A stretch of 64,000 bases of DNA from an uncultured delta proteobacterium (GTDB taxonomy: Bacteria; Myxococcota_A; UBA9160; UBA6930), in the NCBI GenBank assembly GCA_963722885.1, contig CAVROS010000001.1, positions 176,235 to 240,234 on the forward strand, read 5' to 3'. Each line of letters opens with the position of its first letter. Positions within the stretch are counted from its first letter, which is position 1. The notes below the pieces were generated by a model. That model saw only the letters and a list, made by a program, of their open reading frames with translations. It was not told where the DNA came from and ran no database searches. The translations under genes and the position numbers were made by a program. Shown here piece by piece: positions 1 to 64,000 of this stretch.

Positions 1-13661: not shown

Positions 13662-15673
13662 CAGCTCGACTCTCGCTCCTGGCTGGTAGCTTGGGTGTCC
13701 AGCGGCTCACCCGTCCCCGCCTCGATCGTACCGTGGCGCTGGAGCTCGATCTTGTCGAGGAGCTCGAACTCGAAGCCGGGATCATTGGCCTCGTCGTGAC
13801 AGGATCCGCAGATCTGAAGAATCACGCAGGAATCGCACTTGTCGCCCAGTGCGATGATGCTTCCGGTCTCCAGGCCCTCGGTTTCGACGTGCTTGCCGCC
13901 GGGGCCGTGGCAGGATTCGCAGCCGACGACAGCCAGGTCGGGATGCTCCGCGGGCTTGCCGTCGCTGGGAAAGCCGCCGGGCCTGCCGAAGGCCGTGGTG
14001 TGGCAGCGCAGGCATTCGGGGTCCTCCGTCTCGGCGGGGGCCTCGAGCTTCTCGATCGCCGCTGCGTGGGGCTGCTTCGACCAGGTTGCGAACTCCTCCT
14101 CGTGGCAGGACTCGCAGGCCTCCGAGCCGGTGTATTCGGCGAAGCTCGGCAACAGGTTCTCCCGAGGCTTCTGCCGTTCTTCGAGAATCCTGCGCCGCTC
14201 CTCCAGAGAGAGGTCCGCCAGCTGGAGGTTCGCCTCGTGAGAGACGAGGGGCAGGAAGGTCGCGTAGTCGAAGCCGAGCGAGTGCTTCCGATTGTGACAG
14301 GTCGTGCAGAGCTCCTCGTAGTCGGGCTCCACGGGGAGTTCCTCGGCCGGTTTCTCGGTCAGGTGGCCGCCGCCGCGGCCGTGGCAGGTCTCGCACCCGA
14401 CGTTCTCGAGATGGACGGCGGGATCCGCCTCCGAGAAGCCCCCGGGCTCCCCCCAGCCGACCACGTGACACCCCACGCACTCGGGGTCGCGATCGGAGCC
14501 GTGGCGGACCAGGGTGTCGAAGGCACGGGCGTGGTTGGTGAGCAGCCACGTCTCGTTCTCCCGCTCGTGGCAGACCTCGCAGAACTCGTTGCCGCTATAA
14601 CCCGTCGCGTGAAGCAGCATGGGGGCCTCATCCCCGGCGATCCTGGCCAGGCGCATTCGCATCAGCGGTGGCTCCCGCCCAGCCCGCCATCCCTCGGTGC
14701 GCGATGCGATGGAACCGTCCCTATCGATCAGGAAGGTGACCGGTACCCCGGCCATCACGCCGTAGGCGGTACGGATCGAGCGGTCGGGGTCCAGCAGGAC
14801 CGGGAAGAAATCGAGCTGATCCTGCTCGAGCTGCTCGCGGACCCCGATGCTGCGATCCATCGCCAGCACCGCCACCAGCACCGGACGCTTCGCCTCGGGG
14901 ATCTCGGCCAGCGCCTCCCTGAAGAAGCGAAGCGCGTGGTGACAGTGCGGGCAGGTGGGCAGGAAGAACACCAACACCACCGGCTTTCCCCGCTGCGCGG
15001 CCAGCTCGAATCGCTCGCCCCCGTCGAGTCGCGTGGCGCTGAACAGCGGCGCCTCGGGGCGCTTTCCCAGCACCGAGACGGCGGCCGCATTCTCGATTGG
15101 CAGTCGCAGCCACTCCCGGATCTGCGATTCGACCACGGCAGGCGGGTTCTCCCCGTCGCTCGGGAAGCTCGAGCTGCCGTCGATCAGGTACCCGCTGGCG
15201 TCGGCAACCACCAGGGCCGCCGGCGCGCGAATGTTCAGGAGACCCGCCAGCCCCGCACCGGTGTCGTAGAGCACGGGAATTTCGATGCCGAGCTCCTCGA
15301 CGAAGCTCCTGGCGTCCTCACGGCTGCCGCGAGTGGCGATGCCGACGATGTCGAAGTTGTGGCCGCTGCGCTCCGCGGCCACGCTCGTCACCGCCCTGCC
15401 GACCATGCGGGCCTCCCCCACCTCGGGGTCGAAGAAGAACAGCAGCAGACGCTTCCCGATCAGCTGGGAGAACGAGATGCGCTCGCCATCGACCCCGTAC
15501 CCCTCGTAGGCTGGGAGAGGTCGCTCCCGACGCAGGGGCCTGGAGGCGGCGGGCGGAGCCGGCTCCCGGTGGATCTCTCTGGCTCGCGCGGTCTCGTCGG
15601 GCTGTTGCGAGCACCCGGGAACCAGGAGGAGCAAGGCCAGCGCAGCTGCGATCGGAACTGCCAGAGTACGCAC
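13661..15673 (-). CDS. Probable lipoprotein with two redoxin/thioredoxin-fold domains and eight c-type heme motifs
   Basis: Signal peptide ending LLLLVPGC; first redoxin domain lacks CxxC, second has CPHC; then CEVCH, CVGCH, CETCH, CTTCH, CESCH, CLRCH, CESCH, CGSCH. Confidence 0.88.
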   Translation of the reverse strand: MRTLAVPIAAALALLLLVPGCSQQPDETARAREIHREPAPPAASRPLRRERPLPAYEGYGVDGERISFSQLIGKRLLLFFFDPEVGEARMVGRAVTSVAAERSGHNFDIVGIATRGSREDARSFVEELGIEIPVLYDTGAGLAGLLNIRAPAALVVADASGYLIDGSSSFPSDGENPPAVVESQIREWLRLPIENAAAVSVLGKRPEAPLFSATRLDGGERFELAAQRGKPVVLVFFLPTCPHCHHALRFFREALAEIPEAKRPVLVAVLAMDRSIGVREQLEQDQLDFFPVLLDPDRSIRTAYGVMAGVPVTFLIDRDGSIASRTEGWRAGREPPLMRMRLARIAGDEAPMLLHATGYSGNEFCEVCHERENETWLLTNHARAFDTLVRHGSDRDPECVGCHVVGWGEPGGFSEADPAVHLENVGCETCHGRGGGHLTEKPAEELPVEPDYEELCTTCHNRKHSLGFDYATFLPLVSHEANLQLADLSLEERRRILEERQKPRENLLPSFAEYTGSEACESCHEEEFATWSKQPHAAAIEKLEAPAETEDPECLRCHTTAFGRPGGFPSDGKPAEHPDLAVVGCESCHGPGGKHVETEGLETGSIIALGDKCDSCVILQICGSCHDEANDPGFEFELLDKIELQRHGTIEAGTGEPLDTQATSQERESS

Positions 15674-15778
15674 GCTGGCAGCGTAGGATCGGACCAGCCA
15701 AATGACAACGCCGCAGCGCTCGAGGCGGTAGGGCCGCGTCCGGTTGGGCCGCGGTAGCGAGCCGCAGAGAAACACCCG

Positions 15779-16297
15779 CTAGCGGCGCGGATGCTCCTTC
15801 CATTCCTTCAGCTTCTGCTTGAAGAACTGGTTGGCGGGCTCGTAGGTGAGAGCCATCTGAAGGTTCCGGATCGCCGAGTCGAGATCATTGCGGTCGATGT
15901 CGCCGCGGGCCAGGGCGAAGAAGCGGCGGCCGTTGGGCGTGGTTCCCAGGTGGTCCTCCAGAGTCTTCTTCTCCGCCTGGGAGTCTGCCTCCGCGAGCCG
16001 GATGCGCACGGCGTGATGATCCTTCGCCAGCTGCCCATCGTATGCCCGGCGCCGCCGGGCGTGGCGCAGGACCGAATACGCCTCGGTCACGCGCTTGGCG
16101 ACATGCTCCAGGTTCCGGCGGGCCTCGCCCCGAAGCGCGCGGTTGGCGTCCGGGTGGTAGCGCCGAGAGACGGCGTAGTATCCCTGCTTGATCGCCGAGG
16201 CGGGCGCATCCCGTGGCACCTCGAGGATCTGGTAGTAGTCGAGTTCGTCCATGAACTTGATCAGCGCCTTGATCTCAGCGGGAGCCAGGGCGGGCAC
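15779..16297 (-). CDS. J-domain co-chaperone with C-terminal TPR-like helices
   Basis: DYYQIL...YHPD...EAYSVL J-domain; C-terminal AIRNLQMALTYEPAN. Confidence 0.9.
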   Translation of the reverse strand: MPALAPAEIKALIKFMDELDYYQILEVPRDAPASAIKQGYYAVSRRYHPDANRALRGEARRNLEHVAKRVTEAYSVLRHARRRRAYDGQLAKDHHAVRIRLAEADSQAEKKTLEDHLGTTPNGRRFFALARGDIDRNDLDSAIRNLQMALTYEPANQFFKQKLKEWKEHPRR

Positions 16298-16303
16298 GTC
16301 GTT

Positions 16304-18329
16304 CTAGCGCTCCGATTCGTCGTCGAGCGGGGCGAGGTCGGCGCCGGCCGAGTCGAAGAGGCTCTCGGCACCGCTCTCGATCTGGGTCTCGTCGTCGGGC
16401 GAGCCGTCCATTTCGTCCACCTGGATGCCGCTGTCGCCTGCGGGAGGCTGGAACTCCGGGAGATTCTCCGCTCCCTCGGTCTCGATCTCGAGTTCCCCAG
16501 TCGTCTCGGAGGTGGCATCCACGTCGAGCGGCTCCTGGTCGGGCTGTGTCGCCGCATTCGGATCCGCGTCGTCTTCCTCTGCCGCGGCGCCGAGCGCGAC
16601 AGTATCGTCGTCGTCGATCTCGAGGTCCGAGGGCTCCTCGAGCAGATCCGCCGCATCCGGGAGCAGCTCCAGCTCGTCGGAGAGCTCTTCTTCGGCCGGA
16701 GGAGCCGGGCTCGATGCCGCGACCGCGGCCTGAGAATCGGCATCCGTTGCATCGCCGCCGCGCACCCGGTCCGTCTTTCCCTCGTCGATGATCTGGTTGA
16801 TCTCCTCCTCGGAGAGGCCCGAGGACAGTGTGATCTGGGTAGAGGCCTGCTGTCCGGTCTCCTGGTCGCAGGCCGTGACGTTTACGATCCCGTCGCTGTT
16901 GATCTCGAAGGTGACGTCGATCCTGACCCCACCTCGCCGCGCCTTCTTGAATCCCGAGAACTCGAACTGGCCGAGCATCTCGTTCTCTTCGGCCTGGCGG
17001 GATTCGCCCTGGCAGACCCTGATCTTCACCGACTCCTGGAAGTCCTGGTAGGTGGTGAAAGTGCGGGTCTGCTCGATGGGCACCGGCGTGTTGCGCTCGA
17101 TCACCGTCTCGGCGAGTCCGCCGGCCACGCCGATGCGAAGCGACAGCGGCGTCACGTCCAGCAGGAACGAATCCTGTTCCTCGGTCGAGCACAGCGAGGC
17201 CGCGTGGATCGCGGCGCCCATGGCGACTACCTCGTCCGGATCCACATCGGCTTTGGGCTCCTGCTGGAAGTAGTCACTCACCGCCTCGCGGACCGCGGTA
17301 AGGCGGGTCGAGCCGCCCACCAGGATCACGCCGCCCAGATCCTGAGCGATCACGTTGGCCTGCTGGAGTGCCTCGTCGCAGACCTTGAAGGTGCGCTGGA
17401 TCAGGTCCATCACCAGGGATGCGTACTCGGACCTGGTGACCGATCGCTCGATGGAGCGCGGCTGTCCGTCCGGGCCATTGGCGATGTCGGGGATGCGGAT
17501 CTCGACCTGCTCCTCGACGGAGAGCCCCTTCTTGGCGTTCTCCGCGGCGATCTTGAGCTTCTCGAGGGCGATAGGGATCGTTGCGGAGGTTGATCCCCTC
17601 CCTGGCCACGAACTCGTCGGCCATCAGGTCGATCAAGCGGTCGTCGAAGTCGTCGCCTCCGAGATAGGTGTCGCCACAGGTGGAGAGCACCTCGAAGACG
17701 TCCTTGCCGATCTCGAGGACCGAGATGTCGAAGGTTCCGCCGCCCAGGTCGTAGACGGCGACCCGCTGGGTGAGGCCGCGGCCAAAGCCGTAGGCCAGTG
17801 CGGCAGCGGTGGGCTCGTTCAGCAGACGCAGCACCTCGAGGCCGGCGATGCGACCGGCGTCCTTGGTGGCCTGGCGCTGGTTGTCGTTGAAGTAGGCCGG
17901 CACGGTGATCACGGCCTTGTGCACTTCCTGGCCCAGCTGCTCCTCGGCGATGGTCTTCATCTCCCGAAGCACCATGGCCGAGATTTCCGGGAGGGAGAAC
18001 TGTTCGTCTCGGATCTGGATGCGGAGGCTGTGATCCGGACCCTCGACGATGCCATAGGAGTAGACGGCCTGGGCCTTCTTCACCTCTTCGGAGAAGAAAT
18101 AGCGGCCGATCAGGCGCTTCGCGGAGGAGACTGTGTTGAGAGGATCGTGGATGACATTGGCCTTCGCGGCGTTGCCCACCGTGATGGCGCCTTCCTCGTC
18201 GAAGGCCACGACGCTGGCGGTCACGTGTTCGCCGTAGGCGTTCGCCAACACCTCCACCTTGCCGCTGCTTGCGATCGCAACGCAGGAGTTGCTGGTTCCC
18301 AGGTCGATTCCGACCGCCATCTCCGCCAT
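16304..18329 (-). CDS. Hsp70/DnaK-family paralogue with acidic tail; apparent frameshift about 17575
   Basis: [50 protein letters not shown] across two frames. Confidence 0.9.
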
Positions 18330-18379
18330 GATAAGATTCCCCTACAGCGCGACGCGGAGGCCGCGGCAAGCCTCTCCCC

Positions 18380-18407
18380 GTATCGGCAAAAGCGGTGGAT
18401 TCCTAAG
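18380..18407 (-). promoter_or_regulatory. Candidate sigma28-like promoter for the Hsp70-J unit
   Basis: Minus strand CTTAGG-N14-GCCGATAC, about 50 nt before the start codon. Confidence 0.5.
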
Positions 18408-18449
18408 CAGTTTCCTGGCTCTCCCGCACGTGCTAACTGGTTCAGCGCG

Positions 18450-19196
18450 ATGTCCGGACATTCCAAGTGGTCGACGATCAAGCGTAAGAAGGGTGCCGCG
18501 GACGCCAAGCGCGGCAAGATCTTCACCAAGCTGATCCGCGAGATCGTTACGGCGGCCAAGATGGGGGGAGGGGACCCCGATGCGAACCCCCGTCTGCGGC
18601 TGGCCATCGACAAGGCCCGGTCCGGCAACATGCCCAAGGACAACATTCAGCGCGCGATCCAGAAGGGCATCGGTGGCGGAGAGGATGCCGCCTACGAGGA
18701 GGTGATCTACGAAGGCTATGGTCCCGGGGGGACCGCCGTGCTCCTCGAGGCCCTGACGGACAACCGGAAGCGGACGGTCAGCGAGGTCCGGCATGTCTTC
18801 GCCAAGAACGGGGGAAATCTCGGATCGACCGGCTGCGTGGCCTACCTCTTCGAAAAGAAGGGAATCGTCAGCGTCGCGCTGGAGGGGACGGATCTCGATG
18901 CGCTGATCGAGGTCGCTCTCGAGGCCGGGGCCCTCGACGTGCTGGAGAGCGACGACTCCCTGGAGGTGGTCGCCGCCCCCTCGGACTTCGACGCAGTGAA
19001 GGCAGCGCTGGTGGACGCGAGCTTCGCGGTGTCGTCCGCGGCGATCCGGATGGAGCCCGCCACTTCGGTGAAGCTCGAGGGCAAGGATGCCGAGTCGATG
19101 CTGCGGCTGGCCGACGCTCTGGAAGATCTGGACGACGTCCAGACGGTCCATGCGAATTTCGACATATCCGACGAGGCGATGGCGAATTTCGCCTGA
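18450..19196 (+). CDS. yebC: YebC/PmpR-family protein
   Basis: [33 protein letters not shown]; usual position before ruvC. Confidence 0.95.
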
Positions 19197-19258
19197 GATT
19201 CGCCTAAGATGAAGGCTGCCTCCCCCTCCGCCATGAACCCGTCCTCCGCGGGAGCGCG

Positions 19259-19811
19259 ATGCGCATCCTGGGAATCGATCCCGGCTCGAGCGTGACCGGC
19301 TACGGCGTCGTGGAGTGTGTGGACGCGAAGCTCGTCCACCTGACCCACGGGACCCTGCGCCCGCCGAAGAGCCAGGAGCTGCGCGCTTCGGCTCGCGGCG
19401 ATCCAGTCCGGTCTCGCCGAGGTGATCGAAGGTCACGCCCCCGATCTGGCAGTGGTGGAGCAGGTCTTCGTAGCGTCGAGCCCCCGCTCGGCGCTGATCC
19501 TCGGGCAGGCACGGGGCGCCGTCCTGGCCGCGGCTGGCGCGGCCGGACTCCCGGTGGAGGAGGTATCGGCTCGGGAGATCAAGCAGGCGGTGGTGGGGAC
19601 CGGAGCGGCGGCGAAATCACAGGTCCAGCTGATGGTGAAGCGAATCCTCCAGCTCGAACGCAAGCCACCGCAGGATGCGGCCGATGCCCTGGCAGCGGCG
19701 ATCTGCAGGGCCCACCGGGGCCGGCTCGCCGACCTGGCCCGGGGGGCACCTCGCCGGCGTTCCCGTGCCAGGCGGTCCGGCAGCGGCTTCGTGATGAGGC
19801 GCTCGCGATGA
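19259..19811 (+). CDS. ruvC: Holliday junction resolvase RuvC; apparent frameshift about 19385
   Basis: MRILGIDPG, then in another frame EQVF...LGQARG...KQAVVGTG...DAADALA. Confidence 0.9.
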
Positions 19812-20424
19812 TCGCGCGCCTCGAAGGCGTGCTGCTCGAGAAGACGCCGACTCGTGTTCTTCTCGGTGTGAACGGAGTCGGCTACGAGGCCCTGATTCCC
19901 CTTTCGACATTCACCCGCCTCCCCGACGAGGGCAAGACGGTCGTCCTGCGGATTCACACCCACGTGCGGGAGGATGCCTTCCAGCTCTACGGCTTCTTTA
20001 CCCAGCGCGAGCGGGAGGCCTTCGAGCTGGTGCTCCACGCCAGCCGGATCGGTCCCAAGCTCGCCCAGACCATTCTCTCCGGGATCGAGGCCGGGGCGCT
20101 GGTGGCCGCCATCCGCGAGCGGGACGCCGCGGCGCTGCGGGCGGTGCCCGGGATCGGAGCGAAGACCGCGGAGCGGATGCTGGTGGAGCTTCGCGACCGG
20201 GCAGAAGATCTGGCCGGAGTGAGCGCGGGCTTCCGTCTCGGGTCTGGCCACGAGTCCGAGCCATCCGCACGAAGCGAGACCCGACACCAGCTGGTCTCGG
20301 CCCTGCGCAACCTGCAGATTCCGAAGGCGAAGGCGGAGGAGGTCAGCGCCGAGGTGCTCGAGGAGCTCGGAGACGCGACGGCAATCGAGGATCTGGTGCG
20401 GACCGCGCTCCGGAGGTTGGCGAA

Positions 20425-20428
<4 letters not shown>
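19808..20428 (+). CDS. ruvA: Holliday junction branch-migration protein RuvA
   Basis: [33 protein letters not shown]. Confidence 0.95.
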
Positions 20429-21495
<1,067 letters not shown>

Positions 21496-21552
21496 AGGCC
21501 GGTCTTCCTCCTCTCCCGGTGCCGATTGTGGGTCAGATGGGTCCCGGTGAGG

Positions 21553-21581
21553 CTCAACGGAGATCCCCGGAACGCCGATAG
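21553..21581 (+). promoter_or_regulatory. Candidate sigma28-like promoter for the TPR kinase
   Basis: CTCAAC-N15-GCCGATAG, 55 nt before the ATG. Confidence 0.55.
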
Positions 21582-21636
21582 GGCTAGACGCCGGGGCTTC
21601 TCGCACTCGGCTGAGACAGGGAGTTCTGTCCCGCCC

Positions 21637-24218
21637 ATGATGTTGCGCGTTCTCGGATTTCTCCTGGCTTTTCTGTGTCTCCTCGTCGGCGCCTTCGGGC
21701 TCGGCGCGGAGCATTTCCCGGAGAGCGGATTGGTGGCCACCGGAAGGGACCTGCTCGCGGCAATCGCAGGTCCCCTGGCCGGGCTTCTGGGGGAAGGCCT
21801 CAGCGCCGCCTTCCATCGAGAGAAGGCTCGGCGGGCTACCGGCGTTCGCGCTACTCGGCGCGGGGGTGGCGGTGCTGCTGCTCTCGGTACGGCGCGGCGC
21901 CAGCCGGAAAGCCGAGGAGGAGGCTCCCGAAACCCAGGAGGGCTCCGACCCGGTACCGGTCGACAAGCGCCTGGCCAAGCAGGTCCTGAAGCAGGCCTCG
22001 GCGCTGGCCAAGAAGGGCAAGCTCTCCGAGGCCGCGGAACTCTGTCTGAACAGCGGTCTTCTCGATCCGGCCGCAGAGTACTTCGAGCAGAGCGAGGACC
22101 TGGTGCGCGCCGCCGAGGTGCGCCACGACCAGAACCGCTTCACGGAGGCCGCGGAGCTCTACATCCGCGCGGGCCAGCACGAGACCGCGGGCACCATCTT
22201 CGCCTCGACGAACGAGTTCGCTCAGGCGGCGGACAGCTACCTCAAGGCCGGCCGTATCAGTGTCGCGGCGGAGATGTACGAGAAGGCGGGCAGCCATGTG
22301 CAGGCCGGTGACTGCTACGCCCAGTGCGAATTTCACCGCCACGCAGCCCAGGCCTTCCTCGAGGCCAAGGAGTGGGCCCGCGCCGCCCAGGCTCTGGAAG
22401 CAGTGATCCTGGAGGAGGGTGCGCGGGTCGGAAGCGGTCAGGATCCGGGCAAGGAGAGGGAGCTTCGGAAGCTGGTGCTTCAGGCCGGGAAGCTCCACGA
22501 GCACGCCGGGGATCTGGAAGCGGCGGAGCGGATTCTCGAGAAGGGGGGTTGCTTCAGCGCTGCCGCCGATGTGGCCCTTCGCCTCGAGCACTTCTCCAAG
22601 GCGTCCGATCTCTTCGTGCGCGGAGGCGATCCCGTCAAGGCCGCCGACGCGCTCAAACAGGTCGGAGAGGAGCAGGCGGCTGCACAGATCCTGGGCGACT
22701 ACCACCGGGACCGGGGCGATGACGAAGAGGCTGCGCGACTGCTCATTCAAGCCGGCGATTTTCTCGCCGCTGGCGACCTGTACCGCAAGCTCGAGAGATC
22801 TCAACAAGGCGGCTGAGTGCTACGAGCAGCAAGGCGACGCGGCCCAGGCGGCAGAGATGTTCCAGCTGGGGGGCGACTACGCCCGAGCCGCCGCGAACTA
22901 CGAGCGGATCAGCCAATACGAGGATGCGGCCGCGTGTTGCGCGCAGCTGGGGGACGTCCCGAGGCAATCCTCCAACCTCGCCAAGGCGGGCCGGATGCTC
23001 GAGGCGGGGGAGGTCCTTCACCGCGAGGGAATGGAGGACGAGGCCATCAAGCTGCTTCAGCAGGTGAAGTCCAGTGAGCCCGGGTTTGGCGCGGCTTCCT
23101 CCCTGCTCGGAGAAATCTTCTGCGCCAGAGGCAAACACACACTCGCGATCAAGAAGCTCCGCCAGGCGATTGGAAATCTGGAGCTCGACACCGAGAACAG
23201 GGATGCCTACTACCGCCTCGCCACCGCTCACGAGGCCGCCGACGAGTTCCAGGAGGCCGTGGATCTCTACGAGAAGATCCTGACCTTCGATTACCACTAC
23301 AAAGACGTCGAGAAGCGCCTGGAGCTCGCCCGGACCAAGGCGGCTCAGAATCGGCCCACGGAGTCGCCGACCAGTACCCAGGAGGCGGTCGGCCCTCCGA
23401 GCGGTCGCCCTGGCCGCTACAAGATCGAAGGTGAGCTGGGACGCGGGGGCATGGGAATCGTCTACAAGGCCCATGACACCGTCCTCGATCGCCCCGTCGC
23501 CCTCAAGGTGCTCCCGGACGCCCTCAAGGACAATCCCGAGGCGCTGAAGAACTTCCTCCGGGAGGCGAAGAGCGCTGCCAAGCTGAACCACCCAAACATC
23601 GTGACGGTCTACGATGCGGGGGAGCAGGACGGCCGTTACTACATCGCCATGGAGTACGTCGACGGCACGACCCTCAAGGAGATCGTCCGCAGGCGCGGCG
23701 TCATCTCACCGAACGGTGTGCTCCACGTGCTCCTCCAGATGTGCGAGGCACTCGCCTTCGCCCACGATCAGAAGGTCGTTCACCGCGACGTCAAGACCGC
23801 GAACACCATGTGGACCCGGGACAAGAAGGCCAAGATCATGGACTTCGGACTCGCCAAGGTCATCGAGGAGGTGCGCAACCACACCACGCTGGTTTCGGGC
23901 ACTCCCTACTACATGAGCCCGGAGCAGACCCTGGGCAAGAACGTGGATCACCGCACCGACATCTACAGCCTGGGGGTGACCCTCTTCGAGCTGGCCACCG
24001 GCTCGCTTCCCTTCCAGGAGGGCAATGTTCCCTACCATCACGTCCACACGCCGCCGCCGGATCCGCGGGAGGCGAATCCCAAGCTTCCCACCCTTCTCGC
24101 CGAGATCATCACCTCGTGCATGAAGAAGAATCCCGAAGAGCGCTTCCAGAACGCAGAGGAGATCGTCACCCAGGTGAAGGCCAAGCTCTCCAAGAGTTCG
24201 AGCCAGAGCAGCGGTTGA
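21637..24218 (+). CDS. Membrane-anchored TPR-like repeat Ser/Thr protein kinase; apparent frameshifts about 21840 and 22800
   Basis: Hydrophobic N-terminus, many AAExY helical repeats, then LGRGGMG, VALK, HRDVKTAN, DFG, GTPYYMSPEQ, DIYSLG. Confidence 0.85.
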
Positions 24219-24398
24219 GCAACGCCTTCCCTGCCGTGATTGGTTCGTCACAGCCGTAACGTAAACGTCACTTTCATTGGGCCTTCATCTGGACCGTCCC
24301 CACGGGGATATTTCGTTTGTGTGAGCTGCATCACGCTAAGCACTCGAATCGCCGGCGTAATCTCCGCTTCATCTTCGCGACCCCGGCTCTCCCTGTTT

Positions 24399-24414
24399 CG
24401 GCACGAACCTTGCT
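24399..24414 (+). promoter_or_regulatory. Candidate sigma54 (-24/-12) promoter upstream of lpxC
   Basis: CGGCACGAACCTTGCT: GG-N10-GC with GGCAC and TTGC matches, in a 294-nt intergenic region. Confidence 0.6.
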
Positions 24415-24512
24415 AGCTCCTTCTCTCCGAAGCCTGTGGAATCAGCAAAAAACTCGATTTCATAGGTGGTTAGAAGCCCGCGGTGAGACGGTCCATGGGG
24501 GGGAGACGGGCG

Positions 24513-25430
24513 GTGAATCAGCGTACGATTGCGGAAAAGATCTCGTGTACCGGGATCGGGCTCCACACCGGTGAGCCCGTTCAGCTGACTCTGTATCCAG
24601 CGCGTTCGGATTCGGGAATCGTCTTCGCGCGCACGGACCTGAGGCATCCGGTCGAGATTCCGGCGAAGCCCCGGTCCGTCGCGTCGACCTCGCACGCCAC
24701 CACGCTTGGCTGCGGCGACGCGACGGTCGGAACCGTCGAGCACCTGCTCGCCTCTCTCTACAGCCTGGGCATCGACAACGTCCGCGTCGAGGTCGACGGG
24801 CCCGAGATTCCGGTAATGGACGGCAGCTCCGCTTCCTTCGTCTTCCTGATCCGCGCCGCCGGTATCTTCGACCAGAGCTCCGAGCGCCGCCGGATGCGCA
24901 TTCGCAAGCCGATCGAGGTACGCGATGGCGAGCGGTCGATCCGCATCGATCCGGGTCGCTCGCTCCGGGTCAGCTACTCCGTCGATTACACCCATCCCGC
25001 CATCGGTCGCCAGACGCTCAATGGATTCACCCTGAGCGGAAAGAGCTTCGAGCGCGAGATCTGTCGGGCGCGCACCTTCGGCTTCCTTCACGAGGTCGAG
25101 GCCCTCTGGCGCAACGGCCTCGCCCGCGGCGGCAATCTCGACAACACGGTGGTGATGGACGAGCGCCGCGTGCTCAACCGTGACGGGCTCCGCTGGTCCG
25201 ACGAGTTCGTGCGGCACAAGGTTCTCGACCTGATCGGTGATCTCGCGCTGATCGGCATGCCCATCGAGGGCCATATCGTCGTCGAGCGCGGGGGGCACGC
25301 CCTTCATCAGCAGCTCGTCAGCGAGATCCTGAATACGCCCGAAGCCTGGAGGATCGAGGGTCCCGTGCCGCATGCCCGCGGCGCGTCGGACTTCCCTTCG
25401 CTACGGACGCCGGCCGAGGCTTCAGCCTAG
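24513..25430 (+). CDS. lpxC: UDP-3-O-acyl-N-acetylglucosamine deacetylase
   Basis: QRTI, GIGLHTG, TVEHLLA, DGSS, ARTFGF, HKVLDLIGDL, GGH. Confidence 0.97.
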   Translation: MNQRTIAEKISCTGIGLHTGEPVQLTLYPARSDSGIVFARTDLRHPVEIPAKPRSVASTSHATTLGCGDATVGTVEHLLASLYSLGIDNVRVEVDGPEIPVMDGSSASFVFLIRAAGIFDQSSERRRMRIRKPIEVRDGERSIRIDPGRSLRVSYSVDYTHPAIGRQTLNGFTLSGKSFEREICRARTFGFLHEVEALWRNGLARGGNLDNTVVMDERRVLNRDGLRWSDEFVRHKVLDLIGDLALIGMPIEGHIVVERGGHALHQQLVSEILNTPEAWRIEGPVPHARGASDFPSLRTPAEASA

Positions 25431-25777
25431 GCTGACCCGTCGAGATCGCGCGCCACGGTCGCGGCCGCCGCCGCGTCCAGAAACTCGATCCCCATTCCGG
25501 GCGCCCGAGTGGTGGGTGCTCCGGACCTGGCCTGCTGGTGCCAGGCGACGCGTCCCTCGATCTGGTGGACCCGGTCGGATTCCGGCAGCCGGAATCGAAC
25601 CCTGATCGGCGTGCCGATATCGATCGGCTCCTCCGTCTCGATGAACAGACCGCCGGCGCCGAGGGTCGTCGCGTACTCGTAGCGGATACCCGTACTGCCC
25701 TGGAAGTCGACGAGAACGCGGACCTTCCTGCGACGGAATCGGCGTTCCCGCCTTCGAGAGCGGAAGCTGGGGGACAT
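25427..25777 (-). CDS. Stand-alone PilZ-domain protein (TIGR02266-like)
   Basis: Arg-rich RxxxR N-terminus, TLGAGGLFI, GRVAW, PGMGIEF. Confidence 0.85.
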   Translation of the reverse strand: MSPSFRSRRRERRFRRRKVRVLVDFQGSTGIRYEYATTLGAGGLFIETEEPIDIGTPIRVRFRLPESDRVHQIEGRVAWHQQARSGAPTTRAPGMGIEFLDAAAAATVARDLDGSA

Positions 25778-25812
25778 CCGAGGCCTCCTCGCCGCTCAGG
25801 CTCTTCCGAGCC

Positions 25813-28800
25813 TCATAGCGCCTCGACCCACGCATTGATGACGCTTCGCAGCAGGGCGAGGGCTTCGGGGCGATCGGCGACGAGCTGGCTCACGTCCGCC
25901 TCGGGCGGGATCGCCTCGGCATTGTCGCCGCGACCGCCATCACCGGACTGGAGCCAGGCGGTGAGAGCGAGTCGGAACTCGAAATCGCTGGATTCCAGGA
26001 CGCGGGCGCTGGCCAGCCCGCGGAGCTCGGCGCGCCACGCCTCGAAATCGATCGACGCGATGGCCGCCGCGTCGATTTCTCCGAGGGCCTTGCGCACACG
26101 GCGCCTGGCGCGTCGGCCCAGGCTCGAGGAGAGGGCGTTCACCCGGTCGCCTTCGGCACCGACGCGAGGGACCTCCAGCACCAGCTGGGCGACGAGCGTG
26201 ATGACGGAGCCGAACTCGGGGGTGGACAGCGGCGCGAGCGCCGGTGCCGACAGCTCTCCCTCGGCGGCGAGCACTGCGGCGCGGAAGCCCGCCATCGGCC
26301 CCGAGGCCTCGCTCTCACTGCTCTCGGGTCTGCTTCCCGCGCCGAGGGCTTCACCGATCTCCTGGGCGGCTTCCTGCGCGATCCGACGCGCGGCCTCCCA
26401 TACCGGGTCGCTCATGGAGGGGGGGTTCGCGGGGGTTACGGGCGGCTGTGCGGGAGACTGGATCCGCTCTTCGGGCGTCGCAGCACCGAGGGCGCGCAGA
26501 ACGGCGAGCCCCGTCGCCACGCCCAGATCCGAACCGCGTCCGTGCGAGATGCGAAGCAGCGCTCGGATGGAGCCGAGTCGAATCGGCTCCTCCCGAAGCA
26601 GGTCGCGGTGTTGTTCGATCGCCTCGTTCCAGCACTCCGGACGGTGTGCCAGCAGCTCGGCGAGGGCGATTCGCGCATCGCGGAGCTCGGGATCGGCGGC
26701 GATGGCCCGACGGTAGGCAGCGACGGCGCCTTCCACGTCCTCGAGCGGGCCGGCCAGGAGCCGTCCCAGCTGGTGGAGGGCGGGTGCGATGTGCGGAGAT
26801 TCGGCGTCGGGATGCGCGTCCACGAAGCCGGTGAGCACATCGGCCGCTTCACGCCATTCACCGAGGCATCGCAAGAGACGCGCACCCGCCAGAGCGCCCT
26901 CCTGACAGGTGCTCTCGATCCGCGTGGCCTCGCGGTAGGAAGCGGCAGCCTCGCGCCGCTCCCCCTGCTTTTCCAGGGCTCGGGCGCGGATCAGGGCGAT
27001 TCCCGAGCGCTCGGGCACGTCTCCGATCGCGTCGAGAGCGCGTGTCGAGAGGTCGAGGGCCTCGGCGCTCCGCCCTCGGGACCAGAGCAGATCCGCCAGG
27101 AGCAGCCAGGCCCGGCGCGACCTGCGGGCATACCGCCGTGGCCTCGCGCAGCAGCACCTCGGCGGGCTCTTCGCGTCCCTCCCGTCCGATCTCCAGCTCG
27201 CCAGCGCGGACCAGGCGCTCGGCCCGCTCCTTGGCGTCGCTCGCCCGGGCTGCCCAGCCCTGGAGTGCGTTCACCGCCTCGTCGATCCGGGAGAGGCTCT
27301 CGTAGATCGCGACGAGACCGCCGTGTGCCTGGTCGAGGCCCGGATCCAGCTCGATCGCTTCGGTGTAGCGTTCCAGGGCGGCCTGAGGGTCGTCGGCCTC
27401 GAGGCTGGCCCCGAGCAGGCACAGGTGGCTGGCTCGGTCGGGGTCGGGAGTGTCGAGGCGGAGGCGTGCCTCCAGCGCCAGCCGGGCGCCCTCCCGGTCG
27501 CCGAGGTCGAAGAGGAGCTCGCCCCTCGCGGCAAGCGCCTCGGCGTGGAGCGGGGAGATCTCGAGGGCAGCGCCGTACAGGCGCGCCGCAGGCTCCAGGC
27601 ACTCCAGGGATCGTGCAGCCTGTCCGCCGATCAAGGCGGTCTCCAGGCGAGTTGCATCGTCGAGCTCCGCACCGCCGGCCGCCAGCTCGAGGGCGAGCTC
27701 GGCCGCCCGCTTCGCCTGGGCTCGTCTTCCCAGAGCGAAGGCGACCCGGGTGAGCATCGCCTCTGCCACCGCCAGAGCCGGATCGGCGGTGACGGCGCGT
27801 TCCAGTAGCGTCGCTGCCCACTCGGCATCGCTGGCTTCGATCAGCGTCGCCGCCCGGTAGCGACGCGTGGCAGACTCCCCTCCAGCCAGACAGTCGGCGG
27901 CCTTCTCCAGGGCTTCGGCAGCCGAGTGCGCCTCTCCGCGCGCCTCCCAGAGCCGCGCCGCCGTGTCCCAGGCATTCGCGTTCTCGGGCTCCGCGTCCAG
28001 AGCGCGCTGCACGCGCGCCAGGGCCTCGTCGGGCTGATCCAGCTCTTCGAGCGTTCGGGCCAGGAGCAGGTGGTCGCCACCGGACGCACCGGATTCGGGG
28101 TCATCGCACCAGCTCGCGAAGACCTCGGCGAAGCGATCGGGTCGATCCAGGCGTTGGTAGAGATCCGCCCACTCGCGACGGCTGTTCACGGGCAGCTCGC
28201 CGATCTCAGCGGCGGCCTGGTAGTCGCGGGTGGCTCGTTCGAGTTCGCCCGTATGGGTGCGGGCCAGCTCGCCGGCGCGAAGCCAGGCGGTCTTGCGGCG
28301 TTCCGGCTCGGCGTCGCCGAGGATCTCGACCTCACTCTCGTAGAGATCCAGCGCGCCGCGCCAGTCCTCCATCATCTCGAAGAGCGATTCGAGGGAGCGG
28401 AGCGAGACGAGATCGCTCGGCTCCGCCTCCAGAGCTGCAGCGAAGGCGCGGCTCGCCCTGGTCGTCGAGTCGAGCTGCTCCCAGGCGACCTGACCGAGTC
28501 GCCGGTAGAGTGCGGCCCGTTCCCGATTCGAGAGCGACTGCGCCTGCTCGAGCTCTGTTTCGAGGGTTCGCGCCACTTCCTCGTAGTCGCCGACCTGGTC
28601 GCTTGACGCCGCGCAGACCGCGGATCGCATCGAGATTCTGCGGATCTCGGGCGAGCACCTCACGGAAGGCGTCGGCCGCCTTGCAGGGTCGGTGAAGGCG
28701 TTCGCGGCGTAGCCGCGCCAGCTCGAGCCAGAGGTCCGCCTCCTCTCGTTGCACCTCGACCGTCTGGGGGCGCTCGTCGCCCTCTTCGCCGAGATCGAGC

Positions 28801-31800
28801 GCGGGTGCGCTCCGAGCCAGGCGTTGGCTCAGCCGTTGCTCGAGCTCGATGTCGTTTCGCCCGGCGCGGAGCAGGCTGAGCAGGGCTTTCTCGGCCTCTT
28901 CGAAGCGGCTCGGATCTTGGCCGTCTCCGGCCGCGATGCCGCCGTCCACGAGTTTGCGAAGGTGCCGGAGCGCGGCCTCTGGACGGCCGAGCTCAGCGTT
29001 GTAGACCCGGGCCAGCTCGAGCTGGAGCTCTCGCCTCCGCTCGTCGAACACCTCTGCCCCGGGGTCGAAGGAGGCGAGCTCCTCCTCCGCCGTGCGAGTC
29101 CAGAGATCCCTTCGTCCAAGCGACAGAAAGACCGAGCTCAGGCGGCCCAGTAGCTCGACCCGATCGACGCCGGAACTCGGTGCCTCGCACAGGGCTGCCC
29201 ACAGCTGGTCCGCGGCAGACGAGGGCTGGCCCAGGGCAACGGCGTAGAGCTCCGCTGCGGTGCGTCGCAGATCGAGGCGCTCTTCGGCGCTGGCCCCTTC
29301 GATCAGGAGCTCGAGGATTTCGGCCTGCTCTCGCGGGCGACGGGTATCGCGATAGAGCTGTTCGAGCCGTTCCAGCACGGCCCGGGACGCCGGGTCCGCG
29401 ACGCGGGCGGCTTCGAGGGCGGCGATCGCACGCCCCGGCGCACCCATCTGCTGCTCCAGGATGTCGGCCCGCTCGAGCTCGAGGGCACAGAGGCGGCCCG
29501 GATCCGGAGATAGCGCGATCTCGTCTTCCAGGGCGCGCAGCACCGCTTCCCGGCGGCCGGCCTGCCTGTGAACGTCGGCGATCCGGGCCACCACGGAAGC
29601 GTCCTCGCTGCGGAGGGCGCGGAGGCGTTCGAGCCAGGGGAGGGCGGCATCGCTGGTGAGATGGGTGGCGGCGATCTCGGCGGCCTCCGCGCAGATCGCG
29701 GCCTTGCCCGTTCTGGTCCTCGCCCGCCGCACAACGCAGCTCGAGCTCGAGGGATTCCAGCACCGCCGGCCAATCGCCCAGGCTTTCGAGAAGAGTCTCG
29801 AAGCTCGCTTCTCGCCTCGTCTGAGCTCGCGTCCAGTGCGATGGCGCTCCGGAAGGATTCCACCGCTTCCTCGGGGCGGGCGAGCTCGCCGGCCAGGATT
29901 CGGGCGCGCCGGGTCAGAAGCCGAGCGCGCTCGACGGGGCTTCGGGTCCTCTCGAGCGCGACCTCCAGCAGCTCGAGCCATTCGGCCGTTCGGCCCATCT
30001 GCTCGGCGAGCTGCATCGCCCGCCCGAGCGCCAGGACGTGGCCGGGTTCGATCTCGAGAACACGGCGAAGATGCCGCAGGGCGTCCCCGGGCCGGGAGAG
30101 CGAGCCCTCCAGCAGCGTCGCCAGCTCCATCCGGATCGGCACCTCCTCGGCGCCGCCGATCCGCGAGAGCTCGGCTTCGAGCAGTTGCACGAGGGGCTCG
30201 GTTTCTCCGAGGCGCCGGTAGATGTCCCGCAGTGCGCTCGGGGCGCCCCGGTCATCGGGTCGTTCCGCCAGCACCTGCCGGTACGACCCGGCGGCGGAGG
30301 CGAAGTCGCCACGCCTGCGCAGGGCGTCGCCCATCCGGAGGTACCAGTCGCTTCGCTCCAGGGCGTCCTCGCAGGCGACGGCTGCGCGTTCGCAGAGCTG
30401 GATCAGGTCGCCATCGCGACCCGCGCGCTGGTAGAGATCGGCCAACGGCTCGGCGACGACCGACAGGGCGTCGTCTTCCCCGGCCGTGGGCGCGAGCATC
30501 TCGATGGCTCCGTCCACGTCGTCCAGGGGGCCCGAGCGCAGAGCAGCGATACGGATCCGCAAGGAGATCTCTGGCCCGCGGCGGTCCAGCTCGCCCGAGT
30601 CGGCTCCGTCGGCTGTCTCCGGCTCGGATTGGAGAGCTGTGAGTCGCGTCTCGAGAACGCGGGCCAGGTCGGCGTGGCGTTCCTCGACGCTCAGCTGCTC
30701 GACCAGGAACTCGCTGGCCAGTGCGTGGGTCGGATCCAGGGAGAGGACCTTCTCGTAGTGGACAGCTGCCCGCGCCGGATCGGCGCAAGCTCCGACGCAG
30801 AGCTCCGCTGCCCTCGCGTGAAGGGCCAGGGCGCGCTCCGGGTCCGGCCCGGTCTCGAGCTCGGATTCCAGCGCAGTCAGGAGATCCTGGGGTCGGTCCT
30901 CCTCCTGGTAGAGCCGGGCCAGGGCTCTGCCAGACATCGGCGCGGTCGGCGCGCAGAGCAGCGGCGGCCTCCAGGTGCGCGATGGCGTCGTCGGGATCGA
31001 TCAGGCGATCGCGACACAGAGTTCCGAGCCGTTGTCGGATCTCGAAGTCGTCCTCGGGAGATCCGTGGCCGAGCTTCGCCACCAGGCGGTCGCGCGCGGT
31101 CTCCCACTCGCCGAGCCGCTCCAGGAGCGCGTCGAGCCGACGCTCGGCTTCCGCCGCCACCGCGGTTTCGCCGTCGGCGAGAGCGGTGAGCAGCTGCCTG
31201 GCTTCGTCCTCCCGGTGCAGCGTCTGTTCGAGAATCGTCGCCCGCTCGAGCTCCAGGGGCGCTCGGGCTTCGTCATCCTGCTCCTCGGCCGAGCGCGCCT
31301 CGAGCAATTCACAAAGACCCGCGAGATCGTTCGACTCGCGGAGCGCCCGCTCGAGGCTGGCGCGGATCCTCGGACACTCCGGCTCCCGCTCGTAGACCTC
31401 TCGGAACAGGGCCGCCGCCTGGGCGGGGAGACCCAGCCGATTCTGCAGGATCTCGGCGCGGCGCAGATCGAGATCGCGGGCCTCGGGGGACTGCGAGTCG
31501 AGCTCCCGGCGTCGCTCGCAAGAGCCGTTCGCTGAGCGCTTCGAAGCGCCCGGTTCGCTCCAGGAGGTTCTCGAGTCGCTCCCCCGAGTCCTGCGGAGCA
31601 TCGGGGGTTCGCGCCAGCTCCGCGAAGACGGGAATCGCCGACTCGGCGTCGTCGAGTCGGTCCGAGAGGATCACACCCAGGGCGTGGAGGCATTCGATGC
31701 GCTCTTCGGGAGAGACGAGCTCCGCCAGGTGGCGGCGCACCTCGACCGCCTCCCGCAGGCGCTCGCTGTCCTCCAGGAGAGGCTGCAGGGCGCGAAGACT

Positions 31801-33801
31801 CAGAAGATCGTCCGGGTCTGCTTCGAGAGCGCTCCGGTAGGCGTCGATGGCGGCTTCGACCTCGCCATCGGCGGCGCGCAGCTCCGCCAGGCGTCGGCGA
31901 TTCGCCGCCTGTTCCTCGCCCTGGAGCAGCCCGTCGAGGCGCTCCAGGGTCTCGCGCAGCTCGCTCGAGTGGTGCAGGACTTCCTGGAGCCGGGCGCAGG
32001 TCTGGAGTGCCTGCTGGTCCTCGGGCATCGCGACCACCAGGCGCTCGACCCAGAGCAGTGCCTCGTCGAGCTGATCCCGCTCCTCGAAGATTCGCGCCAG
32101 CTCCCAGACCAGGAAGGAGAGACGGCTTCGGTCGGTGGTGACGCTGGCCTCCCGCTCGAACGCCTCGACGATGGCGTCTTCGTCCCCGCTGTCCAGCGCG
32201 ATTCGCTCGATTCCCTGGAGGGCTGGCCGAGCGGTCGGATCGATGCCGATGGCCGCCTCGAAGGACCGGCGGGCCGCCTCGACGTCCTGGAACTGCTCGA
32301 GCATCAGCTCGCCGAGGGCGCAGTGAAGCTCGACCGAGCGCCTGCCCGTCGTCCTCTCGAGGCCGTTTTCCAGGTGCCTGCGAAGCTTCTCCCAGCTCTC
32401 CGTCTTGCGATAGAGCCGTTCCAGAGCGTCGACGATCAGCTTCTGTTCCGGATCCTCAGCGCTGGCGCGCTCGAAGGCGTCGATGGCGGCCTCGGTATCG
32501 GCCAGCTGCTCTTCGTGGAGGGAGCCGAGCCGGGCCAGGGCCAGGGCGCGACCGCTCGGGTCGCCTGCGGCCAGGGTGGCCTGCTGTTCGAGGATCTCCA
32601 CGAGCTCCTCGTCACGCCCGAGACGCGTGAGGTCGTCGGCGAGCTCGTGGAGCAGCTGGGCGTTTCCCGGATCATGCTCCAGAGCGCGGCGGAGCTCCGA
32701 CACGGCCTCGGAGCGATCTCCCTGCTCCCGCGAGAGCGTGGCGAGCTCGCGCAGGATCTCCGCTGGCATCGCGCCCTTGGCGAGATCGGATGCGCGTCGC
32801 AGGTGGTCGGTCAGGGCCTCCCGGTTTCCCGCGAGCCGCTCGACGTCCGCCAGCGCAAGGTGGTTCTCCGGATCGTCCGGGAAGAGCTCGAGGGCGCGGG
32901 AGAACCAGAGACGTGCGCCCTGGGGATTTCGCAATCGTTCCAGATGCAGGCGTCCCCCCTCATGGGCGATGGTGGCCCGTAGCTGCGCTCCCGAGGCCAG
33001 GTCGAAGCGCCTCTCGTAGAGCTCGGCGACCAGCTCCCATCGCTCATCCGCGGCGGCGCGTTCGAGCAAGGCTTCGAGGGCGATCTCGCAGCGGGGATCG
33101 TCGGTGAGGGCCTGGCGGAAGAGCTCCTCGGCGCCGTCCGCGTCTTCGAGAGGGCCGTCCTTGAGGCGGGCCAGCTGCACCACCGCGGGTGCGCGGTCCG
33201 GCCCCCGCAGGTGTTCGATGGCGCGCTCCAGCGCTCGCGCCGCAGCCGGCGCTTCACCCAGCTCCTCCCTGGCCTGCGCCAGACCGAGCAGGGCGGTCAC
33301 GTGATCCGGGTCGTTCTCGAGCGCTCGCTCGAACAGGGTCGCTCCCTGTGCCGCGTCGCCGAGCTTCAGGTGCCAGATCTCGCCCATCTCGGTCGAGAAG
33401 GCGGCCTGCTCGAAGGGGCGCATGGGCAGCTGAGCCTGAACCTCGGCGACCTGGAGGGCGAGCTCCCATTTCTCCTGCGCCGCGTAGATCTTTCGCAGCT
33501 GCACCAGCGCCGGCTGGAAGCCCGGGTCCAGACGAACGACGCTCTCGTAGGCCTCTGCCGCTCGGTCGACCTGCAGACAGCGCTCCTCGAGAACCTGGGC
33601 CAGCCGGAAGGCGACCCTCGCCCGCTTCTTGGGGCTCTTCTCCGGGTCCAGGTCGGGCGATCCGAGTCTGCGCTCGTACAGGGTGACGAGATCGTTCCAC
33701 TCGCCGTTCACGAAGTGATGCTCTTCGAGAGCCTCGAAGGCGGCGGCAACCGAAGGATCGGATTCGAATTGATTCTTCAGCCGCTGCAGATTGGCATCCA
33801 C
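25813..33801 (-). CDS. Giant TPR-repeat protein (about 2,660 aa), broken by about six apparent frameshifts
   Basis: Continuous TPR-like repeats (ALEADP, ALERLY, W..L...LE) pass between frames near 31520, 30925, 29795, 29705, 28610 and 27115; GTG start with a G-rich RBS. Confidence 0.8.
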
Positions 33802-33842
33802 AGGTATCCCCCCCTGGGATTCATCGATGAGTCCCCGATCAC

Positions 33843-33871
33843 CCATCGGCGCTTCGATCCGGCATCTTGAA
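33843..33871 (-). promoter_or_regulatory. Candidate sigma28-like promoter for the giant TPR-PilZ unit
   Basis: Minus strand TTCAAG-N15-GCCGATGG, 41 nt before the start. Confidence 0.6.
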
Positions 33872-33880
33872 CGGATTCGG

Positions 33881-33909
33881 TTGCAGCGGGTTCTTCGTTT
33901 GATTAGATT
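33881..33909 (+). promoter_or_regulatory. Sigma70-type promoter for ntrY
   Basis: TTGCAG-N17-TAGATT. Confidence 0.55.
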
Positions 33910-33932
33910 TTTCGCGGGTTTACATGAGTACC

Positions 33933-36216
33933 ATGCCGTCCGATCCGCCTCCCGAAACGCTCGCCGAGACGAGCGACCTGCCGGACGCCGAGCGTCGCCG
34001 CCGCCGCCGCGATCTGGTCATCACCGCAGCAGTGATTGCGGCGATCACCGCTGTGGTGTTGGTCGAGCGTCGGATTGCCAGCCTGCCCCGCGCGCTCCCC
34101 TTCGGCGACAGCCTGCTCTTCCTGTTCCTGAACGCCTTGAACGTGATTCTGATCGTCCTGCTGATCTACCTGATCTCCAGAAGCTTCGTGAAGCTCATCT
34201 TCGAGCGGCGTTCAGGAGCCCTGGGCTCGCACCTGAATCTGAAGTTCGCACTGGCCCTCTTCCTGGTGGCGGCGGTGCCCGATGGGGCTCCAGTACGTGG
34301 TCTCCTCCTCGTTCATCACCGCTTCCATCGATACCTGGTTCAGCCTGCAGATGGACCGGGCCATCGACGACAGCCGAGAGGTGGCCGATGCCTACTACGA
34401 CGCCTGGACGGGCAACGCCCTGCATTTCGGTACCCAGATCTCCGAGGAGATCAGCGCTCAGAGGCTGCTCCGCGAGGGGAACAACGAAGAGCTGGCCGCC
34501 TTCGTCCAGGTCAAGCAGCGGGAGTACAACCTCGGCGTGGTCCAGATCTTTCCCTTTGCCGAGGCCGAGCCCATCGCCACGCTGGTGAACCCGGAGATCC
34601 CGGCGGCGGCCTTCGTGAAGCGGGACAGCCGGATCGTCGCCTCCGCGCTCGAGGGGGAGCGGGCTTCCGTCGTCGAGGGCACCGGCACCGAAATCGGCGA
34701 CGTGATCCGAGGCGCCGTGCCGATCTACTCGTCGGATCCCGCCCGCCCGGGAGAGGTGGTGGGCGCGGTGGTCGTGAACCACCTGGTGCCCCACCCTCTG
34801 GTGTACAAGGTCGGCGTGATCCGCGCAGCCATCGAGGAATACCGCGCGATTCAGCCCTTCGCGGGCCGGATCGCCGGTGTCTATCAGCTGGTCCTGCTGC
34901 TCTTTTCCCTGATGATCGTGCTCTTCGCCGTGTGGTGGGGGCTGCGCATGGCGAAGGGAGTGACGGATCCGATCAACGCCCTGGTGGAGGGAACCGAGAA
35001 GGTCGCGCGGGGAAATCTGAACGTCGTCGTCCAGGCCAGCTCCAACGACGAGATCGGCTTCCTGGTCCGCTCCTTCAATCAGATGACCCGCGACCTCCGC
35101 GAGGCCCTCTCGGGCCTGGAGCTCTCCAATACCGAGCTCGACCAGCGCCGCCGATACATGGAGATCGTGCTGCGCAACGTGGACGCAGGGGTGGTCTCCG
35201 TCGACGCCGAGGGCCGCATCGGTACCATCAATCCCTCGGCCCAGCGCCTGCTCGGCATCGCCCCCGGCACGGGCGTGATCGGCAGCAAGCTCGAGGAGGT
35301 GCTGACCCAGACCGAGTACCTGGACGTGGTCCGCGAGCTCAGCAGTCAGACCCGCCCGGGCATGCGCGAGAGCGTCCGCCAGCAGGTGCAGGTACCGAGC
35401 GGCGACGAGATGCTCACCCTGCTGGTGACACTGACACTGCTTCAGGACTACGACGGAAGGCCGATCGGCTCGGTGTTGGTCTTCGACGACTACACCCAGG
35501 AGGTGAGGGCGCAGCGCATGGCGGCCTGGCGGGAGGTGGCGCGGCGGATCGCCCACGAGATCAAGAACCCGCTTACGCCGATCCAGCTCTCCGCGCAGAG
35601 AATCCGCCGGCGCTTCCGCGATCGCCTGGACGGATCACCCCGGGATGCCCAGGTCCTCGACGAGTGCGTGGACACCATCACCAGCCAGGTCGAGGGCCTG
35701 AAGGTGCTCGTCAACGAGTTCTCCAACTTCGCGCGCCTGCCCGCGGCGAATCCCAAGCCCGACGATCTCAATCAGCTGGTCCAGGAGGCGATCTCCAGCT
35801 ACGCGGGAACCGACGGTGTGAGGTTCGAGACGGACCTGGCTCCGCAGCTTCCGCGCGTGGATCTCGACCGCGAGCAGATCCGCCGGGTGCTCACCAACAT
35901 GATCGACAACGCCACGGCCGCCGTGCTCGAGGGCGCCGCGGAGCCGGGAGGGACCGGCTGCATCGAGGTGCGCACCGTTCACGATGCCCCGCTGCAGACG
36001 GTGAGGCTCGAGATCGCCGACGACGGCATCGGTATTTCGCCGGGGGATCGCAGGCGGATCTTCGAGCCCTATTTCTCCACCAAGGACCACGGATCGGGTC
36101 TCGGCCTGGCGATCGTCTCTCGTATCATCGCGGACCATCACGGCTATATTCGTGTACACGGGAATCGACCCCGCGGAACCCGCTTCATTGTCGAGCTTCC
36201 CGTACGGAGCATCTGA
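33933..36216 (+). CDS. ntrY: NtrY-like HAMP/PAS sensor histidine kinase; apparent frameshift about 34280
   Basis: TM segments, SIDTWF, HAMP, PAS, AWREVARRIAHEIKNPLTPI, DDGIG, GSGLGL. Confidence 0.88.
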
Positions 36217-36219
36217 GGC

Positions 36220-37576
36220 TTGAATCGCATCCTGATCGTCGACGACGAGGAGAGCATCCGGCGTTCCCTGGCGGGAATCCTCTCCGACGAGGGCTTCGAG
36301 ACCGACTCCGTCGCGGACGGTGAGAGTGCGCTGACTGCGCTGCGGCAAGGGGAGGAGGTCCCGGACCTGGTGCTCCTCGACATCGCCATGCCCGGCCGCG
36401 ACGGCGTCGAGATCCTGGCGGAGATCCGCCAGGCCTGGCCGGCCCTGCCGGTGGTGATGATGAGCGGTCACGGGACGATCGAGACCGCCGTACGCGCCAC
36501 ACAGCTCGGCGCCTTCGACTTCATCGAGAAGCCACTCTCCATCGAGAAGCTGCTGCTGACCCTGCGCCATGCCCTGGATCGCACCCGCCTCGAGCGCGAG
36601 AACCAGCAGCTCCGGTCCGAGAGCATTCGAGCCCACCAGATTCTCGGGAAATCGGCGCCCATCAAGAAGCTGAAGGAGCAGATCCAGGTCGCCGCACCGA
36701 CCAACGGCTGGGTGTTGATCACCGGCGAGAACGGGACCGGAAAGGAGATGGTGGCGAAGCAGATCCATCTCCAGAGCAAGCGCGCGGAGAAGCCCTTCGT
36801 GGAGGTGAACTGCGCCGCCATTCCCGAGGAGCTGATCGAGTCCGAGCTCTTTGGCCACGAGAAGGGGGCGTTCACCGGGGCGATCGCCCAGAAGCGCGGC
36901 AAGTTCGAGCTCGCCAACGAGGGGACGATCTTTCTCGACGAGATCGGGGACATGAGCCTGCGTACGCAGGCCAAGATTCTGCGCATCCTTCAGGAGCACA
37001 AGTTCGAGCGGGTGGGTGGCACCGATACCATCGACGTGGACGTTCGCGTGATCGCCGCGAGCAACAAGAGTCTGGAGAAGGAGATCCAGGAGGGGCACTT
37101 CCGGGAGGACCTGTACTACCGACTCAACGTGATCCCCTTCCACGTTCCGCCCCTGCGGGAACGCCGCGAGGATCTGCCGATCCTGGCCAAGTCTTTCGTG
37201 GAGGAGTTCTGCGCGGAATCCGGAGCCCGGCGCAAGCAGATCGCCCCCAGGGCCATGAGCCGGCTCCAGTCCTACGCGTGGCCCGGCAACGTCCGCGAGC
37301 TCCGCAACCTGATGGAGCGTCTGGTGCTGATGACGCCGGGGCCCAAGATCCGCGCCGAGGATCTGCCTCAGGATCTCGGGGACCGCGAGCAGCGCGAGGA
37401 TAGTCGAGGGAATCACCCTCGGAGAGGCTCGCAAGGATTTCGAGCGGGAGTTCCTGATCGCCCGCCTCCGGGAGAACGACTGGAACATCTCCCGCACCGC
37501 CGAGGGGATCGGGATCGCCCGGGAGAGCCTGTCGCGAAAGGTGCGCAGCCTCGAAATCAAGGTGCCGCGTGATTGA
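36220..37576 (+). CDS. ntrX: NtrX-like sigma54-dependent response regulator; apparent frameshift about 37405 before the Fis-type HTH
   Basis: Receiver domain (VDDE, LLDI, SGHG, EKP), [22 protein letters not shown]; the shifted frame gives FEREFL...[19 protein letters not shown]. Confidence 0.88.
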
Positions 37577-38003
37577 GGTCTCGAGCGCCGACCCGGCCGA
37601 CATTCCCGCAATCGCCTCCCTCGCCGCCGCTTCGCTTCCGCAACCCTGGCCGGCTCGCGTCTTCGAGAAGGAGCTTCGGCTGGCGGAGGCCCGACTCTGG
37701 GTGGCCAAGGAGGAAGCTCGGAGCATCGGCTTTCTGGCCGCGCGTCGGGTCGTCGATGAAGTCCACGTCCTCTCCGTCGCCGTCGCTTCGGCACAGCGCA
37801 GGCGCGGCGTGGCGCGGTCGCTGCTGGATGCGGTGCTGCGCGACGAGACGGCCAGCGGAGCTCGCACCGCGCTCCTCGAGGTCCGGGCGTCGAATCTCGC
37901 CGCGCGTGCCTTCTACGCGAGCACCGGATTCGTCGCGGTCGGCCAGAGACCGCGCTATTACGCCAACGGCGAAGACGCCTTGCTGATGACGAGGTCGACC
38001 TGA
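37569..38003 (+). CDS. rimI: Ribosomal protein S18 alanine N-acetyltransferase
   Basis: AV...RRRGVA, LEVRASN, FY...GF, RPRYY..GEDA. Confidence 0.9.
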   Translation: MIEVSSADPADIPAIASLAAASLPQPWPARVFEKELRLAEARLWVAKEEARSIGFLAARRVVDEVHVLSVAVASAQRRRGVARSLLDAVLRDETASGARTALLEVRASNLAARAFYASTGFVAVGQRPRYYANGEDALLMTRST

Positions 38004-38069
38004 AGCGGCACGCCAGGAGTCGAGGAAGCTACCGCGTGGCGGAAGGTCGAAGGGGGACGGATTTCCAGA

Positions 38070-38900
38070 ATGGTTTCCAAGATGGATAGGCCCCTGCGAG
38101 TGGATTCGGAGGTCCTCACCAACGCCGCCGAAGGCGGGGCGAACCGGCGACTGGTGCTCCGCGTCGCGGAGGGCTGGCCCGAGGCCCAGCCGGGCCAGTT
38201 CCTGATGCTCTCGCCGGGCACGCGGGGCCGGGTCGAGCGCTACGACCCCCTCCTGCCGCGACCCATGGCGATCTTCCGCACGCGCCGGATGGGAGGAGAA
38301 GCAGCGGTCGAGGTTCTCTACAAGGTCGTGGGGCGGGGGACGAGCCTCCTCGCCGATGCCCGTCCCGGCGACGAGGTGCGTCTGGTCGGCCCTCTCGGCA
38401 GGGGATTCCCCGAGCCCTCCCCCGGTGAGCGCATCATCCTGGTGGGCGGTGGAACCGGCGTCGCGTCGCTCTTCGAGCTGGCGCGGCGGTCGTCGTCGCG
38501 GGCCCGGGTATCGGTGCTCCTCGGCGCGCGCACTGCCGTCGACCTGATGGGCCGGGCCGATTTCGAGAGCCTCGACGCAGATCTCCAGGTGGCCACCGAC
38601 GACGGCAGCGAGGGAACCGAGGGCTTCGTGACAGAGCTGCTGGAGCGGGAGCTGGCGGCCGAGGGAGCGGCGCGAGTCTACGCCTGCGGTCCGACCCCCA
38701 TGATGCACCGGGCCGCGGAGATCGCCGAGGCGGCCGGTCTGCCCTGCATCGTTTCTCTCGAGAACCGCATGGCCTGTGGTTTCGGCGTCTGCCTCGGATG
38801 CGCGGTGCCCCGCTCGGAATCGGACGAGGGTTACCACCTGGTCTGCCGGGACGGTCCCGTCTTCGAATCCGGGGACCTCTCCTGGGAGGGGCTCCCGTGA
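38070..38900 (+). CDS. pyrK: Dihydroorotate dehydrogenase electron-transfer subunit
   Basis: PGQF, GPLGRGF, GGGTG, CGP, MACGFGVCLGC...CRDGPVF. Confidence 0.93.
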   Translation: MVSKMDRPLRVDSEVLTNAAEGGANRRLVLRVAEGWPEAQPGQFLMLSPGTRGRVERYDPLLPRPMAIFRTRRMGGEAAVEVLYKVVGRGTSLLADARPGDEVRLVGPLGRGFPEPSPGERIILVGGGTGVASLFELARRSSSRARVSVLLGARTAVDLMGRADFESLDADLQVATDDGSEGTEGFVTELLERELAAEGAARVYACGPTPMMHRAAEIAEAAGLPCIVSLENRMACGFGVCLGCAVPRSESDEGYHLVCRDGPVFESGDLSWEGLP

Positions 38901-39823
38901 GCACGGCGCCGGACCTCTCGACCAACCTCGGCGGAATTCAGCTCCGCAACCCGGTCCTCACTGCCTCGGGCACCTTCGGTTACGGGACGGAGTTCGCCCC
39001 GTTCATGGATCTGCGCAGGATCGGCGGCTTCGTCGCCAAGAGCCTCACGCTCGAGCCTCGTCACGGGAATCCGCCGCCTCGCATCGTGGAGACGCCGGCG
39101 GGCATGCTGAACGCCATCAGTCTCGAAAACGTCGGCGTCCATGCCTTCGTCGAGGAGAAGCTCCCGGAGATCCCCGAGGGCGTGCCGGTGATTGCCAGCG
39201 TCTTCGGCACCGAGATCGAGCTCTACGCCGAGGTCTGCAGGTGTCTGACCGGCGCGCCGAAGGTGGTGGGGATCGAGGTCAACGCCTCCTGTCCCCACGT
39301 GAAGAGCGGGGGGATCGAGTTCGGCCAGAACTCCGCCGTTCTCGCGCAGCTGATTCGCGCCGTGCGGCGCGCGACCTCGCTTCCCCTGCTGGTGAAGCTC
39401 TCGCCCAACGTGACGGATATCGCCGAGATGGCCCGGGTCTGTGAGGGCGAGGGGGCGGATGGGATCTCGGCCATCAACACCCTGAAGGCCCTGGTCGTGG
39501 ACGTCGAGACCCGAAGGCCAAGCCTCTCCAACGGCCTCGGTGGCCTCTCGGGTCCGGCGATTCGGCCCGTCGCGCTGCGGATGGTCTGGGAGTGCGCCCG
39601 TGCGGTCGAGATCCCGGTCTGCGGGATCGGGGGGATCTGCACCGCCGAGGATGCCATCCAGTTTCTGCTCTGTGGGGCGGCGGCGGTCCAGGTGGGCACC
39701 GCCAACTTCCTGAATCCGACGGCGGCGGTCGAGGTGGCCGAAGGGATCGCGGAATACTGCGCCCGCCACGGTGTGGATCGGGTCTCCGACCTGGTCGGTG
39801 CGGTGGAGTTCCCGGGTCGCTAG
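38897..39823 (+). CDS. pyrD: Dihydroorotate dehydrogenase 1B catalytic subunit
   Basis: ASGTFGYG, GNPPPR, NASCP, KLSPNV, GGLSGPAIRP. Confidence 0.95.
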   Translation: MSTAPDLSTNLGGIQLRNPVLTASGTFGYGTEFAPFMDLRRIGGFVAKSLTLEPRHGNPPPRIVETPAGMLNAISLENVGVHAFVEEKLPEIPEGVPVIASVFGTEIELYAEVCRCLTGAPKVVGIEVNASCPHVKSGGIEFGQNSAVLAQLIRAVRRATSLPLLVKLSPNVTDIAEMARVCEGEGADGISAINTLKALVVDVETRRPSLSNGLGGLSGPAIRPVALRMVWECARAVEIPVCGIGGICTAEDAIQFLLCGAAAVQVGTANFLNPTAAVEVAEGIAEYCARHGVDRVSDLVGAVEFPGR

Positions 39824-39873
39824 ACCCCCTCCCCAGGTCCCCGGGGCGGGGCCCCGGCGGGTGTCCGCCGGTC

Positions 39874-39902
39874 TTGCAAACCCCCTGTAACTTGGATAGG
39901 TT
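39874..39902 (+). promoter_or_regulatory. Sigma70-type promoter of the rimP-nusA-infB operon
   Basis: TTGCAA-N17-TAGGTT. Confidence 0.6.
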
Positions 39903-39924
39903 ACGCTGGATTTGTACGCGGGAG

Positions 39925-39955
39925 AAGGTGGGCGAATCGTCCACCTTTTTGTTTT
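39925..39955 (+). promoter_or_regulatory. rimP leader hairpin with U-tract (attenuator-like)
   Basis: AAGGTGGGCG-AAT-CGTCCACCTT followed by TTTGTTTT; similar leaders are common before rimP. Confidence 0.65.
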
Positions 39956-39995
39956 CAGGTGAAATTGCCGGGGGCGCGTTTGGAGCGGACCGATT

Positions 39996-40496
39996 GTGTA
40001 CCGGGACATCCCGGAAGAGATGCGGGCATTGATCGAGCCGATCGTCGATGACCACGGTCTCGAGTTGGTTGACGTCGACCTCAAGCGGGGCGGGGCGCCG
40101 TGGACGCTGCGTGTCATCGTGGACACGCCGGCGGGCGACGGACTCGTGCCCGTGGACGCGTGCGCACAGGTCTCTCGGGAAATCGGCAGCCACCTGGATG
40201 CCGGCGATCTGATCCCGGCCCGCTACACCCTGGAAGTCTCGTCGCCCGGGCTCGACCGGGTGCTGGCACGCGAGAAGGACTTCCGAGCGGCCTGTGGCCG
40301 TGAGGTGAAGCTCGAAACGCGTGCGCCCCGCGACGGGCGACGGCGTTTCCGGGGGCGCCTGGTCGGCTTCGACGACGAGGTGGCTCGTCTTCTTGTCGAT
40401 GGGGAAGAGGTCGAGATCGCCTTTGCCGACGTCGCCAGTGCGAACGCGGTTTACGAATTTACTCGCGAGGATTTCGCAAAGCGCGCAAGCCGCTAG
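39996..40496 (+). CDS. rimP: Ribosome maturation factor RimP
   Basis: YTLEVSSPGLDR; first gene of the nusA-infB operon. Confidence 0.95.
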   Translation: MYRDIPEEMRALIEPIVDDHGLELVDVDLKRGGAPWTLRVIVDTPAGDGLVPVDACAQVSREIGSHLDAGDLIPARYTLEVSSPGLDRVLAREKDFRAACGREVKLETRAPRDGRRRFRGRLVGFDDEVARLLVDGEEVEIAFADVASANAVYEFTREDFAKRASR

Positions 40497-40529
40497 GCGG
40501 CGTGCGCGCAACGGCGAGATGGAGTTCAG

Positions 40530-41977
40530 ATGAACATCGCTCCGCTCAAGCGAGAGATCGATCAGATCGCCAAGGACAAGGGCATCGACCGGGACACCAT
40601 CATCGGTGCTCTCGAAGAGGCGATGCGTCAGGCGGCGCGGAAGAAGTTCGGCCAGGAACGGGAGATCGAGGCGCGATTCAACACCGAGACCGGTGAGATC
40701 GAGCTCTTCGAATTCCGCGAGGTCGTGGAGGAAGCCGACGGACCGAGACGATTCAGATCGCCTTGACCGAGGCGCACGAATACGATCCGGAGGCCCAGAT
40801 CGGCGACGAGATCGGCGTCAAGCTCGACACCACCGGATTCGGCCGGATCCTCGCCCAGACCGCCAAGCAGGTGATCATCCAGCGCGTTCGCGACGCCGAG
40901 CGGGACATCGTCTTCGACGAGTACAAGGACCGCAAGGGAGAGGTCCTGAACGGAATCGTCCGCCGCTTCGAAAAGGGATCGATCATCGTGGATCTCGGGC
41001 GTGCCGAGGCGATTCTCCCGCCCAAGGAGCAGGTGCCGCGGGAGAACTACCGGCCGGGAGATCGGATTCGCGCCTACGTTCTCGATGTGAACCACGCTTC
41101 CAAGGGCGCTCAGATCGTCCTCTCGCGGGCGTGCATGGAGATGCTGACGAAGCTCTTCGCCCAGGAGGTGCCGGAAATCTACGAAGGCATCGTGACCATC
41201 GAGTCCGCGGCGCGGGAGCCCGGCGGCCGCTCCAAGATCGCGGTGGCCTCCCGCGACGGCGACGTGGATCCCGTGGGAGCCTGCGTGGGCATGAAGGGGA
41301 GCCGGGTTCAGGCCGTCGTCCAGGAGCTTCGAGGCGAGCGCATCGACATCGTTCCCTGGAGCCCCGATCCGGCCCGATACGTGTGCAGCGCACTCTCGCC
41401 GGCACAGGTCTCGAAGGTGATCATCGACGAGGGAGAGAACTCGATGGACGTGATCGTCCCCGACGACCAGCTCTCTCTCGCGATCGGACGAAAGGGGCAG
41501 AACGTTCGCCTCGCCGTCCAGCTCACCGGCTGGCGGATCGACATCAAGAGTGAAGCGAAGATGCGCGAGGTCGCGCGCTGGTTCGCCGAGGCCGTCTCCA
41601 TCGTCGAGGGTTGCGGGGAGCCCGAAGCCGAGCTCCTGCTCCAGCGCGGGATCACCTCGCTGGAAGATCTGGCAGACTGCGAGTCGGAACTGCTGGCTTC
41701 GCTGCCCGGAATCGACGAGGCCGGCGCCGAGGCGATCAAGCAGCGGGCCGCTGAGCTCGCGGTCGAGAAGGCGGAGGAGGCGGCGCGCGCCGCGGCTGAG
41801 GCGGCTGCGGCTGAGGCGGCAGCGGCGGAAGCGGCTGCGGCTGAGGCGGCGGCAGCGGAAGCGGCGGCTGCCGAGACAGCCGCGGAAGAGGCGGAGACCG
41901 AAGACGAGGCGGCGGAGACGGAGTCGGCCGATCCCGTGCCCGCCGATCAGTCCATCCCGGATGGGGAGCGGAGTTAA
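40530..41977 (+). CDS. nusA: Transcription factor NusA; apparent frameshift about 40740
   Basis: [12 protein letters not shown]1 domain, [31 protein letters not shown]; N-terminal domain in a different frame. Confidence 0.95.
41792..41881 (+). repeat. Six imperfect 15-nt tandem repeats encoding (AAEAA)n in the NusA tail
   Basis: GCGGCTGAGGCGGCT-type units read directly from the sequence. Confidence 0.85.
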
Positions 41978-41986
41978 GCGGCGCGA

Positions 41987-44515
41987 ATGGCAAACGTCAG
42001 GGCCTACAAGATCGCGGAAGAGCTCGGCATCGATCGGGTCGAGTTCGTCGAGAGGGCGCGCGCGATCGGCGTCGAGCTCAAGAGCGCGATGGCCTCCGTC
42101 GACGACGAGGAAGCGGCGCTGCTGCGCGAGAAGCTTGGCGTGAAGCTTCGCCAGGGACCCGTGACCGAGGCGCGTGTCACCCGCAAGGGGGGCAGTGCGG
42201 TGATTCGCCGGCGCAAGCAGGTGGCCCCGGAGCCCGAGCCGGAGCCTCCGGCTCCGGTGGAGCCCGAGGTCCCTGCCGAGTCTCCGCCTCTGGTGGAGCC
42301 CGAGGTCCCGGCAGAGGTGCAAGTCGAGCCGCCGGCGCCGGTGGAGCCCGGATCGGAGCCCGAAGAGGTCGCACCGGTGGCGCCCGCCATCGCGGAGCCC
42401 GAGGTTCCGGAGCCCGAGCCGGAGCTCCCCGTGCAGGTCCCGCCGGCAGTGACTCCAGGAGCGCCGGCACCCGTCGCGGCCCGCGCCGAGACCGGCGCGG
42501 CCGTGCGCGCCAAGCCGGGTCCGCCGCCCCCGGAGGGCGTCCGTCCGCCCCAGGAGGCGCCGGACCGCAAGGGGCGACAGCGCCAGCAGTTCCGGGAAGT
42601 CGTGAACCTCCGCGAGCAGGAGCAGATCGCGCGCCAGGTCACGAGTCGGACGACCGGTCGGCCCCAGGTCGCGATGGATCCGCGAGCCTTCACATCACCG
42701 CGACGCCGGCGAAGGGATGCCGTGTCCAAGAAGCCGGCAGTCGCCGCACCCAAGGCGCAGAAGCGCGTCGTTCGCGTCGAGGGCGACATCAGTGTGGCCG
42801 AGCTCGCCAGGCAGCTCGGCTCCAAGGCGGCGGAGGTCCAGGGCAAGCTCATGGCGCTCGGCACGATGGTGTCGATCCACCAGATCGTGCCCCTGGAGAC
42901 CGCCGAGCAGGTCGCGAAAGAGTTCGGCTACGAGGTCCAGGACGTGGGTTTTCAGGAGGCCGAGTACCTGGCGGGCTCCGACGACGCATCCGAGCAGGAG
43001 AATCTCCAGCCGCGCCCCGCGGTCGTCACCGTCATGGGTCACGTCGACCACGGCAAGACATCGCTCCTCGACGCCCTGCGCCAGACCGATGTCGTGGCCA
43101 GCGAGGCCGGAGGCATCACGCAGCACATCGGCGCCTACCAGGTCACCGTCGATGACCACACACTCACCTTCATCGATACACCGGGTCACGCTGCCTTCAC
43201 CGCCATGCGGGCCCGCGGCGCTCAGGTCACCGACCTGGTGATCCTGGTGATCGCAGTGAGCGAGGGCATCATGCCCCAGACCGTCGAGGCGATCGATCAC
43301 GCCAAGGCTGCGGGAGTGCCGATCGTGGTGGCCTTGAACAAGTGCGATCTCCCCGACGCCAATCCGCAGATGGCGCGGCAGCGGCTGATGGAGCACGGCC
43401 TGGTCACGGAGGACTTCGGGGGCGACGTGCTCGCCGTGGAGGTCTCGGCGACCAAGAAGACCGGCCTCGACAAGCTTCTCGAGGCGGTGGCCCTCCAGGC
43501 GGAGCTCAACGAGCCCAAAGCCGACCCGGAGCGTCGTGCCGAGGGTGTGGTGCTGGAGTCACAGCTCGACAGGGGTCGCGGTCCGGCGGCGACGGTTCTG
43601 GTGAAGGAGGGAACGCTGCGGCGCGGCGACGCGGTAGTGATGGGAACGGTTTACGGGCGCGTTCGCACCATGTTGGACGAGCACGGCAAGGTCGTGAAGG
43701 AGGCCGGACCCTCGGTGCCCGTGCAGGTCGTCGGATTCTCCGGTCTCCCCGAGGCGGGCGACTTCCTGAACGTCGTCGAGAGTGAGCGCATCGCCAAGGA
43801 CATCGCCACCCACCGCGAGAGCAAGCTCCGCGGCCGGACGCAGGCGCCCAAGCCGCGGGTCACCCTCGAGGATCTCTTCGCAGAGGCCGGGGAGAGCGGC
43901 GTCAAGGAGCTCAACGTCATCGTCAAGGCCGACACCCAGGGTTCCGCCGAGGCGCTGCGCGATTCGCTCCTGCAGCTGCCCACGGACAAGGTGAAGCTGA
44001 GCGTGCTCCACGCCGCGGTGGGTGCGGTCACCGAGAGTGACGTGCAGCTCGCCGCGGCCAGCGCCGCCATCGTGGTGGGCTTCCACGTCCGGCCCGATCC
44101 CAGCGCGCGAATGGCCGCCGAGAGCCAGGGCGTCGACGTCCGCCTCTACCAGGTCATCTACGAAGTGATCGATGAGATTCGCGCGGCCATGGTGGGTCTG
44201 CTCCCGCCGACCGTGAAGGAGATGGTCGTCGGGCAGGCCGAGGTGCGGAAGACCTTCACGATCCCCAGGATCGGCACCATCGGGGGCTGCTACGTGACCG
44301 ACGGCACCATGCGGCGCAACCTCGGTTGTCGGCTGGTTCGCGACGGTGTCCAGGTCTACCAGGGCAAGTTCGGATCACTGAAGCGCTTCAAGGAAGACGT
44401 CCGCGAGGTCCAGTCGGGTTTCGAGTGCGGCATCGGCATCGAAGGCTTCAACGACCTGAAGATCGGTGACGTGATCGAGACTTTCGAGCACGAGGAACAG
44501 CCGGCCGAGCTCTGA
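41987..44515 (+). CDS. infB: Translation initiation factor IF-2
   Basis: GHVDHGKT, GGITQHIGA, DTPGH, NKCD, GFECG. Confidence 0.98.
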   Translation: MANVRAYKIAEELGIDRVEFVERARAIGVELKSAMASVDDEEAALLREKLGVKLRQGPVTEARVTRKGGSAVIRRRKQVAPEPEPEPPAPVEPEVPAESPPLVEPEVPAEVQVEPPAPVEPGSEPEEVAPVAPAIAEPEVPEPEPELPVQVPPAVTPGAPAPVAARAETGAAVRAKPGPPPPEGVRPPQEAPDRKGRQRQQFREVVNLREQEQIARQVTSRTTGRPQVAMDPRAFTSPRRRRRDAVSKKPAVAAPKAQKRVVRVEGDISVAELARQLGSKAAEVQGKLMALGTMVSIHQIVPLETAEQVAKEFGYEVQDVGFQEAEYLAGSDDASEQENLQPRPAVVTVMGHVDHGKTSLLDALRQTDVVASEAGGITQHIGAYQVTVDDHTLTFIDTPGHAAFTAMRARGAQVTDLVILVIAVSEGIMPQTVEAIDHAKAAGVPIVVALNKCDLPDANPQMARQRLMEHGLVTEDFGGDVLAVEVSATKKTGLDKLLEAVALQAELNEPKADPERRAEGVVLESQLDRGRGPAATVLVKEGTLRRGDAVVMGTVYGRVRTMLDEHGKVVKEAGPSVPVQVVGFSGLPEAGDFLNVVESERIAKDIATHRESKLRGRTQAPKPRVTLEDLFAEAGESGVKELNVIVKADTQGSAEALRDSLLQLPTDKVKLSVLHAAVGAVTESDVQLAAASAAIVVGFHVRPDPSARMAAESQGVDVRLYQVIYEVIDEIRAAMVGLLPPTVKEMVVGQAEVRKTFTIPRIGTIGGCYVTDGTMRRNLGCRLVRDGVQVYQGKFGSLKRFKEDVREVQSGFECGIGIEGFNDLKIGDVIETFEHEEQPAEL

Positions 44516-44796
44516 TGGTGATCGGGGCAGCCCGCGTCGAGTTGCACGTTCACGGCTCCCAGTCCCTCAAACAGAAGAGAGGCGTGGTGCGCGCGATCAG
44601 CCAGCGGGTGCGGAATCGCTTCAATGTCTCCGTCGCGGAGGTGGGTGGGCAGGGAACCTGGCAGTCCGTCGTTCTCGGGATCTGTACCGTTTCCGGTGAC
44701 GGCCAGAGCGCGCGAAGAAGGCTCGAGAAGACGATCGATTTCATCGAGGACCTGCATCTGGCCGAGGTGACCGGCCAGGAAGTGGAAATCCTATGA
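44515..44796 (+). CDS. DUF503 (YlxP-like) protein
   Basis: SLKQKR...RFNVSVAEV...W; typical position after infB. Confidence 0.88.
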   Translation: MVIGAARVELHVHGSQSLKQKRGVVRAISQRVRNRFNVSVAEVGGQGTWQSVVLGICTVSGDGQSARRRLEKTIDFIEDLHLAEVTGQEVEIL

Positions 44797-45149
44797 GTCG
44801 CCGTACCGAACGGATTGGTGAGCAGATCCGGGCCGAGCTGGCGCGACTGCTGCACGAAGAGACCACCGATCCGCGCATCGGTTTCGTGACCTTGACCCAG
44901 GTGGATGTCGCTCCGGATCTCTCCAACGCGCGCGTCTACTGGAGCGCGGTGAAGTCGAAGGATTCCGACGATCTATCGAGCAGCGAGGCGGGACTCGAGA
45001 GCGCCGCCGGATTTCTGCGCCATCGGCTCGCCCGGGTTCTCGGCTTGAAGAGGGTTCCCGAGCTTCGCTTCCACTACGACGCTTCTCTGGCGCAGGGTGA
45101 AGCCACCCTCTCTCTGCTACGAGAGATCCACGATGGCGCGCAGAAGTAG
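44793..45149 (+). CDS. rbfA: Ribosome-binding factor A
   Basis: DPRIGFVT, PDLSNARVY, AAGFLR, VPELRFHYD. Confidence 0.95.
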   Translation: MSRRTERIGEQIRAELARLLHEETTDPRIGFVTLTQVDVAPDLSNARVYWSAVKSKDSDDLSSSEAGLESAAGFLRHRLARVLGLKRVPELRFHYDASLAQGEATLSLLREIHDGAQK

Positions 45150-46092
45150 CCGGAAGCGCAGCGATCGGCCCGGTCCCAGCGGCTTCCTCGTCGTCGACAA
45201 GCCCATGGGGTGGACCTCTCACGAGGTCGTCGATGCCGCTCGTCGCTGGTTCGGGATCCGCCGGGTGGGACATCTCGGCACTCTCGATCCGCTGGCGACC
45301 GGGCTGCTCCCGCTCGCCATCCGCGAGGCGACGAAGCTGGCGCCCTTCGTCGCCCAGGGCTCCAGGGTCTACGTGGGGAGCATTCGACTCGGTGTGGCTA
45401 CGGATACCTTCGACGCCGAGGGCCGGGTGCTGCACCGACACGACGGTCCCCTTCCCTCCGAGGAGGTGGTCCGAGAGGCACTGGCGGGGTTTCTCGGCGA
45501 GACCCTGCAGATCCCGCCCATGTTCAGCTCCGTCAAGAAGGGTGGGGTGCCCCTGTACCGTCTGGCCCGCCGGGGCGAGGAGGTGGAGCGCGCCCCGCGC
45601 CCGATACGGATCGACTCCCTGGAGATGCATCACTATGTGCCACCCGAGATCGGAATCGAGATCTCCTGCTCCCCGGGCACCTACGTTCGGACGCTGGCCT
45701 CGGATCTGGGTGAGCAGCTGGGCTGTGGCGCGCACCTGTCCGGGCTCCGGCGCACTGCCAGCGGGCCCTTTCTCCTGGATCAGGCGGCCTCGGTGGAGGA
45801 TCTCGACGCGGCGGCGGGGCGGGGGGACTGCGAGAGCTGGCTGATCGCCCCGGAACGGGCCCTCGGTCTCCCCGTGGTGGCACTCCGGGTGGACCAGGCC
45901 CGGCGCGTCACCCACGGCGGTGACATTCCCGTCGCCGAGGCCTCCGGCCCCTTCGAGTCGGGTACGCCACCGCGTCCTGGCGACAGATTGGCTGCTCTGG
46001 CCCCCTCGGGTACACTGCTAGCGGTGATGGAGCTTCGCCCGGATCGCCTGCTGCACCCGCTTCGGGTGCTGGCGGCGTCGGGGCGGCTTTGA
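45133..46092 (+). CDS. truB: tRNA pseudouridine(55) synthase
   Basis: DKPMGWTSH, GHLGTLDPLATG, QIPPMFS, GTYVRTL. Confidence 0.96.
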   Translation: MARRSSRKRSDRPGPSGFLVVDKPMGWTSHEVVDAARRWFGIRRVGHLGTLDPLATGLLPLAIREATKLAPFVAQGSRVYVGSIRLGVATDTFDAEGRVLHRHDGPLPSEEVVREALAGFLGETLQIPPMFSSVKKGGVPLYRLARRGEEVERAPRPIRIDSLEMHHYVPPEIGIEISCSPGTYVRTLASDLGEQLGCGAHLSGLRRTASGPFLLDQAASVEDLDAAAGRGDCESWLIAPERALGLPVVALRVDQARRVTHGGDIPVAEASGPFESGTPPRPGDRLAALAPSGTLLAVMELRPDRLLHPLRVLAASGRL

Positions 46093-46193
46093 TAAACCTT
46101 GCGGCCACTTACAGCGATCTCATGCTGTGCGTCGGGTCACCCGAGGAACTGTGAGCCGATGCGATTCGAGAAGCGCGAAGGGACACAACGACC

Positions 46194-46460
46194 TTGATTG
46201 CCGCTGAACGCAAGCGAGAGGTCATCCAGAACTTCCGGACCCACGAGACGGATACCGGCTCGCCGGAGGTCCAGGTCGCGATCTTGACCGAACGGATCAA
46301 CGAACTCACCGAGCATTTCAAGACGCACAAGAAGGACCATCACTCGCGTCGTGGCCTGCTCAAGCTGGTGAGCCAGCGGCGAAGGCTGCTGAATTATCTC
46401 CGGGGTTACGACTCCGGGCGCTACCAGACCCTGATCAAGCAGTTGGGTCTGCGCCGCTAG
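46194..46460 (+). CDS. rpsO: 30S ribosomal protein S15
   Basis: [19 protein letters not shown]; TTG start. Confidence 0.97.
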
Positions 46461-46545
46461 AAGGAGAGAGCGGCACCCCGCCTGAGGGACAGGCGGACTT
46501 ACCTGAAAGTACCTGATAGAGGTGGGCGCGCGGGTCGCGCCGACG

Positions 46546-46643
46546 CGGAATGTGGGAGTCCGTGATTCGCGAAGCCGGATCCTGCCAGCCATCTTCGCCG
46601 ATCCCAGATCCCGCATTCCGTCTCCCCTCGATCCCCGCATTCC
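46546..46643 (+). promoter_or_regulatory. Structured pnp leader (candidate RNase III hairpin)
   Basis: CGGAATGTGGGA (46546) pairs with TCCCGCATTCCG (46609); inner GCGAAG/CTTCGC; a second CCCGCATTCC copy at 46634. Confidence 0.5.
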
Positions 46644-46703
46644 ACCGCCTCATGACTCCGAAGCCCGATCTCCACGATCGGGACGGGGAGGAGACCATTT
46701 TCT

Positions 46704-48887
46704 ATGCCCTATTGGTTTGAACCCACCACCGTGTCCACCGAGATCGGTGGCCGTACGCTGTCGATCGAGACCGGGCGCGTGGCCAAGCAGGCGGCCGGGG
46801 CCGCCGTCGTGAGCTACGGCGACACCGTCGTGCTCGTCGCCGCAACATCCGGCACGCCGCGGGAAGGAATCGATTTCTTTCCCCTTACCGTGGATTTCGT
46901 GGAGAAGACCTCCGCGGCCGGCAAGATTCCCGGGGGCTTCTTCAAGCGCGAGGGGCGGCTGGCGGATCGCGAGATCATCGTCTGTCGCTTCATCGACCGC
47001 TCCATTCGCCCACTCTTTTCCGACGGCTACAAAGACGAGACCCAGATTCTCGCGACCGTGCTCGCCGCCGACGGCGCCACCCATCCGGACATTCCCGCCT
47101 TGATCGGGGCCTCTGCGGCGCTCGGCATCTCCGATCTTCCGTTCCTGGGGCCGATCGCGGCCGTGCGGGTCGGGAAGCTCGAGGGCGAGCTCGTGGTCAA
47201 CCCCGAGAACGCCCAGCTGGCGGAATCCGAGATGGACCTGATCGTCGCGGGAAGCCGGGACGCGCTGGTGATGGTCGAGGGGAGTGCCAAGGAGGCGACG
47301 GAGGCGGACGTGCTCGCGGCACTCCAGTTCGCCCACCAACAGATCCAGCCTCTGATCGACATCCAGGCTGATCTGGCGGCGAAGGTCGGTAGACCCAAGC
47401 GCGAGATCCCGGCTCCGGAGACCCGCACCGAGCTCGACGCGCAGGTGCGACAGGAGGCCGAGGCGGATCTCCGCGAGGCCGTGGCGATTCGAGCCAAGGC
47501 CGAGCGCTACGACAGGGTCGGCGCCGTCGAGAAGGCCGTGGTGAACCGGTTCAGAGACGAGTACCGGAAGCAGAAGGTGGCGCTCGACTCCCTGGAGGCC
47601 GTCGAGGACCGCCAGGCAGGGCTCCGCAAGCTCCTCGCCGACGTGAAGGGGAGTCTCCACGACGTGCGTTCCCAGTTGGTGCGCGAGCGGATTCTCGCCG
47701 ACGGGGTCCGGATCGACGGACGTTCACCCAAGGACGTCCGGCAGATCGCCTGTGAGGTGCGGGCGGTGCCGCGCGCTCACGGCGCGGCGCTCTTCACCCG
47801 GGGCGAAACCCAGGCCCTGGTCTATACCACGCTCGGCAGCTCCGCCGATGCCCAGACCATCGATGCCCTTACCGAGCGCACCAGCAAGCACTTCATGCTC
47901 CACTACAATTTCCCGCCCTTCTCGGTGGGCGAGGCGAGGTTCCTGCGCGGTCCGTCGCGCCGGGATGTCGGTCACGGAAACCTCGCCGAACGAGCGATCC
48001 AGGCGGTGCTGCCTCCCCAGGAGGAGTTCCCCTACACGGTTCGCGTGGTGTCCGAGGTGCTCGAGTCGAACGGTTCCTCGTCCATGGCGACCGTCTGCGG
48101 TGCGACCCTGTCCCTGATGGACGCCGGCGTCGAGCTGAAGGCGCCGGTGGCTGGAATCGCCATGGGGCTGATCGAAGACGGGGAGCGCCACGCGATACTC
48201 TCGGACATCCTCGGCGACGAGGACCACCTCGGTGACATGGACTTCAAGGTCGCCGGTAGCCGCGAGGGCATCACCGCCCTCCAGATGGACATCAAGATCG
48301 AGAGCGTCGACTGGAAGGTGATGGAGGAGGCCCTGGAGCAGGCTCGCGAGGGCCGTATCCACATCCTCGATTGCATGGAGTCCGAGACCCAGGCGGACCT
48401 CCAGGGATTCAAGGCACGGGTCGACCTCTCGAAGTGGGCTCCGCGTCTCGAGGTGATCAGCATCAAGCCGGACCGGATCCGTGACATCATCGGGCCCGGT
48501 GGGCGCGTCATCCGCGGTATCCAGGAGATGAGCGGCGCCAAGATCGACGTCGACGACAATGGCGAGGTGGGAATCTTTGCGCCGGACCTCGAATCCCTGG
48601 AACGGGCCCGAGCGATGGTGGACGAACTCACCCAGGACGCCGAGATCGACAAGATCTATCTGGGCAAGGTCAAGCGGATCACCGATTTCGGCGCCTTCGT
48701 CGAGATCTTCCCGGGAACCGACGGGCTGATCCACATCAGCCACCTGGCCGAGGGCCGGGTGGATTCGGTGACCGATGTCCTGGCCGAGGGCGACGAGGTT
48801 CTCGCCAAGTGCATCGACATCGACCCGAGCGGCAGGATCCGCCTCTCTCGCAAGGAGGCGCTGGCCGACGCCATCGCCCAGGACTGA
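46704..48887 (+). CDS. pnp: Polyribonucleotide nucleotidyltransferase
   Basis: [46 protein letters not shown] and S1 domains. Confidence 0.98.
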
Positions 48888-48891
48888 GGTC

Positions 48892-49338
48892 GTGGCGGTT
48901 CGGGTCGCGATCGCCCGCCTTCCGGGTGCCGAGGATCTACCGCTTCCGACCTACGCGACCGAGGGGTCGGCGGGCTGCGATCTCCACGCGTCGGTCGAGG
49001 GCGAGCGGGTGCTGGCGCCCGGGGAGCGGGGCCTGGTCGGGACCGGCCTGCGGATCGCCCTGCCGCCGGGCTACGAGGCGCAGGTGCGGCCGCGCAGCGG
49101 GCTGGCCCTCGAGCACGGCCTGATGCTCCCAAACGCCCCCGGTACGGTAGACTCGGACTACCGCGGAGAGCTGAAGGTCATCCTCTGGAATTCGGGCACC
49201 GAGCCCTACGTCATCCGGCGGGGCGATCGCATCGCCCAGCTCGTCGTCGCACCGGTGACGCAGGTCGAGTGGGACGAGCAGCCCGATCTCGAGGCGACAG
49301 GCCGGGGCCCCGGCGGTTTCGGGCACACGGGGGACTGA
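48892..49338 (+). CDS. dut: dUTP diphosphatase
   Basis: [37 protein letters not shown]. Confidence 0.96.
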
Positions 49339-49341
49339 AGG

Positions 49342-50313
49342 TTGACGGAAACGACGCCCGCCCGCGACGAGCCGATTCACCCGAAGCCCCCGACGCCCAT
49401 CGAACAGCGGCGCCCCAGGTGGGTTGCCACCAATCTGCAGCTTCGTATGTTGACTGCGGCCGTGCTGATCCCGTCGGTCACCTACATGATCTTCAAGGGT
49501 GGCTACTGGGTGCTAGCCACCGTCGTGGTCATCACAGCGGTGGGACTGAGCGAGTTCTATCAGCTGATCGAAGCGAAGGGCGCCCATCCGCTCCGCGGCT
49601 TCGGAATCATCGCCGGCGCCTCTCTGCCGGTGGTGGCCTTCGTGGGGAGCGAGTACCACGCCACCATCCTGATGAGCGCCGTCCTGCTCGGCGTGATGGT
49701 TGCCCAGCTCGGCAAGGCGCGGATCGCCGACTCGCTCGCCAGCATCTCCGGCACCTTCTTCGGCGTCTTCTACGTGGGCTGGCTGCTCTCCCATGCGGTG
49801 GTTCTTCGCGACTTCCACCGGGTGGTGGAGGGGAAGTGGGGAGAGATCGCGGCGGCCGGAATGCTCCCCGAGGTCGGAATTTTCTATCTGTTCTTCACCA
49901 TCGCCATCGTGATCGGGGGCGATGCCGGCGCCTACTTCGCCGGTCGCGCCTACGGGAGACACAAGCTCGCGCCCAAGATCAGTCCGGCGAAGACGGTGGA
50001 GGGGGCCATTGGAGCTGTGATCGCGGGGATTGGCGTCGCCTTCGCCTGCAAGGCGATCTTCGAGATATTGATTCCCGGTGTGACCGCCCCGATCAGCTGG
50101 GTGGTCTGCGGGGTGCTCGCGATGATCCTCGCCGTGGTCGGGATCATCGGAGACCTGGTGGAGTCGCTCCTCAAGCGCGACGCCGCCGTCAAGGATACGG
50201 GTATCCTGCTGCCGGGGACCGGCGGTGTTCTCGACCGGATCGACTCCAGTCTCCTCGCGATTCCCGTGATGTACTATCTGATGCTCGCCTACACCTACTT
50301 CTGGGTCGGCTAG
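49342..50313 (+). CDS. cdsA: Phosphatidate cytidylyltransferase
   Basis: Multiple TM segments; DAGAYFAG, ISPAKTVEG, GDLVESLLKR, GGVLDRIDS. Confidence 0.95.
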   Translation: MTETTPARDEPIHPKPPTPIEQRRPRWVATNLQLRMLTAAVLIPSVTYMIFKGGYWVLATVVVITAVGLSEFYQLIEAKGAHPLRGFGIIAGASLPVVAFVGSEYHATILMSAVLLGVMVAQLGKARIADSLASISGTFFGVFYVGWLLSHAVVLRDFHRVVEGKWGEIAAAGMLPEVGIFYLFFTIAIVIGGDAGAYFAGRAYGRHKLAPKISPAKTVEGAIGAVIAGIGVAFACKAIFEILIPGVTAPISWVVCGVLAMILAVVGIIGDLVESLLKRDAAVKDTGILLPGTGGVLDRIDSSLLAIPVMYYLMLAYTYFWVG

Positions 50314-50334
50314 CGTTCGGATGGGAGTCCGCCG

Positions 50335-51861
50335 ATGAGCCGAAGCCATTCACGATCGTCATCGAGGCAGGTGGAAGCACTGCGCGATCTGGCTCGCGAG
50401 CTAGACGGGGATCGGATCAAGGACGAGTGCGGAGTATTCGGCATCCACGGGCACCCCGAGGCCGCGAAGATTGTCTACCTGGGCCTCTACGCGCTCCAGC
50501 ACCGGGGGCAGGAGAGCGCCGGCATCTGCTCCACTCAGGGTGGTGAGCACACCGTTCACCGCGCCATGGGTCTCGTCTCGGACGTGTTCAACGAGAGGAA
50601 TCTCGCCAAGCTTCCCGGCCGTCACGCGATCGGCCACGTTCGCTATTCCACCTCCGGGGGGAGTCTGCTCCGAAACGCCCAGCCCTTCTGCGCGAACACG
50701 GACGCTGGCCCCGTCGGCCTCGCCCACAACGGAAACCTGGTGAACGCCGGGGCGGTCCGCAGAGAGCTCGAAGGCCGCGGAGCGATCTTCAGCACCAGCT
50801 GCGACAGCGAGGTGATGGTGCACCTGCTGGCGCGCTCCCGGGAGGCGAGTCTGGAGGAGCGACTGATCGATGCGCTCTCCCGGGTGAAGGGCGGCTTCGC
50901 CGTGGTCATGCTCAGTCACGACTCCCTGGTCGCGGCGCGCGATCCGAACGGCTTTCGGCCCCTGGTACTGGGCCGCCTCGACGGGGCCTGGGTGGTCGCG
51001 AGCGAGACCTGCGCCCTGGATCTGATCGGCGGCAGGGTCGAGCGGCATCTGGATCCCGGCGAGGTGGTGGTGATCCGGCGCGGACGGCTGCGCTCGCTGC
51101 GTCCCTTCCCGAAGCCCGAGCGGGAATCGTTCTGCATCTTCGAGTACATCTACTTCGCGCGGCCCGATTCGAATCTTCCGGGCGGGAACGTCTACGCCTT
51201 TCGCAAGGACCTCGGCCGCGCGCTCGCCCGGGAGCATCCGGTCGAAGCGGACATGGTGGTGCCGTTGCTCGACTCCGGAAGCCCGGCGGCGCTGGGCTTC
51301 GCGGAGGAATCGGGGATTCCCTTCGAGACGGCCATCATTCGCAACCACTTCGTCGGGCGTACCTTCATCGAGCCGACCCAGTCGATTCGCGACTTCGGTG
51401 TGAAGATCAAGCACAATGCCGTGCGCGGGATTCTCGGTGGCAAGCGGGTGGTGCTGGTGGACGACTCGATCGTGCGCGGAACCACCTTGCTGAAGATCTC
51501 GGGCATGATTCGCAACGCCGGTGCGCGGGAGGTCCACATTCGCATCTCGGCTCCACCGACGATTGGATCCTGCCACTACGGCATCGACATGCCCACCCGC
51601 AGCGAACTCATCGCCTATCGCCTTTCGGTCGAGGAAATCCGCGAGAGCATCGGAGCCGATTCCCTCGGCTATCTCTCCCTGGAAGGGCTCCATAGGGTCT
51701 CCGAGCAGCTCAAACACGGTCATTGCGATGCCTGCTTCTCGGCTGACTACCCGGTGCGGATCGATCCGGCGCAGTCTGCGCCCCAGCTCTCCCTCTTCCA
51801 CCTGGTCGGCGAGCACGACGACGAGGAGACCGAGGTGGACGGAACGGTGCCGGACGCGTGA
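50335..51861 (+). CDS. purF: Amidophosphoribosyltransferase (propeptide, Fe-S type)
   Basis: ECGVFG, QHRGQE, GHVRYST, HNGNL, VDDSIVRGTT, CDACF. Confidence 0.97.
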   Translation: MSRSHSRSSSRQVEALRDLARELDGDRIKDECGVFGIHGHPEAAKIVYLGLYALQHRGQESAGICSTQGGEHTVHRAMGLVSDVFNERNLAKLPGRHAIGHVRYSTSGGSLLRNAQPFCANTDAGPVGLAHNGNLVNAGAVRRELEGRGAIFSTSCDSEVMVHLLARSREASLEERLIDALSRVKGGFAVVMLSHDSLVAARDPNGFRPLVLGRLDGAWVVASETCALDLIGGRVERHLDPGEVVVIRRGRLRSLRPFPKPERESFCIFEYIYFARPDSNLPGGNVYAFRKDLGRALAREHPVEADMVVPLLDSGSPAALGFAEESGIPFETAIIRNHFVGRTFIEPTQSIRDFGVKIKHNAVRGILGGKRVVLVDDSIVRGTTLLKISGMIRNAGAREVHIRISAPPTIGSCHYGIDMPTRSELIAYRLSVEEIRESIGADSLGYLSLEGLHRVSEQLKHGHCDACFSADYPVRIDPAQSAPQLSLFHLVGEHDDEETEVDGTVPDA

Positions 51862-53262
51862 CCGGCGTCGGATCCTCCGATCTGGGTCGGCTCGATCTCA
51901 CGGCTCTCGAAGAGCGGGTGGCGGCGGGGGAGATCGACACCGTCATCACCGCCATTCCGGATCTCTACGGGCGGCTGGTCGGCAAGCGCAACACCGGGCG
52001 CTTCTTCCTCGAGGAGGTGGCTCGGAAGGGAATGCACGTCTGTGACTATCTTCTGGCCTGCGACATGGAGATGGATCCGACGCCCGGGTACGCCTTCACG
52101 AGCTGGGAGACCGGCTACGGCGACCTGCACGGCATTCCCGACCTCTCGACTCTTCGCGAGGCCTCCTGGCTCGATCGCACGGCGATCGTGATCTGTGACG
52201 CACGACGCGACGACCCGGTGGGTCTCGTCTCCGTCGCGCCGCGCTCGATCCTGATCCGCCAGCTCGAGCGCGCCGCCTCTCTGGGCTTCGTTGCCAAGAT
52301 GGGGAGTGAGCTCGAGTTCTTCCTGTTCCGGGACGGCTTCGAAGGGGCCCGGGCCAAGGGCTATCGCGATCTCGCGACGACGCAGTCGTACGTCGAGGAT
52401 TACCACGTTCTCTCCGGCACTTTCGTCGAGTCGGTGATCGGGGAGATTCGCCGGCAGATGGACGCCTCTGGCATCCCAGTGGAGTTCAGCAAGGGCGAAT
52501 GGGGCCCGGGCCAGCACGAGATCAACCTCTGCTACGCGCCGGCTCTCGAGATGGCCGATCGCCACGTGATCTACAAGCTCGGGGCGAAGGAGATCGCGCA
52601 TCGGGCGGGATGTGCACTCACCTTCATGGCCAAGTGGGACGAGCGGCTGGCGGGAAACAGCCTTCACGTGCACAGCAGCCTGTGGAGCGAGAAGGACGAG
52701 CCGCTCTTTGGCGGGGAGCCGCCGCCCCTTGCCGGCAGCCCGGTTTGCGCGTCCGACACGTTTCGCTGGTATCTCGGGGGCCTCCTGGCCCACGCCCGTG
52801 AGCTCGCCTGGTTCTTCGCACCGACGGTGAACTCCTACAAGCGCTACCGCCCGGGCACCTTCGCCCCCACGGCGATCGGCTGGAGCTACGACAACCGCAC
52901 CGCGGGGTTCCGGGTCGTGGGCAGCGGTCCGTCGCTTCGCGTCGAGTGTCGCATTCCCGGTGCCGACGCGAATCCCTACCTGGTCTACGCCGCGCTTCTG
53001 TCCGCAGGGCTCGACGGCATCGAGCAGAAGCTCGATCCAGGGCCGGTCTTCGAGGGCGACCTCTACAAGGCAGAGGAGCTGCCGCAGGTGCCCCATTCCC
53101 TCCCGGAGGCGATCGCGGAGCTCGAGCGCAGCGAGTTCGCCCGCCAGCAGTTTCGGTGATGAGGTGATCGACCACCTGCTCCACTTCGCCCGGACCGAGC
53201 AGGCCTGCTTCGAATCGGCGGTGACGGACTTCGAGCGCGAACGCTACTTCGAGCGGGTTTGA
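51858..53262 (+). CDS. Glutamine synthetase-like gamma-glutamyl-amine ligase (GlnA4/PuuA-like); apparent frameshift about 53150
   Basis: YLLACDMEM...SWETGYGD, ELEFFLF, EWGPGQHE, HVHSSL, NSYKRY, DNRT, ECRIPGADANPY. Confidence 0.85.
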
Positions 53263-53977
53263 TGGGTCGACCGCTCGTTGGTGTCACCACCTATCACCGG
53301 GAGATCGAGGAGCGCCCGCGCTTCTATCTTCCCGAGCGCCTACGTGGATGCGGTCCGTGTCGGGGGAGGGATCCCGGTACTGCTCACGCCCGGAGAGGAA
53401 CGTCCGGCCGAGCTGCTCGAGAGCCTGGACGCGCTGGTCTTCTCGGGGGGTGGCGACCTGGACCCGGTGCATTTCGGGGGAGACGACTCACCCGCGCTCC
53501 TACTTCATCTGCGAGGAGCGCGACGCCTTCGAGCTGCAGCTGATACGCGCCGCCCTGGAAAGGGAGACTCCAGTGCTCGCCATCTGCAGGGGAGTCCAGG
53601 TGCTGAACGTCGCGCTGGGTGGCAGCCTCCATTCCGATCTCGAGGACGTGGTCGGTGACGCGGTCCCTCACCGCGAGAGCCAGACCTGCCACACCTATCA
53701 CGCGGTCAAGCTCGAACCCGACTCCCGGCTTGCCGCCCTGATGGGCGCGACGGAGCTCGCCGAGGTCGCATCCTGGCACCACCAGGCGGTCGATCGGCTC
53801 GGTGCGGGCCTGCGGGCCGTCGCCTGGGCGCCCGACGGGACGGTAGAGGCTCTGGAGCTTTCCGAGGCCCCCCAGCTCCTGGCCATCCAGTGGCACCCCG
53901 AGCTCCAGATCGAGCCGGGATCGCTTCACCGCAGGCTCTTCGAGGCGATCGTCCGAATGGCGAAGGAGAGGCCCTGA
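53262..53977 (+). CDS. Gamma-glutamyl-gamma-aminobutyrate hydrolase-like (peptidase C26, PuuD-like); two apparent frameshifts
   Basis: RPLVG, SGGGDLDP, RDAFE, AICRGVQ, SWHHQAV, QWHPE across three frames. Confidence 0.85.
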
Positions 53978-54030
53978 TTCCCCGCGGGGCAAGGCGTTTC
54001 ATTTTTGGCTGAACAACTTTCAGCAGAATC

Positions 54031-54059
54031 GTCAGGCGGATCGGGGGTGCCACCGATAA
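54031..54059 (+). promoter_or_regulatory. Candidate sigma28-like promoter for the PilZ-DUF4388 gene
   Basis: GTCAGG-N15-ACCGATAA, 70 nt before the ATG. Confidence 0.55.
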
Positions 54060-54129
54060 GCGGGTCAGGAGGAAGCCGAGATCCCCCGGGACGATTTTCT
54101 GTTCCGGAATGGCTCGCTGTGTACCCAGA

Positions 54130-55506
54130 ATGGCCCGTCGTCTACGCCTTCCGTTTGCAGACGCCGCCGAATTCCGAGAGGAATACGAGCGGAACATCGT
54201 CAATGGGGGTGCCTTCATCCGCACCGCCGAGGAGTTCGAGGTGCGCGAGCTGGTCGAGGTCGAGCTCGAGCTCGGCTTCTGCGGCGACTCGGTCGTTCTG
54301 GAGGCGGAGATCGTTCACTTCGTCCGGGCGGAGCAGGCCGACTCGGAGGCTGCCGTCGGTGTCGCGGTCCAGTTCCTCGAGCCTGCGCCACTGCTGCGCG
54401 ATACGCTGCAGCGCTTCATCGACGAGAATTCGTCCGCTGAAACGGACGTCGCCGAGCTCGCGGACGAGGATCCCCCTGGCCACGACGACGTCACGTCCAT
54501 CGAGCTCGAGGAATTGCCCGAGGAATTGTCCGAGGAAGGCCACCTCGAAGAGGTGAGCGAGGCGCCCGTCTTCGATCCCTCCGAGGTGGACCTTCCCCAG
54601 AGTCGCGAGGAGGAAGATCCCCTCGCAGCGGCGCTGGATCGGCGCAAGGCGCCCCGGGTTCGGACCCGGGTCCAGGCCCGGGTGGATGCCAAGAGCATGT
54701 CGCTGGAAGGTCACACGCGGGACCTGAGCCGGACCGGAGCCCTGATCTCGGCCGATGCAAGCGATCTGCCGATCGGGAAAGCCGTAAAGCTGGAGCTCGT
54801 CCATCCCGTCACTGGCGAGGAGCTCGAGGTCGAGGGCGCGGTCTCCCGCCACGTCGAGACAGAGGGCACTGTGGCTGCAGTGGGGATCGAGTTCGGTCCG
54901 GAGACCAGCGATGAAGGAGTCGCTGCGTTCGTGGAGGACGCGAGTCAGGCGGAGACGGAGCGGCAGCGCGCCGGGATCTACGGCGCGATCGAGGAACTCG
55001 GGATGGCCGCTCTGCTGCGGATGTTCGCCTTGAACGCGAGGCGGGGAACGCTGACGTTCATCTCGGGCGTCGAGGACGGCTCGATTGGCTTCGAGAACGG
55101 AATCTTGCGGCACGTGCAGCTGGGCGAGGTGCGCGGGGTAAAGGCGCTCTCGCGGTTTCTCTCCTGGGATCAGGGAAACTTCGAGTTCCACGCCCGGCTC
55201 GATCCCACGGATGCCGAGCCGCTGGCCGTCGCTGTCGAGGAGGCGATCCAGGAGGCGATTCGTCAGCGCGAAGAAATGATCCGGGCCGAGCTCACCGACA
55301 TGCTGGACCCCGCTGCCTGTTTCGCGATCGACGGGGAAGCGCTTCGTGGCGAGAACGGTCTCAGCAAGACCGAAGAAGCCGTGCTGGATCTGGTGGCTGC
55401 GCGCTTCAGCGTCCGTCGCATCCTGGACGTGATCCCGCAGCCCGACGCCGAGGTGATCGAGGCGCTGAAGACCCTCCTGGATGGGGAGATCATCCGGCCC
55501 GTCTGA
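54130..55506 (+). CDS. Tandem PilZ plus DUF4388-like protein
   Basis: First PilZ NIVNGGAFI...GVAVQF; second has RRKAPR and DLSRTG; C-terminal GAIEELGMAALL...RRGTL...WDQGNFEF. Confidence 0.8.
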   Translation: MARRLRLPFADAAEFREEYERNIVNGGAFIRTAEEFEVRELVEVELELGFCGDSVVLEAEIVHFVRAEQADSEAAVGVAVQFLEPAPLLRDTLQRFIDENSSAETDVAELADEDPPGHDDVTSIELEELPEELSEEGHLEEVSEAPVFDPSEVDLPQSREEEDPLAAALDRRKAPRVRTRVQARVDAKSMSLEGHTRDLSRTGALISADASDLPIGKAVKLELVHPVTGEELEVEGAVSRHVETEGTVAAVGIEFGPETSDEGVAAFVEDASQAETERQRAGIYGAIEELGMAALLRMFALNARRGTLTFISGVEDGSIGFENGILRHVQLGEVRGVKALSRFLSWDQGNFEFHARLDPTDAEPLAVAVEEAIQEAIRQREEMIRAELTDMLDPAACFAIDGEALRGENGLSKTEEAVLDLVAARFSVRRILDVIPQPDAEVIEALKTLLDGEIIRPV

Positions 55507-55541
55507 CGGTGGCTCGCCTCCGCCTCGCTGCGCTTGCCTTG

Positions 55542-57156
55542 CTAGAGCCGTCGGACGACGGTGTCCTCGAGGAAGTTCTCGTCGTCGCGTTCGGGGTAGT
55601 CGAGGGTGTAGTGGAGGCCGCGGCTCTCCTTGCGGCGCGAGGCGCACTCGATCACCAGCTCGGCGATGGTGACGAGATTGCGCAGCTCGATCAGGTCCGG
55701 GGTGACCCGGAAGTCCCAGTAGTACTGGTTGATCTCTTCCTTGAGCAGGACGATCCGCCGCCGCGCGCGGGTGAGACGCTTGTTGGTGCGTACGATACCC
55801 ACGTAGTTCCACATCAGGCGCCGGATCTCGTCCCAGTTCTGGGTGATCACCACCGCCTCGGAGCTCTCGGTGGCACTTCCCTCCATCCAGGGCTCCACCG
55901 GGACGTCGCCGAGGGGCAGATCGGGGAACCTGCGGATCGCCTCCTCTGCCGCCGCCTGGGCGAAGACCACGCCTTCCAGCAACGAGTTCGAGGCCAGCCG
56001 GTTCGCGCCGTGAAGCCCGGTACAGGTCACCTCGCCAGCGGCGAACAGGTTCTCGACCTCGGTTTCACCGTGGAGATCCGTCACCACCCCGCCGCAGCAG
56101 TAGTGAGCCGCCGGAACCACCGGAATCGGCTGCCGGGTCATGTCGATTCCGAACTCCAGACAGGCGTCGTGGATGTTCGGGAAGCGCTCGCGCAGGTACT
56201 CCGCATCGCGGTGGGTGATGTCCAGAAACGCCGAGTCGTTGCCGCTGCGCTTCAGTTCGTCGTCGATGGCGCGCGCCACGATGTCGCGGGGAGCGAGGTC
56301 CTTCATGGGGTGGTGATGCTCCATGAAGGCGTCGCCCGCCTCGTTGCGCAGAACGGCGCCCTCTCCCCGGAGCGCCTCACTGATCAGGTAGGACTTCGCC
56401 TGGGGGTGGTACAGGCAGGTGGGGTGGAACTGGAAGAACTCCATGTTCCCAAGCGCAGCGCCGGCCCGGTAGGCCATCGCCATGCCGTCTCCCGTCGCGA
56501 TGTCGGGATTGCTGGTATAGAGGTAGACCTTGCCCGCACCTCCCGTGGCGAGGAACGTGGCACGCGCGCGGTAGCGCTCCACATTCCCGGTCTTCGCGTC
56601 GAGCACATAGGCGCCGAGAGCGCGGTTCGGACCCGGCAACCCTGCGCGGTGGGTGGTCAGCAGATCGATGGCGCAGTGGTCTTCGAGCAAGGTGATGCTC
56701 GGATGCGCGCGGGCCCGGGCCAGCAGCGCCCGCTCGATCTCCCGCCCCGTGGCATCCCTGTGGTGAAGGACCCGGCGCACGGTGTGGCCACCCTCACGCC
56801 CGAGCTCGTACATCAGCGTTGCCCTGGCTGTCGTCGTTGCCCTCTCGATCGAACTCGACGCCCAGCTTTCCCAGAGCTTCGATGGCGGCGCCGCCTCGCT
56901 CCACCACGAAGCGCACCACGTTCTCACGGCAGATGCCGGCGCCGGCAGTCATGGTGTCCTGGGTGTGCGACTCGAAGGAATCCTCATCGGAGACCACTGC
57001 CGCGATGCCACCCTGGGCGAAGTTCGTCGCCGACTGGACGGCCTCCTTCTTGGTGACCACCGTGACTCGCCCGTGTTCGGCGACGCGGAGGGCGTAGAAG
57101 AGGCCGGCGACGCCGCTGCCCAGTACCAGAAAGTCGGAATCGTTGTTTTGTGACAT
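55542..57156 (-). CDS. nadB: L-aspartate oxidase; apparent frameshift about 56815
   Basis: GSGVAG, AQGGIAAV, REGGH, QFHPT, LAPRDIVAR, GLHGANRLASNSL, ESRGLH. Confidence 0.95.
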
Positions 57157-57209
57157 TGGTTCCCCCTGGGGCATATACGACTGGAGGAGTCTCGTGGTGA
57201 CGCATCCAC

Positions 57210-57238
57210 CTAAGGCGGCGGTCCTGGCGTTCCGATAA
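57210..57238 (+). promoter_or_regulatory. Candidate sigma28-like promoter for the lytic transglycosylase unit
   Basis: CTAAGG-N15-TCCGATAA, 92 nt before the start. Confidence 0.55.
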
Positions 57239-57330
57239 CAGTCACACGAGGTGGAATCGAGCCGAGTCTATCCGTTGGAGCGGATCGACGACAGTGCTCC
57301 CCCTGGGGGAATCTCTTTGAGGGTACGAGG

Positions 57331-57936
57331 GTGCTGAGAGCCCTGCGAGTGATACTGGTGCTGGCGTTGCCGGTTGGGATCCTGGCCGTCGGCGAGACGG
57401 TGGGGGCAGGGACCGGTCTCTACCGGTACGTGGACGAGAGGGGCGTGGTTCACTTCACCAACGCTCCCAGCGATCGCCGCTATTCCCGCATCACCGTTCT
57501 GCGTTCCCTCGCCACCCGCTCGAGCGCACGCTACATCACCCCGGTCCGCACCTACGACGATCTCATCAAGCGCGCCTCCAGGCGCCACGGGGTTCCCGCG
57601 GCGCTGGTGAAGGCCGTGATTCACGCCGAGTCCGCCTTCAATCCGCGGGCGGTTTCGCCCAAGGGTGCCATGGGCCTGATGCAGCTCATGCCCGCCACCG
57701 CGCAGCAGTTGGGCGTCGCGAAGCCCTTCCACGCCAGCCAGAACGTCCAGGGTGGCACCCGCTACCTGCGCTCACTGCACGAGCGCTACGGAAACTGGAC
57801 CCACACCCTGGCCGCCTACAATGCCGGGCCTACGGCTGTGGATCACTACCGCGGCGTTCCTCCCTATACCGAGACGCGTCAGTATGTGAAGCGGGTTCTT
57901 TCGTACTATCGTCGATACCATGGCGACTTCCCTTAG
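57331..57936 (+). CDS. Lytic transglycosylase (DUF4124-like plus SLT domain)
   Basis: YRYVDERGVVHFTN; AES, GAMGLMQLMP, AAYNAG, ETRQYV. Confidence 0.92.
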   Translation: MLRALRVILVLALPVGILAVGETVGAGTGLYRYVDERGVVHFTNAPSDRRYSRITVLRSLATRSSARYITPVRTYDDLIKRASRRHGVPAALVKAVIHAESAFNPRAVSPKGAMGLMQLMPATAQQLGVAKPFHASQNVQGGTRYLRSLHERYGNWTHTLAAYNAGPTAVDHYRGVPPYTETRQYVKRVLSYYRRYHGDFP

Positions 57937-58565
57937 TGGGTCAGGGCCTGCGCCGACGGAGCTGGTCCGCGAGCGTTTCTGGAATCTTCCCAACACCATC
58001 ACCGTGGTGCGGCTCGCCGTCGTTCCCGTCCTGCTTGCGTTTCCCCTCTTCGACGGGCCAGTGGGAAGCAGAGTCGTCGCCTGGCTCTTCATCATCTCCG
58101 CGCTCGGCGACATCCTCGACGGTATGGCCGCCCGCTGGGGCCAGCAGGTCACCCGGATCGGCAAGCTCCTGGATCCCTTGGCCGACAAGCTCACGGTGAC
58201 GACCGCACTCATCATTCTCCTCAACATCGATCGGATTCCCGGCGTGGGCCACTTCCCTGGTGGTGGTGATCATCGGGCGCGAGCTGGCGGTGACGGGCCT
58301 GCGTGGAATCGCATCCGCCGGAGGCCAGGTGGTGGCCGCGACCTGGCCCGGCAAGGTGAAGGCCCTGGTGCAGAACGTGGCGATCGGGGCTCTGCTCTTT
58401 CCGGATCCGACCCTCGGCCTGCCGGCCCATCGCATCGGCCTGGTGCTCCTGGGTGCGGCGACCGCACTCACCCTGTGGTCGGGCTACGTCTACTTCGCCG
58501 ACTATTTCGGCGCTGACTCCTCCGCTTCGGCGGAGCAGCCACCGCCCGAGGAGAACATCGTATGA
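57920..58565 (+). CDS. pgsA: CDP-diacylglycerol--glycerol-3-phosphate 3-phosphatidyltransferase; apparent frameshift about 58240
   Basis: NLPNTIT, DILDGMAAR, GKLLDPLADK, then GRELAVTGLR...GKVK. Confidence 0.9.
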
Positions 58566-59875
58566 CTCGGCTCGCGGAGTTGGGCGAACGAATCGATTCC
58601 CGCCAGGCGCAGATCGGTGTCATCGGTCTCGGCTACGTGGGGCTGCCCCTGGCGCTGGAGTTCGCCAAGGCGGGGTTCCGGGTCACCGGCTTCGAGTTGG
58701 ACGAAGAGAAGGTCCGGACCGTCAACGAGGGCGGATCCTACCTCGAGGACGTCACCGCGGAGGAGGTGAAGACGGCACGGGACGCGGGCAAGCTCGAGGC
58801 CACCCTCGACTACGGAGCGCTATCCAAGGCGGATGTGATCAACGTCTGCGTGCCGACTCCCCTCACCAAGACCAAGGATCCCGACGTCTCCCACATCGTG
58901 AAGGCGGTGGAGGAGATCCGAAAGCGCCTCAGGAGCGGACAGCTGGTCATTCTCGGCAGTACGACCTATCCGGGCACCACTCACGACCTCTTCATCCCCC
59001 TGCTCGAGGAGTCGGGCCTGGAGGTGGGGGTCGACTTCTCGGTGGCCTTTTCCCCCGAACGCATCGACCCGGGCAACAAGGAGTTCCCGCTCCACCGGGT
59101 ACCCAAGGTCGTCGGCGGCGAGACTCCTCACTGCACGGCGCTGTGCGCGAAGGTCTTCGAGGCGATCTTCGACAGCGTCGTTCCGGTCTCCTCGACCCAG
59201 AGCGCCGAGATGGTGAAGCTGCTCGAGAACACCTTCCGAGCCATCAACATCGGCCTCGCCAACGAGATCGCCCTGATGTGCGATCGCCTGGGCCTCGATG
59301 TCTGGGAGGTCATCGACGCGGCGGCGAGCAAGCCCTACGGCTTCATGAAGTTCGAGCCAGGGCCGGGTCTCGGAGGCCACTGCATCCCGGTGGATCCCAC
59401 CTACCTGGCCTGGAAGATGAAGTCGCTCAACTTTCCGGCGCGCTTCATCGACACCGCGACCGAGATCAACAGCCACATGCCCGAGCATGTGGCCAGGACG
59501 GTGGCGGATCTCCTCAACGAGGAGCGCATCGCGGTGAATGGCGCCCGGATCCTGATCCTCGGTGTGGCCTACAAGGCAGACGTCTCGGACATGCGCGAGT
59601 CCCCGGCCCTGGACATCATCGCATTGCTCGAGGCCAAGGGCGCCGAGATCCGCTACCACGACCCCTACGTCCCCGAGGTTCGACTGGCGAACCGCACGGC
59701 CAAGAGCGTCGACCTGACCGACGAAGTCGTCGGCTCGGCCGACCTGGTCGTCATCGTCACGAACCACAGCGGTGTGGACTACGAGCGCCTGGTCGCCGGC
59801 GCCCACCGCGTCTACGACACCCGGAACGCCACCCGGAACCTCACAATGGGAAAGGAGAAAGTCCGAAAACTCTAG
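58562..59875 (+). CDS. UDP-N-acetylhexosamine/nucleotide-sugar 6-dehydrogenase (WbpA/WecC family)
   Basis: GLGYVGLP, CVPTP, SPERIDPG, KLLENTFR, GGHCIP, AYK..D.RESP. Confidence 0.92.
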   Translation: MTRLAELGERIDSRQAQIGVIGLGYVGLPLALEFAKAGFRVTGFELDEEKVRTVNEGGSYLEDVTAEEVKTARDAGKLEATLDYGALSKADVINVCVPTPLTKTKDPDVSHIVKAVEEIRKRLRSGQLVILGSTTYPGTTHDLFIPLLEESGLEVGVDFSVAFSPERIDPGNKEFPLHRVPKVVGGETPHCTALCAKVFEAIFDSVVPVSSTQSAEMVKLLENTFRAINIGLANEIALMCDRLGLDVWEVIDAAASKPYGFMKFEPGPGLGGHCIPVDPTYLAWKMKSLNFPARFIDTATEINSHMPEHVARTVADLLNEERIAVNGARILILGVAYKADVSDMRESPALDIIALLEAKGAEIRYHDPYVPEVRLANRTAKSVDLTDEVVGSADLVVIVTNHSGVDYERLVAGAHRVYDTRNATRNLTMGKEKVRKL

Positions 59876-59946
59876 GAACGGCGGGGGGTTTGGCCCGATT
59901 CCCCTCGACGGTCGGCGCGACTTTCCCTATCTTTTGGTGAACACGG

Positions 59947-60022
59947 GCACGAGTAGCTCAGCTGGTAGAGCACCACGTTGCCAACGTGGATGTCGCCGGT
60001 TCGAACCCGGTCTCGTGCTCCA
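59947..60022 (+). tRNA. tRNA-Gly (GCC)
   Basis: GCACGAG/CTCGTGC acceptor stem, TTGCCAA loop, GGTTCGAACC T-arm, U73-CCA. Confidence 0.96.
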
Positions 60023-60031
60023 ACTTCTTCA

Positions 60032-60064
60032 GCCCCGTCGAGTAGTTAGCTCGGCGGGGTTTTT
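60032..60064 (+). terminator. Intrinsic terminator after tRNA-Gly
   Basis: GCCCCGTCGAG...CTCGGCGGGGT hairpin then TTTT; contains the integrase stop codon on the opposite strand. Confidence 0.75.
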
Positions 60065-61374
60065 CGTTCCGTGAAGATGGGAGCCTCGGGGAGCCCATGG
60101 GGAGCCCTATGGGCACCTTCCTCGGTCCATCCGTAGATTGCCCTGAGTTGAGCGATCTCGGTTGCGTCCGGCCAACGAGCTGGGTCGATGAATGAGTCGT
60201 AGACGTCCGTCATCATGCGGATGCTGGTGTGCCCCACCTCGCCGAACACCTGCTTCGGGTTGCGGCCGCATACCAAGGACGCGGTAATGAACGTGCGCCG
60301 GCACGCTTTCTGCGCGTCGCCCTCGCGCGGCGAAACCCGCGCCCTCTGAGTGGCAACAATCCATCCGCGCTTTCGCCAGCGCGAATAGTCGATCGGTCGG
60401 CCGTCAAGACCAGGGAAGACTCGGCCCTCTGGGCGTCCCAGATAGGACCGCTCCCGCTGTCGCATCAGCAGACCCACGAGTGGTTGTCGGATCGGGATCG
60501 ACCACTTCTCCGCCGTCTTCGTTGGCTCTTCGAGGTTGTCTTCTCCGCGAACCACTGCGCGGTGGATATGGATCTGCCCGCCCGTTAGCGACACATCCGA
60601 CCAGCACACTCCCGCAGCCTCACCCCAGCGGAGACCAGTCAGCACCATGAATTCTGTGGGCGGGAAGTACAACCCCTCGCTCTCGCTGCGCGGTGAGCGC
60701 AGGATATCCAGGAGGAGCTCCAGTTCCGAGGCGATGAACGGTCGGAATGTCACCCGCTTGGTCCGACTCGCGCGAATGGCCTTTGTAGCGCGCTTGGGGA
60801 GCGGGCGGTCCAGCGGGCTCTCGGCGATCAACTCGCGCTCTCGTGCGTCACGGAGCACCAGACGAAGCACTCCGAGTGTGTCCACCACCGTTCGATGGCT
60901 CTTGCCCTCGCGCTCAAGTTCGGTGCGCAGATCCAAGACGACAGCACGGTCTACCGACCCCAGCGGTAGCCCGCCGAAACGGCGGCAGAGGGCACGCACG
61001 ATATACGAGTAGTTCTGGTGGGTACGTCGACTCACGGTGGGCGGCTTGTATGACTCGATCCACTGCTCCGCCCACTCGCCGAATGTGTGCTCCGCCGTGT
61101 TCGGTGCTGCCTCGCTCGCCTGGCCGCCCCTCGCGTTGCCAGTGAGGAAGGAGAGATCACCCAGCGCGAAGCGAACATTCAGCTGCCGGATAATCTCATC
61201 GGCCAGCGCTTCGTCGTTGCCCGGAACGATTCGATAGCGCCGGACTCGTCGGCCTTTGACGGTACCCTGGCCGACTACCCGCAGCCGCCCCCGGTCGTCA
61301 ACCCATTTGCGCGCTCTCGCCAACGGCTCCCCTACCGCAAAAACGTGGCTATGCATCCTACCGGCAGTTGTCAT
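60046..61374 (-). CDS. Tyrosine-type site-specific integrase
   Basis: TFGEWAEQW SAM-like domain, TGLRWGE, PTKT, KACRRT, VGHTS, DVY; ATGA overlap with the upstream gene. Confidence 0.9.
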   Translation of the reverse strand: MTTAGRMHSHVFAVGEPLARARKWVDDRGRLRVVGQGTVKGRRVRRYRIVPGNDEALADEIIRQLNVRFALGDLSFLTGNARGGQASEAAPNTAEHTFGEWAEQWIESYKPPTVSRRTHQNYSYIVRALCRRFGGLPLGSVDRAVVLDLRTELEREGKSHRTVVDTLGVLRLVLRDARERELIAESPLDRPLPKRATKAIRASRTKRVTFRPFIASELELLLDILRSPRSESEGLYFPPTEFMVLTGLRWGEAAGVCWSDVSLTGGQIHIHRAVVRGEDNLEEPTKTAEKWSIPIRQPLVGLLMRQRERSYLGRPEGRVFPGLDGRPIDYSRWRKRGWIVATQRARVSPREGDAQKACRRTFITASLVCGRNPKQVFGEVGHTSIRMMTDVYDSFIDPARWPDATEIAQLRAIYGWTEEGAHRAPHGLPEAPIFTERKTPPS

Positions 61375-61688
61375 GCTCGGGAACCCTCTTTGATAATCAG
61401 TCGGGCGCGATCCTTCAGGCTGGTTGGGGCCGACTGGGTCGGAACAGCGCGATTCTCTTCGAGAAATTGAAGGAGATCCTGGAGGGCTACAGCAACCCCT
61501 TCGTCCACACGAATTGCCGGCAGACGGCCAGCAGCGATCCACCGCTCGACCGTCCGCAGTCCAAATCCAGTGGCCCTTGCCACCTCCCGAGGGCGCAGGG
61601 TAAGCCGCTCGGCGACGTCAATGGGGAGCCCGTACCGCGCGGCAAGGCGGCGGAGCTCCTCGAGTTGTCTGGACGGCGTCGTTCGCAT
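61371..61688 (-). CDS. Excisionase-like HTH protein
   Basis: RLTLRPREVARATGFGLRTVERWIAAGRLPA, an HTH_17/MerR-like pattern, directly before the integrase. Confidence 0.8.
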   Translation of the reverse strand: MRTTPSRQLEELRRLAARYGLPIDVAERLTLRPREVARATGFGLRTVERWIAAGRLPAIRVDEGVAVALQDLLQFLEENRAVPTQSAPTSLKDRARLIIKEGSRA

Positions 61689-61690
61689 TC

Positions 61691-61870
61691 CTACTCGTCG
61701 CGCTCGCTCTCGAACAGATCCGCCTGCGGCGGGTAGACCGGCTTTTCACCGGCCTCGGGTGCTGCCGCGGAGGCGGGGCCCTTCTTCCTGGCGCAGTCTG
61801 TTCGCGGCTTTCCGCAAAGCTCATGGTGCATCGCCGCCAGTCGGTCGATCCTGAAGCCGTGCTCCCTCAC
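61691..61870 (-). CDS. 59-aa small protein with C-terminal QADLF motif (absent from the ORF track)
   Basis: VREHGFRIDRLAAMHHELCGKPRTDCARKKGPASAAAPEAGEKPVYPPQADLFESERDE*; GTGA overlap upstream and a 2-nt gap to the xis start. Confidence 0.5.
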   Translation of the reverse strand: MREHGFRIDRLAAMHHELCGKPRTDCARKKGPASAAAPEAGEKPVYPPQADLFESERDE

Positions 61871-62001
61871 CGCGGAGCCTCGGAGGCGGCGCGGTCGCGC
61901 GCCGGACCCTCGCAGACTCCCAGTGCCGCAGCGGCGTCGTTCGGCCGCACGGCGAGCCGGCCGATCAGCTCGCCCGGACGTGCGAGGCTGGGCCTACTCA
62001 C
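61867..62001 (-). pseudogene. Truncated second excisionase-like ORF (44 aa)
   Basis: RLAVRPNDAAAALGVCE resembles the first helix and turn of Xis HTH proteins, then the similarity stops. Confidence 0.45.
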
Positions 62002-62410
62002 CGTGCGCCTCGGACCTCGTGGAGCTTCGGAAGATCCTCCGGCTCACGGTCCACAGTGGGCACCCCCGGATCTCACACCTTCGCGCCTCGGTCCTCTGCC
62101 AGGCGCAGCACTCGAGGCACTTGAGCTCGACGGCGGCGCGGTAGGAGGTGGTGGCCTGACCCGCCAGCTTCCGCCAGTGGTTTCTCCAGCGCCGGGGAAC
62201 GTTCTGGGGGAGGTTGAAGAGCGGCTGGAATCCCTTTCTGAGGTCCATCTCGGCGGGTTTTTCGCGGCGAGACGGAACGATCGCACCGGAAGACGCCTCA
62301 GCCCTCCGGCCCCTGGGCCGAGGATCCCCTGAGGCACTTTCCTGGCGGCTCGTGGCCGGAGTCTCGAGCGCGATGGACTCCCGGTCGGCCTGCCTTTCCC
62401 TGAGATTCAT
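61994..62410 (-). CDS. Small Cys-cluster (putative Zn-binding) phage-type protein
   Basis: AAVELKCLECC-x9-C-x4-CPLW near the C-terminus; start chosen at ATG 62410. Confidence 0.6.
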   Translation of the reverse strand: MNLRERQADRESIALETPATSRQESASGDPRPRGRRAEASSGAIVPSRREKPAEMDLRKGFQPLFNLPQNVPRRWRNHWRKLAGQATTSYRAAVELKCLECCAWQRTEARRCEIRGCPLWTVSRRIFRSSTRSEAHGE

Positions 62411-62745
62411 CCGTCCGTTCCGCGAAGGCGTGAAACGCCGGACATCCTGGGGTGAGCGAATCGTATCAGAACGGCGGTTGACACGGCCATGTTTCCGCGA
62501 CGGCGATGTACAACTTCGACGTTTCTGACACTTCCGACAGTCGGCTCGAATTGGGCCGGGATCGACACAAAGGTGAGTAGGGTTCTTGTCGGGTTGGAGT
62601 CGAAAAATCGTAATGCAAGATAAAGGAGTTGGAGTCTTCGCTGAGTTCCTCAGGTGTCGCGTGGACATGCGGGGTGGAGACCTCTGCGCCCCCGCAGCAG
62701 AGACTCCAACTGGATTCCCCGCGAGGCGGGGGCTGGTAGTGGCCG

Positions 62746-63090
62746 CGGATCGTGCTCGGGCGTGATCTCGATGGTCCGGATCCCGAGCTGCTCGAGCTTC
62801 TGGAGGGACCACCAGGGAAGGGAGTCGGCCTTCAGCATCGAGGCGTCGACATCCGGCATCAGAAGGTCGTCGTCGACGCGGATCTCGTGTCTGCACGGGT
62901 CGACGCAGATCAGCTCCACGCCCTGGGCCGCCAGCACCTCTTGGCCCTACCGGGACGCCTTTTCGTTCGCCCGAATCAGTAGCCCGAGCGCCGCCGTCCT
63001 GGAGTTGATCCGGGACAAGCTAACGCCTTCCAGCAGGTGGGTTCGGAGAATGGATCTCAGAATCGGCATCCTGATCGAGGCGAGGCGCGC
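62746..63090 (-). pseudogene. Decayed amidinotransferase/dimethylargininase-family fragment
   Basis: MPILRSI...LLEGVS...INSRTAALG...N...*..EVLAAQGVEL...LPWW...LGIRTIEI with an in-frame TAG at 62947; no intact start or end. Confidence 0.5.
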
Positions 63091-63121
63091 GCAACGAGTA
63101 CCTGATTCGCAGCCGGTAGAG

Positions 63122-64000
63122 TCAAACCACGCGCAGCCGGGCGACCTGAGAGCTGCAGCGGGAGCCGCGAGTATGTCCGCATTGTCGGAGGTGATCGACG
63201 TCGAGTACCGCGTCGCCGTCGACGTTCCCGTTCACATTCTCCGTGCCCGAGTCATTCATCACGGCGGTCTCGACCGGACGGGTGCCCAGGTGACGGCCGG
63301 CCTCCAAGAGGATCCGGCATGTCCCACCCGCACCCAGTCGCTCCTCCAAGGTCCAGGACAGGATCCGCCTTGAGAAGTTGTCGATCACCGCGTGAAGGTA
63401 GGCCCTGGTGCCATCCAGCAACCTGATGATGGTTACGTCAATGTGCCACAGCTCGTTCGGGGCGTTGGCACGGATGCCCACCTTGGGCTTTGCTGGGTAG
63501 AGACGGCGGCGCGGCCTTCGCCACCCGCCCTCTCGGACCAGCCGAGACCACGTCGACGGCGACGCGATAACTCTTCCGATACGTTGCGCATACAGTGCGA
63601 GTCCTCGGAGCGACAAGTGGCGATGGTCATCGCTTTCCACCATCTCCTTCACGGATCGCACCTCGGCGGCTGTCAGTCGAGTCGGCTTGCTTCGCGGACA
63701 GCTGGAGCGATCGTCAAGCTCGCAGCGAATCTCGGCGCGGCGCCAGCCGTGGAAACGGGACGGCGACAACCGCGCGATCCGCAATGCCACACTCAGCGGT
63801 ACCACCCTACTCGCTCGATCGATCGCCCGAAGAAGTGCTCGTTTCCCGTTGCCTTCGGCAAGTCTCTCGTGGTCCAGCCGGTGCTCCGATACGCGAAGCA
63901 TCACGACCAGCAGGCCGGCGATCGCCCCGAGTACAGCCACCCGATGACGCAGCTCCTGTATCTCGGCCAGGAGCTCCGTCTTTTCCACTGACAGGAGATC
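63122..64000 (-). mobile_element. DDE (rve-type) transposase, open at the window edge and apparently truncated at its 3' end
   Basis: PNELWHIDVT, AVIDNFSRRILSW, NDSGTEN; the segment carrying the catalytic Glu is missing after about 63217. Confidence 0.8.

Follow-up and report, generated by a model that had tools for sequence, protein, structure and literature searches.

A conserved sigma-28-type promoter class and its predicted c-di-GMP-dominated, non-flagellar regulon in an uncultured order of Myxococcota

Introduction

The question raised by this locus is whether the bipartite motif preceding five scattered genes in a 64-kb window (the whole stretch of DNA analyzed, 64,000 nucleotides) represents a genuine class of promoters and, if so, which sigma factor reads it in a genome (G000, 90% complete) in which searches detected no flagellin, FlhA or rod/hook genes. 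The host order is an uncultured group of Myxococcota from marine sediment. Sigma-28 belongs to textbook flagellar biology, and its consensus, also quoted in the preliminary description of the window, is TAAA-N15-GCCGATAA. Chlamydia is an example of sigma-28 controlling non-flagellar genes or being kept without a flagellum.

Other non-flagellar uses of the sigma-28 family include WhiG of Streptomyces and WhiG1/WhiG2 of Actinomycetota (Gallagher et al. 2020, PMC7005675; Denis et al. 2026, PMC13595943). In the latter paper, the WhiG/FliA/SigD consensus is given as a -35 element XT(C/A)AX, a spacer of 16 and a -10 element GCCGA. Among the targets predicted for WhiG in Actinomycetota are genes of c-di-GMP metabolism, of type IV pili and of chemotaxis, as well as regulators. 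FliA is reported to be kept in non-flagellated species of Legionella (PMC5655016), and FliA-type promoters are reported at attack-phase genes of Bdellovibrio (PMC5430801).

Promoter-Like Sites of the Window

All five sites claimed in the preliminary description are present, and its degenerate pattern matches at exactly those places (Table 1). The common spacing holds for four of them (spacing 14 is seen only at 18406-18381 on the minus strand), and each of the five lies upstream of its gene on the same strand, 43-94 nt from the likely start codon. In its N15 form, the pattern has 5 matches in the window vs. 0.43 expected from 100 dinucleotide shuffles (standard deviation 0.70, largest count 3). 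Since the pattern was derived post hoc from these very sites, the window statistic is weak on its own; the observation is solid because of the genome-wide and cross-genome tests presented below. A sixth match, at 10007..10033 (-), was absent from the preliminary list; situated within an ORF in genic sense orientation and scoring 13.4 bits with the PWM, it is probably a chance match.

Table 1. Predicted promoters in the window and the genes behind them (PWM score of the site; orthologue loci keeping the site)
Feature	Position	Strand	Details	Score (bits)	Orthologue loci
Sigma-28-type promoter (predicted), hsp70	18381..18406	-	cTTAGG-N14-GCCGATA, 52 nt 5' of ATG 18329	9.2	22/29 (>=13 bits, equivalent place)
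Specialised Hsp70 paralogue	16304..18329	-	two ORFs, 18329-17274 and 17413-16304; Pfam HSP70 1-250 and 303-553		
DnaJ-domain gene, downstream of Hsp70	16297-15779	-	Pfam DnaJ		
Sigma-28-type promoter (predicted), kinase	21554..21580	+	gCTCAAC-N15-GCCGATA, 57 nt 5' of ATG 21638	17.8	24/28
Membrane-anchored TPR-Ser/Thr protein kinase, ~860 aa	21638..24218	+	Pfam TPR, Pkinase		
Sigma-28-type promoter (predicted), giant TPR-PilZ	33844..33870	-	gTTCAAG-N15-GCCGATG, 43 nt 5' of GTG 33801	21.0	28/29
Giant TPR protein, C-terminal PilZ	25427..33801	-	Pfam TPR; PilZ match at 25469-25744		
Sigma-28-type promoter (predicted), PilZ-DUF4388	54032..54058	+	cGTCAGG-N15-ACCGATA, 51-72 nt 5' of start	16.2	14/28 (>=13 bits)
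PilZ-PilZ-DUF4388 (PATAN), predicted c-di-GMP receptor	54109..55506	+	start 54109 or 54130; Pfam PilZ (two stretches), DUF4388		
Sigma-28-type promoter (predicted), lytic transglycosylase	57211..57237	+	cCTAAGG-N15-TCCGATA, 94 nt 5' of start	16.6	25/29
Lytic transglycosylase, DUF4124 + SLT domains	57331..57936	+	Pfam		

The strongest site of the window precedes the giant TPR-PilZ gene, and its orthologues mostly carry TCAAG-N15-GTCGATG. The hsp70 site, found in the divergent hsp70/yebC gap, is weak in its own genome, and the sites kept at the equivalent place in the orthologues mostly read gCTCAGG-N14-GCCGATA. Orthologues of the PilZ-DUF4388 gene keep GCCGATA 20-45 nt before the start.

Several of the genes are broken in the assembly. 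The Hsp70 gene reads as two ORFs because of a frameshift; with its orthologues it shares 75-86% identity, in residues 1-255 only. The kinase gene is spread over three frames, the frame with coding potential shifting at ~21800 and ~22740; in relatives, it is a single open frame of about 870-910 aa. The giant TPR-PilZ gene is likewise fragmented into several ORFs, and the open frames of its relatives span about 2630-2875 aa.

Conservation and Genome-Wide Distribution of the Motif

For each of the five genes, the motif is kept upstream of the orthologues. Of 143 orthologue loci from 12 families of the order, 113 possess an upstream site of at least 13 bits, vs. 3/143 in gene interiors. The genes themselves had been called lineage-specific, a designation that does not stand: most of the genomes sampled from the order possess them, in a syntenic block. 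A genome of the same family (G035, 2.2 Mb) points to a joint loss, with no FliA match, none of the five genes represented by an orthologue, and 0 pattern matches. A point on the other side is that, outside the class, genomes that have a FliA-family gene and those that lack one did not differ in the density of the exact pattern (median 1.25-2.33 vs. 1.45 per Mb, p = 0.86).

Genome-wide, the consensus is cTCAAG-N15-gCCGAT(A/G), equivalent to XT(C/A)AX, a 16-nt spacer and GCCGA. Anchoring on the -10 half alone revealed 125 CCGATA sites within 200 nt upstream of a gene and on its strand, some of which show T..AAG at positions -21..-17 (T 38%, A 33%, A 41%, G 50%); this signal was absent from three control classes. 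The degenerate pattern at N15 was found at 35 upstream same-strand positions vs. 7 in other intergenic DNA and, within genes, 14 in sense and 6 in antisense orientation, so the motif is not equally frequent on the wrong strand; each of the spacings 12, 13, 16, 17 and 18 yielded 0-3 upstream sites. At 16 bits or more, the PWM recovered 86 upstream sites (116/Mb) vs. 12.5/Mb in other intergenic, 9.8/Mb in genic sense and 2.5/Mb in genic antisense DNA. The last comparison is circular, the PWM having been trained on the same upstream class that it then counts; the CCGATA anchor test, the spacing and strand count of the pattern and the orthologue-locus test are free of this circularity. The gene calls are crude, with 81% of the genome taken as coding, and the assembly contains frameshifts. 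Overall, the genome-wide counts show a motif specific in strand, spacing and position, and the predicted class would amount to roughly 90-130 promoters in the genome.

The FliA/WhiG-Family Sigma Factor and Its Locus

The genome encodes one FliA/WhiG-family sigma factor (G000:C4:328905-329582), the sole match above the TIGR02479 cut-off (278.2 vs. 189.6 bits). Its best solved relatives are WhiG (6PFV/6PFJ, 245.6 and 241.8 bits), followed by FliA of E. coli (6PMI, 196.3 bits), and its region-4.2 helix is near-identical to that of WhiG. The label 'sigma28/FliA-like' of the preliminary description thus needs a correction, as the protein seems to resemble WhiG more than proteobacterial FliA.

The gene resides in a non-flagellar cluster among genes of NtrC-type activators and a PP2C gene. 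Two motif sites flank it, one before the PP2C gene and one before an NtrC-type activator gene; the former scores at least 14.3 bits in 41 of the 45 relatives whose flanks are complete. A sequence match to a sigma-54-like promoter precedes the sigma gene, which may be switched on from there by the neighboring NtrC-type activator. In the kin G041 and G012, the sigma gene lies 0.4-2.5 Mb away from flhA, and, of the 24 genomes sampled from the order that yielded no FlhA, 13 keep the sigma. The metatranscriptome contigs contained gene fragments only.

As for the control of the sigma factor itself, a search for FlgM, proposed in the preliminary description, was negative: PF04316 had no match at E <= 0.001 (10 candidates scored). 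The exact RsiG signature E(X)3S(X)2R(X)3Q(X)3D, sought in six-frame ORFs, gave 4 matches and no RsiG-type candidate; the one in frame with coding potential is a 719-aa protein. Because neither FlgM nor RsiG was found, a novel mode of control of a sigma-28 factor is suggested. The c-di-GMP contacts Lys57, Gly61 and Arg62 of S. venezuelae WhiG correspond in the alignment to Arg32, Ser36 and Arg37, and at position 61 of WhiG any side chain would clash (PMC7005675). The sigma thus lacks the c-di-GMP-contact residue set of the WhiG2 type, Gly61 being replaced by Ser and Lys57 by Arg.

Which Factor Reads the Motif

The five sites are best explained as conserved promoters of one class, most likely read by the single FliA/WhiG sigma of the genome and belonging to a non-flagellar, c-di-GMP-dominated regulon of the order; to this reading, made from sequence comparison, we assign a probability of roughly 0.78. 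The family consensus and the sequence likeness to WhiG suggest that this sigma, and no other, would recognize the motif, with transcription starting a few nucleotides 3' of CCGAT. The preliminary description, which had arrived at a similar view, had named four outcomes speaking against it (the motif as frequent on the wrong strand, or before housekeeping genes; no sigma-28-family gene; no conservation in relatives), and none of them was found.

It is unlikely that the promoter class, though real, is served by another alternative sigma (RpoH-like, other group-3 or ECF). In favor of this alternative, five further sigma-70-family genes, other group-3 included, score 72-121 bits with TIGR02479; the presence of the Hsp70-DnaJ pair and Lon among the targets is reminiscent of heat-shock regulons; and the flagellins of the kin mostly lack the motif, a site of at least 13 bits being present at no more than 2 of 20 flagellin loci in five flagellated kin. 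Against this, the consensus sequences of RpoH and ECF factors differ from the motif, the DNA-reading regions of the FliA/WhiG-family sigma are close to those of WhiG, and the strongest conserved sites flank its gene. In a family without a FliA match (12 sampled genomes), the general Hsp70 genes bear a site of at least 13 bits in 1 case of 12. Moreover, the -10 element GCCGAT(A) and the 16-nt spacer after T(C/A)AA are the published hallmark of FliA/SigD/WhiG promoters (PMC13595943).

It is far less probable that the motif is no promoter but is bound by a transcription factor, whether an activator or a repressor. Dimeric regulators also use bipartite sites with fixed spacing, but the two halves of the motif are dissimilar and strictly oriented to the gene (0/143 on the reverse strand of the orthologue loci), the spacing is almost wholly 15 or 14 nt (15 in 72, 14 in 13 and 16 in 1 of the 86 upstream sites), the distance of these sites from the start codon has a median of 42 nt, and the motif coincides with a sigma consensus already known. 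A pattern due to chance or composition and chosen post hoc can be rejected: its degenerate derivation from five sites and the intragenic sixth match would favor it, but 0/100 shuffles reach the observed count of 5, the specificity of spacing, strand and position is genome-wide, and the motif is kept in 12 families amid fully diverged flanks and spacers.

Predicted Regulon

The predicted regulon of the FliA/WhiG-family sigma is dominated by genes of c-di-GMP signaling, i.e., PilZ receptors, DUF4388/PATAN proteins and GGDEF/EAL enzymes. Sites of at least 14 bits precede 15 of 30 PilZ genes, 7 of 12 DUF4388/PATAN genes and 5 of 8 GGDEF genes (4/8 at 15 bits), vs. 16 of 548 random genes (2.9%); EAL enzymes are also among the predicted targets. 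With the motif before ~2% of genes and this strong skew to PilZ, DUF4388 and GGDEF, the housekeeping genes are not its general targets. Further predicted targets are related to type IV pili and surface behavior (PilT-like ATPase, pilin-like protein, MCP, Wzy-like protein, MreB, lytic transglycosylase), to regulation (Ser/Thr kinase, PP2C, NtrC-type activator) and to chaperones and proteases (Hsp70-DnaJ, Lon). The regulon is non-flagellar, and the program may govern a state of surface motility, adhesion or development; the motile, predatory or developmental state named in the preliminary description is likewise conjectural.

A broader model can be proposed tentatively, and we regard it as somewhat more doubtful than not. 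Across the order, a WhiG-like sigma-28 would act as master switch for the c-di-GMP receptor network (half of PilZ plus PATAN, half of the diguanylate cyclases) and of type-IV-pilus/surface behavior. It would be uncoupled from the flagellum, with flagellins on sigma-54 and the sigma kept after flagellum loss, and would operate below a sigma-54/NtrC-type cascade. Its anti-sigma would be neither FlgM nor RsiG, possibly a small PilZ target of its own or a Ser/Thr-phosphorylation/partner-switching module.

Comparison with Known Systems

[quoted passage not shown] The present system differs in the phylum, in the RsiG-type signature not found, in the Gly61 and Lys57 replacements, in a skew that favors c-di-GMP receptors (PilZ, PATAN) no less than the enzymes, and in the position of the sigma gene between NtrC-type activator genes behind a sigma-54-like promoter. 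FliA of E. coli/Salmonella and SigD of Bacillus belong to the same protein family and share the -10 element GCCGATA(A) and the spacing, whereas here the -35 element is TCAAG rather than TAAAG, flagellar genes and FlgM were not found, the sigma gene is outside a flagellar cluster, and the flagellins of flagellated kin have sigma-54-type promoters (a sigma-54 regular expression matches 9 of the 14 flagellin loci examined, and a tenth is truncated where its stretch ends). In Legionella, Bdellovibrio and Chlamydia, sigma-28 is not known to drive some half of the PilZ genes, as is predicted here.

So far, sigma-28 re-use has been documented mainly in Streptomyces (WhiG) and, by prediction, in Actinomycetota; here it appears independently in another phylum. 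It would represent an already-known kind of re-use in a new form, in Myxococcota and with a predicted regulon centered on c-di-GMP receptors. No paper linking FliA/sigma-28 to Myxococcota was found in the literature searched (subscription journals were outside the search). The analysis provides a testable regulatory map for an uncultured but widespread sediment lineage (about 100 predicted promoters together with one sigma and, above it, a candidate sigma-54 cascade) and a comparative system for the rewiring of a sigma regulon upon flagellum loss.

Other Features of the Window

The sigma-70-like pattern TTG...-N17-TA...T, ascribed earlier to the housekeeping units, has only 7 matches in the whole window on both strands; one of them, at 1475, precedes rrn and another, at 39874, the gene at 39996. 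A stricter scan of 1400-1800 gave none. Finally, the ORF 17385-19196 on the plus strand joins the real yebC to an antisense artefact of a known kind (NAD-GH).

Sigma-28-type sites in the window and the genes behind them

One promoter class (consensus cTCAAG-N15-gCCGAT(A/G)), one sigma factor of the matching FliA/WhiG family, conservation of the sites across the order and a gene content centred on c-di-GMP and surface behaviour are found together in the genome under study, G000 (6.3 Mb in 43 contigs, ca. 67% G+C, 90% completeness), and a predicted sigma-28-type regulon in Myxococcota is well supported by computation. The preliminary description placed bipartite motifs before five transcription units of the window (G000:C1:176235-240234). 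The degenerate pattern given there matches all five positions, plus one intragenic position (10033-10007); with the N15 spacer, the window holds 5 matches vs. 0.43 expected, and none of 100 dinucleotide shuffles reaches 5. The gene identities proposed for all five units were confirmed by Pfam and direct sequence reading, and every site lies on the strand of its gene, 43-94 nt from the likely start codon. Under a two-block PWM, the sites scoring at least 16 bits in the window are four of these five and no others, the Hsp70 site scoring 9.2 bits.

The accompanying claim that housekeeping units carry sigma-70-like promoters instead was borne out in part, i.e., at TTGACG-N17-TAAGTT before rrn (1475-1503) and at TTGCAA-N17-TAGGTT (39874-39902) before the gene at 39996, which are two of only seven such matches in the whole window.

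Genes preceded by the motif in the window, and orthologue loci with a site of at least 13 bits upstream on the gene's strand
Gene or control	Position	Strand	Identified by	Loci with site
Hsp70, followed by DnaJ-domain gene	16304-18329	-	Pfam, sequence reading	22/29
TPR-Ser/Thr kinase	21638-24218	+	Pfam, sequence reading	24/28
Giant TPR protein, PilZ domain at the end	25427-33801	-	Pfam, sequence reading	28/29
PilZ-PilZ-DUF4388 protein		+	Pfam, sequence reading	14/28
SLT lytic transglycosylase		+	Pfam, sequence reading	25/29
Control: reverse strand of the same stretches				0/143
Control: equal stretches in gene interiors				3/143

In the G000 assembly, frameshifts split three of the five genes, which are single open frames in relatives (ca. 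650-700 aa for Hsp70, 870-910 aa for the kinase and 2630-2875 aa for the giant TPR-PilZ protein). Since the relatives' frames are intact, the breaks are most likely assembly indels; such errors being probable, ORF-based annotation of G000 will therefore under-call and fragment genes. A 603-aa ORF at 17385-19196 (plus strand) is an artefact joining the antisense of hsp70 (Pfam NAD-GH) to a real yebC/TACO1 gene, which forms its second half and starts at ATG 18451. Directly behind the Hsp70-DnaJ pair, a 704-aa protein with peroxiredoxin (AhpC/TSA, Redoxin) and multihaem cytochrome c domains is encoded at 13661-15775 (minus strand), and its gene may share their transcript. Marine-sediment DNA runs from several studies contain the stretch 53000-58500, and five RNA runs contain small shares of it; four RNA runs yielded only short contigs of 90-99% likeness, which cover parts of the PilZ-DUF4388, SLT and neighbouring genes, show no starts and so carry no information on promoters.

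Distribution of the motif in the genome

Genes were called with a simple codon-usage model, which marks 81% of G000 as coding and is crude (it is misled, e.g., by the Hsp70 antisense ORF). With CCGATA alone as an unbiased anchor, T..AAG appears at -21..-17 among the 125 same-strand copies within 200 nt before a gene, and CCGATA copies elsewhere carry no such signal. The proposed strand specificity holds genome-wide: with N15, the degenerate pattern has 35 same-strand matches before genes vs. 7 in other intergenic, 14 in genic sense and 6 in genic antisense positions. The corresponding counts for N14 are 14, 6, 14 and 26, and spacings of 12, 13, 16, 17 and 18 yield 0-3 upstream matches.

After iteration, the two-block PWM reads cTCAAGt-N15-gCCGAT(A/G) as its consensus. 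Of the sites scoring at least 16 bits, 86 are upstream, 21 other intergenic, 50 genic sense and 13 genic antisense, i.e., 116/Mb upstream vs. 12.5, 9.8 and 2.5/Mb, respectively; at 18 bits or more, the upstream density is 59/Mb vs. 4.8, 2.4 and 0. These PWM counts are partly circular, since the matrix was trained on the upstream class; the anchor and regex-spacing counts are free of circularity. The 86 upstream sites have a spacing of 15 in 72 cases, 14 in 13 and 16 in one, and a median distance of 42 nt to the start codon. Apart from Shine-Dalgarno words, strong strand asymmetry before genes is seen for the hexamers CTACGA, TCTACG, GACTAC and ACTACG (e.g., 212 vs. 96), which may belong to a different promoter class or may be an artefact of wrongly called starts.

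The pattern TMAAG-N16-CCGATR, counted across the phylum, reaches a median of 4.1/Mb in the class of the window (n = 26), a higher density than elsewhere. Outside the class, its density is unlinked to the presence of a FliA-family gene (p = 0.86), because matches in coding sequence dominate; the count is too crude to tie motif to sigma.

Conservation across the order

Orthologues of the five genes were sought in 45-60 sampled genomes of the order from 12 families (protein identity 37-86%), two loci that were truncated or lacked the N-terminus being left out. Sites recur at 113 of 143 orthologue loci. The TCAAG-like and CCGAT blocks hold their register there, within unalignable spacers and flanks, and gene-specific flavours of the motif are evident: TCAGG with spacing 14 for Hsp70, GTCGATG for the giant TPR gene and CTCAAC or CTCAAA for the kinase. 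In several families, a single syntenic block of ca. 45-55 kb holds all five units (e.g., G022:C4, G013:C56, G032:C82 and G012:C1).

One family has no FliA match among 12 sampled genomes, and its sole Hsp70s are general paralogues of 45-54% identity. The motif test on Hsp70 orthologues has no object in this family, because only such paralogues exist there; taken as a negative control, they carry a site of at least 13 bits at 1 of 12 loci. In G035, a reduced genome of the same family as G000 (2.2 Mb, 91% complete), the search found no sigma-28 gene, no orthologues of the five genes, no FlhA and no exact-pattern matches, which looks like joint loss of the whole programme.

The sigma factor and its putative control

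The FliA/WhiG-type sigma gene to be expected under such a regulon is present in G000: one gene exceeds the family cut-off (278.2 bits vs. 189.6). Its relatives in public genomes number more than 560, the 80 best being 68-87% identical and coming without exception from metagenome bins, mostly labelled Myxococcota, Myxococcales or Deltaproteobacteria. The gene is flanked by genes of NtrC-type sigma-54 activators on one side and a convergent PP2C gene on the other. In the 45 relatives whose flanks are complete, motif sites reappear ca. 2 kb before the sigma gene and ca. 1.6 kb after its start; the PP2C upstream site scores at least 14.3 bits in 41 of the 45, the surrounding sequence having diverged. 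A site of 19.6 bits at the 3' end of the NtrC-type gene that precedes fliA is retained in only 5-7 of the 45, and autoregulation is not claimed.

In L009, the stretch around the sigma gene (9837-10808), a sigma-54-type element TGGCATgacccCTGCT (TGGCAT-N5-CTGCT) lies at 9707-9722, 127 nt before the ATG. At 17 of 46 loci, the sequence before the sigma gene matches a strict sigma-54 regex; the reverse strand and gene interiors give no matches. The sigma gene is probably sigma-54 dependent, judging from these elements. Since the element and two NtrC-type activator genes (6410-9377), one with a motif site, precede the gene, a cascade from sigma-54 to sigma-28 is suggested, in which the sigma-54 promoter and the flanking activators probably switch on the sigma gene. 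Feedback is suggested as well, because one activator and the PP2C gene are predicted targets themselves. A further site at 11574-11605 (plus strand), divergent from the PP2C promoter, precedes the gene of a receiver-domain protein (11694-13309, plus strand), which is split over frames and has a long Pro-rich and acidic tail; it may resemble polarity regulators such as RomR of Myxococcus.

FlgM, the other component sought along with the sigma factor, was not found in G000, and an RsiG-type motif scan of the genome returned nothing credible. Two of the genome's strongest motif sites flank G000:C36:98038-100157 (5539-7658 of the stretch L320), which encodes a complete set of partner-switching components (GAF-SpoIIE phosphatase, RsbW-like kinase and STAS protein). 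The module has no adjoining sigma gene, and as a candidate for the control of sigma-28 it was rejected, nothing tying it to the sigma factor.

Relation to WhiG and to flagellar sigma-28 systems

The best matches of the sigma factor among solved structures are WhiG in RsiG-WhiG complexes (6PFV, 245.6 bits; 6PFJ, 241.8 bits), followed by E. coli FliA (6PMI, 196.3 bits). Its region-4.2 helix is nearly identical to that of WhiG, whereas the c-di-GMP-contacting Gly61 of WhiG is replaced by Ser. In the actinobacterial genome search by Denis et al. 2026, the WhiG/FliA consensus consists of a -35 element XT(C/A)AX, a 16-nt spacer and a -10 element GCCGA (PMC13595943); written in this form, the G000 motif is CTCAA, 16 nt, GCCGA, so its geometry is identical to the consensus as stated there. 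Region 4.2 of the sigma factor would bind T(C/A)AA, regions 2.4 and 3 would bind GCCGA, and transcription would start a few nucleotides downstream of the motif.

The predicted regulon is not a flagellar one. Flagellin_N, FlhA and Flg_bbr_C were not found in G000, and the absence of flagellar genes is likely, not proven, since the genome is 90% complete. Among 151 sampled Myxococcota genomes, a FliA/WhiG-family gene exceeds the cut-off in 86 and FlhA in 53; flagellar genes are therefore common among Myxococcota. Of the 24 genomes sampled within the order, 22 have the sigma gene and 9 an FlhA match, which leaves 13 where the sigma gene was detected but FlhA was not; for G047, one of the two genomes without a sigma match, only 17 of 31 candidates were scored. 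In five flagellated members (G012, G021, G039, G041 and G045), a site of at least 13 bits occurs at 2 of 20 flagellin loci. Sigma-54 promoters resembling TGGCA(C/T)-N5-TTGCA occur at 9 of 14 flagellin loci examined, a tenth being cut at the edge of its stretch; canonical ones (TGGCAC-N5-TTGCA) lie 90-190 nt before most flagellin genes (stretches L300-L316).

A loose tie to a flagellar locus remains in G041, since motif sites lie at the rim of its flagellar cluster (fliD, fliS and flgE; L326 3479-3843 and 3692-5305, L327 2022-2748). The genes behind these sites encode a 102-aa protein whose N-terminus is rod-protein-like, a GGDEF protein and a DUF5610 protein, and a search of G000 found no relatives of the three. 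The 102-aa protein, considered as an FlgM candidate, is not FlgM by Pfam. Overall, the mode of action predicted for the G000 system is that of WhiG and other re-used sigma-28 factors. The system falls within the FliA/WhiG protein family, and it lacks the features that define flagellar FliA systems and the WhiG2 type under RsiG control. A literature search of limited coverage found no published report of such a sigma-28 system in Myxococcota.

Content of the predicted regulon

Pfam was run on 58 of the 60 top-scoring target genes, the other two (the giant TPR gene and the PP2C gene) being already known. Among the 58, there are 7 with PilZ, 4 with GGDEF and/or EAL, 3 with DUF4388 and 2 with DUF6982, along with further response regulators and a histidine kinase, and 22 have no Pfam family. 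Single targets comprise an MCP, a PilT-like T2SSE ATPase, a pilin-like N-methyl protein, a Wzy_C protein, MreB, Lon, a subtilase, an FHA protein, an NtrC-type activator, TetR, HTH_3 and glycogen phosphorylase.

Counted by family, sites of at least 14 bits precede 15 of 30 PilZ genes (two of the 15 are identical copies, and in one case only 12 nt separate site and domain), 7 of 12 DUF4388 genes and 5 of 8 GGDEF genes (4 of 8 at 15 bits); among random genes, the figure is 16 of 548 (2.9%). Two PilZ genes whose upstream sites are identical stand on separate contigs (G000:C35:4727-5029 and G000:C34:131703-132005) and represent either a recent duplication or redundant contigs, the stated contamination being 5.3%. 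DUF4388 is the PATAN domain. Cyanobacterial members of this family reportedly act on the motor of type IV pili (10.1101/2021.06.11.447907).
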